From the IMG/VR virus record IMGVR_UViG_3300050821_006485, positions 1 through 64,000 of that record: a DNA stretch of 64,000 bases; one strand, 5' to 3'. This DNA is from a virus. This document shows positions 1 to 64,000 of the stretch, piece by piece. The notes below the pieces were generated by a model. It did not search any database. It was given only the letters and a program-made list of their open reading frames with translations, and was not told the origin of the DNA. Within the stretch, counting starts at the first letter, position 1. Each line of letters opens with the position of its first letter. Made by a program: the position numbers and the translations under genes.

Positions 1-2
1 CC

Positions 3-341
3 AGCACCAACACCGGCGACCGTAGCGCCAGCACCAACACCGGCTCTTATAGCGCCAGCACCAACACCGGCGACCGTAGCGCCAGCACCAACACCGGCTC
101 TTATAGCGCCAGCACCAACACCGGCTCTTATAGCGCCAGCACCAACACCGGCAAGCAAGGGGTTGCCCTAGCTTGGGGTTTTGAAAGTAAAGCCAAGGGT
201 GCAATCGGATGCTGGTTAGTATTATCAGAATGGAAGGATGGCGAGATTATTGACGCCCAAATGAAAAGGGTAGACGGTAAAAAAATTAAGGCGGACACGT
301 TCTACTCGCTGGTAGGCGGGAAATTCAAAGCGGTTTCATAA
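3..341 (+). CDS. 5'-truncated phage protein with 9-aa repeats (STNTGDRSA/STNTGSYSA), DUF7666-like
   Basis: Frame 3 is open to TAA at 339-341. It contains 27-bp coding repeats and ends KGAIGCWLVLSEW...VDGKKIKADTFYSL, typical of this phage family. Not in the ORF track. Confidence 0.7.
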   Translation, partial: STNTGDRSASTNTGSYSASTNTGDRSASTNTGSYSASTNTGSYSASTNTGKQGVALAWGFESKAKGAIGCWLVLSEWKDGEIIDAQMKRVDGKKIKADTFYSLVGGKFKAVS

Positions 342-406
342 CGTATAAAGCGTACGCTAGGCGAATCCGGCCACGTGTTTTGTTTTAATCACAGAAAGGG
401 AGCAAT

Positions 407-625
407 ATGACTGACAAAGCGGGAACGGTGCGGTGGTGGATAGGTACAGACGATGACCCAGACAAGCGGGAACAGATTGTCGTTACGGCTAAGGATGCCG
501 CCAAGCAACCTAACCGTGGTGACGTAACTGCATTCACTGTTAAAAACTTGCTCACTGGCAAACACGTTAAGTTGCGTAGAGCAGACTGCGGGTTAGGGTG
601 CCAGTATGCCTTAGAACGTGCGTAG
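407..625 (+). CDS. hypothetical protein
   Basis: SD GGGAG upstream of ATG; 72 aa. Confidence 0.6.
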   Translation: MTDKAGTVRWWIGTDDDPDKREQIVVTAKDAAKQPNRGDVTAFTVKNLLTGKHVKLRRADCGLGCQYALERA

Positions 626-913
626 TTTGCAAGGCGAGTGCTAGGCAAAAGCGTACACGGTACGGAAATGAGGAAAGCTATGTCACTGGACAGAGCAAAG
701 CAAGAATGGCCGGAAACGTATTATGTTGACACCCCCACTTTGGAGTGTGGTTAGGCGTACACTCATACGCTTCCAGTCGCGGCCACGTACTTGCTTTCAC
801 CCGTAATGACTCCATACCCTGCTACAGGGACAGTAACGCGTTCCTAGCGCGTCCTAGGCCGTCTGCTAGGCACTTCCTGAGCGAATGGCTTAGGCGAGTG
901 CTTAGCGCAGTTA

Positions 914-999
914 GTCTCAATATGAGATTATGCATAACTGTCTCATTATGAGATAACTAATCAATTAGTTGCTTACTGCTTAGCGTCTCAATGTGAGAC
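914..999. promoter_or_regulatory. three palindromic TCTCA-N3-TGAGA sites
   Basis: Copies at 915-927, 941-953 and 986-998 in the intergenic gap where transcription converges. Confidence 0.55.
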
Positions 1000-1402
1000 A
1001 ATCCTACCGTCGTGCTACGCTATACGTAGTAGTACATTCCAATCAAGTATAACTAAACAAATGGCTTAGGTGATTGCCTAGCGAGTGCAAGGCGAGTGCC
1101 ACTGCCCGCTTGGGTCTATCGCCTAGCACTCGCAATGCGTTTACTTAGCATAACTTAGCGACTGCTATACCTTTGTCTGGTATAGCTTAGCATTTTGCCT
1201 AGCACGCGCTAAGCAGGCGCGGCCTGCTACTCTCCTGTCCTTACAACAAGCACGTGGCCGAATCCCGCACTTGCTTAGCACTCCCTTAGCGTATCCCTGT
1301 ACGCTTGGCACTCGCTTAGCACTCGCCCAGCAATGCCCCCTAGAGATCTACCAGACGAGTGCTAAGCGATTGCTAGGCAGTTCCCATAGCCTTATACACA
1401 AC

Positions 1403-1430
1403 AAAAAACCCTAGCGGTTAGGCTAGGGTT
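1403..1430 (-). terminator. intrinsic terminator for leftward genes
   Basis: AACCCTAGC/GCTAGGGTT stem next to an A6 run (U-tract on the minus strand), just downstream of ORF 1457-1741. Confidence 0.7.
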
Positions 1431-1456
1431 AGGTAAGGCGAGTGCTAGGGGTGCGC

Positions 1457-1741
1457 CTATCTGCTCAACTGTCCGTCTGACTGCCATCCCTCAGTCTGTA
1501 CAAGACGTGGCCGATTCTTGGCCGTATCGTGTACGTGGGATGGTCTGCTATTCAGTTCTTTAATGCCCGTGACTACAGACAGGAAATGTTCACGGTCAAA
1601 CCTTGGGTTATCCTCCGCGAGGACTACAGCAACTTGATAGGCCGCGTCCATTGCCCCTTGATAACTGTCAAAGCTAGGTGTGTGTCTAGAAACAGCGTTT
1701 CGCAGTGCCCCTGCTAGTACGATGTAATCTTTACGTGTCAT
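1457..1741 (-). CDS. small phage hypothetical protein
   Basis: MTRKDY...LAEDNPRFDREHF resembles a common small early phage protein; AAGGAG upstream. Confidence 0.7.
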   Translation of the reverse strand: MTRKDYIVLAGALRNAVSRHTPSFDSYQGAMDAAYQVAVVLAEDNPRFDREHFLSVVTGIKELNSRPSHVHDTAKNRPRLVQTEGWQSDGQLSR

Positions 1742-1941
1742 AAAACATGGCCGCTCCTTAGTCGGCGTATGCTTGTACGGCTATGCTGCTTTGGCTTTTC
1801 CGCCTTGTATTACCTCAAGGCTGTAGTGCCAGTCTGTAGAATCATCCACGCGGTAAATCGTGGCCGGGTTGTAGGACAGGCGCGTATATGTGTACGTACC
1901 GGACCTATCCTGCTCGTTACGGTAAACGATCTGTAGGTCTG

Positions 1942-2139
1942 TCATACAGACTCCGCATAGTTTGCTACCAGATACTCGTAGGTCTCAGACTGACGCATTT
2001 CGTCGCAGAGTCTAGATGACCAGCTCCCTGTCATCCGAAGCTTAGACAGTAGGCGATAACCGCGTGACCACTGCCCGCTGTGATAGTCCATGAGGAATAC
2101 AGCCAATTCAAAGTAGCATTCTTTCGGAATCTTGTTCAT
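1942..2139 (-). CDS. hypothetical protein
   Basis: SD AGGAGG precedes ATG 2139 (MNKIPKE), a better start than 2196. Confidence 0.6.
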   Translation of the reverse strand: MNKIPKECYFELAVFLMDYHSGQWSRGYRLLSKLRMTGSWSSRLCDEMRQSETYEYLVANYAESV

Positions 2140-2658
2140 ATTTCCTCCTGCTCGAATCCTTGCACACCCTTGGCAACTTGTCAAGCCTTCCCGCATAAAT
2201 AGTTGGCAATGGAATTGCTAAGCACCCGCCTAGCGTACGCTGTACGGTCTGAGAATCGGCCACGTGTTTTGTTGATAGCAGAACACTCATAGGGAGAACA
2301 CAAAGGGAAGCTATTAGAATACATAAGCGAACACAAAGCGAATGCTTAGCAGTATGTAATAGTTACACAGCGAATGGATGGCGATAGATGCAAGGTAATG
2401 CGGTGTAGTGCTTGGGGAGTGCTAAGCGAGTGCTAAGTGCTTTGTAGTCTGCTACTTACGATGGGGTAACCACCCGAAACGTGACCGTCAACTGCTGGCG
2501 GGCGCAGTCGTACAGAACTTCACCCTTTTACATGGGGACCTGAACGTATATGCATACGCTTGGCATTCGCTAAAGCTATCTTGCTCACTAACCTGCTTTT
2601 GTTTAGTGAGCACTCGCTTGGCACCCGCTTGGCACATCCTAGGCATTCGCTTAGCACT

Positions 2659-2901
2659 TTATACGTAAGCCGTCCAGCCTTCCTCCGCGTTATAGTTTTC
2701 AGCCTTAAACTCGTCTTCATACACAGCGTCTTCCTGAAACCAACCTAGTTCCACTAATCTTTCTACCGCTGCCGAAGGCAAAGGTTTGTCTGTACTATAC
2801 GCAAAGAACGTGTCGTGCTCCGCTCCAATATGGTAACCATCCCCACCTTCATAGAAAGGGGCTAGTATCTGTAGCCCCTCAACTAGGTTCATTAGTTTCA
2901 T
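2659..2901 (-). CDS. hypothetical protein
   Basis: ACTCAGGAG SD; acidic 80-aa ORF containing GAEHD. Confidence 0.7.
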   Translation of the reverse strand: MKLMNLVEGLQILAPFYEGGDGYHIGAEHDTFFAYSTDKPLPSAAVERLVELGWFQEDAVYEDEFKAENYNAEEGWTAYV

Positions 2902-3342
2902 ACTGTTCTCTCCTGAGTTTAAATCAAAACGTGGCCGAATTTACGTTCCGTACGCTTATACGCCCGGCATTCTCTTAGGAACTTTTCTTCTTTCGCCTTG
3001 ATTCCGTTCCTGGTGTATACCAATTATGTGGGCAATCGTCTTTGTCTAAGCATTGGTGTGGTCCCTTATGCCATTCCAAAAGATAACACGGATACTGCGC
3101 CCCATACGAGTAAGGTCCGTAATCTATAGCTTGGCATTCTCTCTTATCTTCCATGCTTCTTCTCCTGTCTCAAACCCGAATACGTGGCCGGGTTTCAAGG
3201 CGTATTACGTACGCTCAGTTAGATTCTTGCGTATCCTGACACATGTGAAATTCTACATACTTTTCTCTACAGTGCGGGCATTCCTGTTCAGGCAGTTCAG
3301 AGCCGCAACAAAAACAATGCCAATTCTTGTGTCCACGCGACA

Positions 3343-3678
3343 TCAAAATGTTACAGCACTCAGGCGTTTCCATGCATTTTCTCCGCACCCTGGCACTCCC
3401 TTAGCATTTGCTGAGCGAGCCTCGTTTTTCTTTATTTGCTCCACGTCTGGTACTTCCCAAGTATTATTTTTCTTATTCCAAAAGGCGTCTGGACCCTTAA
3501 GTTCTGGAAGGTCGGAGCTCCCGGTCCTACGCAGTGTAATGACAATAACCCCGGTAGTGCTGCCCGCAAGGAACTCCCTCACCCACTCAATCAGCAACTG
3601 TGGATTCTGAACAACGTCGCAGGAGTTTACCCAGAATTCCTGAGATTCTTTCACTGGTAATTCCTTTCTTGTACCCAT
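3343..3678 (-). CDS. hypothetical protein
   Basis: Co-oriented with neighbouring genes; no recognisable motif. Confidence 0.4.
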   Translation of the reverse strand: MGTRKELPVKESQEFWVNSCDVVQNPQLLIEWVREFLAGSTTGVIVITLRRTGSSDLPELKGPDAFWNKKNNTWEVPDVEQIKKNEARSANAKGVPGCGENAWKRLSAVTF

Positions 3679-3726
3679 ATAGGGGACGTTTGTTCCCTAA
3701 TTGAGTACTATATAGGCACACTGGAA

Positions 3727-3806
3727 TGGAGGAAAGGGTTGGAGTCGAACCAACGATAAGACGGATTCACAGTCCGCTGAGCCATACCGACAGGCACCAC
3801 CAATCC
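3727..3806 (-). tRNA. tRNA-His(GTG)-like, atypical
   Basis: Anticodon arm GCGGA-CTGTGAA-TCCGT, T arm GTTGG-TTCGACT-CCAAC, encoded CCA. The acceptor stem has two U-U mismatches and there is no G-1. Confidence 0.65.
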
Positions 3807-3883
3807 AAACCCCTAGCACTCGCCCAGCAACCCCGTGTAGGCGATTGCTAAGCGAATGCCGGGTATTGTAGCGTATAGCCTAA

Positions 3884-4525
3884 TTATTTAGCAACTACTC
3901 GGTACGGCGCATAAGTTCTATTCCACCGAACTATCATGTGCCAATGCGCCATGAGCTTCTCAATTTCGTCGTGCTTCGTCAGCACCGCATCCTGAGTCTG
4001 GTCCGAGTCAGACGTGTCATAGGGGCAGAGATTATCCGCAATCTGCTGGCACTGCACGTCGGTGTTCTTCCATAACCAGATTTCAGCGCCCTGAGTACCG
4101 TCTGGATTTACCACCCAAGTCTGGACCTGAGTTACGCGTGGGTTAAAATTTACTTGCAGATACGGCCAAGGCGATTTCAACGGGTCCCATTGTCCCGGTT
4201 GCCGATTAGTATTCAAAGCAAGCTCGTGCTCCTGTGTCTTTCCAAACCACTCGACGCAGTTCTCGATACCTCTCGGATCATCTGTCAGAATTGGCAGAAA
4301 TATCTTTAGGTCCACAGGATAGAATCCCGGCGCTGGATCGAGATAATGGTACTCCACGCCGATGACCGGAATCGTGAGCGGCGTCCCCGCCGGATCGGGG
4401 TTGAAGACCTGAACTGTGTTGTACTGGATGCGATCTACATTGCCGGTGAACATCAACCTGTTGCCCTGAGCAAGGCAAACAATAGATGCGAGCATTAGCG
4501 TTACTAAAGCAAGTATTTTTCTCAT
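3884..4525 (-). CDS. secreted/periplasmic hypothetical protein
   Basis: N-terminal signal peptide MRKILALVTLMLASIVCLA; SD AGGAG. Confidence 0.7.
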   Translation of the reverse strand: MRKILALVTLMLASIVCLAQGNRLMFTGNVDRIQYNTVQVFNPDPAGTPLTIPVIGVEYHYLDPAPGFYPVDLKIFLPILTDDPRGIENCVEWFGKTQEHELALNTNRQPGQWDPLKSPWPYLQVNFNPRVTQVQTWVVNPDGTQGAEIWLWKNTDVQCQQIADNLCPYDTSDSDQTQDAVLTKHDEIEKLMAHWHMIVRWNRTYAPYRVVAK

Positions 4526-4764
4526 AGATTCTCCTAAGTTACTCTGTTAATGCCTGGATTTCGCTTGGGGTGAGCCCGGCGAGTGCCAGGCGTTCTGTTT
4601 TATACCTATCGCTATCGCCCCTGAGCTTCTGAAACAAAATTTCCATTAAAAGCTTTTCTACCCGCGTTCTAGGTATGTATTGGCCTTGCACATCCATAGG
4701 TAAAGAAAGTTCCATTTATCTCTCCTGAGTTTATTTTTGTCCATCTACCCACTGCGGTTCTATA

Positions 4765-4977
4765 CTATTCTACTTTACTAGACAAACCTAGTCTCCCCAT
4801 GATTCGCTGGGCATCCGCCACGTCTTTGCATTGCTCGCATCCATTGGGAGTAACTATGGTTTTGCTGTCCCATACATAAGCGTTAGGTTTTGATTGGCTG
4901 AGTATTTTCCCGCACGAACAGTGCTCAACCCATTTCACGCCCCGTATTTCTAGAGACTTTTTGTAGCCGCTGTCCAC
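4765..4977 (-). CDS. small Zn-finger protein
   Basis: CSCG...CEQC; abuts the upstream gene. Confidence 0.55.
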   Translation of the reverse strand: MDSGYKKSLEIRGVKWVEHCSCGKILSQSKPNAYVWDSKTIVTPNGCEQCKDVADAQRIMGRLGLSSKVE

Positions 4978-5424
4978 CTAAAACCTCCCCTCGGCAACTT
5001 GGAAAACGCGTAAGCCGCGATCCCTATACATCTTGACAACTTGGTCTCTGTCCTCAAACACACCGCCGATGCTGTGCAAATCCATGTTGTAATCCTTTTT
5101 AATTTGGTCCAGTATCTCCGACTTGACTATACTGTCTTCCCTATAATCTCCTTCTTTTCTCATGTACAATCTGTCAAAGAAGACGCCGTTATTAAGAAGC
5201 CAATCTTCGGTCAGCTTTCTAATTTCATCACTACGCCCGGTTACCACAAGTTGGGTATAGCCCACCGAGTTCAATGCCTGGTTAACCGCTATGGTTTCTT
5301 TGATAGGTAAATCCTTATCGGCTGCCGCGAAGAATGCCCACCAGTTAGAGGGCTTGCTTTGGATGAAGTGCAGGCGGTGCTCTATATTGCTTAGTGTGCC
5401 GTCTAGGTCCCAGAGGTAGATAAT
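4978..5424 (-). CDS. HAD-family phosphatase (like the 3'-phosphatase domain of T4 PseT/Pnkp)
   Basis: The frame extends upstream of the tracked TTG to include motif I (WDLDGTL), plus VVTGR and FEDR. The apparent start is ATT at 5424, 7 nt after GGAGG. Confidence 0.8.
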   Translation of the reverse strand: MIYLWDLDGTLSNIEHRLHFIQSKPSNWWAFFAAADKDLPIKETIAVNQALNSVGYTQLVVTGRSDEIRKLTEDWLLNNGVFFDRLYMRKEGDYREDSIVKSEILDQIKKDYNMDLHSIGGVFEDRDQVVKMYRDRGLRVFQVAEGRF

Positions 5425-5630
5425 TTTGTTGCCTCCTGTCTTTTCTCGTCCATTTCTTCCAGTAGTTTACGCTGTTCCGTTGGGGAAAGCAAGTAGAAAT
5501 CTTCTCCCGTGGTTTCGTGGTAGTGCTTTGCCGTGTCGTACAAAAGTACTAGGTCCTTTTGCAACTGATCGGTAAGGTTAGCCGTGAAAATCCAATGGCA
5601 ATGCGGGCAGGTTATTTGGTCCCAGCTCAT
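5403..5630 (-). CDS. hypothetical protein
   Basis: SD AGGAG; CPHC near the N-terminus. Confidence 0.55.
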   Translation of the reverse strand: MSWDQITCPHCHWIFTANLTDQLQKDLVLLYDTAKHYHETTGEDFYLLSPTEQRKLLEEMDEKRQEATKLSTSGT

Positions 5631-5642
5631 AGGACTCCTAGA

Positions 5643-5870
5643 TCAGTAGTCATCGGTACTCCATGCTCCGGGTTTGCTCACTGAAACAATGCGAATGCTG
5701 CCGTCATTGTATTCTCCATCTACCGTTACAAAGTCTGTTTCTTTTAGGGATTTGGATTTTTCTACGGCTTCTTAAAAAGATGAAGCTTCAACTTCTACAT
5801 CGCTAATAATTACAATACGGGCAGTAACATTAAACGTTCTGTCCTTGACGCTAACCTTTTTAGTTGACAT
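5643..5870 (-). pseudogene. small ORF with one internal TAA (nonsense mutation or sequence error)
   Basis: ACTCAGGAG SD and ATG 5870; reads ...EASSF*EAVEK... with TAA at 5774-5772 and continues in frame to TGA 5643. Confidence 0.55.
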
Positions 5871-5884
5871 TTATTCTCCTGAGT

Positions 5885-6268
5885 TTACCTATTGTCTCCT
5901 TCACTTTTTATTACATCACGGTTGCGACGATCAGAAAGCTTAGTAATGTTCTGCACGGCTATTTCACTTAGGTCCATGCCCAGTTCCCGAGCAGAAGCCG
6001 CAATATACCACAGAACATCTCCAAGTTCTTTAGCAAATTCCTTACGTTGTTCGTAAGAAAGATTAGCGGAAGACATGCTGCCCGCATTACGCCAATTTTT
6101 CTTAACTTTGTCTACATATTCCCCCGTTTCCCCAGCCAAACCCATAGCTGGATAAACAAGGTTCTCACCTACGCTCTGATACACCGCTGTTGACAAGGCC
6201 AAATCTTGGTAATCATCGAAATTAAGAGCCACAGGTACCGCCTTTTCCTGAAATTTCGCAAATATCAC
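5885..6268 (-). CDS. mazG: MazG-like nucleotide pyrophosphohydrolase
   Basis: GLAGETGE...KELGDVLWY...NITKL motifs. Confidence 0.9.
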   Translation of the reverse strand: MIFAKFQEKAVPVALNFDDYQDLALSTAVYQSVGENLVYPAMGLAGETGEYVDKVKKNWRNAGSMSSANLSYEQRKEFAKELGDVLWYIAASARELGMDLSEIAVQNITKLSDRRNRDVIKSEGDNR

Positions 6269-7868
6269 TTGCTTCTACAAAAGTTTCACCTACGTGCTTT
6301 GTTGCTGTGTTCCAACGAACGGGCGTTAAAGGTTGCCCGCTTCTAGCTCCATCAGGATAAGTAGTAACGCCCCGAAGAAGAGGCAAATATTTGATAAGCG
6401 TTTTACCAAACGTTTGTACCGTGTCTGCATTGTTTAATTCGCTGCCCCATTGAGGTAAATTTATCGTACTACTAATGCCATGATCTACATACTTCTGAAC
6501 ATGCGCTTGGAACGCTAGCCTACGTTCCACGTTTTCTGCCAAAACATAAGCATCTTCTATGTTGTCTGGATTCACCCCTTTCTCTTCTATCAGACGCTTC
6601 GCTGTTGGATCGAGCACGTATTGATAATTCCATGTGCTGCCCTTAAGATAACGTCTCTTGTATGCGGAGCAAAATATTGGTTCAATACCCGTGGAACTTT
6701 CTGCTAAGATTCCAATTGACCCCGTAGGAGCAACCGCTCGGGTTTTTACTGGGTGTGACAGGTCCCACTTATCGGCGTACTGCCCGGCAATCTTTGTACT
6801 CTCCGTATAGGCTTCCAAGTATGCATCCAACTCCGCATCTGCGCCGTAAGGTTTTCCGTGAACAAGTAGCCATTCGTGAATGCCCATCAAGCCTAACCCG
6901 AGACGGCGGTTCTTGGTACGAACCATGTCTACCTTGGCAAACGGAACGTCACTATAAACCGTTCCTGCCAATAAGAATGCTGTTGCACACTCTATAACTG
7001 CCTTCATCTCCTCTAAGTTCTCAATACGCGCAAGGTTGACGGAGCCAAGATTGCAAACATCGCTGTCGTCCTCGCTGCATAATTCTGTACAAGCGTTTCG
7101 AAGTGTCTCCTTTCTATTTTTACCTATGTCAATGCTAAACCCAGGCTCTCCGGTCTTAAGCATACGCTCGACGGTTGCCCAGTAGACCATGCTGGCTTGA
7201 GTGTTCTTAGAATGTTTTTCATCTTCAAATGCAGCGAAGAATTCATCGTCTAATTGAACGCTGATATTGGTTCCGTCCATCGTCGCGGGAAAATTGAAGT
7301 CCTTGGCCTTCATCTCCCTGACTTCTGGAATCCAGTTCTTCATCACTATAAACTTCATTATATCAGCGTGCGACCATTTTAGTCCAGCCCATAATGCGGA
7401 GCGTCTACTGCCGCCTTGCATTACTCCCCGTCCGCATTCGTTCGTAATCTGCATTAGGGCCAACGGCCCCGTAGAGAAACCTCCTGTCTTACGGATTAAC
7501 TTTCCTTCTGACCTAACAGCAGAATAATCTGTTCCTATTCCCGCTCCAGTCATAAGGCCCATGGTGTTCTTCTGTACGTGCTCACTCCAGCCCTCACGGC
7601 TATCTTCGGCTTTCATCATCAAACAGTTATTAACTTGGTGATAAGGCCTACCCGTTGCGTATAAATAGCGACCTCCAGGTATAAACTTTCTGTCTACAAT
7701 GCATTGCTTGGTTTGTTCAATAAGAGTTTTTGGAGCGCTTACAGCTTTTAACACCGTTCGGCTTACCCTTTCTGCGATGTCCTCCCAAGTTTCTTTGGTT
7801 CCGTCTTTATGTTCATGTGAGTATTTCTGAAACATTATGTCTGAGCTAAACTTAGACATCACTTGCAT
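6222..7868 (-). CDS. nrdJ: ribonucleotide reductase, probably class II (AdoCbl-dependent)
   Basis: PGGR, NNC, GGSRRSA, NACTE (equivalent to NPCxE), CNLGS, APTGS and a C-terminal Cys pair. No beta-subunit gene in the window. Confidence 0.8.
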   Translation of the reverse strand: MQVMSKFSSDIMFQKYSHEHKDGTKETWEDIAERVSRTVLKAVSAPKTLIEQTKQCIVDRKFIPGGRYLYATGRPYHQVNNCLMMKAEDSREGWSEHVQKNTMGLMTGAGIGTDYSAVRSEGKLIRKTGGFSTGPLALMQITNECGRGVMQGGSRRSALWAGLKWSHADIMKFIVMKNWIPEVREMKAKDFNFPATMDGTNISVQLDDEFFAAFEDEKHSKNTQASMVYWATVERMLKTGEPGFSIDIGKNRKETLRNACTELCSEDDSDVCNLGSVNLARIENLEEMKAVIECATAFLLAGTVYSDVPFAKVDMVRTKNRRLGLGLMGIHEWLLVHGKPYGADAELDAYLEAYTESTKIAGQYADKWDLSHPVKTRAVAPTGSIGILAESSTGIEPIFCSAYKRRYLKGSTWNYQYVLDPTAKRLIEEKGVNPDNIEDAYVLAENVERRLAFQAHVQKYVDHGISSTINLPQWGSELNNADTVQTFGKTLIKYLPLLRGVTTYPDGARSGQPLTPVRWNTATKHVGETFVEASDICEISGKGGTCGS

Positions 7869-8142
7869 TGTTGTTATTCTCTTTCTCTGACTCAGGTTTC
7901 TGCTGCTCTTTAATATAAAACTTATGTCCAGTGTTGCAGACGTACAAAGTAAATACCAAGTTAGGCTGCACGGGAGATATGTAGGTTTGCGAAGGACATG
8001 CCGGGCAATTGTAGTACCTACTGCGCTTAGCGTTTCGTAGTTTCTCCATCGCTACCTGTTTGTCGTTAGTGCACTCACCGCAGTATTCATCGTATAAGCC
8101 ATGAATACTGCATACACCTTGCTCTCCCGGATGTAAACTCAT
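7852..8142 (-). CDS. Cys-rich hypothetical protein
   Basis: Several CxxC/CxxH motifs; sits within the operon. Confidence 0.55.
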   Translation of the reverse strand: MSLHPGEQGVCSIHGLYDEYCGECTNDKQVAMEKLRNAKRSRYYNCPACPSQTYISPVQPNLVFTLYVCNTGHKFYIKEQQKPESEKENNNNASDV

Positions 8143-9192
8143 TTAGTCAGCCCCCTTTAACTTTAGGAATTTACGAATCTTTTCTTCCATGTTCTTCTCA
8201 GTATGCTTTATGACTAACAAGGGAATGTCGTTTCTTTTACAGAAACGCCTCTTAATGCGATCATGATTTTGTATTTTATTTAACGCCCTGTTTCCACCAA
8301 AAAATGTACACTTTTTATAATGTTGTCCTCCGTGGAATTCAATGAGATATTTTTTATCTAAATCCACGGAAAAATCAAACGGTAGAGGCCTTTTGTCTCT
8401 GCACTCTGAAATACGAAGCTCCCGAGAAAATTGAACGTTCAGCCCTACGAGTATTTTTGCTACCCTCTTTTCTCCTTTTGATTCTTGGCACCTAGGACAA
8501 CCGTTTCCTTGTTGATGTTGGTAGTATCTTTGCTTGTAATTACCATGGGTTGTACAAACGAACCAGTACTTACCTTTAGCCCCATTCCACCTTTGATTTT
8601 TTACTATATCAGGAAATCTGGCTTCGGCCTCTTCCACAGAAATAGAACGCTTTTTGGCGCGATTTTCTATCGCGCACGCAGAACATCCCTTTCCCATATC
8701 ATGATTATGGTATGTTTGCAAATATTTCCCATGAGCTTTGCATTCAAACCAATACTTAGCCTTATTACCTAACCATTTTTGCCCCTTTATCATGTCTAGA
8801 TGCTTGGATTCTACCTCTTTTGCGTTTAAATCTTTTGTACCACCACACGCATCGCACCTTTGTCCACTATAGTGGTTGTCATATCTTTGTAAATATTTTC
8901 CGTGGGTATTACAAACAAACCAATACTTGGCTTTGGCACCAATCCATTTTTGACCTCTTACCATTTCAGGGAAATTAGTTTCTACCGATTTTATATCTAA
9001 ATCTTTTGAACCTCCGCACGCATCACATCCGTAACCGCTTTGATGACTCATGTAACTTTGCAAATATTTTCCGTGAATTTTGCAAATAAACCAATATTTA
9101 TACTCAACATTGTTCCATCTTTGTCCTTTTACCATATCTGGACACCGATGCTCTGCTTCTTCTATCGTTAACCTTCTCATTTTTTCCAACAA
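8143..9192 (-). CDS. putative homing endonuclease with four Zn-ribbon repeats and a C-terminal PD-(D/E)xK/Vsr-like domain
   Basis: Four KYWFxCxxHGxYxQ...GCxxC repeats, then SKGE...LPFDF...IEFHGGQH...D.IK. Confidence 0.75.
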   Translation of the reverse strand: MLEKMRRLTIEEAEHRCPDMVKGQRWNNVEYKYWFICKIHGKYLQSYMSHQSGYGCDACGGSKDLDIKSVETNFPEMVRGQKWIGAKAKYWFVCNTHGKYLQRYDNHYSGQRCDACGGTKDLNAKEVESKHLDMIKGQKWLGNKAKYWFECKAHGKYLQTYHNHDMGKGCSACAIENRAKKRSISVEEAEARFPDIVKNQRWNGAKGKYWFVCTTHGNYKQRYYQHQQGNGCPRCQESKGEKRVAKILVGLNVQFSRELRISECRDKRPLPFDFSVDLDKKYLIEFHGGQHYKKCTFFGGNRALNKIQNHDRIKRRFCKRNDIPLLVIKHTEKNMEEKIRKFLKLKGAD

Positions 9193-11660
9193 TCTCCAAT
9201 TTTGTACGAACTTTCCATAACGACTTTATGCATAACCTGGGCGGCAGCCCGCTTGAATGCGTCCTTAGCTAATTCTGCTGGTATATTTCCAAAACGCTTA
9301 GGATATTCGATCTGCAACTCATCGTGGACCATTGATAAAACCCTTGCTTTATACTTTGGCAGAGTATGCCAAAGGTACGGCACTCCATCTCTATCAAAGC
9401 CACAAGAAAGCGCAAGTTTCACGATTGAGCAATTTGTCCCCTGTGCGGGCATGTTGCGCCCCTGCCTTTCTAACCCACCCATTAGCGCCCTTACCGCATA
9501 ATTTATGTCAGATTTGTTAATGGGCCTATGAGATAACTGCCACAGTTCCTCTTTTCGCGGCTCCCGTAAATTCTTGGCTTTGAAGGAAAATAAATTCTGC
9601 TTTACAACCTCATCTGGCAGCCTTAACTTTTCCTCTCTCTCAGATTTGAACCAGTCCTCCGCCTTTTTTTGGCTGGGATGTGGCAGTATCCGCCTCCTGC
9701 CGAACATATCCCTAGCTTCCCCCTGCTCCCTCGCTTCCCGTCCCGCCTGCTCCAAGAACTTCCACACGTCAGGGAAGGCGGCCTCGTGCTTCTGCATTAG
9801 TACCTTGGCATTCTCTATGGATATGCCAAGCGCGTCAGCAAGTGCTGGTGGCCCACCCCCATAGGCAATCAGGAAATTAATTTCCTTAGTTTGTTGCCGC
9901 AGTTCTATGTGCCCCGGACATTCGCATTTCGCGTGCTTAGGTTTCCCATCAACAAGTGCGTAGTAAGCGCACGAAGCGAGTGCCAAGGATGGCCACTTAT
10001 CTGGCCAAAGTATTTCTGTACTGACGCTATGAATATCTGCGCCGGAATTAAAGGCATCAATCCAACTCTTTGCCTCGGAGAGGTCAGCAATAATGCGGAG
10101 TTCGCAGCCCTCTAAGTCAATGGTCGCAATTACATAACCTTCCGGCGCATCTTCGTCAGCTTCTCTTGCAATGAAGCACGATCTAATTTCTTCAATCAAC
10201 GGCAAATTCTGTCCGTTGGGTTTTGACGAAGAAGTCCTCCCGGTCTCCGCTTCGTACTGATTCCACTGACAGTGCAATCTCCCATCCCACGGATGCAAGA
10301 ATCCCTGTTCTTTGCATGGATGATCCTGCCACTTGCGGCACCACGATTCTCCGTAGGTCGATAATTGCTTGCTGTTTAGCCTGTACTTACGAAGTTCTTG
10401 AATAAGAGGGTTATCGTTATAGATCAACAACGCGTCATCGGCAGCGCTTTCAAGCTTTATACCTTTTATTTTATTGAGAGCAGAAATTAACTGGTCATTC
10501 GAGGAATAATTGATATACGCTTCGCCTTCGCAGCGCTCCAAATTTTTAACTACATCTGTTCTCTTCTTACTCAATTCGGAATATTGCTTTCTTGCGTCTG
10601 CCTTTTTTACCTTTCTCTTATTCTCCAATGCCTTTAGTTCTACACCTAGCACTGATTTCTTAATCTTGTCTTTTTCTAACCTCTTCTTTGCAGCCAACTC
10701 TTTTTCTTCAGCAGTAGCCTCCTCGAATCCTTCTCTCCATATTTTTTCTCTACGGGAAAGTTCTTCTTCGTCAATCTGCGAGTCTTTGCGACCAACCAAG
10801 GGGATGAAACCTCGGTCTAAAATTTTTAGTGCTTCTACCCTCTGTGCTTTTAAATTATCAAGTCTCTTCAACCACTTTTCTGTATCTAATCTCTGCCCAT
10901 TCAAAAAAATATCTGAAAACGCTACGAGAGAATCATTCTCTATTTGTGCAATCGTAGCAAGTTGTGCACTAGAAAGTGTTCTCATTTGCATCAGACGAAC
11001 AGCAAGTGGAAGCCTAATATCTAGCGCGGCGTATTCGAGCTGCGCCGTAGTAAGCGCCGAGGAAAGGTCGAATGATACCTGTAATTCCTTACTAATCTGC
11101 TTACGAAAGTATCTCCTGAAAATAGCTTCTAGCGAATACTCATCATACTTCTTTAGTGAGATAGCCCCTGCCTGTATGGCCCTTTCAACCAAATCTATGG
11201 AATATAAGTGCCAGATTCTTTTACCAAAATTCCATCTGAGAGTTTCATACTCGAACTGCAAAAACTGCCCGACCTTAACCGCCGCATTGGAGCAGATTAG
11301 AGGCTCTAAGATATCAAATATTGGTTTGTAAACTTCCCCATTATTCTGCCCATAAAACCCTTGTGTACTTACTAACTTTTCCGCCGTCTCGGCAAACGCT
11401 AAAAAATCTATGACGAATTGAACGTCACGGTCTCCTACTTGCGCCGTTCTTACCCTGCGCGGTACCCAATCCTGCACTACATTAGTTTCCAAATCGAGCC
11501 CAAACACTTCTGGTTTCCGATCCGCCCACTTCTTCAGCTCCGCTAGCCCCGCCCCGTCCTGGACCAGAACGATATTTAGCGGTGGGGAGAGACTAGCAAT
11601 GTCAAGCACTGGGTACTGCACGGCATCTGCCAAGTTATAACCTCCACTTCTGCCTGGCAT
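9177..11660 (-). CDS. polA: DNA polymerase, family A, with 3'-5' exonuclease
   Basis: Exo I DLET, Exo III YAALD, TGRTSS, motif A DLEGCELR, motif B RQQTKEINF (Phe at the 762-equivalent position), motif C VHDE. The true start may be TTG 11633 after GGAGG. Confidence 0.95.
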   Translation of the reverse strand: MPGRSGGYNLADAVQYPVLDIASLSPPLNIVLVQDGAGLAELKKWADRKPEVFGLDLETNVVQDWVPRRVRTAQVGDRDVQFVIDFLAFAETAEKLVSTQGFYGQNNGEVYKPIFDILEPLICSNAAVKVGQFLQFEYETLRWNFGKRIWHLYSIDLVERAIQAGAISLKKYDEYSLEAIFRRYFRKQISKELQVSFDLSSALTTAQLEYAALDIRLPLAVRLMQMRTLSSAQLATIAQIENDSLVAFSDIFLNGQRLDTEKWLKRLDNLKAQRVEALKILDRGFIPLVGRKDSQIDEEELSRREKIWREGFEEATAEEKELAAKKRLEKDKIKKSVLGVELKALENKRKVKKADARKQYSELSKKRTDVVKNLERCEGEAYINYSSNDQLISALNKIKGIKLESAADDALLIYNDNPLIQELRKYRLNSKQLSTYGESWCRKWQDHPCKEQGFLHPWDGRLHCQWNQYEAETGRTSSSKPNGQNLPLIEEIRSCFIAREADEDAPEGYVIATIDLEGCELRIIADLSEAKSWIDAFNSGADIHSVSTEILWPDKWPSLALASCAYYALVDGKPKHAKCECPGHIELRQQTKEINFLIAYGGGPPALADALGISIENAKVLMQKHEAAFPDVWKFLEQAGREAREQGEARDMFGRRRILPHPSQKKAEDWFKSEREEKLRLPDEVVKQNLFSFKAKNLREPRKEELWQLSHRPINKSDINYAVRALMGGLERQGRNMPAQGTNCSIVKLALSCGFDRDGVPYLWHTLPKYKARVLSMVHDELQIEYPKRFGNIPAELAKDAFKRAAAQVMHKVVMESSYKIGDCWKK

Positions 11661-11734
11661 CCGCTAGGCACTCGCTATGCTTTCGTTTATCTTTTCTCTA
11701 AGTTTGCATTCGCTAGGCACTCGCTTTGCATTTG

Positions 11735-12064
11735 CTAGGCGCGTGCCGTTTCTGTGCTTCTTTCCAACACCCCTTCTGCCACAAGAACATCGCACCGCAG
11801 GCCGATTCCACCGTTGTCTTTGTCAAACCATTCACAGGCGACCTTGCCACCTTGGAAGATGCCGTTTTGGCGGCAACGTTGTGCCCGTTCACGCACAAAA
11901 TTCTTTGGGTAGCCGGTGAATTTAACTAAGCGATTTATGTTTGCTCCCACCTGAAGTGCAGAAAGTAAAAGTACCGCTGTTTTAAAACTAGAATCCTCAG
12001 ATTTAATCTTGGGATCAAGGCGATGTACTGCGTTCTCTAAAAATTTTAGAGTCAACTTCTTCAT
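11735..12064 (-). CDS. hypothetical protein
   Basis: SD GGGGAG before MKKLTLK. Confidence 0.6.
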   Translation of the reverse strand: MKKLTLKFLENAVHRLDPKIKSEDSSFKTAVLLLSALQVGANINRLVKFTGYPKNFVRERAQRCRQNGIFQGGKVACEWFDKDNGGIGLRCDVLVAEGVLERSTETARA

Positions 12065-12396
12065 TTTATCTCCCCGTATAATGTACGTTTCCAAATCTCG
12101 GCCACGTGTTTTTATGTTACCCTATTACCCAAGCACATGTCAAGGACAATTCTATGTGTGACTAGTAGTCATTCTATTTTTATTTGTAGCGTTTTTGAGT
12201 ACATGTCAACGTTGTCCAAGACTTCTCGCCTGATTCTATCGGCGGTAATCAGAAATTCTTCTGATCCTGGGGTTGCGTAGTTGTCTTTCCTGCTTAGAAA
12301 ATCCACAAAATCATCTAGCCTGACTTCAATCATAGCATCTCCTCAATTCTGCCTAGCACACCCTTGGTATTCGCACAGAGATTAGCCAGGCGAGTG

Positions 12397-12723
12397 CTAG
12401 GCATTGCACCAACACCAGTCTATGTCTCCTGCCGCATCGCATACTATTTCCTGACATCCGGTAGTAGAGTGCTTGGACAGTAAGTGCTTGCAGGCCGTGC
12501 ACCGAGGGCCGGTTTTTGATTTTTTAGAAATTATTTTCTTTTTGGAAAATCCATACGTTCCGTTATCGTTCCTCCATCCGGCCAAATACGCTTTCCAATC
12601 GTTTTCTGTACGTTCACAGAAATATTCCCCATTTGCTGCCTTCTCGAATTTATATTGTAGATGGCGGGAACCAGATTTTGCCCACTCCTCGAACACCTCG
12701 TTTATTGCTTCCTCTATTTTCAT
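12397..12723 (-). CDS. hypothetical protein with Cys-rich C-terminus
   Basis: SD AGGAG; CTACKH...C...C...WC. Confidence 0.6.
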   Translation of the reverse strand: MKIEEAINEVFEEWAKSGSRHLQYKFEKAANGEYFCERTENDWKAYLAGWRNDNGTYGFSKKKIISKKSKTGPRCTACKHLLSKHSTTGCQEIVCDAAGDIDWCWCNA

Positions 12724-12731
12724 ATTCTCCT

Positions 12732-12761
12732 ATCTGCGCCTCCCGACGGCGCACATATTTT
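12732..12761. repeat. 30-bp direct repeat, copy 1 (copy 2 at 13967-13996)
   Basis: ATCTGCGCCTCCCGACGGCGCACATATTTT is identical at both sites. Confidence 0.85.
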
Positions 12762-12969
12762 AAGCATTCAAATGGCTGTCAAATTCTTCTCCGACATCTC
12801 TCCAAGTATGGTTTCCCATGCTCGATTCCCACCCGCAAAGGCATTCAATCCAAGGAGTTTGCGGCCATGTCATATTACTGTATCCAGCAATTGCAGGGCC
12901 ATGCGGTTTTTCTTCTTCAAGTTCAGTATTTTCTGTCATATTTTCTCCTGTCCGTACGCCCGTACGCCT

Positions 12970-13227
12970 CTAAACCCGGCCACGTGTTTTGAAACCCCTA
13001 CTGTTCCACCTTCTGCTTCTAGTCTCTAACTTCTTCAATTCTAATCGAATTCTAGCTTCTTCTGCCTTACAGAACACGAACTGTAAATCCGCTAGTGATT
13101 CGCCTGGTTCTCCGCTTGGAAAACTTAGCGTTTGCTTAAGGGTGTTTGCTTGGTTAACCCAATGGGAGAGTTGCTGGCTTAAAATAAATCTTTTCTTAGA
13201 GATTTGCTTAGCAGTCATTTTAACCAT
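12970..13227 (-). CDS. hypothetical protein
   Basis: SD GGGAG; first gene after the leftward promoter. Confidence 0.55.
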   Translation of the reverse strand: MVKMTAKQISKKRFILSQQLSHWVNQANTLKQTLSFPSGEPGESLADLQFVFCKAEEARIRLELKKLETRSRRWNSRGFKTRGRV

Positions 13228-13308
13228 TTTTATAAAGTCTCCCTAAGTTGTTGATAATTTCTTCTTACTATTTGTTTAGTATATGCTTGGCGGAGGACCT
13301 TAATCTTA

Positions 13309-13337
13309 ATTCTATCATCTAAAAATTACTCTGTCAA
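13309..13337 (-). promoter_or_regulatory. sigma70-type promoter, leftward
   Basis: TTGACA-17-TAGAAT with extended -10 TG. Confidence 0.75.
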
Positions 13338-13380
13338 ATCTGCCTGTGGAAAATCTGTGGAAATTCCATGTATTTTATTC

Positions 13381-13409
13381 TTGAATTCCTTTAGAGTGCG
13401 TGGTATAAT
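13381..13409 (+). promoter_or_regulatory. sigma70-type promoter, rightward
   Basis: TTGAAT-17-TATAAT with extended -10 TG. Confidence 0.75.
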
Positions 13410-13420
13410 AGCATTAGAAA

Positions 13421-13711
13421 GTGAGGTTACCAATGAATTATTCCGAGCAATCCTGGTGGTCCGACTGTGTAAACAGGGGGATGTCAGGAAGTGTTAAACT
13501 GATTAAAGAATACCTGAAAGAAGTGGTAGAAGTCAACCGGGCAGACAAAAGAATGAAGGTAATTGATAGAAAAATAAGGGAGATGTCTATAGAGGAAAGG
13601 GCACTTAGGCGAAAAAGAATAAACCTACAACGAAAGGTTTTGGAGATCGGAAGCCCGCAGTGGGCCAAGGCTTTTGCAGAGGCAGCAGAATCCGCCGAAT
13701 TTAATAAGTAG
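13421..13711 (+). CDS. hypothetical coiled-coil protein
   Basis: Lies directly after the promoter; likely start ATG 13433 after GAGG. Confidence 0.6.
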   Translation: MRLPMNYSEQSWWSDCVNRGMSGSVKLIKEYLKEVVEVNRADKRMKVIDRKIREMSIEERALRRKRINLQRKVLEIGSPQWAKAFAEAAESAEFNK

Positions 13712-13759
13712 GTAATCTGCGCATAAGCCTATTTGTTTCAAATAATTAGGAGCAACCGC

Positions 13760-13788
13760 TTGACAGAGCAAGATTTATCTGTTAAACT
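13760..13788 (+). promoter_or_regulatory. sigma70-type promoter
   Basis: TTGACA-17-TAAACT with extended -10 TG. Confidence 0.7.
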
Positions 13789-13966
13789 ATAGATACTTAA
13801 TGTCAACTTTCCCTCCTTACAAGGGAAGAGGGTTGGTGCCTCTAACACTAACCCTCATATTTTCAACATCTTCAACACAGCCCCGCAATAGGGCAAATAC
13901 GGCTCGCGGCTTCGCCTGACTTTCCACATATCCTGCCGGGAAGGTCCCGAAGCCGCCCAGCCAACC

Positions 13967-13996
13967 ATCTGCGCCTCCCGACGGCGCACATATTTT
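13967..13996. repeat. 30-bp direct repeat, copy 2
   Basis: Identical to 12732-12761. Confidence 0.85.
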
Positions 13997-14044
13997 GCAA
14001 GGAGGTCTTGCTGTGAAACGTACACGTATACGCTGGAGAGGAAT

Positions 14045-14242
14045 TTGAAGAAAATTCTGGAAGTCTGGAACGCTCCAGAGACAGAGCTTCACGTTTCGCC
14101 GGAAGAATTCAGTTGGATGCGAGATAACTCGATTCTTCTACATGAAAGTCAGTTTGTAACTACTATTTACAATCGTTGGCAGAGACTGCGCAAGCTGCCG
14201 ACCGGCACAGAGATAAAAGTTGTGGCGCATTGGGACTGGTAG
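14045..14242 (+). CDS. hypothetical protein
   Basis: GGAGAGG upstream of TTG. Confidence 0.5.
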   Translation: MKKILEVWNAPETELHVSPEEFSWMRDNSILLHESQFVTTIYNRWQRLRKLPTGTEIKVVAHWDW

Positions 14243-14249
14243 TTTCTAC

Positions 14250-14278
14250 TTGACACGCTCCTAAGAATTTGCTATTAT
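14250..14278 (+). promoter_or_regulatory. sigma70-type promoter for the ncRNA/Ro60 unit
   Basis: TTGACA-17-TATTAT with extended -10 TG. Confidence 0.75.
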
Positions 14279-14289
14279 TTGAATTGTTA

Positions 14290-14436
14290 CTATGGAAGAA
14301 CGAACTCCGCAAGGGTTCGCATATTCCCCGTTAACTTGATGACGACTTGTCCAGAGGGTGGCCACCCTAAGTTGTCAGGAAGGCGGAAATTATAAGCGCC
14401 TATGGAAGGACAAGTTGGTCATGACAATTCCATAGG
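14290..14436 (+). ncRNA. unknown structured (bistable) RNA
   Basis: ORF-free, starts just after the promoter, and has two alternative sets of long helices (see findings). Confidence 0.45.
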
Positions 14437-14561
14437 CCGATAAATGAGCACCTACGCTTACCGTATTGGAGGCCCGTGGAAATCGGCCAGATTTTAATTT
14501 TGGGCTAATCTTTCAATAGATGTGCCTGGCAAACCGCCCGGCACGCCCAAGCGTATTCTAA

Positions 14562-14628
14562 ACTGTGATGGCGTTTGCGGTGAGTTACTTCTATGGTGAA
14601 AACACTCCCGCTATTTGTTCCTCACAGT
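14562..14628 (+). ncRNA. Y RNA-like 1 (minimal)
   Basis: ACTGTGA/TCACAGT closing stem, TGGCGTT / TTTGTTCC internal loop and TTACTTC motif, shared with the next two elements; upstream of Ro60. Confidence 0.7.
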
Positions 14629-14637
14629 AAGTTCAAG

Positions 14638-14724
14638 GCGTCCGTAGTGTATGGCGAGGGCTACTTCTTCCATAATAGAACCGCCCTTAAGTGGGCATAT
14701 CTCTTGCCGCTTGTTCTCGGATGC
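14638..14724 (+). ncRNA. Y RNA-like 2
   Basis: GCGTCCG/CGGATGC stem, TAGTGTA / CTTGTTCT loop, TGGCGAGGG/CTCTTGCCG stem, CTACTTC. Confidence 0.7.
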
Positions 14725-14737
14725 GAAGTTTTAAGAT

Positions 14738-14870
14738 TGTCGATGGTGTAGGACAGTGTTACTTCAATGCTAATGACGAGGTTGCGGGTTTGAGTCCCGT
14801 CGGATTCTTCGGAATCTGTAGCTCAATTGACTAGAGCGCGAAAATCTCACTGACCGTTTGTTCCTCGACA
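14738..14870 (+). ncRNA. yrlA: YrlA-type Y RNA with circularly permuted tRNA-like domain
   Basis: Same Ro-binding stem motifs. The distal domain has a T arm (GCGGG-TTTGAGT-CCCGT), an acceptor-like stem closed by TTCG (CGGATTC/GAATCTG) and a D arm (TA-GCTC-AATTGACTA-GAGC), in the T-acceptor-D order of YrlA. Confidence 0.85.
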
Positions 14871-14898
14871 TAAATTCAGCACTTACTCAGGAGGCTGT

Positions 14899-16296
14899 AT
14901 GGCAGGACTAAATGTAGCACGACGTAAATCCTCTCCGACGCTGCGTACAGCCGAAGGCGGATTAGCGGTAAAATCGACCAAAGGCCAGGCACTCGCTCGG
15001 CTAGTCAACGCGTGCTTGCTTTGGGAGGATAACTTCTACATTGACGGGCAGAGCGTAGCCGATTTGATCGCTAAGCTTGTCCACGAGGTTACTCCTGAAG
15101 TTGCGCAGACCATTGCCGTAAAGGCCCGTACGGAGCAGAAGCTTCGTCATGTGCCCTTGCTGGTTGCTAGGGAGATGGCGCGTGCATCTGTGGCTCATCG
15201 CCTACTTGTAGCTGATACGCTGGAACAGATTATTCAACGGCCAGACGAACTTTCTGAATTCCTTGCCATTTACTGGAAAGAAGGTAAGCAGCCCTTGTCC
15301 GCGCAAGTTAAGAAGGGATTAGCTCGCGCATTCACCAAGTTTTCCGCTTACAACCTTGCAAAATATAACCGAGACGCAGAAATCAAATTACGAGACGTGG
15401 CGTTTTTGTCTCATCCCGCGCCCAAGGACAAGGAGCAGGCTAAGACGTTTGCTCAGTTGGTCAATAAAGATCACTTTCCGAAGGCCCTAAAGTTAGGGAA
15501 ATTTTCCAAGTTGGAGACGCCGGATACGTGGGAAGTCGCGCTGTCCGCCGGTAAGGACAAAAAAGAAACATTTACTCGTCTTATTCAAGAAGAAAAGCTC
15601 GGCGCGTTGGCTTTGCTTCGCAATTTGCGAAACATGACCCAATCCGGGGTAGACGACGATGTAATCCGAGAAGCACTTGTTAGTGCGAACGCAGAAAAAG
15701 TTCTTCCATTTAGATTTATTGCAGCAGCAAAATACGGCCCTCAGTTCGAGTCAGAGCTTGAGCAGTCGATGTTCAAGTGTCTCAAAGACCACGAGAAACT
15801 TGAAGGAGAAACCGTCCTTCTGGTTGACGTTTCGGGCTCTATGGATGCGCCAATTTCTGCAAAGTCCGACTTACAGCGCTTGGATGCAGCCGTCGGTCTT
15901 GCAATGCTTCTGCGTGAAATTTGCGAGAAAGTAAAGGTATATAGTTTTTCTAACAAAGTCGCCGGGGTTCCGCCGCGCAGAGGTTTTGCTCTTGCTGAGG
16001 CGATTAAGTCGTCGCAGCCGCACATGGGAACAGCCCTAGGGGAAGCCGTGCGGGCCGTGGCGAGTGCCGAGCGGAACGCTGATCGAGTTATTGTTATTTC
16101 GGATGAACAAGCCGCAGATCGGGTAACTAATCCCTTTTCTAGAACCGGCAAGAAGGCATATATGGTCAACGTGGCAACCAACACGTACGGAGTTGCCTAC
16201 GGGGATGGCTGGAGCCGCGTAGACGGCTGGTCTGAATCCATTGTTAGTTACATTCTCGCGGAAGAAAATGAAGACGATTTAGATGACGACGAATAA
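14899..16296 (+). CDS. rsr: Ro60/Rsr TROVE-vWA RNA-binding protein
   Basis: TAEGG, LWEDNFY, QRPDEL, KKGLARAF..F..Y.LAKY, PDTWE, ALLRNLRN, VLPFRF and vWA DVSGSM. Confidence 0.95.
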   Translation: MAGLNVARRKSSPTLRTAEGGLAVKSTKGQALARLVNACLLWEDNFYIDGQSVADLIAKLVHEVTPEVAQTIAVKARTEQKLRHVPLLVAREMARASVAHRLLVADTLEQIIQRPDELSEFLAIYWKEGKQPLSAQVKKGLARAFTKFSAYNLAKYNRDAEIKLRDVAFLSHPAPKDKEQAKTFAQLVNKDHFPKALKLGKFSKLETPDTWEVALSAGKDKKETFTRLIQEEKLGALALLRNLRNMTQSGVDDDVIREALVSANAEKVLPFRFIAAAKYGPQFESELEQSMFKCLKDHEKLEGETVLLVDVSGSMDAPISAKSDLQRLDAAVGLAMLLREICEKVKVYSFSNKVAGVPPRRGFALAEAIKSSQPHMGTALGEAVRAVASAERNADRVIVISDEQAADRVTNPFSRTGKKAYMVNVATNTYGVAYGDGWSRVDGWSESIVSYILAEENEDDLDDDE

Positions 16297-16399
16297 TCTC
16301 ATCGGCTTGAGCACCTGAGTAAGAACCTGCGAGGGGTGCTCCAGCTTGAGCATAATACCCTAGCGTATTCTGTACGATTATTTAGGGAGTATTAAAGTT

Positions 16400-16518
16400 T
16401 GGGGAGAGGCGGAGATGTGGTCCGCGCAGCCCATGAGGGGCTGAGGACGTAGGTCAACCGGAGACGCAAGTCGGCAAGACATTACCTTCCGTTCAATAAC
16501 CACCTACCTTCCCAACCA
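16400..16518 (+). ncRNA. unknown 119-nt RNA with acceptor-like stem and ACCA end
   Basis: TGGGGAG/CTTCCCA 7-bp stem followed by ACCA then a T-run; internal multibranch helices; no T-loop. Confidence 0.45.
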
Positions 16519-16709
16519 TTTTTATGGAGAAGTGCGCCTTGAGCATTTCTTAAGGTTTCGGTACATGGCCCCGAGGCACCATAACTCATTTTGTTTCTTC
16601 GACTGTTGCAGTCAATTCAATAAATGCAGAAAAACATGTTCGGAAACAAATTTCCTGACAAGGAACGTGATAGAGGCCGCACGATACAAAACGGCCTCAC
16701 CTTTTTAAA

Positions 16710-16786
16710 GCGGGTTTGGTGTTTTAACGGCAGCATTTTGGTCTTCCAAACCAGTGGTATCGGTTCGATTCCGATAACCCGCTCCA
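16710..16786 (+). tRNA. tRNA-Gly(TCC)
   Basis: GCGGGTT/AACCCGC acceptor, CT-TCC-AA loop, T arm, TCCA. Confidence 0.9.
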
Positions 16787-16788
16787 AC

Positions 16789-16864
16789 ATTGGATTAAGA
16801 TAGCGGCTAATCGGCCCATCTCCAAAACGGTGGAACACTGGTTCGAGTCCAGTATCCTCTGCCA
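16789..16864 (+). tRNA. tRNA-Trp(CCA)-like, degenerate
   Basis: CT-CCA-AA loop, perfect T arm, GCCA end; mismatches at acceptor bp 2-3 and in the anticodon stem. Confidence 0.6.
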
Positions 16865-16870
16865 ATTTTT

Positions 16871-16947
16871 GCCCTTGTAGCTCAGCAGGCCAGAGCAGCA
16901 GTTTTGTAAACTGCGGGTCGGGAGTTCGATTCTCTCCTGGGGCTCCA
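16871..16947 (+). tRNA. tRNA-Thr(TGT)
   Basis: Cloverleaf with TT-TGT-AA loop and TCCA end. Confidence 0.9.
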
Positions 16948-16954
16948 ATTTTAT

Positions 16955-17026
16955 GGCGTGGAAGTGAATAGGATCACCTTTGGCTCATAATCAAAAAATC
17001 CGGTTCGAGTCCGTCGAACGCTACCA
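16955..17026 (+). tRNA. tRNA(CAT) Met/Ile2-like, degenerate
   Basis: TTTGG-CTCATAA-TCAAA arm, GGTTCGAGTCC, ACCA; mismatches at the acceptor/T-stem junction. Confidence 0.6.
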
Positions 17027-17048
17027 TTCTAAGTAAGGAAATTTTCAA

Positions 17049-17489
17049 ATGCTAAAGTTCCTTCGCGGGTTACTCGCGGTTATTCTTTTCTCTGCTCTCC
17101 CACTAATTGCTGAATCCGTGCACCAAGGCTCTGTGCAATCCGCCTTCCTTATCCAAGGTGGAACGTTGTTTACACTGACTAGTGGAGGACCATCCGGCCC
17201 ATGTTATTTAGGAAACGGCTTCTGCTGGGACAGCGGCAGTAAATTTATTTTGCACAAAGTTGGCGGTCTCGGCCTATGTTCCTCGGTGTGTAACTTCGAT
17301 GGGACAGTAGAGTCCGTACTAAACACCAGTCTAGGCGGTGTTTGTACACAGATCAGCTTTGAGATTTCTAATGCTACTTTACAGGTGAATAGTTCATACC
17401 GTACAGGACTCCACGCGTGGTACACACAAACGTCGTGCAGTTTGCCCAGTGTCTTTATGGGCGGCGGTAGTTTATTGGTTTATAGGTAA
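17049..17489 (+). CDS. secreted Cys-containing hypothetical protein
   Basis: Signal peptide; inserted within the tRNA cluster. Confidence 0.65.
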   Translation: MLKFLRGLLAVILFSALPLIAESVHQGSVQSAFLIQGGTLFTLTSGGPSGPCYLGNGFCWDSGSKFILHKVGGLGLCSSVCNFDGTVESVLNTSLGGVCTQISFEISNATLQVNSSYRTGLHAWYTQTSCSLPSVFMGGGSLLVYR

Positions 17490-17495
17490 AAGTTT

Positions 17496-17570
17496 TGGTC
17501 TCTAGCTCAACGGCAGAGCCCCGCACTGTTAATGCGACCGTTGTAGGTTCGAATCCTGCGGGACCAGCCA
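17496..17570 (+). tRNA. tRNA-Asn(GTT)
   Basis: Cloverleaf with CT-GTT-AA loop and GCCA end. Confidence 0.9.
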
Positions 17571-17634
17571 ATTGTTGTTAAATCTAACCGACTTTAAGCA
17601 CTAGGTTCCTAGTCGGTGAACCTTAAGGAGCAGT

Positions 17635-18498
17635 ATGGTTTATCGTAATCGTTTTGTAGCCGCCATTAAAGTTGGCGGTAAGGTTCTTCGTGAAACTTCG
17701 GACTCGGTTTCTATTCCCTTTGGTTCTGAATACAGCATTCTGTTGAAGAACTTGAATTCGGTGCGTGCACAGGTAAAGGTATCTGTGGACGGGAAGGATG
17801 CTACCGAGGGAACTTGGCTGATTGTTGAGCCTAATGGCAGCATTGACCTAGAGCGTTATATACGCGATGGTAATCTGGATCGCGGAAATCGTTTTAAATT
17901 CATTGAGCGGACCAAAGACATCGAAGACCACAAAGGAATTGGTGTTGAGGATGGGCTGGTTAGAGTAGAGTACAAGATGGAGCAGGTTGTTGTGGAGCAG
18001 CCTGTTATTAGAACAAAATATTACGATCAGTGGGTCCCTGTTGAGAGGCCCTATTACTATGATCCATACTGGCCATACCATCCATATCCGAGGCGTTGGC
18101 CTTATTATGATAAGATTTGGTACGGAACCAATTCTTTAAGTAACTCTTCAACCTTCTCCTCAACATCAAATTTTGTTGGAAACGCCCATTCTTCCGGCAA
18201 TATGATGGCGATGAATCTTTCCAAATGCTCCGAACCGGTACAAGATTCTGCTTTTAATGACGCCGGAATTACCGTTCCGGGAAGTGAGAGTTCTCAGAGG
18301 TTTGTTTCTGGCGCGTATTTTAAAACCGAATCGCAGAGTGAAGTGATTGTTATTAAGTTGCGAGGCGTGGTGGCCGGAAAGAAGGTTTCTGCCCCGGTTA
18401 CGATTGAAAGAAAGCCAAAGTGTAGTACTTGCGGAAAGGTTAACAAGGGAGACGCATTGTTTTGTTCTAAGTGCGGTACGGCTTTGAATTTGATTTAG
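17635..18498 (+). CDS. phage protein with C-terminal zinc ribbon
   Basis: IPFGSEYSILLKN N-domain, Tyr/Pro-rich linker, CSTCG...FCSKCG. Confidence 0.8.
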   Translation: MVYRNRFVAAIKVGGKVLRETSDSVSIPFGSEYSILLKNLNSVRAQVKVSVDGKDATEGTWLIVEPNGSIDLERYIRDGNLDRGNRFKFIERTKDIEDHKGIGVEDGLVRVEYKMEQVVVEQPVIRTKYYDQWVPVERPYYYDPYWPYHPYPRRWPYYDKIWYGTNSLSNSSTFSSTSNFVGNAHSSGNMMAMNLSKCSEPVQDSAFNDAGITVPGSESSQRFVSGAYFKTESQSEVIVIKLRGVVAGKKVSAPVTIERKPKCSTCGKVNKGDALFCSKCGTALNLI

Positions 18499-18526
18499 AT
18501 ATTCCACACAATGAAAGCAGTAAACT

Positions 18527-18564
18527 AAAGGCTTTGGCGATGGAAAATTCGCCGGGCCTTTTTT
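18527..18564 (+). terminator. intrinsic terminator
   Basis: AAGGCTTTGGCGA/TCGCCGGGCCTT followed by a T-run. Confidence 0.7.
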
Positions 18565-18611
18565 ATTTGCCCAAATGTACAGACGGTGCTGTGGGCCTCT
18601 GGGAGACGCAC

Positions 18612-18986
18612 ATGAAAAGTGATCCTACTCTCCGAAAATGGTTCCGCATAATTAATAAGAGATTTTTTGGCAATGAAATTACGGATAAGGTTTGTGTACG
18701 ATGGGCAAATGAGGAAGATAACGATGAAGAAGCCCGCTGCGAAGAGAAGTATATGGGGTGGGCAGACTTAGCGTCTGACGGTTATCATGAGTATGTAATT
18801 GTTCTTAGTCGAGTAAACAAAAATTCCCCGTCCACTAAGCTTATGACTCTATGCCACGAAATGTGTCACCTCGCCACGAAATTAAAAGACGACCACGGCC
18901 CGGCCTTTGAGGCGCAGAGACAGTTGATAGCAGATCGCGGAATTTTTAAGAAAAACGCCCTTAGAAAAGGGTTAACTATATTTTAA
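18612..18986 (+). CDS. SprT-like zinc metalloprotease
   Basis: TLCHEMCH...DHGPAF; start moved to ATG 18612 (SD GGGAG). Confidence 0.8.
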   Translation: MKSDPTLRKWFRIINKRFFGNEITDKVCVRWANEEDNDEEARCEEKYMGWADLASDGYHEYVIVLSRVNKNSPSTKLMTLCHEMCHLATKLKDDHGPAFEAQRQLIADRGIFKKNALRKGLTIF

Positions 18987-19001
18987 CAGGAGACGACTCA
19001 G

Positions 19002-19358
19002 ATGGAAGTTACAGCAGAAGAAGTACAGAAGGCAAATGGAGTAGTTGTTAATCAAGGCGAACAGGTTTCGGAGATTTTTAGCGGTAAAGAAGAAAAAACC
19101 GCCACTAAAGCTTTGCCGGAGCGCGTTGATCTTACTGACGCAGAAAAGTATTCACTTGCAAAAATTGAGAACGATTGGTTGAAGGCGACGGCGGAGTACT
19201 CACGATTGCAGAAGGCCGCCGAAGAAACACAGAAGGCAATTCAAGATGCGGCGAAGAAATTTCCAGAGACCATTAAAACCCTTGTTGATAAGTATGGAAT
19301 CTCCGTGGACAAATACGTGTACGATAATGTTTCGTCCGCATTTGTGTTGAAGAAATAG
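19002..19358 (+). CDS. hypothetical coiled-coil protein
   Basis: SD AGGAG. Confidence 0.7.
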   Translation: MEVTAEEVQKANGVVVNQGEQVSEIFSGKEEKTATKALPERVDLTDAEKYSLAKIENDWLKATAEYSRLQKAAEETQKAIQDAAKKFPETIKTLVDKYGISVDKYVYDNVSSAFVLKK

Positions 19359-19366
19359 GAGCGGTA

Positions 19367-20011
19367 ATGGAGGAGGACTCGGAGCAGAAACCTACGGAGG
19401 AGTTTAATCTTCCGCCGAAGACGGAGAATGCGCAGGTAATAGTTAAGAAGGAAAAAGATTTAGGCGGCTATTCTGAAATAGCCCTTCGGAACCACGACAA
19501 TTCTTTTAGAATTCAGCGCAAAGATGCTAGCGGAAAATTTATTCGCAGTAAGAAGACCTACGCCGTAGAAACCAAAGACATAACCCGCATGATGCGGCAG
19601 ATGTTGATGGTGCCGGTAAAAGATAAAGACGGCAGGATCACTAAGGAATCAAAAAGTTTATTTGTAAAAGGCTTCGAGAATTTGGCAGATATAATGACTG
19701 CGGATTCTCGCGTTCCAGTTCTTGATAAGTTTGGAAAGCCGATTTTAATAGATGGAAAGCCACTGTTGACCAGGGACTCGAAGATGGCTATGGCATCTAT
19801 TAAGGCTTATCAGGCGTTGATGGAGCGCGGATTTGGTAAGGTACAGCCCGGTGATGAGGAAATGGATGCTTTACGCATCGCTGGAGTGAAGATTGTGGTC
19901 GTGAGTTCGCCGGAATTAATGAATCCAGAAGTAGTAAAAGAAAAACCAAAAGAGTTAGGAACGAATAGACCAAGTTTTATTGAAGCAGAAATTGTTGAGA
20001 ATAAAAGTTAG
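19367..20011 (+). CDS. putative terminase small subunit
   Basis: Directly upstream of TerL; RKDASGKF motif and helical core. Assignment is mainly positional. Confidence 0.5.
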   Translation: MEEDSEQKPTEEFNLPPKTENAQVIVKKEKDLGGYSEIALRNHDNSFRIQRKDASGKFIRSKKTYAVETKDITRMMRQMLMVPVKDKDGRITKESKSLFVKGFENLADIMTADSRVPVLDKFGKPILIDGKPLLTRDSKMAMASIKAYQALMERGFGKVQPGDEEMDALRIAGVKIVVVSSPELMNPEVVKEKPKELGTNRPSFIEAEIVENKS

Positions 20012-20019
20012 GACTCAAG

Positions 20020-21955
20020 ATGCCAAGGAAAATGGCGAAAGAAGTTAAGGAAAGACCATCATATATAAATGCTGATGGTGTTCTTGACGTTTCGAAAATA
20101 TTTAAATTCCAACCGAAACAGACGGAATTACTACGAAACGTAGAAAGAAACGGACATACTTACGTGCAGCCGGTAGCAGAACAGTGCTTATCGGTTGGTG
20201 GTATCCGAGGCGGTAGTATTATTTGCTGCATTAGTTAGTAATAACTAATTGTAAACCTAGAGAATTCGGTGGAACGCCCGTAAGGGCCAATACCGAGCCG
20301 AGCTTCTGAAAAGAAGAAGGTGTAACGACTATCTCGAAAGAGAGTAGGGAACAGCGTTCCCGAAGCACTAGGGGTCCTGCAAAGGGATCAAGATATAGTC
20401 TGGACTTATTAGTAATAATAAGAGAGTAAGCGGACGCGGCTTATTTGTAACATCATTGAAAACTCTCGGATGGGTGATGTATGGAATCATGCATTACTGC
20501 TTAGCGTTTGATGGTTGTGATATTTTAGTGCTGCGTCGAACGTATAAGGAATTGGAATCGGGTGCGATACGGGATGCACTCAATTTCACTCCTAAGGAAT
20601 TATTTTCCTATGACACCACGCGGCACGTGATGAAGTTTTTAAACGGATCAAGAGTTGTATTTGCTCACTGCGAAAATCTTTCTGAAAGAGACATAAGCGC
20701 CTTCTTAGGTCAGGCTTATAGTTTTTGCGTCGTCGATGAGTGCGGTCAATTTTCTTCCGATGCTTGGTTGAGATTATATTCAAGAACTATTGTTAATGCT
20801 ACTTGTAAACCAGACGCTTGGGGTAACTTACCAATCCCAGCGATTGTCGGCTGCACAAATCCTATTGGTCCTCACTATGAATTCTATAGAACTTTGTTTG
20901 TACAGAAGGAGCCATGGAATAAGCCGGAAGACGCAAGGAAAGATGAGCTAACTGGAATTTGGTGGAGACCAGAAGCTGGTGAATGGCTTCCCATATATGA
21001 CCCCAGTAAGTATGCGTACCAGAGAACAACAGTATTAGATAACAAGGAATTACTTAAGCGCGATCCTGGAATTCTTTATAAGCTTAATAGCTTACCAAAA
21101 GCTAAGCGTGATAAAGAGCTTTTAGGACTTGACGGGCGTTATGAGGGCGCATATTTTGACTGCTTTGATCCTTACTATCATGTTATAAATTTGCGTGAAG
21201 ACCCGGAAGCCATTATATGGCAGCCTTCTTATCAAAAAGTTTGGTGCGGGCACGACTTTGGCGCAGGAGCCGGTGGTCACGCCAGTGCGGCATATTTGTT
21301 TACAAAGGCTTTAGTAAGGGATTCAACTGGCGGAGATAATTATAGAATTAAGACTGTATGCTTTAGAGAGATGGTTACTACTGCTGGACAGACCCATAAA
21401 GAGTGGGCCGCTATCTTAGCTAATGCTTGTAAGTTACCTAATGGTGTACCGATAAAGCCAAGCGCTATTTATTTTTCTCACGAAAAGTTTGCCAGGCAAA
21501 TGGCAGGATTTGGTCATACACCGGCGGACGAATATTCCAGAGAATTAAAAGCTTTAGGGTTGCCTCCGGTAGTAAGAGCCACAACAGATCGCATAGGAAG
21601 AGCCAGCCTTTTATATAATTCCTTCAAAAATGGGGATTTAGTAATCACAGACAATTGCAGAGAGATAATCCTTGCAATACCAAATTTGATGCGGGACGTT
21701 GACAATTTGGACGACGTGAGTAAGACGGACGCTAAGGGGGACGATTGTTATGATGGTTTCTCTTACGCGCACTACGGACAATATACTGCACAGAAAAAGC
21801 CAGATGTAGAAAGAATACACGAGCACGCCGCCGGGCTTGATCCACTCGCAAAGTTTTTTTATTTACAGAAGCAGCTAGCAACGCAGGCAAATAAGTCGGC
21901 AACGTTCAAACCATCAGAAATTCCCGTGTGGCAATCAAAATTAAATCAGCAATAA
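20020..21955 (+). CDS. terL: terminase large subunit, spliced: join(20020..20214,20459..21955), 563 aa
   Basis: Splicing restores Walker A GGIRGG|KT. Also LRRTYKEL, Walker B VVDE, CTNP, and nuclease GHDFG and DDCYD. Confidence 0.92.
20215..20458 (+). mobile_element. group I intron, ORF-less, 244 nt
   Basis: P1 GCGGU/GCUGC with U.G at the splice site; P7 GACTA/TAGTC within AAGATATAGTC; terminal omega-G; removal restores the frame. Confidence 0.92.
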
Positions 21956-21990
21956 AATATGCTCAAGACCTCGAATCTTGAGACAGAGTT

Positions 21991-22033
21991 GGGAGATGCC
22001 ATATACATCTCCCTTCTCGCATCTTATATGGAG
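21991..22033 (+). promoter_or_regulatory. SD-masking pseudoknot (HEG leader 1)
   Basis: Stem GGGAGATG/CATCTCCC; loop CCATATA is complementary to TATATGG(AG) at 22025-22031. Confidence 0.75.
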
Positions 22034-22039
22034 AAAAAA

Positions 22040-22681
22040 GTGGGAGAAACATTTTATACGTATTTTTGGCTAAGAGAAAACGGAACTCCTTATTATGTTG
22101 GTAAGGGAAAAGATAAACGTGGATTCGAAAGTAGGGGGCATAGAGTTTCTTGTCCTCCTGAAGACAGAATTATAATACAATACCACCCCAGCGAGGAAGA
22201 AGCTTTAGAGGTAGAAATATTCTTCATAGGGTATTATGGAAGAATAGATTTAGGTACAGGGTGTCTTTCTAATTTAACTGACGGGGGAGAGAATCCTCCA
22301 AGCATGTTAGGGAAAAAACTTTCAGAGATTACCAAAAAGAAAATAGGAGATGCTCACAGAGGCAGGAAATTATCAGATGAGGCCAAAAGAAAGATAAGTA
22401 AGGGGCATACAGGTAAAAAGCATTCAGAAGCGCAGAATCGTGCTCATAGCATTGCTATGACGGGCAGAAAGCATACAAAAGAAGACCTTATTAAAATGAG
22501 TGCCGCACAAAAGGGCAAAAAACTCTCAAAAGAGCACATTGCCAGCATTATAGAGGGCGCAAAAAAGAGAACTATCAGAATACCAACGTGCCACCCAGAT
22601 AGAAAACATGGTGCTTTTGGTTTATGCAAATCTTGCTATGGTAAGAAGGTATATTGGGACAACAAAGGGAGGACTCAGTGA
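22040..22681 (+). CDS. GIY-YIG-type homing endonuclease with NUMOD3 repeats
   Basis: FYTY...PYYVGKG...R, E..FI..YGR, NLTDGGE and repeated KLSEETKxKIS-like units; likely start GTG 22040. Confidence 0.85.
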   Translation: MGETFYTYFWLRENGTPYYVGKGKDKRGFESRGHRVSCPPEDRIIIQYHPSEEEALEVEIFFIGYYGRIDLGTGCLSNLTDGGENPPSMLGKKLSEITKKKIGDAHRGRKLSDEAKRKISKGHTGKKHSEAQNRAHSIAMTGRKHTKEDLIKMSAAQKGKKLSKEHIASIIEGAKKRTIRIPTCHPDRKHGAFGLCKSCYGKKVYWDNKGRTQ

Positions 22682-22926
22682 ACGAACCAGTAACCCAAGA
22701 AGAATTCAAAGCGCTGTCGGAAGATGTAAAAAATTTAACTACTTCTGTTAAAGATTTAGCTAACTTTGTCTGGCGTATTAATGGGACTTTGCACGGAGAC
22801 CCAGAACGTGGTATAGGTTCTACTATGTATGATTTAAAAAACAAAGTGCGGCATTTATGGGAAACATCGTTACCTGCACAGGTACGCATGGGCAAGGAAG
22901 TCCTAAGGCAAATTAGCAATGGTTAA
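22678..22926 (+). CDS. hypothetical protein
   Basis: GTG after GGAGG, coupled to the upstream stop codon. Confidence 0.55.
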   Translation: MNEPVTQEEFKALSEDVKNLTTSVKDLANFVWRINGTLHGDPERGIGSTMYDLKNKVRHLWETSLPAQVRMGKEVLRQISNG

Positions 22927-23293
22927 TGATCTCGGTTTAAACATTAGACAGTTCTTCCGCTCGCTTTTTGGAAGCCGTGTCTCGGAGATTTTAGAAACTT
23001 CGATTCTACAACTCAGACAGGATACCGAGCAACGTATCCAAGAGAAGAACGAAGTAATTGCAAGTCTCCGAGAAGAAAAAGCCCAGCTCGTAGCAGAGCT
23101 TACCCTTTATCGTCTCCGAGCGGGCCTCCCAACCGCTTCCCAGTTGTCTGCTAAGAAGCAACCGAGCTTTCTCTTCGACACCCCACAAAAAACTTCGTGG
23201 CAACTGGCGCAGGAGGCCCACGACGCGGAGAATGCCCGTCTAGACGCAGAGGAAGCCTTAGCACTCGCTCAGAAGAAAGAGGCCTCCCAGTGA
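22919..23293 (+). CDS. hypothetical coiled-coil protein
   Basis: Within the operon, overlapping its neighbours. Confidence 0.65.
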   Translation: MVNDLGLNIRQFFRSLFGSRVSEILETSILQLRQDTEQRIQEKNEVIASLREEKAQLVAELTLYRLRAGLPTASQLSAKKQPSFLFDTPQKTSWQLAQEAHDAENARLDAEEALALAQKKEASQ

Positions 23294-23592
23294 ATCTGCT
23301 TCTAGCCCTTGTTTTGATGTTTTCGCACCACACCCCTTGGGTTCTCTCGTACCACTGCGAGTGGAACCGAGACGTTTGCGAATATGCCGACGATTACAAC
23401 GGAAGCCAGAAGAAAAGCTTCCACAGCAAACAGCAAGCTATTGATTGGGCGCAGGGAAATTACACATATGTTCCCGAGAACTTGACGCACGGAGATGATG
23501 TTTTTCCTTGCCACGTTAAGTACTTGAGTATGGATGACCCTGATCCCGTCACAACGTATCGCAAGGAGGTCACATGCGAACTTACGCAATAG
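23290..23592 (+). CDS. hypothetical protein with hydrophobic N-terminus
   Basis: GTGA overlap with the upstream stop; starts VNLLLALVLMF. Confidence 0.5.
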   Translation: MNLLLALVLMFSHHTPWVLSYHCEWNRDVCEYADDYNGSQKKSFHSKQQAIDWAQGNYTYVPENLTHGDDVFPCHVKYLSMDDPDPVTTYRKEVTCELTQ

Positions 23593-23807
23593 CATGTCCG
23601 GCAATACTGCTTGTATTGTGCCTGCTTTCTATAATATCAATTTTTATGGCAGAGGACTCAAAATCACAAATCGTATCCGAGTACGCCTGTGTTAAGAACT
23701 ACAGCTTTATAGATGCAGAGCGCGTCCCAATTTTAGGACTAGAGCATACGCGAGACATTTGTCCGAGTGGAACTGAAATGGTTAGGCTGAAATAAAGGAA
23801 GAAAACA

Positions 23808-24065
23808 ATGCATTACAAAAATGGCCGTGAAGCAAAGAACGGTGACAAGGTTGTTTTAATACCATCTTATGGTAGTCCGGTTATTGGAATCTTATATGAT
23901 GCGCAAGCTGGAAATGATTATTGCAACGGGAAAATAGCCCCGACTGCGCCGAATGATCCTTGCCCAAATCTGAAAGAAGTATTGCATTTGGAAGATGTGC
24001 TTAAAGCTTTGCCCGCCGACGTACCAAATACGTCTGTAGTTACGCAGAAACATCAGGAGAAATAA
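23808..24065 (+). CDS. phage hypothetical protein
   Basis: MHYKNGREAKNGDKVV...NDYCNG; SD AAGGA. Confidence 0.75.
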   Translation: MHYKNGREAKNGDKVVLIPSYGSPVIGILYDAQAGNDYCNGKIAPTAPNDPCPNLKEVLHLEDVLKALPADVPNTSVVTQKHQEK

Positions 24066-24584
24066 ATGGCATTTCCCACTAAGGACGGAAAAAAGAAGTT
24101 TGGGTCAGGTTTTGTGGCAAAGCGCTACGACTCTATGCACCCCGGAGAATCAGAACCAACGGCAGGACCGGCCAAAGCCCCCGGTGGTCTAGGCTTAAAG
24201 AAAGCATCTCCCGCCCCTCTAGGTGAAGATAACCCCTTTGCTGCTAAGCCCACCCCTAGCGCCGCAATGAATCCGGCTCTGGGCGCAGAGCCCGACCCCA
24301 ACGCGCAGCCTGATCCCAACGCGCCAGAGGACCCGCAGAGTACCGTTGCACAGCACGGGGCTGCCAGCAACGTTACTGTACACCATTCCCATTCTACTGG
24401 TAAGCACGTGGTCGTGAGTAAGCACCCCGACGGACATTTGCATCATTCAGTACACGCTACTGCTCAAGACGCCCACAGCGCGGCCAAAACTCTTGGTGGT
24501 GGGGCAGAACCTACGCAGGACGAAAATGAACCGCAGTTGGGCGAAGTCGAAGGCGCGGGCGCACCACGCCCCCGTTTCGCATAG
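24066..24584 (+). CDS. Pro/His-rich protein, paralog of 24594-25121
   Basis: Shares the MAFxxKDGK..GS..VAKR N-terminus and a HG.A..V...H...G.H.V.S.H.D module. Confidence 0.75.
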   Translation: MAFPTKDGKKKFGSGFVAKRYDSMHPGESEPTAGPAKAPGGLGLKKASPAPLGEDNPFAAKPTPSAAMNPALGAEPDPNAQPDPNAPEDPQSTVAQHGAASNVTVHHSHSTGKHVVVSKHPDGHLHHSVHATAQDAHSAAKTLGGGAEPTQDENEPQLGEVEGAGAPRPRFA

Positions 24585-24593
24585 GAGATATTT

Positions 24594-25121
24594 ATGGCAT
24601 TTCAAAGTAAAGACGGAAAATCGTACGGATCGGCCTATGTGGCTAAGCGTAAAGACAAAGAACACGGTGACGCCGCTAATGAGCCCAAGCGTTTCGATTC
24701 GTATGAAGGTGGGAAGCAGCCCAGCGAAGAGAATGATAATTCCAAGGCAGAGCCTAAGGAACACTCGGAAGACAAGGTGAACGAGTTTAGTAAATCCGAG
24801 AATGTGCCAAGCGAGCATAATGAGCACGTTGAGCACGAAGCCCCGGAGGCTACTGTGCAGGCGCACGGTTTGGCTCACACTGTTCACTATAAGTTAGATC
24901 ATGAGAATGGGCAGCACCAAGTGCGTAGCCTACATGATGATAACTACGAGGCGGAAACAGTGCATGGGAGCACTTCGCAAGCGTTTGGACATGGCAAGGC
25001 TTTGGCTTTCGAGGCGGGTGGGGTAGAGCAGGCAACTTCGCCTAAAAAGAGAAACCACCCAGACCAACAGGGCGCGGAATCCGAAGAAAGACCATACGAG
25101 CAGCCCGATCTTACAATCTAG
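24594..25121 (+). CDS. acidic His-rich protein, paralog of 24066-24584
   Basis: Shares the N-terminus and His-rich module of 24066-24584; SD AGGAG. Confidence 0.75.
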   Translation: MAFQSKDGKSYGSAYVAKRKDKEHGDAANEPKRFDSYEGGKQPSEENDNSKAEPKEHSEDKVNEFSKSENVPSEHNEHVEHEAPEATVQAHGLAHTVHYKLDHENGQHQVRSLHDDNYEAETVHGSTSQAFGHGKALAFEAGGVEQATSPKKRNHPDQQGAESEERPYEQPDLTI

Positions 25122-25130
25122 GATATAAAG

Positions 25131-25292
25131 ATGCCTTATAAATCTAATGCACAAAGAAAGTTCTTTCACGCGAACGAAAAGAAAATGGAAGCGCAGGGCG
25201 TGGATGTCGGTGAGTGGGATGCCGCAAGTAAAGGCAAGAAGTTACCCGAGCGAGCGCCAAAGAAATTCACTTTTGCTAAAAAGGGAAAGTAA
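25131..25292 (+). CDS. small basic phage protein (MPYKSNAQRKFFHA...)
   Basis: 53-aa ORF below the track cutoff, filling the operon gap; an MPxKSxAQ start is common in phage head modules. Confidence 0.7.
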   Translation: MPYKSNAQRKFFHANEKKMEAQGVDVGEWDAASKGKKLPERAPKKFTFAKKGK

Positions 25293-25483
25293 TGCTTGAC
25301 AAGGGCCAGGTATATTTCGAGCACCCCGCCGTAGGAACCGGGCAGCACTGCGGTCAGTGCATTCACTTTATCAAGGGCAAAAATAAGTGTGAAATTGTCA
25401 GCGGTGTTGTTAAGGCAGAAGATTGGTGTGAACGCTTTGAAAAACGAGTATCTAAGTTCCATCAAATAAGCAGGGAGACATGA
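25292..25483 (+). CDS. HiPIP-like four-Cys protein
   Basis: CGQCIHF...C.IVSG.V....WC matches high-potential iron-sulfur protein spacing. Confidence 0.65.
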   Translation: MLDKGQVYFEHPAVGTGQHCGQCIHFIKGKNKCEIVSGVVKAEDWCERFEKRVSKFHQISRET

Positions 25484-25746
25484 TGCTGGGGATTGGTCGG
25501 GAAAAGGCTAAGTTGTTGCAGATTAACTCGGCATCTGTTAAGGGCGAACCTGGGACTGGATTTGAAAAGCGTAAACAGGGTGGAAAGTCTGGGCCGTTCG
25601 AATGTTCCAATTGTGAGCATTTTAAAAACGGAAATGCTTGCGACCAAAAAGACATGATGAAAAATTCCAAAGAACCTAAGCATCCAAATGGAACTATAAA
25701 GGTCTCTGGTCTTGACTGTTGCGATTATATTGAACGTGTAAAATAA
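25480..25746 (+). CDS. Cys-rich protein (HiPIP-like spacing)
   Basis: CSNCEHF....AC...V...DCCD. Confidence 0.55.
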   Translation: MMLGIGREKAKLLQINSASVKGEPGTGFEKRKQGGKSGPFECSNCEHFKNGNACDQKDMMKNSKEPKHPNGTIKVSGLDCCDYIERVK

Positions 25747-25758
25747 ATTGGAGATAAG

Positions 25759-28455
25759 ATGGCAGAAAACGATACACCGGCAAATGCTCAGACTACCAAG
25801 AGCACGCCATCAAATGATCCCAATGATTTTCCTATAGGTTCCTTGGCGTCCTTCCCATATTCTCCAGAACCATTTGCTAAGCTCACTGATGCAGCTAAGG
25901 GCGCACTTATGGCCCTAGATGTAATTGCTACGAAGACAGATGTTGCAGCACGAAGATTAGAAGTTGAGCAAGCCTGGCAGGCTTTGCATTTCTCAAGGGG
26001 TTATCAGCATTTATTTAAAAGACGCGGCGGTGGTTGGGAATTGCCTGGAGAAGGTTCCGGCTTTAATAACGCTAAGAGCCATAGTAACCATGACGCCCAA
26101 TACGAAACTAATATTTATTCCACTAAAGGTGAGGATATAATTGTCGCAGCACTCTCCAGGGAAATTCCTAAGATGGAGTTTTTCCCAGCAAATCCTGAGT
26201 ATGCCCCAGATATTGTGGCGGCAGAAGAGAGTGAAAATTTTAAGCAAATTTGGAGTCGTAACAACAATCTACACGCCTTACTAGTTGAATGCTCTAGGAT
26301 TTTTTGGAACGAAGACCGTGTTCTCTTATGGACTCGCTACGAAATAAACGGACAAAAGTACGGGTTTGAGGAAGACAACCTTGAATCTCCGACAGTCCCT
26401 GAAGATGTTCTTTCTCCCCCAGATTCCGAGCCCACCGGTCAAGAAGGCCAGGAGGACTTTCTCGCGGCAGAAGAAACGCTTCTACCGGAAGGTACGACTG
26501 ATTCTGTGGAGGAATCTCCTGCCGAAGAACAAACCGAAGAGGCGGCAGAAAGCGATGCCGGAGGAGAGGAACTAGTTGACGCTTTGGAAGAAGTTGCGGA
26601 GAGAAAACCCTTGGGCAGAGAGATTACTACTGCTCACGGCAAGTTGGATCATAAGGTTCCGATTGCTGTAGACAACATGTGCGATATGCACTTTATTCAG
26701 TTGTATCAGGATACAGATGAAGCAGTCGCTAAGGCTATGTTTCCTTGGATCGCAGAAAAGATTCATGCTGGCTCAGATGGACAGTCCGAAGTTGAATTAG
26801 ACCGCATAGCACGTGAAAACGTGCGCCAAGCAGTATTAGGTTCGTATGTTACGGGAGATTCCCAGCAGCGTCACGTAGTCGTAAAATATACGTGGTTCCG
26901 GCCTTCGATGTTCATGGATAAATCCGTAAACGATGTTTGTAAAGCGGAGTTACTGGAGACATTCCCCAATGGTTGCCTGCTTGTTAAGGCAGGATCGGAG
27001 TACGCCTTCTCTCGCAATGAGAGCATGGACAAACACTTGGTAATCGGACATGCCTTGGGCGGCAAAGGGCAAAATAGGCGAGCGCTAGGCACGGCCATGA
27101 TCCCAATTCAGAAACGTGTGAACGACTGGGTTGACATCATGGATGATTTCTTCAAGCGTACTATTCCTAAGAAGTGGTACAACGCAGAGGCCTTCGATAT
27201 GCAAGCTATGAAGGATCAACCGAATATGCCAGGCAGTAGCGGATCGTTCCAACCGCAACCAGGATTGGCGTCTTCAGATCAGTACATGATGGTCGAGCCT
27301 ACTCCCCAGCCTCAAGCAGCTTTACCTGATTTCGTTAAGTGGTTTATTACAAGTTTGACTGAAGAAATTTCAGGAGCTCTGCCTTCTCTTTTTGGGAGCC
27401 CGACGAACACAGATACTGTAGGTGGAATTGCGATTCAGCGTGACCAAGCGTTACAAAGAATCGGTTGCCCTTGGAATAATATCCAAGATATGTTTGCGGA
27501 AGCCGCACTTCAAGCTGTATGGTGCGCAGCAGAATGCAGAGACGGCAAAAGAATTACTCAGAATATTCAGGGTAGAGGAAACGTATCGGTTAATACGGCT
27601 AACCTAGCGGGTAATGTTCTCTGTTATGCGGAATCGAATCCGGCCTTTCCAGAAAGTTGGCAGCAAAAAGAGGCGAAAATTTTGCAGCTTATTGATGGCA
27701 GTGCGAATATTCCCGATCTCGCAAAGTTCTTGTTCCACCCGATAAATTTGCCCGCGCTAGCAGACAGTATTCGCCTAAAGACTTTTAAAGTACCGGGTGC
27801 ATCTTCTATTACGAAACAGAAATCCGAGTTAGAGATACTTCTGCGTAGTGGACCAATGCCGAATCCAAAGGTTGTGCAGATGAAGCAGACTTTGGACGAA
27901 GCAACACAGGGAATGGCGTCTCATGTTACCAGTGGACAACCAATTCCGCCACAAGCCCCGCAGATGATGAATCAGTTGGAGCAGATGATAAAGTCCCTGC
28001 CTCCTACGGTCAGCACTGTCCCCGTGGCGCAAGATGAAAGCGAAGAGCACTTGATAGAAGCCGCTCAATGCTTGGAATGGGCAACTAGTGGAGAAGGTCA
28101 AAAATTTAAGTACGGACTGCCCAAACAAAAAGCGGCGTACGAAAATGTTTTGTTGCATTGGAAAGAGCATATGGAGATGGCTAAGAAAATTGCCGCCGCT
28201 AATGCTCCGTCAAATGTAAAGCCTCCGTCTGAGTCTATCTCCGTGGATGTAAGTAAGATGCCTGGGAATGTCGCTTCGCAAGCACTTGCTAAGATGGGTA
28301 TAGAAGCTACCCCTGCGGATTTTGCTCAGCATATGAATGAGCAAACTAATCAGGCCGTGCAGAAAAAGGCCGTACCCGAGGCTTTGAAAGGCCCGTCAGA
28401 TAAAACACCGCCCCCCGGACAGGGACAGGAACCTCCTAGACAGTTGCGGAGGTAA
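25759..28455 (+). CDS. portal protein (putative)
   Basis: 898 aa, between TerL and scaffold/MCP; IQKRVND and EEISGA...LFG segments; Q/P-rich tail. Confidence 0.75.
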   Translation: MAENDTPANAQTTKSTPSNDPNDFPIGSLASFPYSPEPFAKLTDAAKGALMALDVIATKTDVAARRLEVEQAWQALHFSRGYQHLFKRRGGGWELPGEGSGFNNAKSHSNHDAQYETNIYSTKGEDIIVAALSREIPKMEFFPANPEYAPDIVAAEESENFKQIWSRNNNLHALLVECSRIFWNEDRVLLWTRYEINGQKYGFEEDNLESPTVPEDVLSPPDSEPTGQEGQEDFLAAEETLLPEGTTDSVEESPAEEQTEEAAESDAGGEELVDALEEVAERKPLGREITTAHGKLDHKVPIAVDNMCDMHFIQLYQDTDEAVAKAMFPWIAEKIHAGSDGQSEVELDRIARENVRQAVLGSYVTGDSQQRHVVVKYTWFRPSMFMDKSVNDVCKAELLETFPNGCLLVKAGSEYAFSRNESMDKHLVIGHALGGKGQNRRALGTAMIPIQKRVNDWVDIMDDFFKRTIPKKWYNAEAFDMQAMKDQPNMPGSSGSFQPQPGLASSDQYMMVEPTPQPQAALPDFVKWFITSLTEEISGALPSLFGSPTNTDTVGGIAIQRDQALQRIGCPWNNIQDMFAEAALQAVWCAAECRDGKRITQNIQGRGNVSVNTANLAGNVLCYAESNPAFPESWQQKEAKILQLIDGSANIPDLAKFLFHPINLPALADSIRLKTFKVPGASSITKQKSELEILLRSGPMPNPKVVQMKQTLDEATQGMASHVTSGQPIPPQAPQMMNQLEQMIKSLPPTVSTVPVAQDESEEHLIEAAQCLEWATSGEGQKFKYGLPKQKAAYENVLLHWKEHMEMAKKIAAANAPSNVKPPSESISVDVSKMPGNVASQALAKMGIEATPADFAQHMNEQTNQAVQKKAVPEALKGPSDKTPPPGQGQEPPRQLRR

Positions 28456-28457
28456 TT

Positions 28458-29078
28458 ATGCCAGAGAAAACTTTGGTTGGTATTTTGCAGCGGCACGGGG
28501 ATACAGATACGAACGAGAAAAACCAGTTTCGTTCTAGACTTGATCCTCCGCTCAACGAAAAAGGCTTTTCGCAGGCGGAGCAGGCTTCCGATAACATTAT
28601 AAGAGACAAGTTTGAAATCAAGAGAATCATTAGCAGCCCTCTTTTGAGAGCAATGCAGACTGCTGATATCTTTAGTGAAAAGCTGGGATTACCTGTTTCT
28701 CAAGATCGGGGCCTTCTTTGCTGGGCTCTTGGCTTTTTATCTGGCAGAGATAAAGATGACTACTCAGACATTCTTGATTATTATGTGGACAACCCACATA
28801 AAGTAATTCCAGAGGGAGAATCTTTAGATGATCTTGAGCAAAGAACTTTTGAATTTTTCAACGAACATCTTAAAAATGAATTAACTCTTTTTGTCACGCA
28901 CACTTCAAATATCATCACGGTTGAGAACCTAGTGAATGGTAATCGAGAAGGGCGACCAGAAAGCGGTGAGTCTAGCGTAGATACTGGCGGAACAGTTGGT
29001 GTTTACGTAGACGATTCAGGAAAATATAGCACCGAGATTTTATTCGGTAACGAAAAAGAAGCGCAGTATGGAAGTTAG
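28458..29078 (+). CDS. histidine phosphatase (phosphoglycerate mutase family)
   Basis: RHG, PLNEKG, SSPLLRA.QTA, PEGES, VTH. Confidence 0.9.
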   Translation: MPEKTLVGILQRHGDTDTNEKNQFRSRLDPPLNEKGFSQAEQASDNIIRDKFEIKRIISSPLLRAMQTADIFSEKLGLPVSQDRGLLCWALGFLSGRDKDDYSDILDYYVDNPHKVIPEGESLDDLEQRTFEFFNEHLKNELTLFVTHTSNIITVENLVNGNREGRPESGESSVDTGGTVGVYVDDSGKYSTEILFGNEKEAQYGS

Positions 29079-29103
29079 ACTCAGAAAGACCAGGAGATAA
29101 AAA

Positions 29104-30546
29104 GTGAGTGAATCAGTATTGGATTTTGCGGGACTAGAAACACAAGTGAGTACAGAAACTCAGGTTGAAACTCCAGAAGTTACTCAAGTTGAAACTCCAG
29201 AGACTACAACTACTCAGGAACCTACGGAGACAACTACAACCACAGAACCTAAGGTTGAGGGGGCAGAAAAAAAGCAACTTTATAACTCTGACGGTTCTCC
29301 TAAAGAGGAAGTTAAAAAAGAAGAGCCGCTTCCCGGCGGGAAGAACACTCCAGATTCCATACGTCGCGCATTAAAAATGGTGCGTGACGCCAACCCTCAG
29401 AATAAGGGTTTGGTAAAAGAGCTTCACGATGGCTGGGAACGTAGTGCGGCATACGCAAAGGAATTTCCCACGGTTCAGGAAGCTAGGAATGCAAAAAGTT
29501 TCATAGAACTCGTTGGGGGTCCCGAGGGATATGAGAAGCTTAATCAGACAGTTGAGAATATTAAAGCTAGCGACCAGCTTTTATACAACGGAGATGCAAC
29601 CCTCTTAGATAATATTATTGAGGATTTGAAATCAGAGGGCCGCATAGATGCCTTTGGAAAACTCGCCGCCCCGTTTTTAGACAAACTACGCGACTTGGAC
29701 AGAAAGTCATACAACGATACAGTAGCGCCCCATATTCTCAGTAACCTTGAGTCGGCCAACCTACCGGGAGCCTTAGCAGGCCTTGTGCAAGCGCTAAACG
29801 ATCCCGATCCAGCCAAGGCCGTAGCCGCCGCTAAAGAAATCGCTCAGGATATGAACGGTTGGTATAACAAGATTAAGCAGGAACACGCCGATAAGCTGAA
29901 GGCAGCTAAGGCGGAGCCCACACCTGAGCAACTGAAGTTCCAGAAGGAACGCGAAGAATTTACCAAGCAAAAGCAGGAGTTTGAGAAGGGTAAGCAAACC
30001 GAGTTCCAGAACGCGGTTGCTAGTGTACTAGAGAAGAGTAACAATCAGTTGCTAGGCAAATCCCTAGGTCCTTATTTGAAGATGGCGTATTTTAAGGAGT
30101 TCCCACGGACGGCACTTGTGGATTTAGGCAACGGTATTAAAAATAACTTGTATCAAGCCCTCAAAGCAAACAAGGACTATCAGCGCCAAATGGGTGCAAT
30201 GTGGAAAGAAAAATCGCCTAATAAAGATAAGATTAAAGAGTACCACGACGCAACCGTGGAGGGCATGGCAGAAGATGTTGTTCGGCAGACAATCGAGACC
30301 AGATATCCGGGATATGCTAAGGGCGGACAGGCCGCTACTCGCGTAGCCGCTGCCGCTACGAAGACCGCAGCGGTTAACAAGGCGGATGCCACGGCGGTTG
30401 TTACGGGCAAACCTCAGTACGTTGCCGAGAAGCCCAAGAATTTGAATCGAGAGATGGACCCGAAGTCATTTCTTGAGATCGCTGGAAAAGGATACGTTCC
30501 AGATGGTAAAGGCGGTCACCGTTTCGTGACCTGGAGAAAAGTTTAA
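29104..30546 (+). CDS. putative capsid scaffolding protein
   Basis: T/E-rich disordered N-terminus, helical body, basic C-terminus; lies between portal and MCP. Confidence 0.55.
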   Translation: MSESVLDFAGLETQVSTETQVETPEVTQVETPETTTTQEPTETTTTTEPKVEGAEKKQLYNSDGSPKEEVKKEEPLPGGKNTPDSIRRALKMVRDANPQNKGLVKELHDGWERSAAYAKEFPTVQEARNAKSFIELVGGPEGYEKLNQTVENIKASDQLLYNGDATLLDNIIEDLKSEGRIDAFGKLAAPFLDKLRDLDRKSYNDTVAPHILSNLESANLPGALAGLVQALNDPDPAKAVAAAKEIAQDMNGWYNKIKQEHADKLKAAKAEPTPEQLKFQKEREEFTKQKQEFEKGKQTEFQNAVASVLEKSNNQLLGKSLGPYLKMAYFKEFPRTALVDLGNGIKNNLYQALKANKDYQRQMGAMWKEKSPNKDKIKEYHDATVEGMAEDVVRQTIETRYPGYAKGGQAATRVAAAATKTAAVNKADATAVVTGKPQYVAEKPKNLNREMDPKSFLEIAGKGYVPDGKGGHRFVTWRKV

Positions 30547-30584
30547 AATAGCTTTGCAGTTAAATCAATTTAGGAGAAACAATT

Positions 30585-30782
30585 ATGCCAGCAGTTCCAT
30601 TTGCATTTACTCGTGCGGGAAAACCTCTACAAGTAGGAGACGCTGTGTCAGTAATTGGCACAGTAACCGCCGTGTCGGGTTCAGGCCCCACCGCTTCCGT
30701 TACTGTCCAGTGGGCGGGTTCAGGTAATACTTCAGCAAACGTCCAGGCCCAAGATGTAGCAGCCGGTGGACAGACGCTCTAG
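30585..30782 (+). CDS. small beta-rich protein (paralog family A)
   Basis: GD.VSV.G.V..VSG.GPTA.VTV module, also present in 31159 and twice in 31705. Confidence 0.7.
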   Translation: MPAVPFAFTRAGKPLQVGDAVSVIGTVTAVSGSGPTASVTVQWAGSGNTSANVQAQDVAAGGQTL

Positions 30783-30842
30783 TTTCGCGTAACTAAATTC
30801 AATTCAGGAGGTGCAACTATGACGCTCTAAGGAGGTCATAAT

Positions 30843-31028
30843 TTGCGCACACCAGAACAAAAACTAGCGACCAAGCAACGCAAGGCGGCGGAACGCTTGG
30901 CGCACCGAACCAAAGTGTTTACAAAACATCCGCCAAGCGTACGCTACGCCAAGGCAAAGTTTAAAAAAGGTACCAAGCGTCAACGCAAGAATCGTAAGCC
31001 CGCCGTGATAAAACTCGGCGTACAGTAG
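30843..31028 (+). CDS. small very basic protein
   Basis: AAGGAGG before TTG; K/R-rich. Confidence 0.55.
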   Translation: MRTPEQKLATKQRKAAERLAHRTKVFTKHPPSVRYAKAKFKKGTKRQRKNRKPAVIKLGVQ

Positions 31029-31158
31029 TGTGGTTATCTTCCAGTAAGCAGGAGGTGATCCCATGTAACAACATTTGGCATACAGCGGCCTATTCATAAG
31101 TATGCAGGGGAAGGGCTAAAACCCCTTCTCTGGCCGCGTATATTGTGCGGAGGTACAA

Positions 31159-31347
31159 ATGTCGCAGAGTAGGGCACTATCAATTTCAGGAAAACCGGTT
31201 CAAAAGGGGGATTTTGTTTCCGTAACGGGCCAGATTGTTTCTATTTCTGGAACGGGACCCAATGCTGCTGCTACCATTAAGGCGCACGATACCGGCGCTA
31301 CTTTTACAATTCCGACCAGGGAGCTACACGCTTCACAATCACTTTAA
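31159..31347 (+). CDS. small beta-rich protein (paralog family A)
   Basis: GDFVSVTGQIVSISGTGPNA. Confidence 0.7.
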   Translation: MSQSRALSISGKPVQKGDFVSVTGQIVSISGTGPNAAATIKAHDTGATFTIPTRELHASQSL

Positions 31348-31362
31348 ACAGAGGAGAAACGT

Positions 31363-31701
31363 ATGGAAAAACAACTATTATTTAGCCTAACCAAGAAGGA
31401 CTTTGTTATCCAGACGTTCTGCACTGGAGGCAAAGGCGGGCAGCATCGGAATGCCAAGCAAAACGGTGTGAGAATAATCCACCCGGCATCCGGGGCGCGT
31501 GCCGAGCACAGGGATGGTAGGGACCAAGGCAAAAACAAGGCCGAGGCCTTTGAAAAGTTGTCAGAAACCCCTGTTTTTAAGAAATGGCATAAGGCAGAGG
31601 TTGCTAGACGTTTAGGTCAGGTTAGAAGTGATGAAATCGAGGTAGAGCGGGCCGTAGATTTGGCTATGCATGATAAGAATCTAAAGGTTGAGGTACTTTA
31701 A
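31363..31701 (+). CDS. GGQ peptidyl-tRNA hydrolase domain protein (RF-1/ArfB-like)
   Basis: GGKGGQHRN....VRIIH..SG.......RDQ.KNK..A...L. Confidence 0.9.
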   Translation: MEKQLLFSLTKKDFVIQTFCTGGKGGQHRNAKQNGVRIIHPASGARAEHRDGRDQGKNKAEAFEKLSETPVFKKWHKAEVARRLGQVRSDEIEVERAVDLAMHDKNLKVEVL

Positions 31702-31704
31702 TCT

Positions 31705-32067
31705 ATGGCACAAGGAACCAATTACACAGGCGATGTAGTACTGGTTAACGATCAAGTTAGTATTTTAGGTATAGCCACGGCTATCTCTGGAATTGGCGTG
31801 ACCGCCGCCGTTACTGTTCAAACACAATTGGCCGATACTTTCACCACTCAGGCCGGTGACATGTTCGCTTTTCAAGATGACGTTGGTTCTTCGGAGGCAG
31901 AATCTACCGCAGGTAATGATTTTCAGGTGAATGACCAGGTAACCGTGAACGGTGTTGTGACTAATATCACAGGAAAAGGCCAAACCGCCCAATTAACCGT
32001 GCAGTTGTTCTTTTCTGGTAATTCCGTTGTGTGCAGCGCGGGGACCGTGTATAGTTCGGGTCACTAA
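31705..32067 (+). CDS. tandem two-module beta-rich protein (paralog family A)
   Basis: Two VNDQV...G....I.G.G.TA..TVQ modules. Confidence 0.7.
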   Translation: MAQGTNYTGDVVLVNDQVSILGIATAISGIGVTAAVTVQTQLADTFTTQAGDMFAFQDDVGSSEAESTAGNDFQVNDQVTVNGVVTNITGKGQTAQLTVQLFFSGNSVVCSAGTVYSSGH

Positions 32068-32249
32068 TTATGGATTTTTTTACTAAAATGGAAGTTCTGT
32101 TTGCTAGAATGGATGAAGCTATGCACGTCCGCTCCCCGGAAGAAGCTAAGGCTAGGGTAGAGGAATTAAAACAAGAACTTGAAGGCTATTCTGATATTAT
32201 GAAAAAAGTTGTAAACGAAATGCTTAAAGAACTCTAGGCGTTATAAACC

Positions 32250-32319
32250 TAGCGAGTGCTTGGCAAGTGCTAAGCGAAAGCAAAGCGAGTGCGGAGCGAA
32301 CGCGGAGCGAGTGCCAAGC
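32250..32319. repeat. six phased 11-bp units (consensus NAGCGAGTGCN)
   Basis: TAGCGAGTGCT TGGCAAGTGCT AAGCGAAAGCA AAGCGAGTGCG GAGCGAACGCG GAGCGAGTGCC. Confidence 0.8.
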
Positions 32320-32321
32320 CA

Positions 32322-32370
32322 GAACGGGAGGGTGACTTTCACACCCTCTTGTTCGTCCTATGAAAGGGGA
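32322..32370 (+). promoter_or_regulatory. SD-masking pseudoknot (HEG leader 2)
   Basis: 13-bp stem; loop CTTTCA is complementary to TGAAAG(GGGA) at 32361-32366. Confidence 0.7.
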
Positions 32371-32373
32371 CAA

Positions 32374-33003
32374 ATGAACGGGATAATTTACAAAGTAACA
32401 AATATTGAATCTGGAACGTCTTACATTGGACAAACCACAAAAACATTGAAACAGAGGTGGACAGAGCATATTTATGATGCCACCGGTAATAGGAGCAAGG
32501 ATAAAGGATGTTATTTTCACCTTGCTATAAAGAAATATGGCCCAGAGGCATTTAAGTTGATTGTTCTGCAAGAATGCTTAAATAAAGAGGCGTTGGACTC
32601 AGTAGAAAAGTTCTATATTTCCCATTTTAATACGGTTCGTCCCTTTGGTTATAATTTGTCTCTCGGAGGCTCTGGAGTAATGCACGGTAGGAAAATGAGT
32701 GCAGAAGCCAGAGCAAAAATTAGCGCGGGGCTTATGGGAAGACCGGGAGCACAATTTAGTCATACCCCAGAAGCCAGAGCAAAAATAAGCGCATCCCTTA
32801 TGGGTAACAAAAGGTCAGTAGGTAGAAAACTTTCAGATGAAACTAAGGCTAAGATGAGAGCCGCTCATTTAGGAAGAACCTACAAAAAGAAAGACAAAAG
32901 TTTAGATTCAAGCAACGATGCTCATGATAGTGGCGAAAACACTTTAAATATGCGGATTGAGAAAGTTGCGAGTACTAAAGATGACTCAGCGATAGGCCAG
33001 TAA
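32374..33003 (+). CDS. GIY-YIG homing endonuclease with NUMOD3 repeats
   Basis: IIYKVTN...SYIGQT...R, AIKKYG, E..YI, GYNL..GG; start ATG 32374. Confidence 0.9.
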   Translation: MNGIIYKVTNIESGTSYIGQTTKTLKQRWTEHIYDATGNRSKDKGCYFHLAIKKYGPEAFKLIVLQECLNKEALDSVEKFYISHFNTVRPFGYNLSLGGSGVMHGRKMSAEARAKISAGLMGRPGAQFSHTPEARAKISASLMGNKRSVGRKLSDETKAKMRAAHLGRTYKKKDKSLDSSNDAHDSGENTLNMRIEKVASTKDDSAIGQ

Positions 33004-33060
33004 AATAACTCAGAGGTTTTACTACGTGGCACTTCGTAGTACAGAAGGAAAATAATAACT

Positions 33061-35330
33061 ATGCCATTACTTGAGGCTGCTGTAGAAGCAGTCGAACTTG
33101 ATGCATTTGCTAAGGAAATCCCTAGGTAATAAGGTCGGGGATTTTATGCCAAAAATACTTAGGACCTAGTATTTCATGGAACTACAGCATATTCCATGTT
33201 CAAGGCAGAGGCTCAATATTAGGGCCTCGATAAACCCGCTCTAATTGTCTCGAAATCTGAAATGACAACGAGGCGGAAGTCAAGTTTATTTGTAACAAAA
33301 CTTGACACCGTGAGAGATCAAGCGAGAGGGAGCCAAAAGGCTATGCAATGATCCGAGCTGCATGAAACAGTAACATGCAGAGGTTAGCAGAAATGACTAA
33401 TCCAAAATACAGTAACAAAGCTGACTAATATTCCTGTGAGCAATCAGTCACAGGCAGGCGGAGTAACTCGTCCGTCATTCCGCATCCCGTTTAGGGTGCA
33501 GGCTGGCGCGTCTATCTCCCAGGGAACCGGAAATGCCGACTCCATGAACCGAGGCACTGGAAGTAAATGGGCTTCCTTTGCGCTAGCACCTGTTTACCTA
33601 TTTAACGTCTAAAAATTTCATGGACGTTTAAAATTTCGCTGTATCGGTGGAACGCCTGAAAAGGCCAATACCGAGGCAACCTGCCTAGGCAGAGAGTCCG
33701 TAACGACTACACGCGAAACAGGCATAACGCTTGATGATATAGTCTGAACTGCATGGTAACATGCAGAAGGCAGCAGAAATGACTGCCTCATAACCTAAAG
33801 TTATGTAACAATTTTTGGTGAAATTTCCTGGCTCGCCCAGGCTTCCACGGATAGCAAGCAACGCGGTCTCTTCGCCGTAAAAGCCCAGGAGATGAAGAAC
33901 TCTTTGGATGCTGCAATGCAGGGCATCGAGGGGTTAATAAATTCCGACGGGAGTGGTATGATCGACCAAATCCCGGCCACCGCAGTCATTAACAACGGTA
34001 CGGGTACTGGTGACAGTACCTCCAGCATCGTTGGGATGAACGTGGCGGTAGCATTCACCGACCAACAGACGGTAACGTTCTGGACGGTTGGTGGTGTTCA
34101 GCGTACGACCGGCGTATCCTCGGCAGTAGTTAGCTACTCCGATGGACCGAGCAACACTTTGTTCTTCAGCACCGCCCTACCGACCGGTGTGGCAGTAACG
34201 GATTACATCGTGGTGAACGGCGCGACCTACGGCTCTGGTGCCTCTATTTTGGGCATCAAGGCTTGGGACGTGAACAGCAATACCGGGAGTATCGCCGGGC
34301 TTAACCGAGCGACTTACCCAGGCCGTCTTAGCACGCCTACCATTAACTTGGCGGGTGCCGCTATTACGCCAGGCATTGCCCAGCGAGCAGAAGTGCTCCT
34401 AGGCCGTGCGTTGGGTCCTGATGCCGACAGCATTAAGTCCGGCATTTGGTATGGGCCGCCCGAGCAAGCCTTTGCGCAGAGCAATCTGATGTGAACTAAA
34501 CGCATCATCAACTGGTAACAGTTGAAAGTAAACCAAGAGAATTCGGTGGAACACCCAATAAGGTCAATACCGAGCCGAGCCTGTTAGCGCAGGAAGGTGT
34601 AACGACTATCTCGAAAGAGAGTAGGGTCTAAGTAGACTCGAAGCACTTGGCACCCGTAAGGGTTGAAGATATAGTCTGTTCTCGCAGGTAACTGTGAGAG
34701 GGTAAGCGGAAACGGCTTGCCCGCAACGAACAAGACAACGTTCAAATTGCGAACGCACAGGAAATCAAGGGCGATAAAACGCTAGACATGTCCAAGAAGT
34801 ATTTTTCGGATTAACAATAGTCCCCTCAATCGGAAACGGTTGAATGAAAACCGAGAGAATTCAGGGAAACGCCTTAGTGGCCAATCCTGAGCCGAGCCTC
34901 AAAAGAGGAAGGTGCAACGACTATCCTGTAATGGGAGTAGGGGTCAGTGACCTCGAAGCACTTGGGACCCGTAAGGGTTATGATATAGTCTGAGCTTGTA
35001 GGTAACTACAAGAGTTTAGATGGAAACGATCTAAACGTAACGTAACTGACGTTTGGTGGCCGTAAGTATCACAAGAGTTGGACAGCAACCGCAAGCCGAA
35101 TGGATTTGCTGGTGCTAGACAACTGGTACATAGGAGAGCTGTCACCGCTAGAACTGTACGATTTTGGCGGCGGCAATGTGGTAGCTCCCGTGCCCGATAT
35201 TGGCAACGGGACTTCAAATGGTAGTTATCTTACCTCCCACATGTTTGCTTATAACACATGCTTCAACCTGGCTAATGCAGCTCCGCGAGCTGGCTTATAC
35301 GTTCAGAATGCAGCTGTGCCAACTGTGTAG
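33061..35330 (+). CDS. major capsid protein (putative), six exons: join(33061..33123,33163..33213,33424..33610,33818..34492,34735..34811,35049..35330), 444 aa
   Basis: Removing five U|...G| introns gives one continuous 1335-nt frame from MPLLEAAVEAVELDAFAKEIP|DLVF to YVQNAAVPTV. Its position after portal/scaffold and its size fit an HK97-type MCP. Confidence 0.8.
33124..33162 (+). other. 39-nt core-less group I-like mini-intron
   Basis: Three in-frame stops; P1 AAAUCCCU/GGGGAUUU with U.G at the junction; P10 AGGUC/GACCU; ends in G. Confidence 0.75.
33214..33423 (+). mobile_element. group I intron (MCP intron 2), 210 nt
   Basis: P1 GAGGCU/GGCCUC, P10 AAUAUUAG/CUAAUAUU, variant P7 GATCA/TGATC, P9.0 AGC/GCU, omega-G. 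Confidence 0.85.
33611..33817 (+). mobile_element. group I intron (MCP intron 3), 207 nt
   Basis: P1 AACGUCU/GGACGUU, P10 AAUUUCA/UGAAAUU, GACTA...GATATAGTC. Confidence 0.9.
34493..34734 (+). mobile_element. group I intron (MCP intron 4), 242 nt
   Basis: P1 GAUGU/GCAUC; core GAGAATTCGGTGGAAC...GACTA...GATATAGTC homologous to the TerL intron. Confidence 0.9.
34812..35048 (+). mobile_element. group I intron (MCP intron 5), 237 nt
   Basis: P1 GGAU/GUCC; homologous core with compensatory changes (TCAGGG/CCTGA in place of TCGGT/ACCGA). Confidence 0.9.
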
Positions 35331-35381
35331 ATGTAATTGAAAACAAAGAACTTACACGCTTTTTAATTGTAAGTTTTGTAC

Positions 35382-35410
35382 TTGTACTATAACGACGGTT
35401 ATGGTATTCT
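35382..35410 (+). promoter_or_regulatory. sigma70-like promoter
   Basis: TTGTAC-17-TATTCT with extended -10 TG, following a hairpin at 35346-35378. Confidence 0.5.
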
Positions 35411-35413
35411 AAA

Positions 35414-35456
35414 AGTGGGAGGAGACCTTGAACTTCTCCCACTATATTTCAAGGAG
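35414..35456 (+). promoter_or_regulatory. SD-masking pseudoknot (HEG leader 3)
   Basis: Stem AGTGGGAGGAG/CTTCTCCCACT; loop CCTTGAA is complementary to TTCAAGG(AG) at 35448-35454. Confidence 0.75.
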
Positions 35457-35461
35457 AACGA

Positions 35462-35989
35462 ATGGAAAGCAAAGTTTGTACCAATTGCAGTCTAGAAAAA
35501 CCATTTTCTGAATTTCAAGAAAATGAAAGATATGCGGACGGGTATTCTACGTGGTGTAAGGAGTGCCATAAGCAAGCTTCTACAAAAAGTAGAAAAAAGT
35601 TATCTAAAGAAAATCCTAATTATCACAAAGATAATGCTCTTAAACACAAACATAAAATAAGTTTAGAACAGTTTGAAGAAAAGCAAGTAGAGCAGGGCGG
35701 ACATTGCGCTTTGTGTTTGGCTACTAAAAGCAGTAATGGTGATAGACTAGGAGTAGACCACGATCACAGAATTTGTCCCGGAAAGTATGCTTGCGATAAG
35801 TGTCGAAGAGGTTTATTGTGCAGTTCTTGTAATGCTCGATTGGGCTACCTAGAGGGGTTTTTAGAAGAAGCTTTTGTATTTCCTTTCTTAGGCAGAGGAC
35901 AGTGGATACGGAAAGCAGTAGAATACTTAAACTACTATAAGAATGCATTATATCAAGCGTCTCTTTTGGAGTCTACCCAATGCAAGTAA
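35462..35989 (+). CDS. endonuclease VII-family (His-Me) homing endonuclease
   Basis: CTNC...CKEC, Q.G.CALC, VDHDH, RGLLC..CN..LG. Confidence 0.88.
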   Translation: MESKVCTNCSLEKPFSEFQENERYADGYSTWCKECHKQASTKSRKKLSKENPNYHKDNALKHKHKISLEQFEEKQVEQGGHCALCLATKSSNGDRLGVDHDHRICPGKYACDKCRRGLLCSSCNARLGYLEGFLEEAFVFPFLGRGQWIRKAVEYLNYYKNALYQASLLESTQCK

Positions 35990-36534
35990 CTCCTCTGACC
36001 ATAAAGCAAGCTAATGAATTGATTTCCAGATTGCATCGGCACCACAAACCAGTAGTAGGACACAGATTTTCCATAGGACTTCTCAACCAAGGGGTTCTTG
36101 TAGGCGCTGCCGTAGTAGGAAGGCCAGTTGCCCGTGAAGTAGAACAATATACCATAGCAGAGGTAACTCGGCTTGTGACGGACGGAACGCCTAACGCTTG
36201 CTCAATGCTTTATTCAGCGTGTGCACGGGCAGCCAAGGCTATGGGGTTTACGAAGATTCAGACCTATATTTTGGACAGCGAACCGGGAACTAGTTTAAAA
36301 GCCTCTGGCTGGAAACTAGAAGGCAAAACGGCAGGCGGTAATTGGAACCATAGTTGGCGTAAGGGTCGTAGAGAAGATCAACCCATGGAACCCAAATCTA
36401 GATGGGGTTTGGTTCTAAACTCGGTAGAGGAAGTCCAATGTCAACCACCTTCTGCTTCGCCCGTGACCACGACAACAATTACAGAGAATCTCACAAGCCT
36501 GTGCCAGGAAAATACGATGGTCTCCCCATCGTAA
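35980..36534 (+). CDS. XF1762-family protein (GNAT-like)
   Basis: HRHHKP..GHRFSIG, GRPVAR, EVTRL.TDG.PNACS.LY, TYIL.SEPGTSL.ASGW. Confidence 0.75.
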   Translation: MQVTPLTIKQANELISRLHRHHKPVVGHRFSIGLLNQGVLVGAAVVGRPVAREVEQYTIAEVTRLVTDGTPNACSMLYSACARAAKAMGFTKIQTYILDSEPGTSLKASGWKLEGKTAGGNWNHSWRKGRREDQPMEPKSRWGLVLNSVEEVQCQPPSASPVTTTTITENLTSLCQENTMVSPS

Positions 36535-36582
36535 CCTGTGCTTGGTGTGGAAGAACTTTAGAATCTACTCAGGAGACTCAGC

Positions 36583-36789
36583 ATGTTCATAGCGCCCAAG
36601 TTCCTCAAAGAGTACCTAAGCACTCGCAAGGCACGTCGCGCTAATAACGCCGCCTTCTGGTCTATGATTAACGCCTATATTTACGTGCAGAATCTTCCGT
36701 GTAGGAACAATCGAGAAGATGTGGCCGCGTCGGACGCATTGCGTATTATTCACTTAGCGCTGTTAGAGCTGGAGAAAAGCCTTAAATGA
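36583..36789 (+). CDS. hypothetical protein
   Basis: ACTCAGGAG SD. Confidence 0.55.
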   Translation: MFIAPKFLKEYLSTRKARRANNAAFWSMINAYIYVQNLPCRNNREDVAASDALRIIHLALLELEKSLK

Positions 36790-37058
36790 GCGCCATCGGC
36801 TGGCTTTATAGGAAGTTTAAGATTTTTGCCCATAAGCATAATTGGCATCAGATGGAGCCAAACCCTAATCTAGAGCGCGGCAAAATTCATTATTGGTGCC
36901 ATTGGTGTGGTATCAGGGCGGTTGAAAATGTTCCGTATTTTGATTTTGAATTAAGTGTCGGAACTCTTTTAGAAAACCACGAAGCTGGTAAAATACCCGG
37001 AATGGACATGAAAACTTATGAAAAGTACTACAAGTCTAAAATAAAGTCATTGGTATAA
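36786..37058 (+). CDS. hypothetical protein
   Basis: Overlaps the upstream stop; H.H.W...C..CG. Confidence 0.55.
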   Translation: MSAIGWLYRKFKIFAHKHNWHQMEPNPNLERGKIHYWCHWCGIRAVENVPYFDFELSVGTLLENHEAGKIPGMDMKTYEKYYKSKIKSLV

Positions 37059-37074
37059 ACACTCAGGAGACTCA

Positions 37075-37497
37075 ATGGAAATCACAGCAGGACGCATAGT
37101 ATTGTATAGGCTATCCGAGGTAGATGTCACGGCAATCGGTAAGCGCGGAAACGGCCACAAAGCTGGGGACATTCTGCCTATGATTGCAGTACGAGTTTGG
37201 CCAGACCAATCCGTAAACGGCCAAGTGTTTATTGATGGACAGGGAACACAGTTTGTGAATACTCGCCGGGAAGGTACCGAGGATGGTACTTGGCATTGGC
37301 CTGTGCATAAACAAGACCCAACGCTTTATAACCATGTAGAAATTACATCCGGCGCAGGCAATTCCCCGCTTTATGGGGATAATTCAGAGAAGATAGCCAC
37401 TACTTTTGAAGTCCTAGCAGACAAATTAAAGGAGACTCAACATGCCAGCAAAAAAGAACAAAACCAAGAAAGTTGCCAGGCAATCGCCCAGAAGTAG
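37075..37497 (+). CDS. phage hypothetical protein
   Basis: GRIVLY...PMI.VRVW...VNGQVFIDG...G.W.WP. Confidence 0.75.
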   Translation: MEITAGRIVLYRLSEVDVTAIGKRGNGHKAGDILPMIAVRVWPDQSVNGQVFIDGQGTQFVNTRREGTEDGTWHWPVHKQDPTLYNHVEITSGAGNSPLYGDNSEKIATTFEVLADKLKETQHASKKEQNQESCQAIAQK

Positions 37498-37774
37498 CGT
37501 AGGTTCAACCCGTACTCCTTGCACCTGCCAGTATAACCATAGAATCTCCAAGGCATTTGATGAGAGTTTCGATAAGCTAATTGGCGTGGAAGGTTTGGAA
37601 GAATACCACACGGCCTTGGTTCACTCCGATAAATTTGACGACATTATGGAAGCCTTGGGAGAAGATGATAACGATCCGTATTTGGTGATAGCAGACGCCG
37701 TGCGTATCGGTTTTGACGCAGGAAAAAGAATGAACGAGTGCGATAAGCTCGAAGCGATGGTCGGCTATAAATGA
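37442..37774 (+). CDS. hypothetical protein
   Basis: SD AAGGAG. Confidence 0.6.
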   Translation: MPAKKNKTKKVARQSPRSSVGSTRTPCTCQYNHRISKAFDESFDKLIGVEGLEEYHTALVHSDKFDDIMEALGEDDNDPYLVIADAVRIGFDAGKRMNECDKLEAMVGYK

Positions 37775-38502
37775 AGTTTCCAATTAGTTTCATAAACCAT
37801 AGTACGGTAGTTTCCGACGCGGAAGCGAAGATTGTAATGGGCCATTTGCAGACCCAGGTAAGCCGGGATTTCGCTCCGATTTGGGGTGTAGACGCCCAGT
37901 TGTTTTTTGTTTCTGCTTCGGGAACTCCTAACCCCGCGTATTGGCAACTCGTGCTCCTAGACGACGCAGACGCGGCGAACGCTCTGGGATACCATGAACT
38001 AACTTCAGCGGGATTACCCCTTGGCAAAGTGTTTGTGAAGACCACGGCGCAAGCTAAGGGCAAGTGGTCGGTAACCGCATCTCACGAATTATTGGAGATG
38101 CTGATTGATCCCGATATCAACCTCACGGTGTTCGTTCAGGACTCTAATACTTCGGGCCGTATATACGCCTACGAAGTTTGCGATGCGGTTGAAGACGACA
38201 GCTTGGGCTACAATATATATTCGGCTACGGTGTCCGATTTCGTCACCCCAGCATGGTTCGAAGCGCAGGGCTCGTCTTTAAGTCCTAAGTTTGATTTCAT
38301 GGGCCACCTCACTAAACCTTTTGCTCTCGCCTTGAACGGCTACATAGGAATCTTCGACGCGACCGCAGGTACCGGCTGGCAGCAGCTTATGGGTATGCAA
38401 GGCAAGGTCGGGAAGTTCGGAGAGAATAGCAAAGGTGGAGAGGAAGCTAGAAACAAGACGCGTACCATTGGTATGCAGGATCGACGCAGGAGTAAGAAAT
38501 AA
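37771..38502 (+). CDS. putative zincin-like metallopeptidase
   Basis: ALGYH, SHELLEMLIDP, EVCDAVE. Confidence 0.6.
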   Translation: MKFPISFINHSTVVSDAEAKIVMGHLQTQVSRDFAPIWGVDAQLFFVSASGTPNPAYWQLVLLDDADAANALGYHELTSAGLPLGKVFVKTTAQAKGKWSVTASHELLEMLIDPDINLTVFVQDSNTSGRIYAYEVCDAVEDDSLGYNIYSATVSDFVTPAWFEAQGSSLSPKFDFMGHLTKPFALALNGYIGIFDATAGTGWQQLMGMQGKVGKFGENSKGGEEARNKTRTIGMQDRRRSKK

Positions 38503-38948
38503 TGGGGGCTATCACAAACACCCCAGACCAACTAAAAAGAGACGAAGGGCTACGTTTACAAGTTTACATCGACAGTACCGGCCACCGCAGCATTGGCTAC
38601 GGCCACAATATCGACGCTTCGCCGCTTCCCTTTGATGTGTCCAACGGTATAACTTTACAGCAGGCCTACAATATCCTTGACAATGATATAAACGTTACAA
38701 GGGCGGCTATTTATGCCGCGTTGCCTTGGGTACGATCTTTGTCCGAACCTAGATTCGGAGTGGTGGTGAACATGGGCTTTAATCTAGGCGTGCCGGGTTT
38801 GCTAAAATTTCACCACACGTTGGCGGCGCTACAAGCCAGAGATTATGCACTAACCGCAGAGGGTATGAGAAATTCTCTGTGGTACCGACAAGTAGGAGAC
38901 CGAGCAAGGAGACTCGTGATACAAATGGAGACAGATAGATGGCAGTAA
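38502..38948 (+). CDS. endolysin, T4-like lysozyme (GH24)
   Basis: DEGLRL.VY.DS.G..SIGYGHN, NMGFNLG...L.KF, S.WY.QV..RA.RL. Confidence 0.9.
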   Translation: MGAITNTPDQLKRDEGLRLQVYIDSTGHRSIGYGHNIDASPLPFDVSNGITLQQAYNILDNDINVTRAAIYAALPWVRSLSEPRFGVVVNMGFNLGVPGLLKFHHTLAALQARDYALTAEGMRNSLWYRQVGDRARRLVIQMETDRWQ

Positions 38949-39319
38949 TACTTGTACCACCTGATCCCACAACTGTAAACGCATGGATAACGATCCTTAC
39001 ACCGATAGCCATTGCAATATCAACCATAGTAACCTCATTAGGAATTAAATGGGCACAGCAGGCCGCCGAAAGGGCTAATTTGGCAGCTATAAATGCTAAA
39101 GCAGCCGCCGATGCTTCCAGAATAGCTGAAGCAAAATCCTCAGTTAAACTAGATGAAATTCATACGGCAGTAAACTCCGGGTATAGTGAGTCCTTAAACA
39201 TAGGAGCAACCGCCCTGGAAAAGGTTGCCGAATTGACAAATAAACCGGAAGACGCCGAGTTGGCTAAGGCAGCCAGGATTGTATCGGATACTCATGCTGC
39301 TGGAGGAAATAAAAAGTGA
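38939..39319 (+). CDS. putative holin / single-TM membrane protein
   Basis: One N-terminal TM helix; overlaps the endolysin gene. Confidence 0.45.
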   Translation: MAVILVPPDPTTVNAWITILTPIAIAISTIVTSLGIKWAQQAAERANLAAINAKAAADASRIAEAKSSVKLDEIHTAVNSGYSESLNIGATALEKVAELTNKPEDAELAKAARIVSDTHAAGGNKK

Positions 39320-39573
39320 GGAGAAAAGTTTTAGCACTAGTTTTTTGCGTAGCCTTGGCATCGGAAGCCTTGGCAGTTGACAGTAAATCGCTCTTTATAG
39401 GCATCGGAATAGGCCTAGGTCTTTATACCTACCAAGGCACCCGTACACACGTGTTTCTACCCGCAGCACACGCCGTACAGCGTACGATTAGACCGGTTCC
39501 TCAGGATAAGATTGATAAGGCGAATCGAAAAGCAGCAAAACTTGCAAGGAAACAAAACAAGGAGAAGGATTAA
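39316..39573 (+). CDS. small membrane protein (lysis region)
   Basis: Two hydrophobic segments and a basic tail. Confidence 0.55.
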   Translation: MRRKVLALVFCVALASEALAVDSKSLFIGIGIGLGLYTYQGTRTHVFLPAAHAVQRTIRPVPQDKIDKANRKAAKLARKQNKEKD

Positions 39574-40169
39574 TGAAGCAGTCACTTTTAGCACTGGTTT
39601 TATGTTTTACCATGCTGTTTACTAGTTGTAGTCCGACCTGGTTAACTACCGTGGACACTATCTTAGCTGTTGCCGCCCCAGCCCTAGTTAATATTTTGCA
39701 GATTGTAGCTATTGCTGAAGGACAGCCGGTAAACACCGGGTTGCAGGCAAAGATTAAGGCGGATGTAGACAACCTTGAAAAATTAGCGCATGATTTTTCT
39801 GTTGCTTCTGCCGCTGCTAGTCCCGGAGCGTGTCAGCAATTAAAAGCCGGTATCGAGGTATATAGCCAAGACATTCAGTTGGTCTTAAGTGTGGCCCAGG
39901 TAAACAATCCTAATACACAGGCAAAGATTGCCGTTTTATCGGCGTTAGTTGTAGGTACTGTAGAAGCTATTATAGCTCTTATTCCGCAATGCCAAACTGT
40001 GGCAAGAACGGCAAGAACCTCCGTTCCGTTTAATGCGAAGAAGTTTGTTAGCGATTACAATGCTGCTTTAGTGGTTCCAACTGGAGATGTGGCGGTAGAT
40101 TCTTTGACGCCCAAACTTAAACTAAAGGCGCATAGTAAGACTTATCGTTACACCGTAGGGCTGTTCTAA
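39573..40169 (+). CDS. lipoprotein
   Basis: Signal peptide with lipobox-like FTSC. Confidence 0.65.
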   Translation: MKQSLLALVLCFTMLFTSCSPTWLTTVDTILAVAAPALVNILQIVAIAEGQPVNTGLQAKIKADVDNLEKLAHDFSVASAAASPGACQQLKAGIEVYSQDIQLVLSVAQVNNPNTQAKIAVLSALVVGTVEAIIALIPQCQTVARTARTSVPFNAKKFVSDYNAALVVPTGDVAVDSLTPKLKLKAHSKTYRYTVGLF

Positions 40170-40197
40170 ACAAATTAGTGAAAGTAGGAATAAAAAT

Positions 40198-41223
40198 ATG
40201 CCCAAAAAAGTACTTTTTTTGGCAAAATTAGGACCAGGTTATTCTTATTCTGACAATACAACTTACCATGAGCCGAGCGGATTGCTAAATTCTTCTCGGC
40301 TTATCGTAAGAATGTTAAATAAACATGGGGTAAACGCTAAGTTCGTGCAAGTAGTTGACAGCAATTCCATCGACAAGGAAGTAGCAAGCTTTTCTCCTGA
40401 CATTGTGATAATCGAGGCGCTCTGGGTTGTGCCGGAGAAGTTCACGGAACTTGCCAAGCTTCACCCAAATGTGCAGTGGTTCGTCCGCATCCATAGCGAA
40501 GTGCCCTTCTTATCACAAGAAGGCATAGCGATACAGTGGATAAGGTCCTATATTAGACAACCGAATGTGCACGTTGCGTTTAATAGTTCCAATACGTTGC
40601 GAGATTTCCTGTGGGTGTTTCCTTCTTCCAAGTATTTGTACCTGCCGAATTATTTCCCGGAGTTCGAGCAAGAGGATTCTATCAGTACTGTTAGACCAAG
40701 TGAACGCTATGTGGACATCGGCAGTTTTGGAGCAATCCGCCCACTTAAGAACCAGCTAATCCAAGCGATGGCGGCTATTTCTTACGCAGATTCCGTGAGA
40801 AAGATGTTGGCGTTCCATATAAATGCCACGCGTGTAGAAGGCGGGGAACAGATTCTAAAAAACCTAAGGGCGCTCTTTGCGAACTCCAAGCACAACTTGG
40901 TGGAACACGATTGGTTATCCGTTGAGGGTTTCGAAAACCTGCTGGCCCGTATGGACGTGGCTTCTTGTGTGTCCTTCAGCGAATCGTTTTGTATAGCGGC
41001 AGCCGAGGCGGTGAGCCTAGGCGTTCCGCTGGTTTGTTCGCCGCAAATTAAGTGGGCGTATTCGGCTTCTTATGCGGACCCCACTAATATGGCAGATATC
41101 GTGCAGACGATTACTAGAGTTAAGGACTCCTGGCAGAGCGGTCTTATAAAGAAGTTAAACCGCAGAGGTTTAAAGGAGTACGACAGGAGATCGGTTAAAT
41201 TTTGGCTGGAGTTCGTGAAGTAA
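40198..41223 (+). CDS. GT-B fold glycosyltransferase (GT4-like)
   Basis: FGAIRPLKNQ, SFSESFCIAAAEAVSLGVPLV (EX7E). Confidence 0.8.
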   Translation: MPKKVLFLAKLGPGYSYSDNTTYHEPSGLLNSSRLIVRMLNKHGVNAKFVQVVDSNSIDKEVASFSPDIVIIEALWVVPEKFTELAKLHPNVQWFVRIHSEVPFLSQEGIAIQWIRSYIRQPNVHVAFNSSNTLRDFLWVFPSSKYLYLPNYFPEFEQEDSISTVRPSERYVDIGSFGAIRPLKNQLIQAMAAISYADSVRKMLAFHINATRVEGGEQILKNLRALFANSKHNLVEHDWLSVEGFENLLARMDVASCVSFSESFCIAAAEAVSLGVPLVCSPQIKWAYSASYADPTNMADIVQTITRVKDSWQSGLIKKLNRRGLKEYDRRSVKFWLEFVK

Positions 41224-41349
41224 ATTAAACTTTGCTTGGGATATCCGAAGTAATACCCGAGCAACCGCCGGGATTGGCTTGCTTGCCACTTCGGAGAGCT
41301 AAGCAAGTCCCCGGCGTCAATCTTAGTAAATAACTCAGGAGACTCAGAA

Positions 41350-42084
41350 ATGACATTATCAGGTGGAGACCGGCTTGCGTCCGGCCAAAAGACGGCGCAA
41401 TTTGGTGGAGCTGGCAATTTTGTAACCGAATTCGAAAGCGATTTTATCTTCAAATCTCCGGCAGAAGTTTGTAAGAAGTACGGTATTACCGGTCACGAAT
41501 ACCAACAGTATGATTCGGAAAGACAGAGGGGCGATAGTTTGCCGGATTTGCAGCCCGTGGGGGCAGAACAGGTAAAACCGAGTTTTACTGTTACGGATAG
41601 GCGCAGTCAATTTCTTCCCAATGCCGGGGTGGTGGAAGCTAAGGTTTCTAAGTATCCAATTAGGGAATATAGACCTTTTTCTGCTATTCTTGACAGGATT
41701 TTGGTGAAGAGAATAGAGACCGACCCAGATTTAGAAGAACTAGAAGACGGCTCTGCACGAAGTAAGAGAACGGGCTTGGTTATAGCGGCCCGTTATAGAC
41801 AGCATAACAATAAAGGCATTGTTTTATCGGTTGGAAATTATATTGGTATTGGGGGACAGTGTATACCTCTTTCTAACTTTGTAAGTGCAGGCGATTTAGT
41901 AACGTTCGGGAGCTATAACACGGAAAAATTTGAGATGAATTTTAAACAAGCCAAAGATTTATGTCATTCCTTAGGTATAGATCATGAAGAGGGGGATGAA
42001 CCATTTCAAATTTTAAGACTACAAGACGTGAGAGGCGTTGAGAAATTTATAGTTCGAGTAAAGTTGGTAACAAATGAAAGCTGA
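41350..42084 (+). CDS. GroES/Cpn10-like co-chaperonin with N-terminal extension
   Basis: ILDRILVKRI...TGLVIA...GIVLSVG...V.AGD.V.F..Y...ILR..DV.GV. Confidence 0.7.
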   Translation: MTLSGGDRLASGQKTAQFGGAGNFVTEFESDFIFKSPAEVCKKYGITGHEYQQYDSERQRGDSLPDLQPVGAEQVKPSFTVTDRRSQFLPNAGVVEAKVSKYPIREYRPFSAILDRILVKRIETDPDLEELEDGSARSKRTGLVIAARYRQHNNKGIVLSVGNYIGIGGQCIPLSNFVSAGDLVTFGSYNTEKFEMNFKQAKDLCHSLGIDHEEGDEPFQILRLQDVRGVEKFIVRVKLVTNES

Positions 42085-42661
42085 AACTCTCATTGGAAAT
42101 AGATACGGAAGGGTAATTATTCTTGGAAGGGACCCGACTAAGTACAAATCAAACTATGCCATAATAAGGTGCGATTGCGGAAAAAAGAAATCAGTACTAA
42201 CAAGAGACTTACTTTTAGGAAAAACTAAAAGTTGTGGATGCTTAAGAGAAGAGATCATAGCAAAAGGAAGAGACAATACCAATAGAAACGCCAATAGCCG
42301 CGCTTACAACACCAATATTAAAACGGAAGTATTGGGACATTATAGTCCTAATGGAATTTTGAAGTGCTCTGACAACGATTGTTGTATAAATGATATCGAC
42401 ATGTTGACTTTGGATCATGTTAATAATGACGGGGCTAAAGACCGACAAGAAGGTAGAAAACAAACCGGAGTAGCTTTATACGGAATGTTAAAAAGAGCGG
42501 GTTATCCAGAAGGATTTTCTACTCTTTGCTGCAATCATCAGATGAAAAAGGATTTAAATCTTAGAAGAAACTTGGCATGTAAAAAAGCTATATTTTCTTA
42601 TATCATACCGATGATGCTCATAGGTTCTTATGGAAAGGACCTTCAAACATGCCCAGTTTAG
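42074..42661 (+). CDS. HNH-type homing endonuclease
   Basis: G.RYGR...CDCG...G.TKSCGC N-domain; LTLDHVNNDG...LCCNH. Confidence 0.75.
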   Translation: MKAETLIGNRYGRVIILGRDPTKYKSNYAIIRCDCGKKKSVLTRDLLLGKTKSCGCLREEIIAKGRDNTNRNANSRAYNTNIKTEVLGHYSPNGILKCSDNDCCINDIDMLTLDHVNNDGAKDRQEGRKQTGVALYGMLKRAGYPEGFSTLCCNHQMKKDLNLRRNLACKKAIFSYIIPMMLIGSYGKDLQTCPV

Positions 42662-42912
42662 TAAAGAAGCCACATGATCCCTTTTGGGATGGACCATTAA
42701 CCAGAAAAGAAGCCCAAGCGGCTTTTGATAAGTTGGGAAGAAACGATGCGGAACTATCGGCCATGGCGGATACGGCCTCGATTTTGATAAATTATCTCTG
42801 TGAAAAGGCTGGTGTAAAGCGAGAAGACGTAGACGCATACGTAGAAGAGAAGAAAGTTTTGATGGCAGTAGAACGGGAACGTTTGCGGCAGGAAGCAGCG
42901 GCTAATGCTTAG
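42649..42912 (+). CDS. hypothetical protein
   Basis: Within the operon. Confidence 0.6.
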   Translation: MPSLVKKPHDPFWDGPLTRKEAQAAFDKLGRNDAELSAMADTASILINYLCEKAGVKREDVDAYVEEKKVLMAVERERLRQEAAANA

Positions 42913-43630
42913 GGAAGATTACGAGTGCTACGTATGTCCCCAGGAATTCCAAGATAGGTTGACGGAGTTGGGCGGTATAAATAGATATGACAAACCTAAC
43001 TTCCTTTGCGTGTGGGGCCAAGGTGGCCAAGACGAGTGCTTATATCGCTCGGGGGGTGCTTGGCATGTGCCAGGCGAGCCCTCGTATTACGGCTACCGTG
43101 ACCTTCTGATTGGCGGGGGTGTGCCGGGGTGGTGCTTGCTTCAGTGGCAGGATGCTATTTGCTTTGGTACGCCCGAGAGTTACTACGTGCAAAATCTGGA
43201 CGAAGAAACGCAGTTGCAGGACCTAGGCGAGTATCCATACCAAGGAAAATACGTTTTGCTATACTCCATGGTGTGGAGAGACATGAGTTCTGGCAAGATG
43301 AAACTCGAATCTATGCCACTGAATTCGTTTATTTTGGATACGGTGGTGCCAATCATAATGGAGGCCAAAGAAATTTCTTGGCTTAAGACCAAAGCTGCCC
43401 TTCAAGATATAAAATCTCGTGAGGACAAGCTAGACTGTGACATGATCGAAGATTGTATGCGAGACGCGGCAGTTCCTTTTAAAGGTTCGCCAGTGTCTTA
43501 TGCACGCCAAGGTTGTCGCACAAATTTAATTGACAAAAAAGTAGAATCGCTTACAAGAAATTGGAACAAAATGATCCACAACGCCAAATCATTGGGTAGA
43601 GGCTTAACTCAACGGGGCGTTGCACCATAA
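42905..43630 (+). CDS. hypothetical protein
   Basis: 241 aa, within the operon. Confidence 0.7.
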   Translation: MLREDYECYVCPQEFQDRLTELGGINRYDKPNFLCVWGQGGQDECLYRSGGAWHVPGEPSYYGYRDLLIGGGVPGWCLLQWQDAICFGTPESYYVQNLDEETQLQDLGEYPYQGKYVLLYSMVWRDMSSGKMKLESMPLNSFILDTVVPIIMEAKEISWLKTKAALQDIKSREDKLDCDMIEDCMRDAAVPFKGSPVSYARQGCRTNLIDKKVESLTRNWNKMIHNAKSLGRGLTQRGVAP

Positions 43631-43650
43631 TAGACTTAGGAGAAACAAAA

Positions 43651-44571
43651 ATGGAAGCAACAGTAAGTGCGCCACAGCACAGAGCAGACCTTAGTGCAGG
43701 AATGTCTAAGGCTAATAATCAGGAATTTAATTTTTTTGGAAACCAGTTCCTTAGTAACAGAGAGCCCGAATACTTTGTGTATTTATACAACGTATCGGAA
43801 ACAAAATTTGAAGTGAACCGCACACCCATTGTTGATAGGCTAATCATTGGTCCAAAAAAGTCTGGAGAGGAGTATACACTTGTCGGAAAATTTCCTCAAC
43901 CGCTTTTAATCCCAGTGGGCAATATTGATTCTAACGAAATTGAATTGAAGCCCATGGACGCTCGGCGTTTTGCCATGGATATTTGTAACCCAGATAATTT
44001 TGGGTTAGATCAGAACGCGGTGATTGATCCTAAGCAGGGGACTAGTGCTGGGACTAATAACATTGGCAAGAAGGGCGTGTTCTGGTCTATTAATAACCCG
44101 CCAAAGCCCGAGGAAGTTAAGGCTGCAATTAAACGTATGGAAGCCTTCTATCTAAGCAAATTAGAGGAAGCCCGTACGGTTGAAGTTTCCGCGCCCGCTA
44201 CTTTGAAAGACGTGCTTGGCCCCGAACATCATCAGGCCGCCGATTATTACGCAGAATCATTCAGTTGGCACGGAAAACGTTCAAAGCCCGCCGATTGTCC
44301 TAACTGCGGTTCTCGTATCATAGCAGGAGCAGCGTTCCACAGAACTGATGAAGGTGGGATGTGTATTATTTCTTGGCCAAAGGCCGTTGCTGCCGGTGTG
44401 AGAACTCGTGCACAAGCGTACGAAGCCACGGGAGATGAGCAGTTTGCTCCGAAGGCTCCTCAGCCGCTTGCCCAAGTAGTCTCCCAGACCACCGAGACCG
44501 CTCCCAAGGCGAACGCTAGGCAAGCACAAGCGGGTACCCAGGCGGGTGCCAAGCAAGAGACCCAAGTTTAA
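43651..44571 (+). CDS. hypothetical protein with CPNCG motif
   Basis: 306 aa; SD AGGAG. Confidence 0.7.
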   Translation: MEATVSAPQHRADLSAGMSKANNQEFNFFGNQFLSNREPEYFVYLYNVSETKFEVNRTPIVDRLIIGPKKSGEEYTLVGKFPQPLLIPVGNIDSNEIELKPMDARRFAMDICNPDNFGLDQNAVIDPKQGTSAGTNNIGKKGVFWSINNPPKPEEVKAAIKRMEAFYLSKLEEARTVEVSAPATLKDVLGPEHHQAADYYAESFSWHGKRSKPADCPNCGSRIIAGAAFHRTDEGGMCIISWPKAVAAGVRTRAQAYEATGDEQFAPKAPQPLAQVVSQTTETAPKANARQAQAGTQAGAKQETQV

Positions 44572-44672
44572 CCACAACCTTGGCATCCAAAAGGTCCGCC
44601 GAATAGGTGCGTCCTGAGTCCGTGCTGAAAAGCAGTGGCTTTGAGGGTGCCATGTTTCACCAGTAGTTGCAA

Positions 44673-44707
44673 GGCCCGCTCAGGGAACACCTGGGCGGGT
44701 CTTTTTT
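44673..44707 (+). terminator. intrinsic terminator
   Basis: GGCCCGCTCAGG/CCTGGGCGGGTC followed by T6. Confidence 0.8.
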
Positions 44708-44726
44708 AATTTCTAAGGAGGTTTCA

Positions 44727-45554
44727 TTGAGTAGCCCAACAATTGCATTAGGACCGTACCCGTCCCTTGCTACCATAATGGACCTTACGCGCAGTCTCGT
44801 GAATGATGCCCAGGCAGGTGCTACGGGTACACCAGGCGAAGGCCAGATTTTAACAAATAATCCAGTTATCTCCCCGTTTACACAACCTTTTTTGAATTCA
44901 GCAATTCGCCAATTGTACAGGGAGTTAAGAAACATTGGCCAGGCGACCTTGATAAAAGATAATGTTGTTATTTTAAATATTCCCCCTTTAACTAGTCCTA
45001 CTTATGGGCTCGGAATGGCGGACGCCGCTGTACAAACGTTTTTAGGCTTTGGCGGTTATTTCGACGGCTTTCAAATGAATTCCAACATTGTTCTTCCTAG
45101 TGATGTTTTATTCGTAGAAAAGGTTTGGGAACGGCAGAGCAACACACCTAATGATTTTATACCAATGATTCAGCCGCAGTCTGGCCTACGTTCCCGACGA
45201 CAAACTCCGGCACTCTACGAGTGGGAATGGAGAAATGATTCTGTATGGATGGTGGGCAGTACGCAAACGCGTGACTTGAGGTTGCGCTACATGGCTTCTC
45301 TCCCGCAATTTTTTAGTCCCACATTAGACCTCACGGCTACGTATGTTCCAGTTATGGACAGTGAAGATGTTTTGGCCTACAAAACTGCGGTTCTCTATGC
45401 GAGAATGTTAGGATCACCCGGTTTGCCTGATTTAATCGCAGAAGCTAAGGAGCAAACATTTCAGTTGAAGAATCAAAATACCCGTAGGGGTCAATCGGTC
45501 GATTATCATAGAATCCCCCACGGTTCTCATCAAGACTACCACGGAAGGTACTAA
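44727..45554 (+). CDS. putative head-tail adaptor protein
   Basis: TTG after AAGGAGG; R.LVND...FLNSA...LP.D...LRLRY pattern; first gene of the tail block. Confidence 0.55.
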   Translation: MSSPTIALGPYPSLATIMDLTRSLVNDAQAGATGTPGEGQILTNNPVISPFTQPFLNSAIRQLYRELRNIGQATLIKDNVVILNIPPLTSPTYGLGMADAAVQTFLGFGGYFDGFQMNSNIVLPSDVLFVEKVWERQSNTPNDFIPMIQPQSGLRSRRQTPALYEWEWRNDSVWMVGSTQTRDLRLRYMASLPQFFSPTLDLTATYVPVMDSEDVLAYKTAVLYARMLGSPGLPDLIAEAKEQTFQLKNQNTRRGQSVDYHRIPHGSHQDYHGRY

Positions 45555-45557
45555 GTA

Positions 45558-48500
45558 ATGGCATTACTTCGCTACGATGGTTTTGTAAAGAGCGCTTTGG
45601 GACAAGCCATAGCTGGCGCACAGATTTATGCATGTACTCAGCCTGCCAATACCGCTTTTATACCGCCTTCTCCCTTACTATCAATTTTTTCAGACATTAA
45701 TGGGAACTCGTTAATTACCCAACCTCTTCGGGCCGATGGTTTTGGTCATTTTGATTTTTATATCCCCAGCACCACATTCACCCTTGTTATTGTTAACGGG
45801 GGGAAAGTACAACAGGTATACGCAGACCAGGCCCCAATGGGCAGCTTCGGGAGTGGCGGAGGAAGCATTGATTTAGGGGACCTTGCTAGTACCGACCCGG
45901 CATCTGCCTTGAGCCCTTATGTCGCAAACGACGCAAACCCAAACATTGCTTTGAATCAGATTGTAATGATTAATAGGGGCTCCATCCCGGTAGATACTAA
46001 GCGTAAAGTCCTTAATGTTTATTTGGAGGTTAATGGGCAGCAATCCGGGGCAAATTACGATGGATTTCAATCTAACGTAGGGGTTACGATAGATGCAAAC
46101 ACATCCCCCTCCGCAGGGGCAGCCGAAGCCGGAGAATTTTCTACCTCCGTGTTTGGACCGGGTCCCTTTAGTCAGATAAATGCTCTAAAAACAAGAACCA
46201 GCATACTAAACGGGGCTAACTTAACTAATGTAATAGGTTATTCACAGTACCTTCCGCAATTTGATTCTGGAACTACAACTTCTAATTATTTCGGAATTTT
46301 CCAAGATAACCCATCTGGTGGTGGAAACGTTACGAATTGGGTGGGAGCCTCTTTGCAGGCCCCGATTAGCGGGGTTAATGTTACCAATGGCTACGGAATT
46401 CTATGCAGCGGTGGAACGGCAGCCCTTGTAGCAAACGATGCTACGCCTTCGCATGGTTTCATAGGGCACGGTTCCACCCCTGGGGGCTCGCCTGGCACTC
46501 TCCACGATGGCTGGTATGGCATTACGGGGTCTCCCGAGGGCGTGCTTACTGCTAACATAGGCTCCATAGCTTCTCGCCAAGACGGTGGGCCTGGTACAGC
46601 CCTATACGTAAAGGAAACCGGCTCTGGTAACGTTGGGTGGACGGCGGTGACCTCTACGTCTAACGCAACCAATTTGCAAGGCACCCCAATAAGTACCGTA
46701 GGACCTACTTCTCTTCAAGTTTTGCAGTTCGTAGGGGGGAAGTGGACCCCGGAAACTGTGGCCGGAATCTCCACGTATAACGTGGCTCACTCAACGGACT
46801 ATATTTGGTCTATTGTAGCAGGAGTGGGCTTTGGCGCATTAACTGCGGGAACTCCAGCTACGGTAACCTTTGCTACCGCGCCACAAGGCATTGATTGCAG
46901 CGGCAGGGCGTGTACGCCGTACTGGATTTATATATCTGGAGTTGGCACAGCCGAAGCCGTAAAGGTTACCGGAGGTACTTGTACTTCTGGTGCACTTAAT
47001 TGCACTGTACAATTTACCCCGTTTTTTAGTCACAGCACCGGCTACACCCTTGGCACTGCTACAGCAGGAATTCAGGAAGCTCTAAACATTGCTTGTGGTG
47101 TTGATCCTAATCCAATTTTGAATGGATATTGCAAAGTTATTGTTCCTCCATCGGCTATAGGGTTTTCTTATCCCGTGCACGCAACTATTACGATGTGCAC
47201 TACGGAGTCTTCTTTAGAGGGGTATGGAGCAACCCTGGCTTGCGATTCTAGGGGGCCGTGCTTGCAAATTGGGGACTTGGTTCTTTCTACCCATGCCAAT
47301 TCTAACACTGTACAGGGCCTTACATTTAGACCGACGCCATTGCTTTCTACTTCCGACTACGTGGGAAACCTAATTACCAGCACTTCTCGTGCTAGTGGGG
47401 TTTCCACGATAAACACCAATGCGTCCCATAATTTTAGAGTGGGCGATCCGGTTACAATTCTTTTTACGGATGACACCCGCTATTGGGGGGATGTTCCGCA
47501 GATCGCATCGGTACCGTCTTCTACATCCTTTACTTACAATTCTACCGGCAGAGGGGATGCTACACTGCAAACAACTCCCGGACTCGTGGCGCTTACATAT
47601 GTCTGCGTTTTAGATAACGCCAATGGTACCGCCCTACGTGACTTAAAAGTAGATTATGAGGCCAGCGCGGGGGCTTTTAATGGCATATTCGATTTGTGGG
47701 ACGATGAGGATTGCACTATTGATAATTTTACAAACAATGGGATCGCATTAAACAGAAATATTAACTGGTCTCCTTCGTTTATTGCTTCTTACGGAGCAAA
47801 CAATTTACCCAGTGCTACACAGCAGTTAGCCGCTGTTCTTAGCTTATCTAACACAAGTATAACCGCACAATCGGCTAACGCTATTACCTTTTTTAATTGC
47901 AACGGGTTGTATATAGATAACACCGTTTTGCAAGCCACCGGACCTTGGCAGGTAAATTGTTCTAATCAAACGGGCAATTTTCAAGGCGCGTCTATTAGAA
48001 ACCTTTATTCAGAGTCTGGAGCCGGTCTTAATCCGGTTTCTCCGGCTAGAAGTCCTTGGCCCGGCTTGGGAACCGCCGGGCTAATCGCGGGGCCTTCTAC
48101 CGGCGCGGCATCCTTTAATATCCGTGGGAATGGTAATGTAGCGGGGGCTTATCCTATAGTTGGAACCGGTTCTACTAATTATATTTATTACGTAGTAGCC
48201 CATGACACCACCGCAGGAACCTCTACTCCACCGCTGCCAGTTATGTATGCCAAATCTAATGGTGGAGCTGTTACCGTATCTTGGCCTAGAATCGCCAACG
48301 GTACCGACGCATTTACTTATGATGTATTAAGGGTAGCTTCAGCAAGTGGAACCATAGCAGACCCATTAAGCATTTCGCCCTATACAGGGGGATGCCCAGG
48401 CGGATCAACTTCTGCTATGGGCAGTGTTGTAGTTGGACAAGCGCAGCAGTCTGGGTTTATACAAACATTTTCTGATGACACGACAGTTGCTACTACAAGT

Positions 48501-49229
48501 TATCCAACAGTTCCTACTGGGAATTATTTAGGGAACATTACTTTTTGGCCGGGGCAATCTATCACTACAAACGCTATTGTACACAGCGATTTTCCTTTGT
48601 TTGTAATGCAAACTGGTATGCTCGGGAACCCAACGAATGATTGTATGTACGCAGCAAATGGAGGGGCACAATCTCCTTCTACCACTACAGCGGTATCAAC
48701 ATTTTGGGACGCCGGTAACGGTCTTGTTAATCACCAAGCATTGGTTCTTAATGACGGGCCTAATAATGGTTCTTGGGGTAGTAATAAAAGAGGCCGACTA
48801 AACTTCGGCACCTCTGGAGGAAGTAGTTTAAATCCGGGACACATTATAACGCTGGTAGATAGCAATCCACTAAAAACCAGAGCGTACTCTTTAAACCGCC
48901 CCCCTAATTCGAGTAACGACACGTTTATCGGCTTAGATAGTGGTAATGTTGGCTTGGCATCCGCTCAGCTCACCCTCGGCGCACCCATAGCTATCTCCCA
49001 GTATATTTCTAATATCGGTGACGGAGCTTCTTGGTTGGAACGTTTGACTGCCACTAAGAAGCAGTTTGCGGTTCCTGTGCAGTTGGCATCGTATACCTTT
49101 GCGACCCTTCCTAGTTTGCCGGATGGGTCTTCCGCCTATTGCTCTAACTGTACAAGAGGCGGCGCTTGCGGCAGCGGCGGTACCGGAGCTTTAGCGGTGC
49201 ATATTAACGGAGGATGGGCGTGTTTATAA
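45558..49229 (+). CDS. tail fibre/tailspike
   Basis: 1223 aa, G/S/T-rich; GSPEGVLTANIGS...LYVKETGSGNVGW motif, GIQEALN and a beta-helix-like middle; N-domain shared with 49555. Confidence 0.75.
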   Translation: MALLRYDGFVKSALGQAIAGAQIYACTQPANTAFIPPSPLLSIFSDINGNSLITQPLRADGFGHFDFYIPSTTFTLVIVNGGKVQQVYADQAPMGSFGSGGGSIDLGDLASTDPASALSPYVANDANPNIALNQIVMINRGSIPVDTKRKVLNVYLEVNGQQSGANYDGFQSNVGVTIDANTSPSAGAAEAGEFSTSVFGPGPFSQINALKTRTSILNGANLTNVIGYSQYLPQFDSGTTTSNYFGIFQDNPSGGGNVTNWVGASLQAPISGVNVTNGYGILCSGGTAALVANDATPSHGFIGHGSTPGGSPGTLHDGWYGITGSPEGVLTANIGSIASRQDGGPGTALYVKETGSGNVGWTAVTSTSNATNLQGTPISTVGPTSLQVLQFVGGKWTPETVAGISTYNVAHSTDYIWSIVAGVGFGALTAGTPATVTFATAPQGIDCSGRACTPYWIYISGVGTAEAVKVTGGTCTSGALNCTVQFTPFFSHSTGYTLGTATAGIQEALNIACGVDPNPILNGYCKVIVPPSAIGFSYPVHATITMCTTESSLEGYGATLACDSRGPCLQIGDLVLSTHANSNTVQGLTFRPTPLLSTSDYVGNLITSTSRASGVSTINTNASHNFRVGDPVTILFTDDTRYWGDVPQIASVPSSTSFTYNSTGRGDATLQTTPGLVALTYVCVLDNANGTALRDLKVDYEASAGAFNGIFDLWDDEDCTIDNFTNNGIALNRNINWSPSFIASYGANNLPSATQQLAAVLSLSNTSITAQSANAITFFNCNGLYIDNTVLQATGPWQVNCSNQTGNFQGASIRNLYSESGAGLNPVSPARSPWPGLGTAGLIAGPSTGAASFNIRGNGNVAGAYPIVGTGSTNYIYYVVAHDTTAGTSTPPLPVMYAKSNGGAVTVSWPRIANGTDAFTYDVLRVASASGTIADPLSISPYTGGCPGGSTSAMGSVVVGQAQQSGFIQTFSDDTTVATTSYPTVPTGNYLGNITFWPGQSITTNAIVHSDFPLFVMQTGMLGNPTNDCMYAANGGAQSPSTTTAVSTFWDAGNGLVNHQALVLNDGPNNGSWGSNKRGRLNFGTSGGSSLNPGHIITLVDSNPLKTRAYSLNRPPNSSNDTFIGLDSGNVGLASAQLTLGAPIAISQYISNIGDGASWLERLTATKKQFAVPVQLASYTFATLPSLPDGSSAYCSNCTRGGACGSGGTGALAVHINGGWACL

Positions 49230-49555
49230 AACCAAAAATGCCCAAAGCTGTGAGGATTTACACGCAGCTTGGTTGTAATCCGTGCGCAGAAACCGAGAAA
49301 TATTTCGCAGAACACGGGGTATCTACAGAAATAATAATCGTAGATGATTTGCTTAAGCAAGCTATCCCAAAAGAGTTGGGCATGAAGGAAATTCTAACGC
49401 CAATTACCGTATGCTATACAGGAGAAAATCCTCAGCTTGTAGTTGGGTATAACCCACAAGTCTTTGATGTGTTCATTAATAACTCTAAGAATTTCAAGGA
49501 ACCAAGATATTTAGGACCGCCGGTTATTGAAGGCGCAACGTTGCAGGAGGCATAA
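49214..49555 (+). CDS. glutaredoxin/NrdH-like protein
   Basis: IYTQLGCNPC...TP...VVGYNP. Confidence 0.75.
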   Translation: MGVFIKPKMPKAVRIYTQLGCNPCAETEKYFAEHGVSTEIIIVDDLLKQAIPKELGMKEILTPITVCYTGENPQLVVGYNPQVFDVFINNSKNFKEPRYLGPPVIEGATLQEA

Positions 49556-50886
49556 TGCCAACTTATTTTCGTTATGATTCCTGGGTCAAGTCGGTTCTTG
49601 GTCAGGCCGTAGCTGGGGCACAGATTTGGGTCTGTACACAACCTGCGAATGTAACGCCGCCAGTTACTCCGCCCAGAACTACTCCGGTACCGTGGGCAGG
49701 CCCTAATCCGCAAGCGCCGATTTTCTCAGACCCTAACGGAGTTTCATTAGTTACTCAGCCTCTCCTGAGTGACGGTTTTGGGCATTATAATTTCTATGCA
49801 GCGCCCGGCATTTACACGGTAGTTGTCTACAACCAGGGTAAACTACAAAATTTCTACCCGGATCAATCCCTTGGTAATATCAGTACGAATACCATTACGG
49901 GCACTTCTATTTTATTCGAAACGAACGGCGTAGCGGATGCCCAGCAATTACTAAGAAATCTTGTGAGTACGCCAAGCGTGTCCGTGGCAACCGATGGGTC
50001 CGGGAACACCACATTTGGCGTAACGGGGACTGCGTTAACGTTGAAAACCAATGGCGTAGTTAACGGAAACCAGTTTCTTTTGAATTTGCAGGATGGGGCT
50101 GGCGTTCATATTACGCAGGACGGGGCTGGGAATGTAGCAATTATTAATACTGCTATTCCAATTTTTAAAACTAATGGCGTTACAAACGGGAACCAATCAC
50201 TATTAAATTTAGTAAACGGGACCGGAATTAATATTACTCAAGATGGGTCTGGGAATACTACTATTAACAGTACTATTACCCCTTTGCTGCTAAAAACCAA
50301 TGGTACTACAAACGGGAGCCAATCTCTCCTAAATCTTTTAGACGGCACCGGTATCCATATTACACAAGATGGGTCTGGGAATACTACAGTTAATTCTACC
50401 TTAGCTTTAAAGACTAATGGGGTTACGAACGGCAGTCAGACTCTTTTAAATTTGGTAGACGGAACCGGAACGCATATTACCCAAGACGGAGTTGGTAACG
50501 TTACTATTAATAACACCTCTACACTAAGAACTGGTGCAATTATTTACACAATAGACGGCGGTGGATCGGTAATTACTACCGGAGCAAAAGGGCAGTTAGA
50601 TATACCTTTAAATTGCACTGTTACAGGTTGGGTATTAACCGCAGATCAGTCCGGTTCTGCCGTGGTAGATGTTTTGCGTAGTTCTTACGCGGGATTTCCT
50701 AGTACTAGTAGCATAGCTGGTTCTGATAAACCCACGCTTTCTTCAGTACAGAAGAATGAGAATTTATCAATAGGAGCATGGGGTTCTACCGCACTGTTGG
50801 CGGGAGACCAGTTGCAATTTAATGTAAACAGCGCCACCACGGTTCAAAGACTAAATCTAGCTCTTATTGTCACAATGACTGGATAA
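49555..50886 (+). CDS. tail fibre-like protein with ~39-aa repeats
   Basis: N-domain paralogous to 45558; four KTNG..NG.Q.LLNL..G.G..ITQDG.GN repeats; C-terminal IDGGGSVITTG.KG...ADQSGS domain. Confidence 0.75.
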   Translation: MPTYFRYDSWVKSVLGQAVAGAQIWVCTQPANVTPPVTPPRTTPVPWAGPNPQAPIFSDPNGVSLVTQPLLSDGFGHYNFYAAPGIYTVVVYNQGKLQNFYPDQSLGNISTNTITGTSILFETNGVADAQQLLRNLVSTPSVSVATDGSGNTTFGVTGTALTLKTNGVVNGNQFLLNLQDGAGVHITQDGAGNVAIINTAIPIFKTNGVTNGNQSLLNLVNGTGINITQDGSGNTTINSTITPLLLKTNGTTNGSQSLLNLLDGTGIHITQDGSGNTTVNSTLALKTNGVTNGSQTLLNLVDGTGTHITQDGVGNVTINNTSTLRTGAIIYTIDGGGSVITTGAKGQLDIPLNCTVTGWVLTADQSGSAVVDVLRSSYAGFPSTSSIAGSDKPTLSSVQKNENLSIGAWGSTALLAGDQLQFNVNSATTVQRLNLALIVTMTG

Positions 50887-50890
50887 ATAC

Positions 50891-51652
50891 ATGTCTTATG
50901 CATTAGTGCACAGCGGAAGTTATGGGTTAGGTACTTTTTTTACTACTACAACTAATACTACGACCGGCCATTATTCAGTTACTACACAAGCCGGTAATTT
51001 GTTGATACTTGTTATTGCATTTATTAACCAAGACCCAAATGCGTCAGTCCCATCTATAGGCACACCGTCTACCCCTGGATTTACATGGGTATTGGCCGGA
51101 ACAATTACGAGTGATAATTATTTTGATGGTACATTTAATAATCAGCAGTCAATAGCCGTATATTATATAGATAATGCACCTTCGATGGCGGCCAGCGTAA
51201 TAACTTCTGTTGTAGGAACACTGAGTGTAGCTCCCAATAATCATAATGACACATTGAGCTTTGAATTAAGTGAATGGAGCGGTGAAGTTATTGGAAGTGT
51301 AATAGATGTAACCGCAACTGCTAAAGGAATAAGTACTGTTCCATCGGCAGGAAGTATTAACACCAATTTTACAGATTTATTACTTGTTAGTGCTACAGAT
51401 ATAGGAGGAAATACAGAAGGATCGGGGTTTACAGCGCTGAATAATCATAACCCTCCGCCGCATATTACAGCTATAGCAGGGGCAATTAATCAGTATATTT
51501 TGAATGCAGTTCCGGGGACGTATAATACATCGTTTGTTGCTTCGGCTGGAGTTCCACTATATTGCTGGGGGTGTGTTGCCATTGGATTTAAAGCTACCGG
51601 TGGAGGAGGCGGTGGATTTCCTTACTCACACGGCACTCTCATAGGTTTTTAA
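50891..51652 (+). CDS. putative tail-associated beta-sandwich protein
   Basis: AGNLLILVI, T/G/S-rich. Confidence 0.6.
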   Translation: MSYALVHSGSYGLGTFFTTTTNTTTGHYSVTTQAGNLLILVIAFINQDPNASVPSIGTPSTPGFTWVLAGTITSDNYFDGTFNNQQSIAVYYIDNAPSMAASVITSVVGTLSVAPNNHNDTLSFELSEWSGEVIGSVIDVTATAKGISTVPSAGSINTNFTDLLLVSATDIGGNTEGSGFTALNNHNPPPHITAIAGAINQYILNAVPGTYNTSFVASAGVPLYCWGCVAIGFKATGGGGGGFPYSHGTLIGF

Positions 51653-52327
51653 ATGCGCGTCCTTATAGCCGTTCTTAGTTGCTGGGCAATGCGCCACTAT
51701 GAAGATAGCATACGCAATACGTGGGCTAAGGAAGTTCCAGAGGGTGTTGATTATCGGTTTTTTCTAGGCGAGCCCCAAGCAAGTGCGGCACCTGATGAAG
51801 TGTTCCTGCCCGTACAAGATACGTTTGACGGGGTGACCCATAAAGTCGTAGCAATGCTTCAGTGGGCGCTAGATCAAGAGTATTCTCATGTTTTTAAGGC
51901 AGACCTAGACACCCTGATTCGGCCAGCTTCTTTACTACAGAGTGGATTTGAGCAGTATGATTGGGTTGGTGGACAGAACGGATTTTTTCTCAGTGGCGGC
52001 GGGGGCTATTGGTTGAGCAGGAAGGCTATGCAATGCGTGGTAGCTACCCCAATAGAAGGGGGACAGGCTGAGGATGTAAACGTAGCGCGGGTGCTCCTAG
52101 CAAACGGTATAGAACTCCAAGCGGATGCCAGGTATCTATTTTACCCCGGCTCTGTTATGAACGACCAAACGCTTACGATGCATTTATCGAGCGTTAGAGG
52201 TTGGAATGTTAAAGCAACGCCTCAGATGATGTTGGATACGTGGGAAGATCAGAAAAATAGAGTATACAAGAGATATACGTCAGAGCTAGAAGTTAAGTTT
52301 ACTAGGGCACTCAGGAGATTCAGGTGA
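51653..52327 (+). CDS. GT-A glycosyltransferase (GT31/Fringe-like)
   Basis: IRNTW, KADLDT, SGGGGYWLSR.A, EDV.V. Confidence 0.8.
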   Translation: MRVLIAVLSCWAMRHYEDSIRNTWAKEVPEGVDYRFFLGEPQASAAPDEVFLPVQDTFDGVTHKVVAMLQWALDQEYSHVFKADLDTLIRPASLLQSGFEQYDWVGGQNGFFLSGGGGYWLSRKAMQCVVATPIEGGQAEDVNVARVLLANGIELQADARYLFYPGSVMNDQTLTMHLSSVRGWNVKATPQMMLDTWEDQKNRVYKRYTSELEVKFTRALRRFR

Positions 52328-53199
52328 GTTTAACAATTTTTGGCGGTAGCGGGTTTGTAGGTAGTGAGTACAAACGGCAGTTTTACCATCACGCTGTGGG
52401 GAACATATACGCATTCAACAAGCGAGACGACTACAGCGTTTTTAGTAAGGACATTCTTTATCTACTTTCTACCGTTCATAATTATCATATTTTTGACGCC
52501 CCCCTTTTAGATGTAGAAACAAATCTAATTATTTTGGTAAAAGTTTTAGAAAGTTGGAGAAAATACCAAGAGGAATCTGGACAAAAGGGTGTGTTCAACT
52601 TCGCGTCTAGTTGGAGCGTTTACGGAGACCAAAAAGAATTGCCAGTCGCAGAGAACGCTATATGTAACCCAAAAGGGTGGTATATTATTACCAAAAGATG
52701 TGCTGAGCAACTTCTTATTGAATATTGCACTACTTTTCATTTGAATTACAAGATTTTACGTTTTGCGAACGTTATAGGATCGCACGACAAGAAGGCTTCG
52801 GAAAAGAAAAACGTTCTTCAGCATTTAGTTAACAAATTGGCCAAAAACGAAGATGTTGAAATATTTGGAGATGGCTCTTTTCTCCGCGATTTTATCCACG
52901 TTAGTGATTGCGTTGCCGCCGTACAGTTAGTAATGGACAAGGGAAAGTCTAACGAAATCTACAACGTTGGGAATGGTCGGACCTGGTATTACAAAGATAT
53001 TCTGCTCTATGCCAAACAAAATCTTGGTTCTACCGGGCGGATACTGCATGTAGAGCCAAGCGAATTCCAGGCGAATGTGCCGGTGCAAAATTTTTATATG
53101 GACAACACTAAGATTCGTAGACTAGGATACTACCCCCGATACACGGGAGAACAACTGTTTAATACGCTTCTGCCCACCGGAAAAGTGGAGTATGAATAA
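52324..53199 (+). CDS. NAD-dependent epimerase/dehydratase
   Basis: GGSGFVG, SS..VYG, YIITK (YxxxK), RDFIHV.D, YNVG.G. Confidence 0.9.
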   Translation: MSLTIFGGSGFVGSEYKRQFYHHAVGNIYAFNKRDDYSVFSKDILYLLSTVHNYHIFDAPLLDVETNLIILVKVLESWRKYQEESGQKGVFNFASSWSVYGDQKELPVAENAICNPKGWYIITKRCAEQLLIEYCTTFHLNYKILRFANVIGSHDKKASEKKNVLQHLVNKLAKNEDVEIFGDGSFLRDFIHVSDCVAAVQLVMDKGKSNEIYNVGNGRTWYYKDILLYAKQNLGSTGRILHVEPSEFQANVPVQNFYMDNTKIRRLGYYPRYTGEQLFNTLLPTGKVEYE

Positions 53200-54319
53200 A
53201 ACTCAGGATGTTATTCTTGGCGTTCTCTCAGGTCCCAATTATGGTTTTAAGTACCCCGGTGTCGAGTCATACATTGTCAGTATAAATCGCTCGGGATTTG
53301 CCGGGCGTAAAGTAATGATCGTCTGGAATATTCATCCAGAAACGCGTAGGGCGTTGGTTGTACACGGGTTTGAAGTTGTAGATTTATCGCCGTGGCCCCC
53401 TGACCGCTTCTTCCACGCTAGAATGCGCGTGGCGTGGGAGTACATGCGGGATCATTATAAAGAATTCAGATATTGTTTTTGGCTCGACATTAAGGACCTT
53501 TTGCTGCAATCCGATCCGAGTTTATGGATGGAACAAAACATTGGAAAAGCGCAACTCGTAGGTTCAACCGAGTGTACCGCGCTTGCCGAATGCGAAACAA
53601 ACAACCTTTGGATTCGTACAATTTTTGGGGACAAAGTTTTCAACCAAATTGGTCACGAAGAAACAATAAATGGCGGGACTTGGGCAGGTTATGCTGAGCC
53701 CATGATGGAAGTATTCCATAGGGTTCATAATTTGATTAAAGACTATGGCGGCCCTTATCCGCCGTGTCAAGCAGGCATAAACGTAGCTCTGCATACAGAT
53801 TTTAAAAGTATGCTATACATTCCTAGATGGGAGAAGGGCTTTGCTGCGTGCATGCATCCGTTTTGGAGTCCTTGGCGTGTGCCAATGGCCCCTTATTTAC
53901 GAGATAAGCCGCCCGTTCTTGATTTGAGAACGTGTGTACTCTATCCGGGAATAGTTAGCGGCCCTAACAACAAAGCAATCCCATTTAACGGCAATTGGGG
54001 GCAGAATAAGGATTTCAGCATTTGCTCGGCATCCGCCGGGCCTATGCACTGCGTAGAATGCGTGGAAAACTCCCAGAATCGGCCATTTTCTATTTTGCAC
54101 GGGTATGATCGTGATTGGAATCTTAAAGAAATGTTTGAGTTCAAGTACCGTTTCGACCAAGGCGATTGGAACTTGCAAAAGTTCAAGGAATATAAGGAGC
54201 TGATGGTGCCGTCGTACCAAAGGGAATTCAAGAGGGGTCTCAGGAGACCCGAGGCTGTTATGGCAGGTGCTAGGTTGGGAACCCAAGCGAGTGCCAGGCA
54301 GTTGCATAGGAGACCTTAA
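53192..54319 (+). CDS. putative glycosyltransferase
   Basis: LDIKDLLLQSDP, INGGTWAG, ILHGYDR. Confidence 0.6.
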   Translation: MNKTQDVILGVLSGPNYGFKYPGVESYIVSINRSGFAGRKVMIVWNIHPETRRALVVHGFEVVDLSPWPPDRFFHARMRVAWEYMRDHYKEFRYCFWLDIKDLLLQSDPSLWMEQNIGKAQLVGSTECTALAECETNNLWIRTIFGDKVFNQIGHEETINGGTWAGYAEPMMEVFHRVHNLIKDYGGPYPPCQAGINVALHTDFKSMLYIPRWEKGFAACMHPFWSPWRVPMAPYLRDKPPVLDLRTCVLYPGIVSGPNNKAIPFNGNWGQNKDFSICSASAGPMHCVECVENSQNRPFSILHGYDRDWNLKEMFEFKYRFDQGDWNLQKFKEYKELMVPSYQREFKRGLRRPEAVMAGARLGTQASARQLHRRP

Positions 54320-54323
54320 ACCT

Positions 54324-55052
54324 ATGAAAGTACTTATAGGGGTGATTACCTGCCATAAGCACTCGGCGTTTCAGCAAGCCATAAGAAACACTTGGCTACC
54401 ACATACCCCTAAAGAGGTAGACGTAAGGTTTTTCTCGGGGAGGGGAGCTAAGCGAGAACCAAGGGAAGACGAAGTTTTTTTAGAAAATGCGGGTGACGAA
54501 TACCTTGATCTGCCAGAAAAGGTCAAGGCAATGTTCACTTGGGCGTATGAACATGGCTATGATTTTGCCATGAAACTAGATAACGACGTGGTTTTAAAAC
54601 CACAGGAATGGTACAACGGTTTTTATCGGGACGACTTCTCGGGCTATGGTGATGTCAACGTAAAAAATGGGGAAATCAAAACTCCATGGGGATTCGCCTA
54701 CGTCCTCAGCAGGAAAGCAATGGAGTTGATAGTGAACGCTCCGCTTCCGGGACAGCCCGGTTCTATGTGGAGTACGTCGCATTCTAACGATGAAGCGTTT
54801 GTAAGCTCAGTTTTGCACTGGAACGGTATTTATTTGCACAACGACTCTAGATACGTGCTATTCAGGGGGAAACCGACTGAGCGAGACCTAAGCAAGGTGC
54901 ATAGACCATTGCGTAGGCCTAGGCCGATGGAAAAAGAGTGCCAGGCGGGTGCATTTGCTACCTGTATTTATTTGAACTGGAACGGATTTCATATGACTCC
55001 AGACGAAGAGATTCTCAGAGAGTTTCATAGAGTATTTTCTGAGGGTAAGTAG
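54324..55052 (+). CDS. GT-A glycosyltransferase (GT31-like), paralog of 51653
   Basis: IRNTW, D.Y..LPEKV, KLDND, GFAYVLSRKA; start ATG 54324. Confidence 0.8.
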   Translation: MKVLIGVITCHKHSAFQQAIRNTWLPHTPKEVDVRFFSGRGAKREPREDEVFLENAGDEYLDLPEKVKAMFTWAYEHGYDFAMKLDNDVVLKPQEWYNGFYRDDFSGYGDVNVKNGEIKTPWGFAYVLSRKAMELIVNAPLPGQPGSMWSTSHSNDEAFVSSVLHWNGIYLHNDSRYVLFRGKPTERDLSKVHRPLRRPRPMEKECQAGAFATCIYLNWNGFHMTPDEEILREFHRVFSEGK

Positions 55053-55057
55053 AACAA

Positions 55058-55557
55058 AAATTAACTAATTGTATCCGACTAGCTCGGGGAGGAAATTAAA
55101 TTATGCCACAAGTACAATTCGAGTTACCAGAGCAGCCTATCGGCTCGGCAACAAGTGCAACATCACAAGTCAGTTTGCTGGAATTAACGTTTCCAGACAT
55201 TACGCAAAAAAGTATACGAGCATGGGGCATCATTACATTTAGTCCGGGCTCTTATGTAAAGGGCGGACTGTTTGTAAACCTCATGCAATTCGCGGATGAC
55301 CGAGCAATCGACTTCAACGGATTTTTGCGTTGCAAAGTTTGGAACGAAGACCCGGTTCCGCCGGGTGGAATTAATTATACGTACCACTATGCACCAACTT
55401 CGGACGTTGTTCAAATTTTTAATAACGGAGTGGAGTTAGCTACTGGGACGCAAATTCCTGCGGCTATTCTGAATGACGATACCTTGTTTTTAGCCACCTG
55501 GGACCGTACTAACGTTCGTGGATAAGATTTTAGAAGTAAATTAACTAATTGTATCCG
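55058..55557 (+). repeat. 20-bp direct repeat AAATTAACTAATTGTATCCG ahead of two paralogous genes
   Basis: Copies at 55058-55077 and 55538-55557. Confidence 0.8.
55103..55525 (+). CDS. putative virion protein, paralog of the C-terminal domain of 55589
   Basis: ELT.PDIT.KS.R.WG...MQ.AD.R..DFNGFLRC...QIFNNGVELA...WDRT.VRG is shared. Confidence 0.75.
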   Translation: MPQVQFELPEQPIGSATSATSQVSLLELTFPDITQKSIRAWGIITFSPGSYVKGGLFVNLMQFADDRAIDFNGFLRCKVWNEDPVPPGGINYTYHYAPTSDVVQIFNNGVELATGTQIPAAILNDDTLFLATWDRTNVRG

Positions 55558-55588
55558 CCAAAAAGCGCGGGGAAATGGAAAAAAAATT

Positions 55589-56641
55589 ATGCCAACACTT
55601 GATTCATTATTGGGTACCGCATCAAACTTTGATGTACTTGCGGGCTCTACGGTTACAAACTCTGGAGCAACTGTTCTTACTGGAGGTGATCTAGGTCTTT
55701 CTCCTGGTTCATCTGTAACGGGCTTTCCGCCAGGCGTAGTTACTCCTCCTAATGTACAGCACATTACCGATTCTGTCGCAGCCAAGGGTCAATCCGACCT
55801 TACTGCCGCATATACGTACTTTGCCGGATTAGCCGGAGCTACGCCTATCGTTGGAAACTTAAACGGTCAAACATTTGTTCCCGGTTTGTATAGCGGCGGC
55901 GCGATTGATCTGGCAGTAGGTGGAACCGTAACCCTTAACGGAAACGGCGACCCAACTGCGGAATTTATTTTCCAAGCCGCGTCCACTCTTACCTTCAACA
56001 ACGGTTCTACTGTTGTCCTTACAAATGGTGCAACCGCCAAAAACATTATATGGCAAGTTGGAAGCTCTGCAACCATCGGAACCACGGCGGTTGTTTCTGG
56101 GGACATCGTGGCGCTGACTTCAATTTCCGTGAACACCGGGGCCACGGTCAACGGCAGATTACTCGCCAGAAACGGCGCGGTGACGTTGAGTGGTAACACT
56201 GTTACTGCCCCGGCAACTGGCGCGGGAACGGGTACGGGAGGTGGCGTAGTAGCGATAGGCACATCCTCAGCGAGTGCCACGGTGACGCTAAGCGAACTCA
56301 CACACCCAGATATTACAGGAAAAAGTTTAAGATCATGGGGAGTGGTGACTATTAATCCTGGAGGTTACACAAGCGGAGGAATTCCGTTCGGATTGATGCA
56401 GTACGCGGACCAACGTACGGTGGATTTTAATGGGTTCTTGCGTTGTGAGGTCTACGGCGAGGAACCTAAGAACAACATCATATTGGCAACTATTGCATAC
56501 CGTTATACCCCAGTCACAGATTCTCTCCAGATTTTTAATAACGGGGTAGAACTTGCCGGGGGCTCTGCTATACCAGTCTCTGTGTTATCTGACACCTTGC
56601 TTTTTGAGGCACAGTGGGATCGCACTAGCGTAAGAGGATAA
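55589..56641 (+). CDS. ice-binding protein (DUF3494) fused to a phage domain
   Basis: LGTA.NF.VLAGSTVTN.G.T...GDLG.SPG.SVTGFPPG, PGLY, FIFQ, WQVGSSATIGT, GRLLARNGAVTL. Confidence 0.9.
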   Translation: MPTLDSLLGTASNFDVLAGSTVTNSGATVLTGGDLGLSPGSSVTGFPPGVVTPPNVQHITDSVAAKGQSDLTAAYTYFAGLAGATPIVGNLNGQTFVPGLYSGGAIDLAVGGTVTLNGNGDPTAEFIFQAASTLTFNNGSTVVLTNGATAKNIIWQVGSSATIGTTAVVSGDIVALTSISVNTGATVNGRLLARNGAVTLSGNTVTAPATGAGTGTGGGVVAIGTSSASATVTLSELTHPDITGKSLRSWGVVTINPGGYTSGGIPFGLMQYADQRTVDFNGFLRCEVYGEEPKNNIILATIAYRYTPVTDSLQIFNNGVELAGGSAIPVSVLSDTLLFEAQWDRTSVRG

Positions 56642-56680
56642 TTCAACAACAATTTCCTGAGATTAATTACCTCAGGCAGC

Positions 56681-56732
56681 CGTGGGGAATGCCTACCTAT
56701 GCATGGGCATTCTCCGCGCATCTTCATAGGAG
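56681..56732 (+). promoter_or_regulatory. SD-masking pseudoknot (HEG leader 4)
   Basis: 14-15-bp stem; loop CCTATG is complementary to CATAGG(AG) at 56725-56730. Confidence 0.75.
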
Positions 56733-56739
56733 AAAAATA

Positions 56740-57393
56740 ATGCCGCATCATAAGAATACACATTGTAAGCATGGACATGAGTACACGGTAGAAAATACAA
56801 GGATATTACCTAACGGGGCAAGAGTTTGTCGAGCATGTAAGCGTGAATGGGCAAGAGAAAACACGGGATTAGAAGAGGGGGAAGTAAAGCAAAATAAAAA
56901 TCAGAACACTGACAAAACCCATTGTCTTCGTGGTCACGAGTTTACATCGGAAAACACATACATGAAGGGCGAACGTAGGATTTGTATAATTTGTAGGAAT
57001 GCCGCCCAGCGCGATAGACAAAGGATTGCAGAAGCAAAATACAGAGCGTTAAAGAAATCCAGCCCTGAATTATGGGAAAAAGAAAGACGAAGAAGAAGGG
57101 CACAACAACTTAAAAGAGTCGGTTGGAATATTGATCTTTTTGAAGAGACCCTAAACCTGCAAGAAAATAAATGCGCCGTTTGTAGAACTGTTCTAGATAT
57201 TAATGCTATAAAGAACGGCGCTACTAACCAGGCTCATGCTGACCATGAGCACGTAGAGCCTCCAAAGCCTAGAGGTATTTTATGTGGCAATTGTAATTTA
57301 GGCATTGGAAATTTAAAAGAAAACCCAGAAATTATGTTGGCAGCAATTGCCTACGTAACTAAATGGAAGGAAGAGAGGTCGTACGGGCCATAA
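56740..57393 (+). CDS. endonuclease VII-family homing endonuclease with two THC.xGHE Zn modules
   Basis: THCKHGHE...CRAC and THCLRGHE...CIIC; Q...CAVC, DHEH, RGILC..CNLGIG. Confidence 0.85.
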   Translation: MPHHKNTHCKHGHEYTVENTRILPNGARVCRACKREWARENTGLEEGEVKQNKNQNTDKTHCLRGHEFTSENTYMKGERRICIICRNAAQRDRQRIAEAKYRALKKSSPELWEKERRRRRAQQLKRVGWNIDLFEETLNLQENKCAVCRTVLDINAIKNGATNQAHADHEHVEPPKPRGILCGNCNLGIGNLKENPEIMLAAIAYVTKWKEERSYGP

Positions 57394-58693
57394 TTTATCG
57401 CAGTTAGGTAAGTAATTGCCTCATCAATCAGCAATGATTGTTTGTAACCTAGAGAATTCGGTGGAACACCCGATAGGGTCAATACCGAGCCGAGCCCAGA
57501 AATGGGAAGGTGTAACGACTATCTCGAAAGAGAGTAGGGAACAGCGTTCCCGAAGCACTAGGGGTCCTGCAAAGGGATCAAGATATAGTCTGGACTTATT
57601 AGTAATAATAAGAGAGTAAGCGGACGCGGCTTATTTGTAACAATAATCGACAGCATCATTAGACGCCTTTTCTGGATTAATCACCATAGCCGATGCAGTG
57701 GACCTCCCTGAAGGCGCGAGTCCTAGAAATTGGGACGTTCAGTTTAACGTAGGTAGCGTACGCACCAGGTCCGGTTTATTGAGCGTGTACTCTTACGCGA
57801 CCACATTAATAATCACTTCCTATGTTCTTCATTACGGTATAGCAGTGTTTGGGTATACTGGCGTAGAACCAACGGTTAATGAGGGGTTTTTGTTGTCCGG
57901 TTTTATAAACAACCTTTCATATCTGAATGGCCTCCAGGTATTTGTCGTTTCCGCGACAGCAACAACCTTCTCGGTTTTCTTGCCATTTAAGGACGACGGT
58001 CCATTTTTCAATCTCACAGGTTCTGCGGTCTCCCTTTCAGGCGCATTCGCTGGGCCTAACCTAGGCAACACCGTAACTTCCACCGGGTGGACCAACCCCA
58101 GTGGAATCCTAGGTAACGTTTCTTACGCCTCGGCAGTCGGTGGCGCAGCCTTATCAGCAACAATGGTTCCTACGGCGGCAGGAAATGAGTCGTCTAGTAA
58201 TCCGGCGTGGACCGCCCCTGGCAACGTATACACTACCGGCTCGGCATTCGCCCAAGTTACTCTATCTATCGCCGCAGGTGGTGGCGGAGGGGGCGGTGGT
58301 GGTGGCGGGGGTGGAGGTGGAGGGGGTGGCGGCGGAGGCGGTTGCTTCTCCGCAGCGGTTTCCGTTCGTACCCCAGAAGGTCTTATCGAGCTGGGAAATG
58401 CGCCCGGCACTCTCCAAGTTTCTAACGAAACCGGTACGCATAGTGCGCGGCTTATCGTTCACAAGGATTACAAAGGTTGGATGGTGGTAATCGAAGAGGA
58501 TAAGCTTGTCACCATAGATCACGTTATGAGGTCCGGGGATAAATGGGAACCGGCTGGGCTTAAATATCACAATCTACGCCGAGTCTGGTTCGTGGGTACG
58601 GTCTTCGATTTACACGTTATCTCCGATAATGAGGCAGATCATCACTACATACTGTGGAACGGTGACATAGCCCATAACAAACAACTAAAATAG
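57383..58693 (+). CDS. tail protein N-part with Gly22 and C-terminal Hint domain, spliced: join(57383..57409,57650..58693)
   Basis: 9-codon exon (ACG GGC CAT ... GGT) joins ACA GCA TCA in frame. Hint domain CFSA...VFDLHV...HHYIL..GDIAHN at 58343-58678. The start codon is uncertain. Confidence 0.7.
57410..57649 (+). mobile_element. group I intron, 240 nt
   Basis: P1 AGGU/GCCU; 137 bp identical to the TerL intron; omega-G. Confidence 0.88.
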
Positions 58694-58705
58694 AAGGGAG
58701 TAACC

Positions 58706-61700
58706 ATGGCGGTATCCGCATTGCTGCTGGCAAGCAGTATAAACTTTAACATACCCAGTAGCGCTACCGTGCTTGGCATTTCCACGTCGTTCGCAGCGCA
58801 AGCCGTGGGCACCGGAACTCCCTCTATTAACATTGAACTTGCTTTAAACGGGGCACCGATAGGGTCGTATATAAACGTTCCTATCGGCAGCTCCCTGAAG
58901 ACCTATACTCAGGGTTCTTCCGCATTTCAATGGGGAACTACGTTAACACCCGCCATTGTAGATGGCAGTTCGCTTGGCATTCTCCTGCAAGCCGAGTTGG
59001 ACACCTCCGGGACCTCAGCGGTCAGCTCCACGTTTAGCGTAAACAACCTCTCGGTGTCGGTATACTACACCACGTCTTTGCTTTCTGAAATTTTGCAGGT
59101 CGAGACGTTTTCCTTTGCGGTACCGGCAACATCTGGTATATCCGGCATCGGGGTGAGCTTTGTTGCGTATTCCAGCCTTACTACTAACTTGTCGGTGCAG
59201 ATGATTAAGGCCGAGGTGCCGGTTGGTACGCCGAAAAGCGTAACGCTAAGCAGCACACCTACTATCTACACGATTGGGGCATCGAACGATCTGTGGGGCA
59301 CCACGTGGATTTCTTCTGATATCAACAACACAGGTTTCGGTGTACAGATAACCGGGTCGGGGGTTGGTACTACATTTGCCAAAGATTTAGATATCTTGGC
59401 TTACCTTACTCCGTCTTTGGCTGATTTTCTGTACGTAAAAACATATGAGCAGAACAACGGGCAAATTACTACTCTTGCCTTAGATGATTCTGGAATCATG
59501 TGGAAGGAGGACGTTAACAATAACCCTAACGTTCTTTCCACGGCCTTGGTTGGTATTATTCCCGGTTCTTATGCCAAGAGCGCCACGGCGGATAACCAAG
59601 AGTACATCATGTTCTCAGACCTCTCCATTGGCACGGAGAGACCCAGAGTTTTAAGCGGTAACACTTTTTATCCCCTGTCTCAAGTAGGACCGGGAGCACC
59701 GCCATCGTTCCAGGCATCAATCGGCTCGATAAGCAATATACTGAGCCTTAGCCATTATTCTCTATCTGGGAATGTAGTTACCTTTACCTATACGGGTACT
59801 ATGCCTACGGTAGGCAGCATTTATATTCTCAGCAATGTTGTTTCCTACCTAAACGGACAGTCGGTTATTGTACTTAGTACCGGATTATCGCCCACCACGT
59901 TTGAGGTGCAATTTCAACACCCTGATGATATTGGCTCAGCAATTAATGGTACGGCCACGCCTACTTTTAGTTATTCCATCCAGTCGATTACGCAACCGGT
60001 GCCCTATTCTGGCATCGCAGAATTTTTGTGGAGCGCGGGTCCGGGACAGACTTCTCCGGGATCAACGGTTACGGTTTATTATAAGCACGATACAACTGGT
60101 GGACAGGACCCAGGGTTATCTTCCACAACAAACCCTGTTTATGTTAACTTAGCACATGCTACAGGAGGGGCGGCACAGTTTAATGGTACATGGCTTGTTA
60201 ATGGCACGGGATTAGGAAATCCTCCGGGGGTAGGGGGTAATTATTGGTACTTTACGTTTACTTATACGGCATCCGGTAGTTACAGTCAAATTTTTCCTCC
60301 AGGAAATCCTGTTTCATACCAAATTACCCTTGCAACCTTAACCACATCTACGCCCATCCCTAACCTTACAGCGGGTAGTCCGATTACTATTACCGGGGTT
60401 ACACCCACCGGTTGGAATAGCAACTGGACAATAGTTACACCCCTGACTAGCGGAGTTCTTAATATTAGTGGCACCCAGATGGATGCCTCCGGTAACGCCT
60501 CGTATACGTACAACGTACAAAGCGGGGCCGGTCCTTTAGTCGGGGAAATTGTTACTGTTACGAATTGTACCAATGCGGCTATATTTAATGCCACCGGAGT
60601 TATTTCTTCTGTGGCAGGCGGAATATTTCAGATTGCCGGATTCCCGCCAAATCATCCCATACCGTTTGCGTTTGAAGCTAATGGCGTGGGTTCTACGTTT
60701 GGTACGCAGTTTACATTTGATCCCGGCGCAGTGGTCGCGGGCACTACCGGCCAATCTATTTTTGGCAACGCTGGTTCTGGTGGAAAGGTTACCATTGTTG
60801 GCAGCTCGATTCAGCCTTTAGGGGCCGGTACTCGCCAAGCGGTAGTGTTCTTTATTACGCAAAGCGGCCTGGAGACTGCCGTGTCGCCGCCGGTAACATT
60901 TACCACGTCTTCTAACGCCAATGAACTAGAGGTTACTAATATTCCTATCGGCCCTCCAAATGTCATTGCAAGAGGCATAGCGATTACCGAGGCGGGCGCT
61001 AACGGTGTGCCGGGAGCTAGTTTTTACGTGATCCCTAACAACGTTGTGTTAACCGTGGGAAACACCGTCACTACGTACCCATCCACAATTATTAGGGATA
61101 ATATTACCACATCTGCTAAGCTTTCGTTTACGGACGCGGTGCTCCTGTCTTCCCAAGAAATAGATGTGCAGGGCAACAACCTGTTTAATCTAATCGAGCT
61201 GGGCAGTTCCGCTTGGTGCCTGCCTTACGCATCCCGCATGTTCTACGGAATGCAGCTAAACAAGGTTGATAACTTTAATAACCTCACGTTCGATGGTGGT
61301 TACCTACCAAACCCAGGAGGTAACTTATTTCCACTTGGTTGGATTGGAACCGATGTAGCCAATACCAATCTTATTAACAGCCCGGTTACCGGCATGTCTC
61401 TATACATCAAGAACGCCGGTTCTACGGTAAAGTCCGGGGTTGGTCTAGTTTATCAGACTGCCTACACGGACCCCTACCAAGTTCCAATAATTTTGCCGAA
61501 TACCTTGTATTCCGTTAGAGTGGCAGCAAGCAATCCTTCTGGAAACGCGGTGGGGTCTCTGGTTATCGACTTGACGGACTTCAATACGGGAATCGGATTT
61601 GGCATCACCTACGGAACGTTCTCGGTGCTGTTAGCCAGCATGTCTACGAATACTTCGGTATTTACTGGGGCATTGCTAACCACACCCTTTACACAAGGCG

Positions 61701-62971
61701 TAAGCCCTGCTTTGCAACTAAGGGTGAGCTTAGCGAATGCCGGGCCGGGGGCCGATGTACAGGTGGACAGGATAGAGGTATTCCCGACTTTGGAGCCTTA
61801 TCTGCTCACGCAGGTCTATGGCTCGTACATTGATAATTTGGAGGCGATAGATGCCAGCGGTTCCGGGGGGATTATTAATACCGCCTCGGAAAATAGCCAA
61901 ACGTGCACGGGCGGGTTCGTGATGCACGACATCATGTATTTGCTCAAAACGAACTCGCTTTATTCCACGCAAGATATCCCAACGAGCGAACCGGGAGGCT
62001 GGAGCCTCAGAGAGGTGAGTAATAAGGCCGGTTCTATTGGAATACATTCTTATTCCTCAGGCGAAGAGTGGGCAGTGATGGCGTGCCGTGCGGGGATTTA
62101 TGGTTTTAACGGCGGGCAACCTGTTCCCATTAATTGGGAAATCAGACAAATTTGGGAAGCAATTAATTGGGACGCTGGTAAGACAATTGTATTGCGCAAT
62201 GATGTAACTAATAAAATGATGTATTGTGCAATCCCTTTGCCGACCGGTACTGACCCAGTTACAGGTATAACTACAAAGTCTATAAAGTGGCTTCCTTTTG
62301 CCCCCTATAACCCGGCTCCTATATCTCCAAATGTTATGTTGGTTCTTAATTACCAAGCAATGGATTCTTTTGAGGAACTAATAGGAGCATCAGGAATTAG
62401 GACCACGATGTTTGGCACGCTTGCCGCTGTTGATATGAAGCGTAAGTGGACTATTTGGCAGATACCAAGTCCGTACATGGATTTTATTATGAGGCCAAAT
62501 GGAATTGATACTCCTCTATTCGTGTGTAACGGAATTGATTCTTCAAAAATTTATGAATTCGAAGACAACCAATTTAGCGATGATGGTACAGCAATTTTCA
62601 GCCTCTATACAACCTATGGGCATGTTAATGCTGCTAAGAGTGCGACCATACCCCTGTTCGGTTATCACGCGAAGAGATACACGGTATTTCAAGTGAACGC
62701 AAAAGGATCGGGTAACATGCAAGTTAGAGTTATACCTAATGTGCTTGAAGCTCGTTACCCTTATACTATACCAGGCGGAATTAATCTTTTTGACCCAGCT
62801 AATGACGATGCCTTTAGACCTTTAAACATAAAAGGTAATAGAGTGTTTTTGGAATTTTCTACCAATGCCGTTGGTTCATGGTTCCAAGTTTCTAAATCAC
62901 TGTTAACTGGCAAGGCCGATCCTTGGTCCAGTTTGAATCCGACCGGAGGATTAAATACCGGCATAAAATAA
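58706..62971 (+). CDS. large tail/virion structural protein
   Basis: 1421 aa, G/S/T/P-rich beta protein; the C-terminal half has a beta-propeller (tail nozzle/stabilisation-like) character. Confidence 0.75.
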   Translation: MAVSALLLASSINFNIPSSATVLGISTSFAAQAVGTGTPSINIELALNGAPIGSYINVPIGSSLKTYTQGSSAFQWGTTLTPAIVDGSSLGILLQAELDTSGTSAVSSTFSVNNLSVSVYYTTSLLSEILQVETFSFAVPATSGISGIGVSFVAYSSLTTNLSVQMIKAEVPVGTPKSVTLSSTPTIYTIGASNDLWGTTWISSDINNTGFGVQITGSGVGTTFAKDLDILAYLTPSLADFLYVKTYEQNNGQITTLALDDSGIMWKEDVNNNPNVLSTALVGIIPGSYAKSATADNQEYIMFSDLSIGTERPRVLSGNTFYPLSQVGPGAPPSFQASIGSISNILSLSHYSLSGNVVTFTYTGTMPTVGSIYILSNVVSYLNGQSVIVLSTGLSPTTFEVQFQHPDDIGSAINGTATPTFSYSIQSITQPVPYSGIAEFLWSAGPGQTSPGSTVTVYYKHDTTGGQDPGLSSTTNPVYVNLAHATGGAAQFNGTWLVNGTGLGNPPGVGGNYWYFTFTYTASGSYSQIFPPGNPVSYQITLATLTTSTPIPNLTAGSPITITGVTPTGWNSNWTIVTPLTSGVLNISGTQMDASGNASYTYNVQSGAGPLVGEIVTVTNCTNAAIFNATGVISSVAGGIFQIAGFPPNHPIPFAFEANGVGSTFGTQFTFDPGAVVAGTTGQSIFGNAGSGGKVTIVGSSIQPLGAGTRQAVVFFITQSGLETAVSPPVTFTTSSNANELEVTNIPIGPPNVIARGIAITEAGANGVPGASFYVIPNNVVLTVGNTVTTYPSTIIRDNITTSAKLSFTDAVLLSSQEIDVQGNNLFNLIELGSSAWCLPYASRMFYGMQLNKVDNFNNLTFDGGYLPNPGGNLFPLGWIGTDVANTNLINSPVTGMSLYIKNAGSTVKSGVGLVYQTAYTDPYQVPIILPNTLYSVRVAASNPSGNAVGSLVIDLTDFNTGIGFGITYGTFSVLLASMSTNTSVFTGALLTTPFTQGVSPALQLRVSLANAGPGADVQVDRIEVFPTLEPYLLTQVYGSYIDNLEAIDASGSGGIINTASENSQTCTGGFVMHDIMYLLKTNSLYSTQDIPTSEPGGWSLREVSNKAGSIGIHSYSSGEEWAVMACRAGIYGFNGGQPVPINWEIRQIWEAINWDAGKTIVLRNDVTNKMMYCAIPLPTGTDPVTGITTKSIKWLPFAPYNPAPISPNVMLVLNYQAMDSFEELIGASGIRTTMFGTLAAVDMKRKWTIWQIPSPYMDFIMRPNGIDTPLFVCNGIDSSKIYEFEDNQFSDDGTAIFSLYTTYGHVNAAKSATIPLFGYHAKRYTVFQVNAKGSGNMQVRVIPNVLEARYPYTIPGGINLFDPANDDAFRPLNIKGNRVFLEFSTNAVGSWFQVSKSLLTGKADPWSSLNPTGGLNTGIK

Positions 62972-62999
62972 TATCTCATAGCTTAGCGGCTTTGAGCTA

Positions 63000-63045
63000 G
63001 AGCTGGAACAGCCTGATACTGCTTCCAGCTCGATCTTATCAGGAG
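63000..63045 (+). promoter_or_regulatory. SD-masking pseudoknot (HEG leader 5)
   Basis: Stem GAGCTGGAACAG/CTGCTTCCAGCTC; loop CCTGATA is complementary to TATCAGG(AG) at 63037-63043. Confidence 0.75.
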
Positions 63046-63050
63046 AGAAA

Positions 63051-63680
63051 ATGATAGTATATTTAGTAACAAACAAACATAACGGAAAACAATATGTAGG
63101 GCAGACCGTAAAACCTCTTCAAACTAGATGGGCGCAGCATGGGAATGACACTTCTCATGTATCTCTCTTACGCAACGCTTTGAAAAAGTATGGAACAAAT
63201 TCTTTCGTAATAGAAATTATCCATGAATGTCTGCATAAAGAAGAAATGGATTTTGTAGAAATATTCTACATTTCATTTTTGAATACTAAATCTCCTAATG
63301 GTTATAATTTAACAGACGGGGGAGAGGGAAGTTTAGGGCATACGCCTACAAAAGAAGCAAGAGTTAAAATGAGTTTGGCTAAGAAAGGATTACTACCGCC
63401 AAAGCCCATAAAAAGGGGACAAAGGTTATCCCCGAGTACAGAAATTAAAAAGGGACAAAGATTATCTCCTAGTACTGAATTTAAAGCCGGATTTATTCCT
63501 TGGAATAAAGGTAAGTCGCATCTAAAAGGGGCGCTTAATCCTTTTTACCACAAAAAACATTCTCCCGAAGCTTTACAAAAAATGCGACTAGCTAAACTCG
63601 GTAGAAAGCAATCTCCAGAACATGTAGCTAAGAGAATGGCCAGTATATTAAAAAGGAAGGAACTAGATGGCTCACGGTGA
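63051..63680 (+). CDS. GIY-YIG homing endonuclease with NUMOD3-like repeats
   Basis: IVYLVTN..NGKQYVGQT...R, ALKKYG, E.FYI, GYNLTDGGEG. Confidence 0.9.
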   Translation: MIVYLVTNKHNGKQYVGQTVKPLQTRWAQHGNDTSHVSLLRNALKKYGTNSFVIEIIHECLHKEEMDFVEIFYISFLNTKSPNGYNLTDGGEGSLGHTPTKEARVKMSLAKKGLLPPKPIKRGQRLSPSTEIKKGQRLSPSTEFKAGFIPWNKGKSHLKGALNPFYHKKHSPEALQKMRLAKLGRKQSPEHVAKRMASILKRKELDGSR

Positions 63681-64000
63681 ACATGCAATTCTAGAAGGTG
63701 GCCGTGAACTCCCATTTCTAAGCCAACAAAACACTTATCTAGGTTCTATTCTTCAGCGCATCCTTGACGCCGTGAACCTTACCGCAAAGAACGCCGGTGT
63801 TTCATCCGTGGGCAAAATTGCACCCCCTGATCCGGTGGACAGTGTGAATATACAAGGTACTCAACTTGGTTCTAAATTAATCGCTCCTTCTGAAATATTG
63901 CATCTGACCTTAACTCATAATGGGCCTGTAAAGAAAAACGTCCAGTACATAACAGAAGTCGCTACGGACAGTAACTTTTCTAATCCGCATATTATAGATC
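63667..64000 (+). CDS. 3'-truncated probable tail protein
   Basis: ATG 63667 after AAGGAAGG; open to the window end (MAHGEHAILEGGREL...). Confidence 0.7.
   Translation, partial: MAHGEHAILEGGRELPFLSQQNTYLGSILQRILDAVNLTAKNAGVSSVGKIAPPDPVDSVNIQGTQLGSKLIAPSEILHLTLTHNGPVKKNVQYITEVATDSNFSNPHIID

Follow-up and report, generated by a model that had tools for sequence, protein, structure and literature searches.

In T-even phages, the homing-endonuclease genes I-TevI, I-TevII, I-TevIII, segB and Aeh1 mobE are repressed by hairpins that sequester the ribosome-binding site (RBS) (PMC2988022). In Aeromonas phage 25, the RBS of seg43(25) directly follows a very stable hairpin that does not include it and whose role was left open (PMC2988022). 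The leaders described here resemble the T-even hairpins as cis structures in which the Shine-Dalgarno sequence (SD) of a selfish nuclease gene is paired within a polycistronic phage message. As with seg43(25), they have a stable hairpin next to the RBS, again before a free-standing nuclease gene.

SD-sequestering pseudoknots with short stems and a conserved ligand pocket are known from the preQ1-I/II and SAM-II riboswitches, and kissing complexes between molecules or distant domains from ColE1 RNA I/RNA II and TAR-TAR*. For T4-type phages, Arbiol, Comeau and Krisch reportedly described in 2010 mobile regulatory cassettes, the PeSLs, which consist of an early promoter and a stem-loop; we know of no report of a PeSL pairing with the SD.

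In the uncultured phage analysed here, all free-standing homing-endonuclease genes of the late-gene block begin behind a common folded leader of ~87 nt, which extends from a few bases past the upstream stop codon to the nuclease start codon. The genome of 101,202 bp holds six such leaders; the sixth (genome positions 79150-79200, ahead of an HNH gene at 79201-79812) lies outside the window, i.e. the whole stretch of 64,000 nt that was analysed. The leader forms three adjoining hairpins, P0 (stem of 7-9 bp), S1 (12-13 bp in total, of which 8 bp form the upper stem and the rest a lower one, with a loop of 6-7 nt in which C is nearly always first) and the 3-5-bp mini-hairpin S3. A fourth helix, S2, pairs the S1 loop (strand S2a) with a downstream strand (S2b) that runs into the SD. 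The leaders of the window and the genes behind them are listed below, with scores against the covariance model R1; the metagenome scan was selected on P0 alone, and S2 is absent from R1.

21956-22042, + strand: leader 1, covariance-model match (R1 75.9 bits); P0 21962-21982; lower S1 21986-21988 with 22016-22018; upper S1 21991-21998 with 22006-22013; S2a (loop) 21999-22005; S2b 22025-22031; S3 22022-22024 with 22032-22034; SD 22030-22034; GTG start 22040
22040-22681, + strand: nuclease gene 1, divergent GIY-YIG with NUMOD3 (Pfam NUMOD3)
32295-32377, + strand: leader 2, divergent (R1 23.3 bits, E 0.001); S1 32322-32334 with 32342-32354 (13 bp); loop 32335-32341; S2a 32336-32341; S3 32355-32359 with 32367-32371 (5 bp); S2b 32361-32366 in the S3 loop; ATG 32374
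32374-33003, + strand: nuclease gene 2, GIY-YIG with NUMOD3 (Pfam)
35385-35465, + strand: leader 3, most divergent (R1 just 13.5 bits, E 0.79), detected by the structure-only scans; upstream hairpin 35386-35405; S1 35414-35424 with 35433-35443 (11 bp); loop 35425-35432; S2a 35426-35432; linker 4 nt; S2b 35448-35454; SD 35451-35456; ATG 35462; S3 not clear
35462-35989, + strand: nuclease gene 3, Endonuclease VII family (Pfam PF02945)
56650-56742, + strand: leader 4 (R1 31.5 bits); P0 56656-56676; S1 about 56681-56695 with 56704-56718 (15-16 bp); S2a 56696-56701; S3 56721-56723 with 56731-56733; S2b 56725-56730; SD 56729-56733; ATG 56740
56740-57393, + strand: nuclease gene 4, Endonuclease VII family (Pfam)
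62969-63054, + strand: leader 5 (R1 68.6 bits); P0 62975-62996; S1 63000-63011 with 63019-63031 (one bulge); S2a 63012-63018; S3 63034-63036 with 63044-63046; S2b 63037-63043; SD 63042-63047; ATG 63051
63051-63680, + strand: nuclease gene 5, GIY-YIG with NUMOD3 (Pfam)

In agreement with a preliminary description of this DNA, the five loop/pre-SD pairs start at 21999/22025, 32336/32361, 35426/35448, 56696/56725 and 63012/63037, and the three extra hairpins that it had reported 5' of S1 are present as P0 of leaders 1, 4 and 5. The same description had spoken of two unrelated nuclease families, which has to be extended to at least three (GIY-YIG, EndoVII and HNH). For gene 1 the GIY-YIG score of 16.5 bits stays under the cut-off, while PHROG 314 (homing endonuclease) is matched with an E-value of 1.6e-21; this gene follows directly 3' of the large terminase gene (20020-20238, intron, 20456-21955). 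Gene 5 is preceded by a 1421-aa virion-type gene and followed by a conserved 209-aa gene that starts at 63667, inside the end of gene 5. Judging from such neighbours, e.g. the large terminase gene, the setting may be a strongly transcribed late operon. Gene 4 runs at its 3' end into the first exon (9 codons) of the next virion gene, and beyond this exon that gene is interrupted by a group I intron without an ORF (core at 57400-57612 in the Rfam intron alignment). A location of leader 4 and gene 4 inside this intron was excluded, as the 9-codon exon separates the end of the gene from the intron core. The same exon arrangement is seen at this site in two relatives, and in an intron-less relative the exon is contiguous. 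Hence, gene 4, starting at 56740, lies upstream of the intron and outside it, and the earlier designation of these genes as free-standing holds.

When the complete genome (101,202 bp, both strands) was scanned on the basis of folding energy for hairpin loops matching a downstream 6-mer, ~80 loose matches were obtained, only 6 of which reached an SD and an ORF start (>=50 aa). In this structure-only scan, nuclease genes stand behind 6/6 filtered matches and none precedes another gene, so the equally good matches before other genes that the preliminary description had named as a counter-argument do not occur in this genome. With the ORF filter off, the real genome yielded 8 matches, whereas 20 locally shuffled versions averaged 0.85 (range 0-3). 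The leader is confined to nuclease genes on the virion-gene strand; two HNH-type genes on the minus strand, with TTG or GTG as start codons, are without it.

Similar leaders are found in related uncultured phages, from which 112 (101 distinct) were collected for the covariance analysis that had been proposed earlier; the metagenome scan with the P0-only pattern returned 113 stretches. Four related IMG/VR contigs carry at least 14 leaders, and in three related records R1 has 8, 6 and 3 copies, every one on the + strand. Structure-only scans of two whole related genomes gave 9 and 7 matches, 8 and 6 of them before nuclease-like ORFs. The exceptions are leader-like elements before a 331-aa ORF (genome G001) and, without P0, before core gene B (G002), neither of which is a recognisable nuclease. 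The genes behind the collected leaders are of the GIY-YIG, EndoVII, HNH and MUG113 types, and Pfam assigned GIY-YIG (13), NUMOD3 (16), EndoVII (11), HNH (6), HNH_3 (1) and AP2 (2) domains among 62 downstream ORFs. A perfect complement of at least 6 nt between loop and pre-SD strand was detected by a strict parser in 58/68 unique leaders, and in most of the others by eye.

Covariation supports four helices, P0, S1 including its lower stem, S2 and S3. Pairing is seen in 94-95% of cells across the 101 distinct leaders, compared with 73% after shuffling (reached in 0/500 shuffles) and 44-58% in slid controls. For S2, 86% of cells are paired, with double changes at 6/7 pairs and as many as five types of pair at a position; the ortholog of leader 5 (L017:880-964) carries two double compensatory changes in this helix. 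For S3 the paired fraction is 89%, with changes on both sides at 3/3 pairs; at least 3 bp form in 88/96 leaders, and the mean of 3.30 bp exceeds the 2.79 +/- 0.05 of shuffled partners. The top of an all-against-all mutual-information scan consists of exactly P0, S1, S2 and the lower S1 stem. The structure is assigned to the sense RNA on account of its U.G wobbles (77 at a single P0 pair, 15 at a single S2 pair), which on the opposite strand would read A.C. The loop/pre-SD pairing, described earlier as kept despite differing sequences, is thus under selection.

S3, a small helix absent from the preliminary description, is a new component of the leader. The pyrimidine linker supplies its 5' strand, as an internal anti-SD, and the SD core its 3' strand: the last 3-5 nt of the linker and the SD core form the stem of a small RBS hairpin, the 6-8-nt loop of which is S2b. 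S2 is therefore a loop-loop contact with exact complementarity between the loops of S1 and S3, and its end lies on the initial one or two G of the SD; jointly, S2 and S3 cover the whole SD. The linker had been noted as conserved, which it is, but it is not a plain linker, since it pairs with the SD core. Of the H-type pseudoknot proposed earlier, the pairing of the loop with a 3' strand stands, while the plain H-type topology does not, given that S2b is itself a hairpin loop and S1 has a lower stem. S3 by itself is just marginally stable. Nested folding by itself leaves the SD mostly paired in four or five of the genome's six leaders; for leader 2, both hairpins are predicted and the unpaired probability of the SD is near 0.

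By placing the SD in a local stem right before the start codon, S3 corresponds to the T-even type of RBS hairpin. It departs from the T-even cases in belonging to a conserved leader of three hairpins that unrelated nuclease families have in common, and in having a loop complementary to that of another, long hairpin; the leader has no sequence similarity to those cases. In the T-even type, an embedded late promoter frees the RBS on short transcripts; here, a sigma-70-type promoter scan revealed neither enrichment nor any site within the leaders, with a consensus that may not be the one of this phage. The leader shares with preQ1-I/II and SAM-II the pairing of a hairpin loop with a strand further 3' that runs into the SD, so that ribosome access would depend on folding. 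Unlike in those riboswitches, this strand forms the loop of another hairpin, the sequence of the paired loop varies freely, and unpaired bases show hardly any conservation. With the SD and the positions fixed by the search pattern set aside, strong conservation among unpaired bases is limited to the C that opens the loop (98%) and to the anti-SD linker. A riboswitch was rejected, as these bases form no pocket and no Rfam riboswitch matched; the earlier suggestion of a switch operated by a protein or ligand finds no sign of a ligand pocket or protein site among the conserved unpaired bases.

The leader does not appear to be catalogued already, a possibility that had been raised. With Rfam 15, only tRNAs and five group I introns reached the threshold in the window; under permissive filters, the best scores for two leaders were 8-16 bits against thresholds of 35-88, and no Rfam model matched the leader even at E up to 10. 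No comparable leader was found in the searchable literature, nor does one occur in the six closest cultured-phage relatives of the GIY-YIG genes.

Our preferred interpretation, which we hold to be probable though well short of certain, is that of a conserved modular mRNA leader of free-standing homing-endonuclease cassettes that damps nuclease translation in a clade of uncultured phages. SD masking is the most economical reading: with the entire SD base-paired by S2 and S3, 30S subunits would load rarely or transiently on the locked leader, nuclease output would be low or gated despite the place of the gene in the virion-gene block, and the flanking genes would stay undisturbed. As the RBS is covered by paired stems, the fold most likely limits the output of the DNA-cutting nucleases, judging from the sequences.

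The helices are under geometric tension. When the covarying lower S1 stem and S3 are both formed, the gap is just 1-2 nt, and the loops of S1 and S3 would therefore be unable to meet in cis; full S1, S2 and S3 would not all be compatible in cis without strain or melting. The leader fold may be two-state. Instead of acting as a constant damper, it would alternate between a nested form, with P0, full S1 and S3 and a weakly held SD, and a knotted form, in which the lower S1 stem or S3 has melted, S2 has formed and the SD is firmly held, and would permit translation only for a limited time after synthesis or upon a shift of the balance by some factor. The covariation of lower S1, S2 and S3, which apparently cannot all coexist in cis, would be explained in this way, and the near-constant distance of 17-20 nt between loop and S2b regardless of the length of S1 is consistent with it. 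Furthermore, the SD behind the fold is strong (GGAGG-type) and the start codon mostly ATG; since low expression would need no more than a weak site, as in the two minus-strand HNH-type genes without the leader, this hints at gating over plain dampening. Such alternation is nevertheless unlikely in our estimation, since no pocket or protein site is conserved among the leader bases and a strained single fold, e.g. with 1-2 frayed pairs, would suit most members: in a lenient straight-line test of the linker against a contiguous S1, with S3 ignored, 52/58 parsed leaders pass and the linkers of 6/58 are too short.

The steric conflict in cis could also be avoided if the S1 loop of one leader copy paired with the S3 loop of another, perhaps seeded by self-complementary P0 loops, in which case repression would grow with the message concentration. 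The two partners lie in closed loops of 6-8 nt, the usual kissing form, and 4-6-nt palindromes occur within several P0 loop types. Short AU-rich palindromes are, however, frequent in loops by chance, that of the commonest P0 type is imperfect, and a closed two-fold dimer would be awkward in geometry, so that we regard intermolecular pairing as very improbable. The leader shares with ColE1 RNA I/RNA II and TAR-TAR* two closed 6-7-nt loops with full-length complementarity, but its hairpins are neighbours of very unequal length, and the contact in cis is hence strained.

Another function, with SD pairing as a secondary matter, would be that of an intercistronic element for processing, stability or insulation, P0 ending and protecting the upstream virion message or blocking the sliding of terminating ribosomes, and S1 beginning and protecting the nuclease message. 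P0 begins 3-14 nt past the upstream stop codon in 4/6 leaders of the genome, P0 and the following junction are conserved without a role in SD masking, and RNase processing is known beside T4 homing-endonuclease genes (PMC2988022). This reading seems doubtful to us, more so than an alternating fold, as it leaves the match of the S1 loop to the S3 loop and SD in >90 leaders unexplained and neither a terminator-like nor a promoter-like signal is found at the leaders. An intrinsic terminator was specifically rejected, with no terminator-like site at the + strand leader hairpins between 55000 and 64000; the bases 3' of S1 are the conserved anti-SD linker.

Remnant leaders persist where the nuclease ORF has been deleted, and the leader is therefore tied to the cassette. 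The earlier term portable is apt, as one family of leaders stands before unrelated nuclease genes at different sites. Different nuclease families are headed by the same leader type, even by the same loop pair; in two near-identical phages, the ORF deletion begins exactly past the ATG of the leader; and at one site the downstream genes are 96.5% and the leaders 77% identical while the nuclease ORFs are unrelated. The last three observations would suit a recombination or landing module at the DNA level for the swapping of nuclease ORFs, with an incidental RNA fold. Compensatory changes in four helices and the many U.G wobbles show selection on the sense RNA, however, and as the sole explanation such a module is close to refuted; we give it hardly any credence. 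Modular shuffling fits our preferred interpretation too, and the leader may have it as an additional property. Like a PeSL, the leader is a short conserved stem-loop module before many unrelated accessory genes in one phage group and may aid shuffling; it differs in being bound to the nuclease genes of the virion-gene block.

As a separate observation on the 5' part of the leader, P0 and its conserved loop types take no part in the explanation by SD masking.

The source record, of which the window covers the first 64 kb, comprises 101,202 bp with 46.8% G+C and is 91% complete (CheckV); no close relative of the genome was found in the phage collection, by DNA or protein. Six of its nuclease genes, all free-standing, are preceded by an RNA leader. 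The preliminary description had assigned the five in the window to two unrelated families; counting a sixth leader outside the window, three are present (GIY-YIG, EndoVII and HNH). The minus strand of the whole genome carries four further nuclease-like ORFs, all without a leader, two of which resemble homing endonucleases, have TTG or GTG as start codon and lie directly against the gene 5' of them.

Nuclease genes with a leader and leaderless homing-endonuclease-like ORFs
22040-22681, nuclease gene 1, divergent GIY-YIG with NUMOD3
32374-33003, nuclease gene 2, GIY-YIG
35462-35989, nuclease gene 3, EndoVII
56740-57393, nuclease gene 4, EndoVII
63051-63680, nuclease gene 5, GIY-YIG
Genome 79201-79812, nuclease gene 6, beyond the window, HNH endonuclease (PHROG 374, E 1e-17), leader at 79150-79200
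Genome 86154-86730, minus strand, leaderless HNH-type homing-endonuclease-like ORF in the minus-strand gene block
Genome 97897-98397, minus strand, leaderless HNH-type homing-endonuclease-like ORF in the minus-strand gene block

Each of the five window leaders contains a GC-rich hairpin (S1) with a 6-8-nt loop (S2a), the reverse complement of which (S2b) lies 17-23 nt downstream and runs into a GGAG-type Shine-Dalgarno sequence (SD), with the start codon 6-10 nt 3' of the SD. Reading the five stretches confirmed all five pairs between loop and pre-SD strand (S2), together with the other coordinates first proposed for them. The whole genome was scanned twice on both strands for a hairpin loop with a downstream complement, once strictly and once based on energy. 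Roughly 80 loose matches resulted, of which only six reach the SD and start of a real ORF. All six precede nucleases, so that within this genome no equal match stands before a non-nuclease gene. When the ORF filter is omitted, 8 matches are found in the real genome vs a mean of 0.85 in 20 locally shuffled genomes. A strict-scan match before a start at 53444 (53344-53446) is a chance match within coding sequence. The stretch at 31066-31161 was rejected as a seventh copy, as its hairpins come without a loop/SD complement and it reaches 13.7 bits (E 0.72) with R1, our covariance model of the leader; this multi-hairpin stretch lies 5' of a 62-aa ORF and has its SD partly inside a 4-bp stem. Upstream of leader 2, at 32260-32320, there is no standard upstream hairpin (P0), and a run of short GC-rich direct repeats is found instead, flanked by the two arms of a 6-nt inverted repeat. 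The apical loops of P0 (window 21969-21975, 56662-56670 and 62983-62988; genome 79133-79140) sort into a small number of distinct sequence types throughout the family. Palindromes of 4-6 nt are present in several of these types; they might allow two copies to pair with each other, or be due to chance in AU-rich loops.

With nuclease gene 5 as query one related 4-kb contig was found, and with the 1421-aa gene 5' of it four related contigs at ~53% protein identity, while the EndoVII gene at 56740 gave no match among viral contigs. The same structural scan detected at least 14 more leaders of very regular anatomy in the related contigs. In the orthologue of leader 5, two loop positions differ, each compensated in the downstream strand. 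R1 was built from 14 leaders with P0 and the upper S1 stem as the only structure input. It recovers all six leaders of the genome (75.9, 68.6, 33.7, 31.5, 23.3 and 13.5 bits) and finds 8, 6 and 3 copies, throughout on the plus strand, in three related records, one of which is a complete genome of 109,724 bp with terminal repeats. Structure-only scans of the two largest relatives gave 9 and 7 matches ending on an SD and start, 8 and 6 of which precede nuclease-like ORFs. Two exceptions were noted. A 331-aa ORF of no known family lies behind a full leader in the 109-kb relative. In the 81-kb IMG/VR relative G002 (54330-54387, equal to L023:14400-14455), a conserved core gene follows a 10-bp hairpin with a 1-2-nt linker and no P0, whose 7-nt loop is complementary to the bases entering the SD. 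At this site no nuclease gene separates the 1421-aa-type gene from the core gene that follows it. The hairpin represents either what is left of a cassette or a native instance of the same device.

To obtain a sample independent of S1 and S2, metagenome contigs were scanned with a pattern derived solely from the most frequent type of P0. This pattern matched 113 stretches; the 80 loci listed gave 68 unique leaders. A perfect complement of at least 6 nt between loop and pre-SD strand was found by a strict parser in 58 of the 68, and in most of the remaining 10 it appears if a mismatch in S1 or a G.U pair is allowed. Among 62 ORFs 3' of these leaders, Pfam identified GIY-YIG (13), NUMOD3 (16), EndoVII (11), HNH (6), HNH_3 (1) and AP2 (2) domains, and several Pfam-negative ORFs resemble the HNH-type gene at 79201.

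Covariation was evaluated on two alignments. In 14 leaders, 94% of the positions of P0, S1 and S2 were paired vs 73.5% in shuffles (0 of 500 reach 94%), and sliding the partners by 1-3 columns gave 40-48%. For the alignment A4, 112 matches (101 distinct leaders) were aligned to R1; here 95% were paired vs 72.6% in shuffles (0/500). In an all-against-all mutual information scan of A4, the top signals were exactly S1 with its lower stem, the stem of P0 and five pairs of S2. No further long-range pair emerged, and no other partner for the loops was found near the cassettes. As S2 had been left out of the model, A4 is not fitted to it. S2 is nevertheless 86% paired, with changes on both sides in six of seven pairs and up to five pair types per position, which bears out the original observation that the pairing is kept while the sequence changes. 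The loop pair does not evolve faster than the stems, since S1 and P0 are equally variable in the larger sample. U.G wobbles are frequent: a single P0 pair accounts for 77 and a single S2 pair for 15. They identify the sense RNA as the folded strand and rule out an antisense-strand or DNA-only structure. A purely DNA-level role of the leader is likewise nearly excluded, as wobble-containing covariation speaks against it.

The segment between S1 and S2b, previously regarded as a conserved linker, forms a helix strand that covaries with the 3-5 bases after S2b, the SD core. The two strands of this helix (S3) exist in a number of variants that match each other and give stems of 3-5 pairs. At least 3 bp flank S2b in 88 of 96 leaders, and S3 has a mean length of 3.30 bp vs 2.79 +/- 0.05 bp with shuffled partners. 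On A4 it is 89% paired, with changes on both sides in all three pairs. As S3 closes around S2b, S2b becomes the 6-8-nt loop of a small hairpin at the ribosome-binding site (RBS). Hence, the proposed pseudoknot holds with regard to the pairing of loop and downstream strand, but the downstream strand is itself a hairpin loop, which makes S2 a contact of two hairpin loops. Within the SD, S2 accounts for the one or two G at the 5' end and S3 for the core. Nested folding by itself already pairs most of the SD in four or five of the six leaders from this genome.

Whether all helices fit together was evaluated for 58 parsed leaders with a simple A-form calculation and a lenient straight-line criterion. 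Considering contiguous S1 alone, an H-type arrangement is allowed in 52 of the 58 leaders and disallowed in the six whose stem has 13 bp and whose linker has 4-5 nt. With the lower stem and S3 also formed it is allowed in none. As the lower S1 stem covaries, full S1 has 12-13 layers and leaves 1-2 nt before S3. By rough arithmetic, separate from the straight-line test, a kissing-complex-like stack of upper S1, S2 and S3 needs a strap of ~8 nt; no more than 6-8 nt can be freed for it, and this requires melting of the lower stem. Whatever the length of S1, loop and S2b stay an almost constant 17-20 nt apart. In silico, these constraints would fit one strained fold, two alternating folds or pairing between molecules.

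The most economical and most likely reading of these sequence patterns is that the leader acts in cis as a lock on the RBS and travels with the nuclease cassette. S3 would be the RBS-sequestering hairpin, and S1 and S2 would add a second layer. In T-even phages, hairpins that sequester the RBS keep the expression of homing-endonuclease genes low (PMC2988022, section 12). The putative lock agrees with this one well-studied case in that S3 is such a hairpin, and differs from it by the added layer of S1 and S2. Since a strong SD and an ATG stand behind the lock, the three helices are mutually strained and the conservation of P0 is left unaccounted for, some weight has to be given to other options. 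A gated or two-state device is possible, although rather unlikely. Lower S1, S2 and S3 covary but probably cannot coexist unstrained in one molecule, and for this reason we tentatively propose, at low confidence, that the leader works as a lock that is either bistable or senses concentration. In the bistable version, a timer or trigger would switch a nested "open" fold to a loop-loop "closed" fold and back; otherwise closure might occur only by pairing with a second copy. Pairing between molecules as such appears very improbable. The conserved P0 might instead serve in processing or insulation, which we consider improbable; no intrinsic terminator was called at the plus-strand leader hairpins within 55000-64000, and neither a sigma-70 promoter nor an enrichment of such promoters was seen in the leaders.

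Homing endonucleases require enough expression to spread and too little to harm the carrier phage; outside T4, few free-standing ones have, to our knowledge, a described means of striking this balance. A transferable RNA leader locking the ribosome site would be a general solution for a whole clade of environmental phages. If the bistable or concentration-sensing reading were true, the selfish nuclease cassettes of many phage lineages would be equipped with a portable and self-contained device that governs dosage and whose 7-nt loop pair can be freely re-addressed. That homing-endonuclease messages can have their RBS sequestered is already known. In Rfam, no family matches, whether gathering thresholds are applied or E values as high as 10 are admitted, and a literature search for a prior description returned nothing beyond the T-even hairpins; according to these searches, there is no earlier description of a conserved and portable leader that has several helices and a covarying loop-loop lock. 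It is not a general feature of GIY-YIG homing-endonuclease genes, being absent in the six closest cultured-phage relatives (Staphylococcus PH15, Enterococcus BC611, Vibrio ValKK3 and KVP40, Bacillus Izhevsk and Rhizobium P10VF). More than 100 natural compensatory variants of the loop-loop/SD lock represent a ready data set for studying how such contacts may tune translation. The leader is also a sensitive marker to find and delimit nuclease cassettes and their remnants in metagenomes, and could serve as a portable attenuator in synthetic operons.

The suggested portability of the leader is corroborated by the presence of one P0 type, and even one loop pair, before different nuclease families. 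At one site in two phages with 96.5% identical downstream genes, leaders of 77% identity precede unrelated nuclease ORFs. P0 starts 3-14 nt past the upstream stop codon in four of the genome's six leaders, and in two cases the following gene starts inside the end of the nuclease gene, so that the cassette occupies all of the intergenic space. Remnants were also found. The near-identical contigs L025 (14607-14770) and L026 (4889-5600) share 103 nt through the leader ATG and then diverge: L026 has an intact 202-aa HNH gene behind the leader, whereas L025 has lost the HNH ORF from just past the ATG up to its last ~75 nt, so that leader and ATG are fused to the HNH tail and the leader is in frame with the core gene that follows. 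Another three leaders, from the metagenome set, are truncated remnants.

The nuclease genes lie after the intron-containing large terminase gene, flanking an intron-rich gene at 33.0-35.3 kb, and between large virion-type genes. Five group I introns were detected at the Rfam threshold in the 64-kb window, and the host gene of each has a free-standing nuclease gene with a leader as its neighbour, which calls to mind collaborative homing.

ORF-less group I introns in the window
20205-20422, ORF-less group I intron
33600-33766, ORF-less group I intron
34483-34698, ORF-less group I intron
34803-35012, ORF-less group I intron
57400-57612, ORF-less group I intron

Nuclease gene 4 (56740) ends 7 nt 5' of a group I intron core, yet lies outside the intron. 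Leader 4 as part of the intron was discarded, as the first exon of the next gene sits between the nuclease gene and the intron core. This virion gene consists of a 9-codon first exon overlapping the nuclease end, the ORF-less intron and a second exon from about 57650. The layout is the same in two relatives, while one relative is intron-less with a contiguous exon. In the 109-kb relative, a remnant leader lacking S2b and the SD lies directly 5' of the 9-codon first exon. Within 57370-57700, the first exon, after whose ninth codon the intron follows, has no in-frame ATG, GTG or TTG; where two relatives have an aligned TTG start codon, this genome has ACG and the 109-kb relative ATC.

What the first reader, a model, noticed from the sequence alone, without database searches (positions are those of the whole stretch)
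33124..33162. A 39-nt 'core-less' group I mini-intron in the major capsid gene that would need a borrowed ribozyme
Seen: MCP codon 21 (CCT) is followed by AGGTAATAAGGTCGGGGATTTTATGCCAAAAATACTTAG and then an in-frame 17-codon block (DLVFHGTTAYSMFKAEA). The insert has three in-frame stops (TAA, TAA, TAG). It carries the substrate-side group I signals seen in the six full introns of this window: 5' exon ending in U, P1 (AAAUCCCU/GGGGAUUU) with the U.G wobble exactly at the junction, P10 (AGGUC pairing with the first five nt of the 3' exon, GACCU), and a terminal G. It has no room for P3-P9. Known: group I cores can act on a separately supplied P1 helix. Inference: this is a non-autonomous 'satellite' intron excised by another core. 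The simplest candidate is intron 2, whose 5' end is 51 nt downstream; any sibling could act in trans. An essential virion gene would then depend on a helper ribozyme. Caveats: the dinucleotide before its omega-G (UA) does not perfectly match the P9.0 partner of any core here, and I cannot exclude that similar elements have been reported.
Basis: partly seen in the sequence, partly recalled or inferred. Interest (0 to 1): 0.95.

Follow-up and report, generated by a model that had tools for sequence, protein, structure and literature searches.

The report
Core-less mini-intron in capsid gene
[quoted passage not shown] Related phages suggest it is cut out by the complete intron 51 bases downstream, though no RNA data show the splicing.

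Summary
Bases 33124-33162 interrupt the capsid gene between codons 21 and 22. Intron-less relatives read straight across this point (..KEIP-DLVFHG..), so exact removal restores the native protein.

The insert has a 13-base guide that pairs with both exons (P1 with U.G at the junction, then P10) and ends in G. It has no room for a ribozyme core.

It is one of at least 17 distinct 38-49-base inserts at two sites in related capsid genes. Their guides change together with synonymous exon changes.

Every one lies 17-69 bases upstream of a full intron of a single family, which Rfam misses. None was found without that partner. In all five site combinations the insert's tail pairs with the exon bases next to the neighbour's first helix, placing the two substrate helices side by side.

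Best reading (about 0.65): a non-autonomous group I mini-intron removed in cis by the core of intron 2.

Published near-precedents are the 56-81-base 'degenerate' group I introns of fungal rDNA and engineered tandem or trans ribozymes. Earlier notes of this scan describe similar mini-introns in other phage capsid genes.

The parts
33061..33123 (+). Capsid exon 1 (21 codons, ends ..KEIP). Its last 9 nt (33115-33123) are the 5' strand of the mini-intron's P1.
   Evidence: the peptide is conserved in intron-less relatives and in insert-bearing alleles, despite many synonymous changes.
33124..33162 (+). The 39-nt core-less mini-intron. It consists of a loop (33124-33131), the P10 guide (33132-33136), the P1 guide (33137-33145), a tail (33146-33161) and the terminal G (33162).
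   Evidence: No RF00028 match. The fold shows no helix inside the insert other than P1.
33147..33150 (+). Tail segment 1. It pairs with 33204-33207, the exon bases directly 5' of intron 2's P1 (the closing or tether helix).
   Evidence: MFE and centroid; shuffle p=0.024 in this window, Fisher p=4.5e-9 over six classes of relatives.
33153..33159 (+). Tail segment 2. It pairs with exon 33168-33174, so that the terminal G and the P10 target sit in an 8-nt hairpin loop.
   Evidence: The equivalent helix in L005 carries a compensatory U-A to C-G change.
33163..33213 (+). Micro-exon 2 (17 codons, DLVFHG..KAEA). The first 5 nt are the P10 target, 33204-33207 are the tether partner, and 33208-33213 are the 5' strand of intron 2's P1.
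   Evidence: The window and L023 sequences differ at 8 codons in this block, all synonymous.
33214..33423 (+). Intron 2, the proposed helper. It is a compact group I-type intron of the family found next to every mini-intron. P7 is 33316-33320 paired with 33349-33353.
   Evidence: family HMM, E=8e-43; 36 consensus pairs, 21 with compensatory changes. P7 keeps pairing through a double compensatory swap relative to the family. It is the only family member in the 101-kb genome.
33424..33610 (+). Capsid exon 3.
32374..33003 (+). Free-standing GIY-YIG/NUMOD3 homing-endonuclease gene, ending 58 nt before the capsid start codon.
   Evidence: Pfam; 64-68% identical to the endonuclease encoded inside the 804-863-nt site-B introns of relatives.

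Best explanation
Bases 33124-33162 are a non-autonomous group I-type mini-intron. It keeps only the substrate side of a group I intron: a P1 hairpin with the U.G splice-site pair, a contiguous P10 guide, and a terminal G.

Its tail pairs with micro-exon 2 in two places. One helix puts the 3' splice site in a hairpin loop. The other closes the whole micro-exon and sets the mini-intron's P1 directly beside the P1 of intron 2.

Seen from the upstream splice site, the region reads like one large group I intron, with P1 = the mini P1, a P2-like domain holding the micro-exon, a P2.1-like hairpin = intron 2's own P1, and then intron 2's core. The proposal is that intron 2's core docks the mini P1 and carries out guanosine attack and exon ligation there. 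It then, or also, splices itself.

Shown here: the anatomy, the restoration of the native protein, covariation, strict co-occurrence and the tether helix. Inferred: that excision occurs in RNA, that it uses group I chemistry, that intron 2 is the catalyst, and the order of the two events.
For: 1. Homologs of about 440 aa read ..K-E/Q-I/L-P-D-L.. without a break. About 130 related loci are intron-less here, with exons 1-3 contiguous.
2. At least 17 distinct mini alleles (38-49 nt) occur at site A (after codon 15/16) and site B (this site). All have a 5' exon ending in U opposite G, a contiguous P10+P1 guide and a terminal G.
3. Covariation: P1 positions 0-5 and P10 positions 0-4 are paired in 14-15 of 15 site-A alleles, with up to three pair types per position. 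A guide forms 13.8 contiguous bp with its own exons, against 6.5-7.8 bp when guides are swapped among alleles. At site B the exon change C to U is matched by G to A in the guide.
4. Every locus with a mini also has a full intron of one family 17-69 nt downstream, and every full intron at sites B, C' and C has a mini upstream. This holds in five site combinations with about 1:1 counts. The more than 12 other intron sites of the gene have no mini.
5. MFE folds show the same three-part topology in all combinations. The tail pairs with the exon next to the neighbour's P1 better than shuffled tails do (Fisher p=4.5e-9), with a G-C to A-U compensation between L023 and L042.
6. The helper family is a conserved structured RNA, and this genome has one member, intron 2.
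7. Exon 1 and the micro-exon stay under purifying selection in mini-bearing alleles.
8. Biochemical precedent: a guide sequence can be supplied in trans (PMC2709566); ribozymes can excise an internal segment in trans (PMC2532722); engineered tandem introns across a 24-nt exon can form one cooperative ribozyme (PMC10136302).
Against: No RNA evidence is available.

Co-occurrence could reflect genetic linkage inside one homing cassette (endonuclease + mini + intron) rather than catalytic dependence.

The two bases before the terminal G (UA) match the intron 2 partner that its own CU uses at only one of two positions; this is by my reading. In some relatives the match is perfect.

If intron 2 splices itself first, the core is released and the mini would then have to be handled in trans.

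The tether helix in this window is only 4 bp (p=0.024 on its own).

P0004 starts inside an interruption at this same site yet has no intron at site C. Its contig could not be fetched, so an orphan case cannot be excluded.
Confidence: 0.65

Rival explanations
1. It is a group I-type mini-intron, but it is excised in trans by any group I core present in the infected cell (introns 3-5 of the same gene, other introns of the genome, or released intron 2 RNA), with no special role for the neighbour in cis.
For: The window holds five further group I introns, four of them in the same transcript. P1 docking into the core is largely independent of sequence (established ribozyme biochemistry; PMC2709566, PMC2532722).
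Against: Minis never occur next to the more than 12 other intron sites of the gene, and never in loci that carry only those introns. The tail specifically pairs with the exon bases next to the neighbour's P1.
Confidence: 0.12
2. It is a minimal self-splicing element that needs no separate core and is helped by pairing with the 3' exon, as claimed for the 67-nt PaSSU intron of Phialophora.
For: PMC3160393 reports 63-75-nt fungal introns with P1, P7, P10 and an intron/3'-exon helix, and cites in vitro splicing of PaSSU. The mini here also pairs with its 3' exon.
Against: It is only 39 nt, and no P7-like helix or any internal helix other than P1 appears in the fold. Strict dependence on a neighbouring full intron would be unexplained.
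Confidence: 0.05
3. It is a translational bypass ('hop') of the T4 gene 60 type. Ribosomes would take off at codon 21 and land 39 nt downstream, and the insert would serve as an immunity spacer for the adjacent homing endonuclease.
For: A rare AGG codon and two stops follow the take-off codon. The take-off codon lies in a stem, the 3' part of the insert is AU-rich, and a free-standing endonuclease gene is adjacent. These are features listed for gene 60 cassettes (10.1101/2022.08.31.505936).
Against: No matched landing codon exists. The codon before GAC is TAG, and the only CCT (33165-33167) is out of frame with the conserved DLVFHG reading. L005 has no CCN near its resume point, and no allele has a matched pair that restores the conserved peptide. 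Bypass does not explain the invariable U/G boundaries or the covariation of the guide with both exons.
Confidence: 0.05
4. Excision is done by proteins: an RNA endonuclease recognises the two hairpins, and an RNA ligase (for example RtcB) rejoins the exons.
For: The 3' splice site sits in a hairpin loop. Another first-stage note (unchecked here) reports a Ro60/Y-RNA locus in this phage, a context that in bacteria often accompanies RtcB (my own knowledge).
Against: The signals are exactly those of the adjacent bona fide group I introns. There is no bulge-helix-bulge geometry, and the 5' site lies at a stem end, not in a loop or bulge.
Confidence: 0.04
5. The insert is not removed. Either the gene is disabled, or the capsid protein starts downstream and the first 21 codons are a remnant.
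For: None beyond the presence of stop codons.
Against: Exon 1 is conserved at the protein level with many synonymous differences among mini-bearing alleles. There is no in-frame start between the insert and exon 2. This is the only capsid gene copy seen in the region searched, and the arrangement recurs in many contigs.
Confidence: 0.03

Closest known systems
Self-splicing group I introns of phages (T4 td/nrdB/sunY, Twort orf142; Rfam RF00028)
   Same: P1 with the U.G splice-site pair, one internal guide that forms P1 and P10, and a terminal G. The host gene is a phage gene, with a GIY-YIG homing endonuclease nearby.
   Different: There are no P3-P9 helices and no guanosine-binding site. At 39 nt it is about one-fifth the size of the smallest autonomous introns in this window (about 200 nt).
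Small 'degenerate' group I introns of fungal nuclear SSU rDNA (Phialophora PaSSU 63-75 nt, Arthonia, Porpidia; PMC3160393)
   Same: A natural, very short intron that keeps P1 and P10 and has a helix between the intron and the 3' exon.
   Different: Those introns keep a putative P7, lie in rRNA, are not reported as paired with a neighbouring full intron, and PaSSU is claimed to self-splice. This one is shorter, has no P7, lies in a protein-coding phage gene and is always paired with a full intron.
[quoted passage not shown]
   Same: Two introns are separated by a micro-exon. Experiments show that two adjacent introns can cooperate as one ribozyme.
   Different: In those cases both introns carry a full core. 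Here the upstream one has none.
Ribozymes acting on substrates or guides supplied in trans (Azoarcus, PMC2709566) and trans-excision-splicing ribozymes (PMC2532722)
   Same: A group I core excises a segment or uses a guide that is not part of its own P1.
   Different: Those are engineered in vitro systems. Here the arrangement is natural, and the mini-intron carries its own guide while borrowing only the core.
T4 gene 60 50-nt bypass cassette with the MobA endonuclease (10.1101/2022.08.31.505936)
   Same: A short non-coding insert with stops lies inside an essential phage gene, next to a free-standing homing endonuclease. It may serve as an immunity spacer.
   Different: Gene 60 has matched take-off and landing codons and is skipped by the ribosome. 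Here there are no matched codons, and group I splice signals are present instead.

Membership tests
Group I intron (self-splicing, RF00028) | P1 helix formed by the 5' exon end and an internal guide, with U.G at the splice site | tested here: met
   33115-23 pairs with 33137-45. U-G is present in 17 of 17 alleles.
Group I intron (self-splicing, RF00028) | P10: the guide bases directly 5' of the P1 guide pair with the start of the 3' exon | tested here: met
   33132-36 pairs with 33163-67, 5 of 5 Watson-Crick. The pairing covaries across alleles.
Group I intron (self-splicing, RF00028) | Terminal guanosine (omega-G) | tested here: met
   G at 33162. G is present in all alleles.
Group I intron (self-splicing, RF00028) | Catalytic core P3-P9 with a guanosine-binding P7 | tested here: not met
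   The element is 39 nt. There is no Rfam hit at the gathering threshold or at E<=1, and no internal helix besides P1.
Group I intron (self-splicing, RF00028) | Guanosine-initiated two-step transesterification | not testable with these tools
   This needs in vitro splicing or RNA end mapping.
Degenerate small group I introns of fungal rDNA (PMC3160393) | P1, P10 and an intron/3'-exon helix retained | tested here: met
Degenerate small group I introns of fungal rDNA (PMC3160393) | Putative P7 retained; size 56-81 nt; located in SSU rDNA | tested here: not met
   No P7-like helix. The element is 39 nt and lies in a capsid gene.
T4 gene 60-type translational bypass | Matched take-off and landing codons flanking the gap | tested here: not met
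   Take-off would be CCT at 33121-23, but the codon before the resume point is TAG. The only CCT downstream is out of frame. The same holds in the other alleles.
T4 gene 60-type translational bypass | A stop or 'hungry' codon right after take-off, and a take-off stem-loop | tested here: inconclusive
   AGG TAA TAA follows codon 21 and the codon lies in the P1 stem, but a group I P1 also gives these features.
Tandem group I introns flanking a micro-exon (Twort orf142, Coxiella 23S) | [quoted passage not shown] | tested here: met
   A 51-nt exon lies between 33162 and 33214. The exon is 17-69 nt in relatives.
Tandem group I introns flanking a micro-exon (Twort orf142, Coxiella 23S) | Each intron has its own ribozyme core | tested here: not met
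   The upstream element has no core.
Archaeal-type bulge-helix-bulge intron | Two 3-nt bulges separated by a 4-bp helix at the splice sites | tested here: not met
   The 5' site lies at the end of a 9-bp stem and the 3' site in an 8-nt hairpin loop.

The most novel reading that the evidence does not exclude
One ribozyme serves two introns. A natural class of non-autonomous group I introns has outsourced catalysis to the next intron downstream and is held beside that intron's substrate helix by a dedicated tether. These mini-introns may spread together with a GIY-YIG homing endonuclease as spliceable spacers that break up the nuclease's target. The class would be widespread in phage capsid genes and systematically missed by annotation.
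Probability: 0.5. Interest if true: 0.9.

Novelty: new variant of a known kind. Interest (0 to 1): 0.85.

Why it matters
If RNA data confirm excision, this is a natural case in which an intron keeps only its splice-site recognition elements and depends on a separate catalytic RNA. The same logic is proposed for the step from group II introns to the spliceosome, but here it would apply to group I introns and to a phage.

It would show that a group I core can process two substrate helices in one transcript. It would also make an essential virion gene depend on a neighbouring selfish element.

There are practical consequences too. Such 38-49-nt inserts make capsid genes look frameshifted or truncated to gene callers (for example the database protein P0004). 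The helper intron family is invisible to Rfam RF00028, so both elements are being mis-annotated in viral metagenomes.

The pairing with a GIY-YIG endonuclease offers a testable reason for why the inserts exist: as immunity spacers, like the T4 gene 60 cassette.

Tried and rejected
Rejected readings
- One long intron (33124-33423) with a chance ORF inside: rejected. The 17-residue block is conserved and contiguous in intron-less homologs, and it differs from relatives by synonymous changes only.
- Capsid protein starting downstream: rejected.
- Translational bypass: considered in detail and rejected for lack of matched codons in any allele.

Searches that gave little or nothing
- Motif-only statistics: a genome-wide scan for P1+P10+G gives about one chance hit per 64 kb, so I did not use it as evidence. 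The other hits (for example 20481-20510, in-frame coding inside the ORF 20399-21955) look like chance. No second mini was found in the 101-kb genome.
- Phage GenBank searches: no close relative of the capsid exon.
- The whole-gene DNA alignment produced many spurious short 'insertions' in divergent loci. Only those that passed the guide test were kept.
- Literature searches: no description of a core-less group I intron in a phage. One search found the fungal degenerate introns.

Tools not available

Checked by eye only
- P9.0 matching between the mini and the neighbour: perfect in some pairs (L005, L060/L061) and one of two positions in this window. I did not treat it as evidence.
Full report
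**Observation**

The capsid gene starts at ATG 33061. Codon 21 (CCT) ends at 33123. The next 39 nt (33124-33162) contain TAA, TAA and TAG in frame. An open 17-codon block follows at 33163-33213.

The last nine exon bases (33115-33123) pair with 33137-33145, and the U.G pair sits exactly at the junction. The five bases directly 5' of that guide (33132-33136) are a perfect complement of the first five bases of the downstream block. The insert ends in G.

Rfam finds five group I introns in the window. Three are in this gene (33600, 34483, 34803). Nothing is found at the insert or at 33214-33423, even at E<=1.

**Is the 17-codon block a real exon?**

A search of 1.8 billion representative proteins with exon 4 gave 95 relatives. 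The full-length ones (436-457 aa) read M-x-..EAAVE..-K-x-I/L-P-D-L-..Y..FK..A..P.. without a break. With the block included, residue numbering matches: query residue 8 falls at position 106 here, against 101-109 in those homologs.

Ninety-four related loci from viral contigs and 80 from metagenomes were fetched. In about 130 of them exons 1, 2 and 3 are one uninterrupted 300-nt stretch that encodes the same peptide. Precise removal of 33124-33162 therefore restores the native sequence.

This rejects both the 'single 300-nt intron' reading and the 'downstream start' reading.

**A family of mini-inserts**

All 43 locus entries that have any interruption in this 300-nt region carry a pair (25, 18; some are copies of the same contig):
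- a short insert of 38-49 nt, and
- a full-size intron (194-863 nt) 17-69 nt further downstream.

The short inserts occupy two sites:
- site A, after codon 15/16;
- site B, this site, which is also used in L005/L094/L212 by a 49-nt insert.

The full introns occupy site B, site C' (12 nt upstream of C) and site C (the site of intron 2). Five combinations occur: A+B, A+C', A+C, B+C' and B+C.

I found 17 distinct mini alleles and one more. In every one the 5' exon ends in U opposite a G, the guide is a contiguous P10+P1 block, and the insert ends in G.

**Covariation**

In 15 site-A alleles, P1 positions 0-5 and P10 positions 0-4 are paired in 14-15 of 15. Several pair types occur per position; for example, P10 position 2 is G-C in 4 alleles, C-G in 4 and U-A in 7.

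Synonymous exon changes (Leu CTT/CTA, Phe TTT/TTC, Ala GCT/GCC/GCA) are matched in the guide. A guide forms on average 13.8 contiguous pairs with its own exons, but only 6.5-7.8 with the exons of other alleles.

At site B, the window has exon GACCU with guide AGGUC, and L005 has GAUCU with AGAUU.

A random 39-mer placed at the homolog-defined boundaries would carry the required guide and terminal G with probability about 6e-7. The bare motif, in contrast, turns up about once per shuffled window.

**Selection on the exons**

After the minis are removed in silico, the alleles with the usual start encode the same N-terminal peptide, M-A/P-L-L/V-EAAVEAVELDAFAKEIP, although their codons differ at many synonymous positions. 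L009, L047 and L074 read the same from AVEAVELDA onward behind a site-Z intron. Two of the 17 alleles (L263, L277) gave no ORF call in that script.

Micro-exon 2 differs between the window and L023 at eight codons, and all eight differences are synonymous. So exon 1 and the micro-exon are translated in the conserved frame. This rules out both retention of the insert and skipping of the micro-exon as the functional outcome.

**The neighbour**

The full introns at sites B, C' and C form one family. An HMM built from them hits window 33208-33414 at E=8e-43. It finds only partial matches (3' half) in introns 3-5. There is no other member in the 101,202-bp genome.

RNAalifold on nine members gives 36 pairs, 21 of them with compensatory changes, in the order expected for a compact group I RNA: P1, P3, P4/5, P6, P9 and P9.1.

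In relatives, P7 reads GACUA/UAGUC. In the window it reads GAUCA/UGAUC (33316-20 / 33349-53). This is a double compensatory swap that keeps all five pairs, so the core is under selection. Rfam RF00028 misses this family in seven relatives as well.

**Tether**

The MFE and centroid folds of 33108-33232 (-35.6 kcal/mol, z=-2.4) show four elements:
- the mini P1 hairpin;
- a helix 33147-50 / 33204-07 that closes the whole micro-exon;
- inside that, a hairpin 33153-59 / 33168-74 whose 8-nt loop holds the terminal G and the P10 target;
- directly after the closing helix, the P1 hairpin of intron 2.

Folding the same region in the 17 alleles gives the same three-part topology in all but L240, where my script misplaced the neighbour's boundary. 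The topology is: mini P1, then a helix between the mini tail and the exon bases next to the neighbour's P1, then the neighbour's P1. It holds although the micro-exon is 18, 39, 51, 56 or 69 nt long and the sequences are unrelated.

Against 3000 shuffles of each tail, this tail/exon pairing gives p = 0.0003 to 0.26 per class, and Fisher p = 4.5e-9 over six classes. L023 and L042 differ by a G-C to A-U compensation in this helix. The window and L005 differ by a U-A to C-G compensation in the inner hairpin.

**Specificity of the association**

A map of the whole gene in about 175 loci shows more than 12 recurrent full-intron sites. Inserts that pass the guide test occur only at sites A and B, and always 5' of a B/C'/C intron. 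Family introns at other sites, such as site Z after codon 6, occur without a mini.

The association is therefore with one particular neighbour, not with the mere presence of group I introns in the transcript.

**Interpretation**

The simplest account is that the insert is a group I intron reduced to its substrate side and processed by intron 2's core in cis. Viewed from 33123, the mini P1, the closing domain and intron 2's P1 stand where P1, P2 and P2.1 stand in ordinary group I introns. Docking of the upstream P1 into the core is therefore geometrically ordinary.

Biochemical precedents exist:
- a guide supplied in trans (PMC2709566);
- trans-excision-splicing (PMC2532722);
- engineered tandem introns across a 24-nt exon that act as one ribozyme (PMC10136302, which also reviews Twort orf142 and Coxiella 23S).

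The following steps are inferred, not shown: excision in RNA, group I chemistry, the identity of the catalyst, and the order of events. If intron 2 leaves first, the mini would need it in trans.

**Why the pair exists**

The GIY-YIG/NUMOD3 gene just upstream (32374-33003) is 64-68% identical to the endonuclease encoded inside the 804-863-nt site-B introns of relatives. A free-standing copy of the same class lies upstream of the capsid gene in L060/L144/L205.

The mini, the intron and the nuclease may therefore travel as one homing cassette, with the mini as a spliceable spacer in the nuclease's target. This would parallel the T4 gene 60/MobA cassette (10.1101/2022.08.31.505936). This idea is speculation. 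It is also the main alternative explanation for the co-occurrence.

**Rivals**

Trans action by any core, a minimal self-splicer, ribosomal bypass, protein-mediated excision and non-removal are each weighed in their own sections of this report. Together I give them about 0.3. Bypass fails because no allele has matched take-off and landing codons that restore the conserved peptide.

**Novelty**

The closest published natural precedent is the set of 56-81-nt degenerate group I introns of fungal SSU rDNA. These keep P1, P7, P10 and an intron/3'-exon helix, and one of them is reported to self-splice (PMC3160393).

The present element is shorter, has no P7, lies in a phage protein-coding gene and is always coupled to a downstream full intron. 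I found no paper that describes that arrangement.

After I had formed this reading, I looked up earlier notes of this scan. They report similar core-less mini-introns next to full introns in several other phage capsid genes. None of those notes mentions RNA evidence either. They are unchecked AI notes and are not independent proof.

**Limits**

As a result, the possible orphan case (P0004) and the decisive read-level test could not be done.

Noticed in passing
window 33611-33817: Full introns of this gene family end with GUAACA, then 3-8 nt, then G. Applying that rule puts the 3' splice site of intron 3 after 33817, giving ..FNV|CEISW, which matches homolog P0032. Rfam's alignment stops at 33766.
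   Followed up: partly
window 33214-33423 and relatives (e.g. L023 3614-3829, L061 1287-1480): A compact group I-type intron family of about 195-235 nt is missed by Rfam RF00028 at the gathering threshold and at E<=1. It is abundant: about 150 HMM hits in the fetched loci, at more than 12 sites of the capsid gene.
   Followed up: partly
window 33316-33320 / 33349-33353: P7 of intron 2 differs from the family consensus by a double compensatory swap (two adjacent pairs exchanged) while keeping all five pairs.
   Followed up: partly
window 32374-33003; L025 3239-3748; L060 912-1418: The same GIY-YIG endonuclease lineage (64-68% identity) is free-standing upstream of the capsid gene in some phages and lies inside the site-B intron in others. 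The nuclease gene has therefore moved in or out of the intron.
   Followed up: partly
L009 3275-3479; L047; L061; L006 3502-3712: A further full-intron site ('Z') lies after codon 6 of the capsid gene. Gene callers then report a false N-terminus (MTKPYSVRNKM..) that reads out of the intron.
   Followed up: partly
protein P0004: This database protein begins MPRL|DLIFKG.., that is, inside an interruption at exactly site B, and it has no intron at site C. It may be a mini-intron without the usual neighbour. Its contig could not be fetched.
   Followed up: no
window 35432-35989: An endonuclease VII-like gene lies directly downstream of the capsid gene. Related copies sit at the same place in most relatives, whether or not the capsid gene has introns.
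   Followed up: no
window 33175-33198: A 7-bp hairpin lies entirely within coding micro-exon 2. Part of it (CCAUGUU) serves as the 5' strand of P1 for the site-C' introns of relatives.
   Followed up: no

What the first reader, a model, noticed from the sequence alone, without database searches (positions are those of the whole stretch)
33061..35330. Major capsid gene split into six exons by five ORF-less introns
Seen: exons of 63, 51, 187, 675, 77 and 282 nt join into one 444-aa frame. Each boundary was fixed independently by a P1 U.G pair and an omega-G, and the phases (0,0,1,1,0) close the frame. P9.0 covaries between introns (AG/CU, AA/UU, UU/AA, AG/CU). About 41% of the gene span (935 of 2270 nt) is intron. 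Inference: five splicing events in what is probably the most expressed late mRNA could act as a timing gate. Skipping exon 2 (phase 0-0) would give an in-frame isoform.
Basis: partly seen in the sequence, partly recalled or inferred. Interest (0 to 1): 0.8.

Follow-up and report, generated by a model that had tools for sequence, protein, structure and literature searches.

The report
Capsid gene with four introns plus mini-intron
The only major capsid gene of an uncultured 101-kb phage really is split into six pieces: four interruptions are complete self-splicing-type (group I) introns, and the fifth is a 39-base stub with splice-site signals but no catalytic part, which probably borrows its neighbour's ribozyme.

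Summary
Exons of 63, 51, 187, 675, 77 and 282 nt (33061-35330, + strand) join into a 444-aa protein. It is collinear with uninterrupted homologues, up to 87% identical. A 56%-identical homologue folds as an HK97-type major capsid protein.

"Five group I introns" needs correcting.
- I3, I4 and I5 pass Rfam's group I threshold.
- I2 (210 nt) is missed by Rfam but belongs to a covarying family with a P1-P9.1 group I topology.
- "Intron 1" is only 39 nt (33124-33162). It has a 14-bp P10+P1 guide with the U.G wobble, a helix to the 3' exon and a terminal G, but no core.

In about 95 related contigs the gene has more than 20 insertion sites. Mini-introns of 38-49 nt occupy four of them. Each mini-intron lies 18-83 nt upstream of a full I2-type intron.

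Best reading: the mini-intron is a core-deleted group I intron removed by group I chemistry, probably using the adjacent core. This step is inferred, not shown. The "timing gate" and exon-skipping ideas are untested.

This scan has noted similar mini-introns in other phage genomes. The closest published analogues are the 56-81-nt degenerate introns of fungal rDNA.

The parts
33061..33123 (+). Exon 1 (63 nt, 21 codons, MPLLEAAVEAVELDAFAKEIP); an AAGGA Shine-Dalgarno motif lies upstream of the ATG
   Evidence: (HMM positions 1-22). In seven mini-intron-bearing genes the variable sites by codon position are 4/0/14, which indicates purifying selection.
33124..33162 (+). 39-nt core-less mini-intron. 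P10 guide AGGTC at 33132-33136 and P1 guide GGGGATTTT at 33137-33145. AAATACT at 33153-33159 pairs with E2 AGTATTT at 33168-33174. The terminal G is 33162. In-frame stops TAA, TAA, TAG.
   Evidence: 14 contiguous bp across the ligated junction with U.G at the splice site; 0 of 5000 shuffles do as well. No Rfam or intron-HMM hit.
33163..33213 (+). Exon 2 (51 nt, DLVFHGTTAYSMFKAEA)
   Evidence: identical or nearly identical to the same 17 residues of uninterrupted relatives.
33214..33423 (+). Intron 2, 210 nt, ORF-less, 'type A' group I intron (not found by Rfam). P1 GAGGCU/GGCCUC; P7 GAUC/GAUC.
   Evidence: 46 pairs, 98.9% paired, 32 pairs with compensatory changes. It is the only type A core in the 101-kb genome.
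33424..33610 (+). Exon 3 (187 nt)
   Evidence: HMM positions 32-91.
33611..33817 (+). Intron 3, 207 nt, ORF-less group I intron
   Evidence: RF00028 63.3 bits, above the gathering score of 50. P1 AACGUCU/GGACGUU.
33818..34492 (+). Exon 4 (675 nt)
   Evidence: 94 homologues, best E-value 1e-63. HMM positions 90-303.
34493..34734 (+). Intron 4, 242 nt, ORF-less group I intron ('type B'). This insertion site (nt 976) was seen only in this genome.
   Evidence: RF00028 57.8 bits. Site comparison.
34735..34811 (+). Exon 5 (77 nt)
   Evidence: HMM positions 302-329.
34812..35048 (+). Intron 5, 237 nt, ORF-less group I intron ('type B'). The site (nt 1053) is shared with L065, L066 and L069.
   Evidence: RF00028 70.1 bits.
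35049..35330 (+). Exon 6 (282 nt including the TAG stop)
   Evidence: HMM positions 331-416.
32260..33003 (+). Free-standing GIY-YIG/NUMOD3 homing endonuclease gene, 58 nt upstream of the capsid gene
   Evidence: It is 61-63% identical to the GIY-YIG ORF inside the 804-863-nt introns that occupy site 63 in relatives.
35462..35989 (+). Endonuclease VII-type nuclease gene directly downstream of the capsid gene
   Evidence: Present in most relatives, including ones with an uninterrupted capsid gene.

Best explanation
This is the HK97-fold major capsid gene of an uncultured phage of about 101 kb. It is interrupted at five places, so its mRNA must be spliced to give the 444-aa capsid protein.

Four interruptions are complete ORF-less group I introns: I2 33214-33423, I3 33611-33817, I4 34493-34734 and I5 34812-35048. 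Each has P1 with a U.G wobble, a catalytic core and a terminal G. They are presumed to self-splice by the usual guanosine-initiated two-step pathway.

The fifth interruption (33124-33162, 39 nt) is a core-deleted remnant of the same intron family. It keeps only what a ribozyme needs in its substrate. That is a guide pairing with the last 9 nt of exon 1 (P1) and the first 5 nt of exon 2 (P10), a helix tying its 3' part to exon 2, and a terminal G. It is most probably excised by group I chemistry supplied in cis/trans by a complete core, most likely intron 2, which starts 51 nt downstream.

Shown: the gene structure, collinearity, capsid fold, four ribozyme cores, the mini-intron's guide and its recurrence.

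Inferred: actual splicing, which core acts on the mini-intron, and the deletion origin. The introns most likely spread by homing with the flanking free-standing nucleases.
For: Gene and fold:
- Six exon pieces are collinear with 43 full-length homologues and with uninterrupted ORFs up to 87% identical.
- The AlphaFold model of homologue P0005 has pLDDT 84.6 and pTM 0.81. Foldseek returns only major capsid proteins. The best hits are Arthrobacter phage Jasmine MCP (E 5.6e-23) and the SU10, cyanophage A-1(L), Mic1 and HK97 capsids.
- The upstream 898-aa and 480-aa genes are conserved in the same order in L006.

Full-size introns:
- RF00028 scores I3, I4 and I5 above the gathering score.
- I2 aligns with seven homologous introns at three different insertion sites. 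P1 changes to match each site, and P3-P9.1 plus the P7 pseudoknot covary. 98.9% of cells are paired against 30-43% in slid controls, and 32 of 46 pairs have double changes.

Mini-intron:
- It has a 14-bp contiguous guide across the ligated junction with the U.G at the exact splice site (0 of 5000 shuffles).
- Ten other distinct mini-introns of 38-49 nt lie at four sites (nt 18, 45, 46, 63). Nine of them have 11-15-bp guides that track synonymous exon differences, with 0-12 of 5000 shuffles matching; the site-18 one (L099) pairs only with a 1-nt bulge and scored 9 bp, 119 of 5000.
- Lengths of 38, 40, 41 and 49 nt are not multiples of three, so these elements cannot be read through.
- Exon 1 is under purifying selection in mini-bearing genes.
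- All mini-bearing contigs found (about 20, six site combinations) have a type A intron 18-83 nt downstream. No mini-intron was seen without one.
- Sites 18 and 63 hold full-size type A introns in other relatives.
- The genome has exactly one type A core, I2.
Against:
- A consistently placed helix between mini-intron and helper was not found.
- The two bases before the mini-intron's terminal G (UA) do not match I2's J7/9 (AG), although they do match in L021, L029, L079 and L080.
- Type A introns at 3' sites of the gene occur without mini-introns. The association may therefore reflect linkage and co-conversion rather than function.
- The 67-nt fungal PaSSU intron is reported to splice in vitro with only flanking rRNA (PMC3160393), so a helper core is not the only conceivable route.
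- The capsid fold was predicted for a homologue, not for the joined product itself.
Confidence: 0.62

Rival explanations
1. The 39-nt element is a minimal autonomous group I intron. Like the 56-81-nt degenerate introns of fungal SSU rDNA, it splices with help only from flanking exon RNA, and the neighbouring intron is irrelevant.
For: PMC3160393 describes introns with P1, P10 and an intron-to-3'-exon helix (PM). This is the same three helices seen here. It also reports in vitro splicing of the 67-nt PaSSU intron when about 300 nt of flank is present.
Against: At 38-49 nt these elements are smaller than any fungal case. No P7-like guanosine pocket can be drawn. They end in G rather than U. Every one sits just upstream of a full core.
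Confidence: 0.1
2. The 39 nt stay in the mRNA and ribosomes hop over them, as over the 50-nt gap of T4 gene 60.
For: Stops (AGG TAA TAA) follow the last sense codon. That codon lies in a hairpin. A homing endonuclease gene is adjacent, as with mobA and gene 60 (bioRxiv 10.1101/2022.08.31.505936).
Against: No matched take-off and landing codons exist. Here they are CCU versus UAG. The site-45 elements have GCU versus AAG, and the site-46 elements split a codon. Landing on the only downstream CCU gives the wrong frame. The 11-15-bp guide spanning both exons, with a U.G at the junction and covariation, has no role in hopping.
Confidence: 0.06
3. The mini-intron is removed by a protein machinery, an endonuclease plus an RNA ligase of phage or host, that recognises the two hairpins rather than by any ribozyme.
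For: Both junctions lie at defined positions of hairpins. The phage carries several RNA-related genes, including Ro60/TROVE and an RF-1-domain protein.
Against: The invariant U at -1, the terminal G and the wobble at the exact junction are group I hallmarks with no known role in protein-catalysed splicing. No ligase or splicing endonuclease was identified near the gene.
Confidence: 0.07
4. The mini-intron is not removed. The allele is defective, or the main product is an exon-2-skipped or N-terminally truncated capsid protein (E1 joined to E3 through a composite 300-nt intron, 33124-33423).
For: 33124-33423 is 300 nt, so the frame is kept. The mini-intron's P1 could serve as an alternative 5' splice site for the I2 core. 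[quoted passage not shown]
Against: Mini-introns occur in about 20 independent contigs. Exon 1 and the micro-exons are under strong purifying selection and are identical in protein to uninterrupted relatives. The P10 guide pairs with exon 2, not with exon 3.
Confidence: 0.05

Closest known systems
Staphylococcus phage Twort orf142 (three group I introns in one gene, with exon skipping; Landthaler and Shub 1999, PMC22036) and Bastillevirinae polymerase and terminase genes with up to three introns (PMC11878797)
   Same: Several ORF-less or nuclease-bearing group I introns packed into one phage gene. Micro-exons are present and in-frame exon skipping is possible.
   Different: Here there are four complete introns plus a core-less one in a single capsid gene. 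The clade shows more than 20 insertion sites in the same 1.3-kb gene, and relatives carry up to six interruptions. One of the two intron families is invisible to RF00028.
Small 'degenerate' group I introns (56-81 nt) of fungal nuclear SSU rDNA: Phialophora PaSSU, Arthonia lapidicola, Porpidia crustulata (PMC3160393)
   Same: Deletion-derived introns that retain P1, P10 and a helix between the intron and the 3' exon while lacking most of the core. Splicing depends on RNA outside the intron.
   Different: The phage elements are shorter (38-49 nt) and have no P7 remnant. They end in G, whereas PaSSU ends in U. They interrupt a protein-coding gene, occur at several sites with site-specific guides, and always lie next to a complete intron.
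Engineered trans-excision-splicing ribozymes and 'spliceozymes' (PMC2532722, PMC4094466), and a group I core given its guide in trans (PMC2709566)
   Same: A group I core excises an internal segment bounded by U and a terminal G from an RNA it is not part of. This shows the proposed chemistry is feasible.
   Different: In those systems the guide sits on the ribozyme. Here the guide is inside the excised segment and the arrangement is natural.
T4 gene 60 50-nt coding gap with the mobA homing endonuclease (bioRxiv 10.1101/2022.08.31.505936)
   Same: A short stop-containing insert in an essential phage gene, linked to a homing endonuclease.
   Different: That gap is bypassed by ribosomes using matched GGA codons. 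Here there are no matched codons, and there is a group I guide instead.
Collaborative homing of an ORF-less intron with a free-standing endonuclease (cyanophage S-PM2 psbA intron and F-CphI; recalled from the literature, not checked here)
   Same: ORF-less introns in a gene flanked by free-standing GIY-YIG and Endonuclease VII-type nuclease genes.
   Different: No cleavage data exist here. The GIY-YIG gene is intron-encoded in some relatives and free-standing in this genome.

Membership tests
Group I intron (Rfam RF00028): I3, I4, I5 | Match to the covariance model above the gathering score (P1-P9 core) | tested here: met
   63.3, 57.8 and 70.1 bits against a threshold of 50.
Group I intron: I2 (type A) | Conserved P3-P8 core with the P7 pseudoknot, supported by covariation | tested here: met
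   No RF00028 hit. On 8 homologues, 46 pairs are 98.9% paired and 32 have double changes, against slid controls of 30-43%. The window's P7 is a double swap, GACU/AGUC to GAUC/GAUC.
Group I intron: all five interruptions | 5' exon ends in U wobble-paired to G of an internal guide (P1); last intron base is G | tested here: met
   Read. Every gap mapped in relatives (about 130, at 21 sites) also resolves to U...G.
Group I intron: 39-nt element 33124-33162 | Own catalytic core (P3-P9, guanosine-binding P7) | tested here: not met
   The 39 nt are fully accounted for by the loop, the P10/P1 guide, a spacer, the exon-binding helix and the terminal G. There is no CM or HMM hit.
Group I intron: all | Guanosine-dependent self-splicing | not testable with these tools
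   Needs an in vitro transcript or cDNA.
HK97-fold major capsid protein | HK97 fold | tested here: met
   The model of family member P0005 (56% identical over exon 4) has pLDDT 84.6. The top Foldseek hits in BFVD and PDB are all phage capsid proteins. The joined window protein itself was not folded.
HK97-fold major capsid protein | Match to a curated capsid sequence family (Pfam or PHROGs) | tested here: not met
   No Pfam or PHROG hit for the exon pieces or for 16 full-length homologues, and no PDB sequence hit. This is a capsid sequence family without a curated model.
HK97-fold major capsid protein | Position after portal-like and scaffold-like genes | tested here: inconclusive
   Conserved order of 898-aa, 480-aa (charged, helical) and capsid genes in L006 and most loci. 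The two upstream genes have no family match.
Programmed translational bypass (T4 gene 60 type) | Identical take-off and landing codons flanking the gap | tested here: not met
   CCU versus UAG here, and no match in any of the 11 distinct mini-introns.
Degenerate small group I introns (fungal PaSSU type) | P1, P10 and an intron-to-3'-exon helix retained | tested here: met
   P1 of 9 bp, P10 of 5 bp, and AAAUACU/AGUAUUU. The last helix covaries with L021, which has AAACACU/AGUGUUU.
Degenerate small group I introns (fungal PaSSU type) | P7 remnant and shared descent (IC1, rDNA site 1516) | tested here: not met
   No P7-like pairing can be drawn. The host gene, the intron family and the terminal base (G rather than U) all differ (PMC3160393).

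The most novel reading that the evidence does not exclude
The 39-nt element is a natural non-autonomous group I intron, a satellite of its neighbour. It supplies only its own guide (P1/P10) and terminal G. It is excised by the catalytic core of the complete type A intron 51 nt downstream, so one ribozyme removes two introns. It also hitchhikes on that intron's endonuclease-driven homing, because it lies inside the co-conversion tract. This would make splicing of the capsid mRNA ordered: the mini-intron must go before, or together with, its helper.
Probability: 0.5. Interest if true: 0.9.

Novelty: new variant of a known kind. Interest (0 to 1): 0.8.

Why it matters
Published phage genes found here carry at most three group I introns. 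This essential, presumably highly expressed late gene needs five removal events. Its clade has turned one 1.3-kb capsid gene into an intron landing pad with more than 20 sites and two intron families, one of which standard models miss. As a result, gene callers report only fragments of the capsid gene.

The core-less mini-introns are the more important part. If they are excised by a neighbouring core, they are the first natural case of a group I ribozyme processing a second intron. They would parallel non-autonomous transposons, and they would be a natural counterpart of engineered trans-excision ribozymes. The system is small enough (about 350 nt of RNA) to test directly in vitro.

Tried and rejected
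- Single 300-nt intron. I first read 33124-33423 as one 300-nt intron with 'exon 2' spurious. I rejected this when the homologue HMM found the 17-residue block at 33163-33213 and the homologues proved to be the right length.
- Ribosomal bypass: rejected for lack of matched codons and because the only landing site gives the wrong frame.
- Read-through: rejected because of three stops and because related elements of 38, 40, 41 and 49 nt are not multiples of three.
- A free-standing helper core elsewhere in the genome: none found.
- A conserved tether helix between mini-intron and helper, and a P9.0 match. Two of eight pairs place an 8-bp helix on the same helper region and four of eight match at P9.0, but the window's own pair does not. 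Inconclusive (and reading).
- Pfam, PHROGs and PDB sequence searches on the exons and the family gave nothing. tblastn against 50,697 phage records found no match to exon 4.
- The search for related loci with the 16-sequence alignment failed because no stretch was conserved enough.
Full report
**What is there.** The window is the first 64 kb of a 101,202-nt IMG/VR virus record, estimated 91% complete. On the + strand an ATG at 33061 follows an AAGGA Shine-Dalgarno motif.

| Piece | Coordinates | Length |
|---|---|---|
| E1 | 33061-33123 | 63 |
| E2 | 33163-33213 | 51 |
| E3 | 33424-33610 | 187 |
| E4 | 33818-34492 | 675 |
| E5 | 34735-34811 | 77 |
| E6 | 35049-35330 | 282 |

Joined in a script, they give 1335 nt and 444 codons with no internal stop. 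Each 5' exon ends in U and each intervening piece ends in G. Each intervening piece also puts an in-frame stop within three codons of the 5' splice site: AGG-TAA, CAA-TAT-TAG, T|AA, T|GA and TAA.

**Is the product real, and is it a capsid protein?** The exon pieces hit nothing in Pfam or PHROGs. tblastn of exon 4 against 50,697 phage records found nothing.

An exhaustive phmmer search of exon 4 against 1.84 billion representative proteins found 94 relatives. Many are full length, 420-457 aa. An HMM of 43 full-length relatives hits all six exon pieces in order with no overlap or gap. This test also located exon 2, whose 17 residues (DLVFHGTTAYSMFKAEA) I had first dismissed.

tblastn of the joined product against about 95 related IMG/VR loci aligns residues 1-444 to single uninterrupted ORFs at 83-87% identity, for example in L031, L032, L042, L047 and L056.

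The family has no Pfam, PHROG or PDB sequence match. An AlphaFold model of the uninterrupted member P0005 has pLDDT 84.6 and pTM 0.81. Foldseek matches it only to phage major capsid proteins. In BFVD the best hit is Arthrobacter phage Jasmine MCP at E 5.6e-23. In PDB the hits include SU10, cyanophage A-1(L), Mic1 and HK97. The two genes upstream (898 aa and 480 aa) are conserved in the same order in L006.

**The four full-size introns.** Rfam RF00028 scores I3 (33600-33766), I4 (34483-34698) and I5 (34803-35012) at 63.3, 57.8 and 70.1 bits, against a gathering score of 50.

I2 (33214-33423) gets no Rfam hit, here or in seven relatives. Its 3' half aligns with I3. Homologous 194-235-nt introns sit at three different sites of the gene in relatives (nt 63, 101 and 114). 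Their P1 guide is rewritten for each site.

RNAalifold recovers P1 (U.G invariant), P3, P4, P5, P6, P8, P9 and P9.1. With the P7 pseudoknot added, the counts are:
- 46 pairs are 98.9% paired, against 30-43% when partners are slid.
- 32 pairs have changes on both sides.
- No shuffle in 500 reaches the observed values.
- The window's own P7 is a double compensatory swap.

No intron contains an ORF of 60 aa or more.

**The fifth interruption is not an intron of the same kind.** 33124-33162 is 39 nt, in frame, with three stops. Its positions 9-22 (AGGTC|GGGGATTTT) are complementary to the ligated junction GAAATCCCT|GACCT over 14 contiguous pairs. The U.G wobble falls exactly at the 5' splice site. 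This is the canonical P10+P1 internal guide, and no shuffle in 5000 does as well.

Positions 30-36 (AAATACT) pair with exon 2 positions 6-12, and the last base is G. Nothing is left over for a catalytic core.

**Relatives show this is a recurrent, selected element.** Mapping the window CDS onto the loci gives at least 21 insertion sites in this one gene. All of them resolve to U...G boundaries. Some relatives carry six interruptions, for example L081 and L082.

Mini-introns of 38-49 nt occur at nt 18 (L099), nt 45 (ten loci), nt 46 (L029, L044/45, L062) and nt 63 (the window, and L021/L030, one contig fetched twice). There are eleven distinct sequences. Ten, the window's included, have guides of 11-15 contiguous pairs that follow synonymous differences in the exons. 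For example, exon GAC/guide GGUC here becomes exon GAU/guide GAUU in L021, and GCC-AAG/UGGCAA becomes GCA-AAG/UUUGCAG. The eleventh, at site 18 in L099, pairs 6+6 bp only with a 1-nt bulge and scored 9 contiguous pairs (119 of 5000 shuffles).

The exon-binding helix covaries too: AAAUACU/AGUAUUU here against AAACACU/AGUGUUU in L021. Lengths of 38, 40, 41 and 49 nt rule out translation through the element.

In seven mini-bearing genes, the first 63 nt vary at 4, 0 and 14 sites in codon positions 1, 2 and 3. After removal of the mini-intron the protein equals that of uninterrupted relatives. The element must therefore be removed precisely.

**Which machinery removes it?** Matched take-off and landing codons, the hallmark of gene 60-type hopping, are absent in every case. 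The only CCU downstream would give the wrong frame.

All mini-bearing contigs found (about 20, in six site combinations) have a complete type A intron 18-83 nt downstream. I saw no mini-intron without one, and none downstream of its partner. Sites 18 and 63 carry full-size type A introns in other relatives. The mini-introns' 5' ends (loop, guide, UAAA-like joiner) and 3' ends (A-rich...UG) resemble the two ends of type A introns. This suits an origin by deletion of the core. The whole genome contains one type A core, I2, and no free-standing core.

I therefore rate excision by group I chemistry using a neighbouring core as the most likely mechanism, at about 0.5-0.6. Engineered trans-excision ribozymes and spliceozymes show the chemistry is feasible (PMC2532722, PMC4094466, PMC2709566).

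There are weaknesses:
- No RNA data could be obtained.
- No consistently placed tether helix was found.
- The window's mini-intron does not match I2 at P9.0.
- Type A introns at the 3' end of the gene lack mini-introns, so linkage by co-conversion may explain part of the association.

**Homing context.** The gene is flanked by a free-standing GIY-YIG/NUMOD3 gene (32260-33003) and an Endonuclease VII-type gene (35462-35989). The 804-863-nt introns that occupy site 63 in relatives encode a GIY-YIG protein 61-63% identical to the window's free-standing one. GIY-YIG enzymes of the I-TevI type cut upstream of the insertion site; this is established knowledge, not tested here. A mini-intron 18 nt upstream would then lie in the co-conversion tract and travel with the intron.

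**Comparison with what is known.** In the papers searched and read here, phage genes hold up to three group I introns. Examples are Twort orf142 (PMC22036) and the Bastillevirinae polymerase and terminase genes (PMC11878797).

The closest published analogue of the mini-introns is the set of 56-81-nt degenerate introns of fungal SSU rDNA. They keep P1, P7, P10 and an intron-to-3'-exon helix, and need extra flanking RNA to splice (PMC3160393).

The phage elements differ in several ways. They are smaller and lack P7. They end in G. They sit in a protein-coding gene at several sites. They always accompany a complete intron. Five literature searches found no description of core-less group I introns in phages. 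I reached the same reading, before seeing those notes.

**Verdict.** I class it as a new variant of a known kind, with a plausible but unproven helper-dependent splicing mechanism that would be new.

Noticed in passing
window 32260-33003, and L023, L048, L050, L068, L074, L084: The free-standing GIY-YIG gene just upstream of the capsid gene is 61-63% identical to the GIY-YIG ORF carried inside the 804-863-nt site-63 introns of relatives. The same nuclease lineage is intron-encoded in some genomes and free-standing in others.
   Followed up: partly
L006-L100 (related IMG/VR contigs): One 1.3-kb capsid gene has at least 21 intron insertion sites across the clade. They belong to two intron families, and some contigs carry six interruptions (L081, L082). 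L029 has two complete type A introns only 23 nt apart, at sites 1245 and 1268. This could be a precursor state for core loss.
   Followed up: partly
window 31363-31701: A 112-aa RF-1-domain (ArfB-like peptidyl-tRNA hydrolase) gene lies about 1.4 kb upstream of the intron-rich capsid gene. It could rescue ribosomes stalled on unspliced transcripts; that is pure speculation.
   Followed up: no
window 20205-20422: Another type B group I intron (RF00028 65 bits) lies between ORFs 19367-20011 and 20456-21955. Neither ORF has a Pfam match. A NUMOD3 nuclease gene follows at 21959-22681.
   Followed up: partly
window 57400-57612: A further type B group I intron (57.8 bits) lies just after an Endonuclease VII-type gene (56689-57393) and before ORF 57698-58693.
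   Followed up: no
window 34589-34644: 56 nt of intron 4 are 89.5% identical to the DNA polymerase / HNH endonuclease region of Phormidium phage Pf-WMP3. This was the only megablast hit of the 8-kb region in the phage collection. It suggests the intron family is shared with cyanophages.
   Followed up: no
window 33124-35048: All five interruptions place an in-frame stop within zero to three codons of the 5' splice site. Ribosomes on unspliced RNA would therefore stop before entering the ribozyme.
   Followed up: no
window 14899-16296 and 16713-17567: A Ro60/TROVE-vWA protein gene is followed by a cluster of tRNA genes.
   Followed up: no
window 35980-36534: A Mom-like DNA modification gene overlaps the end of the Endonuclease VII-type gene downstream of the capsid gene.
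   Followed up: no
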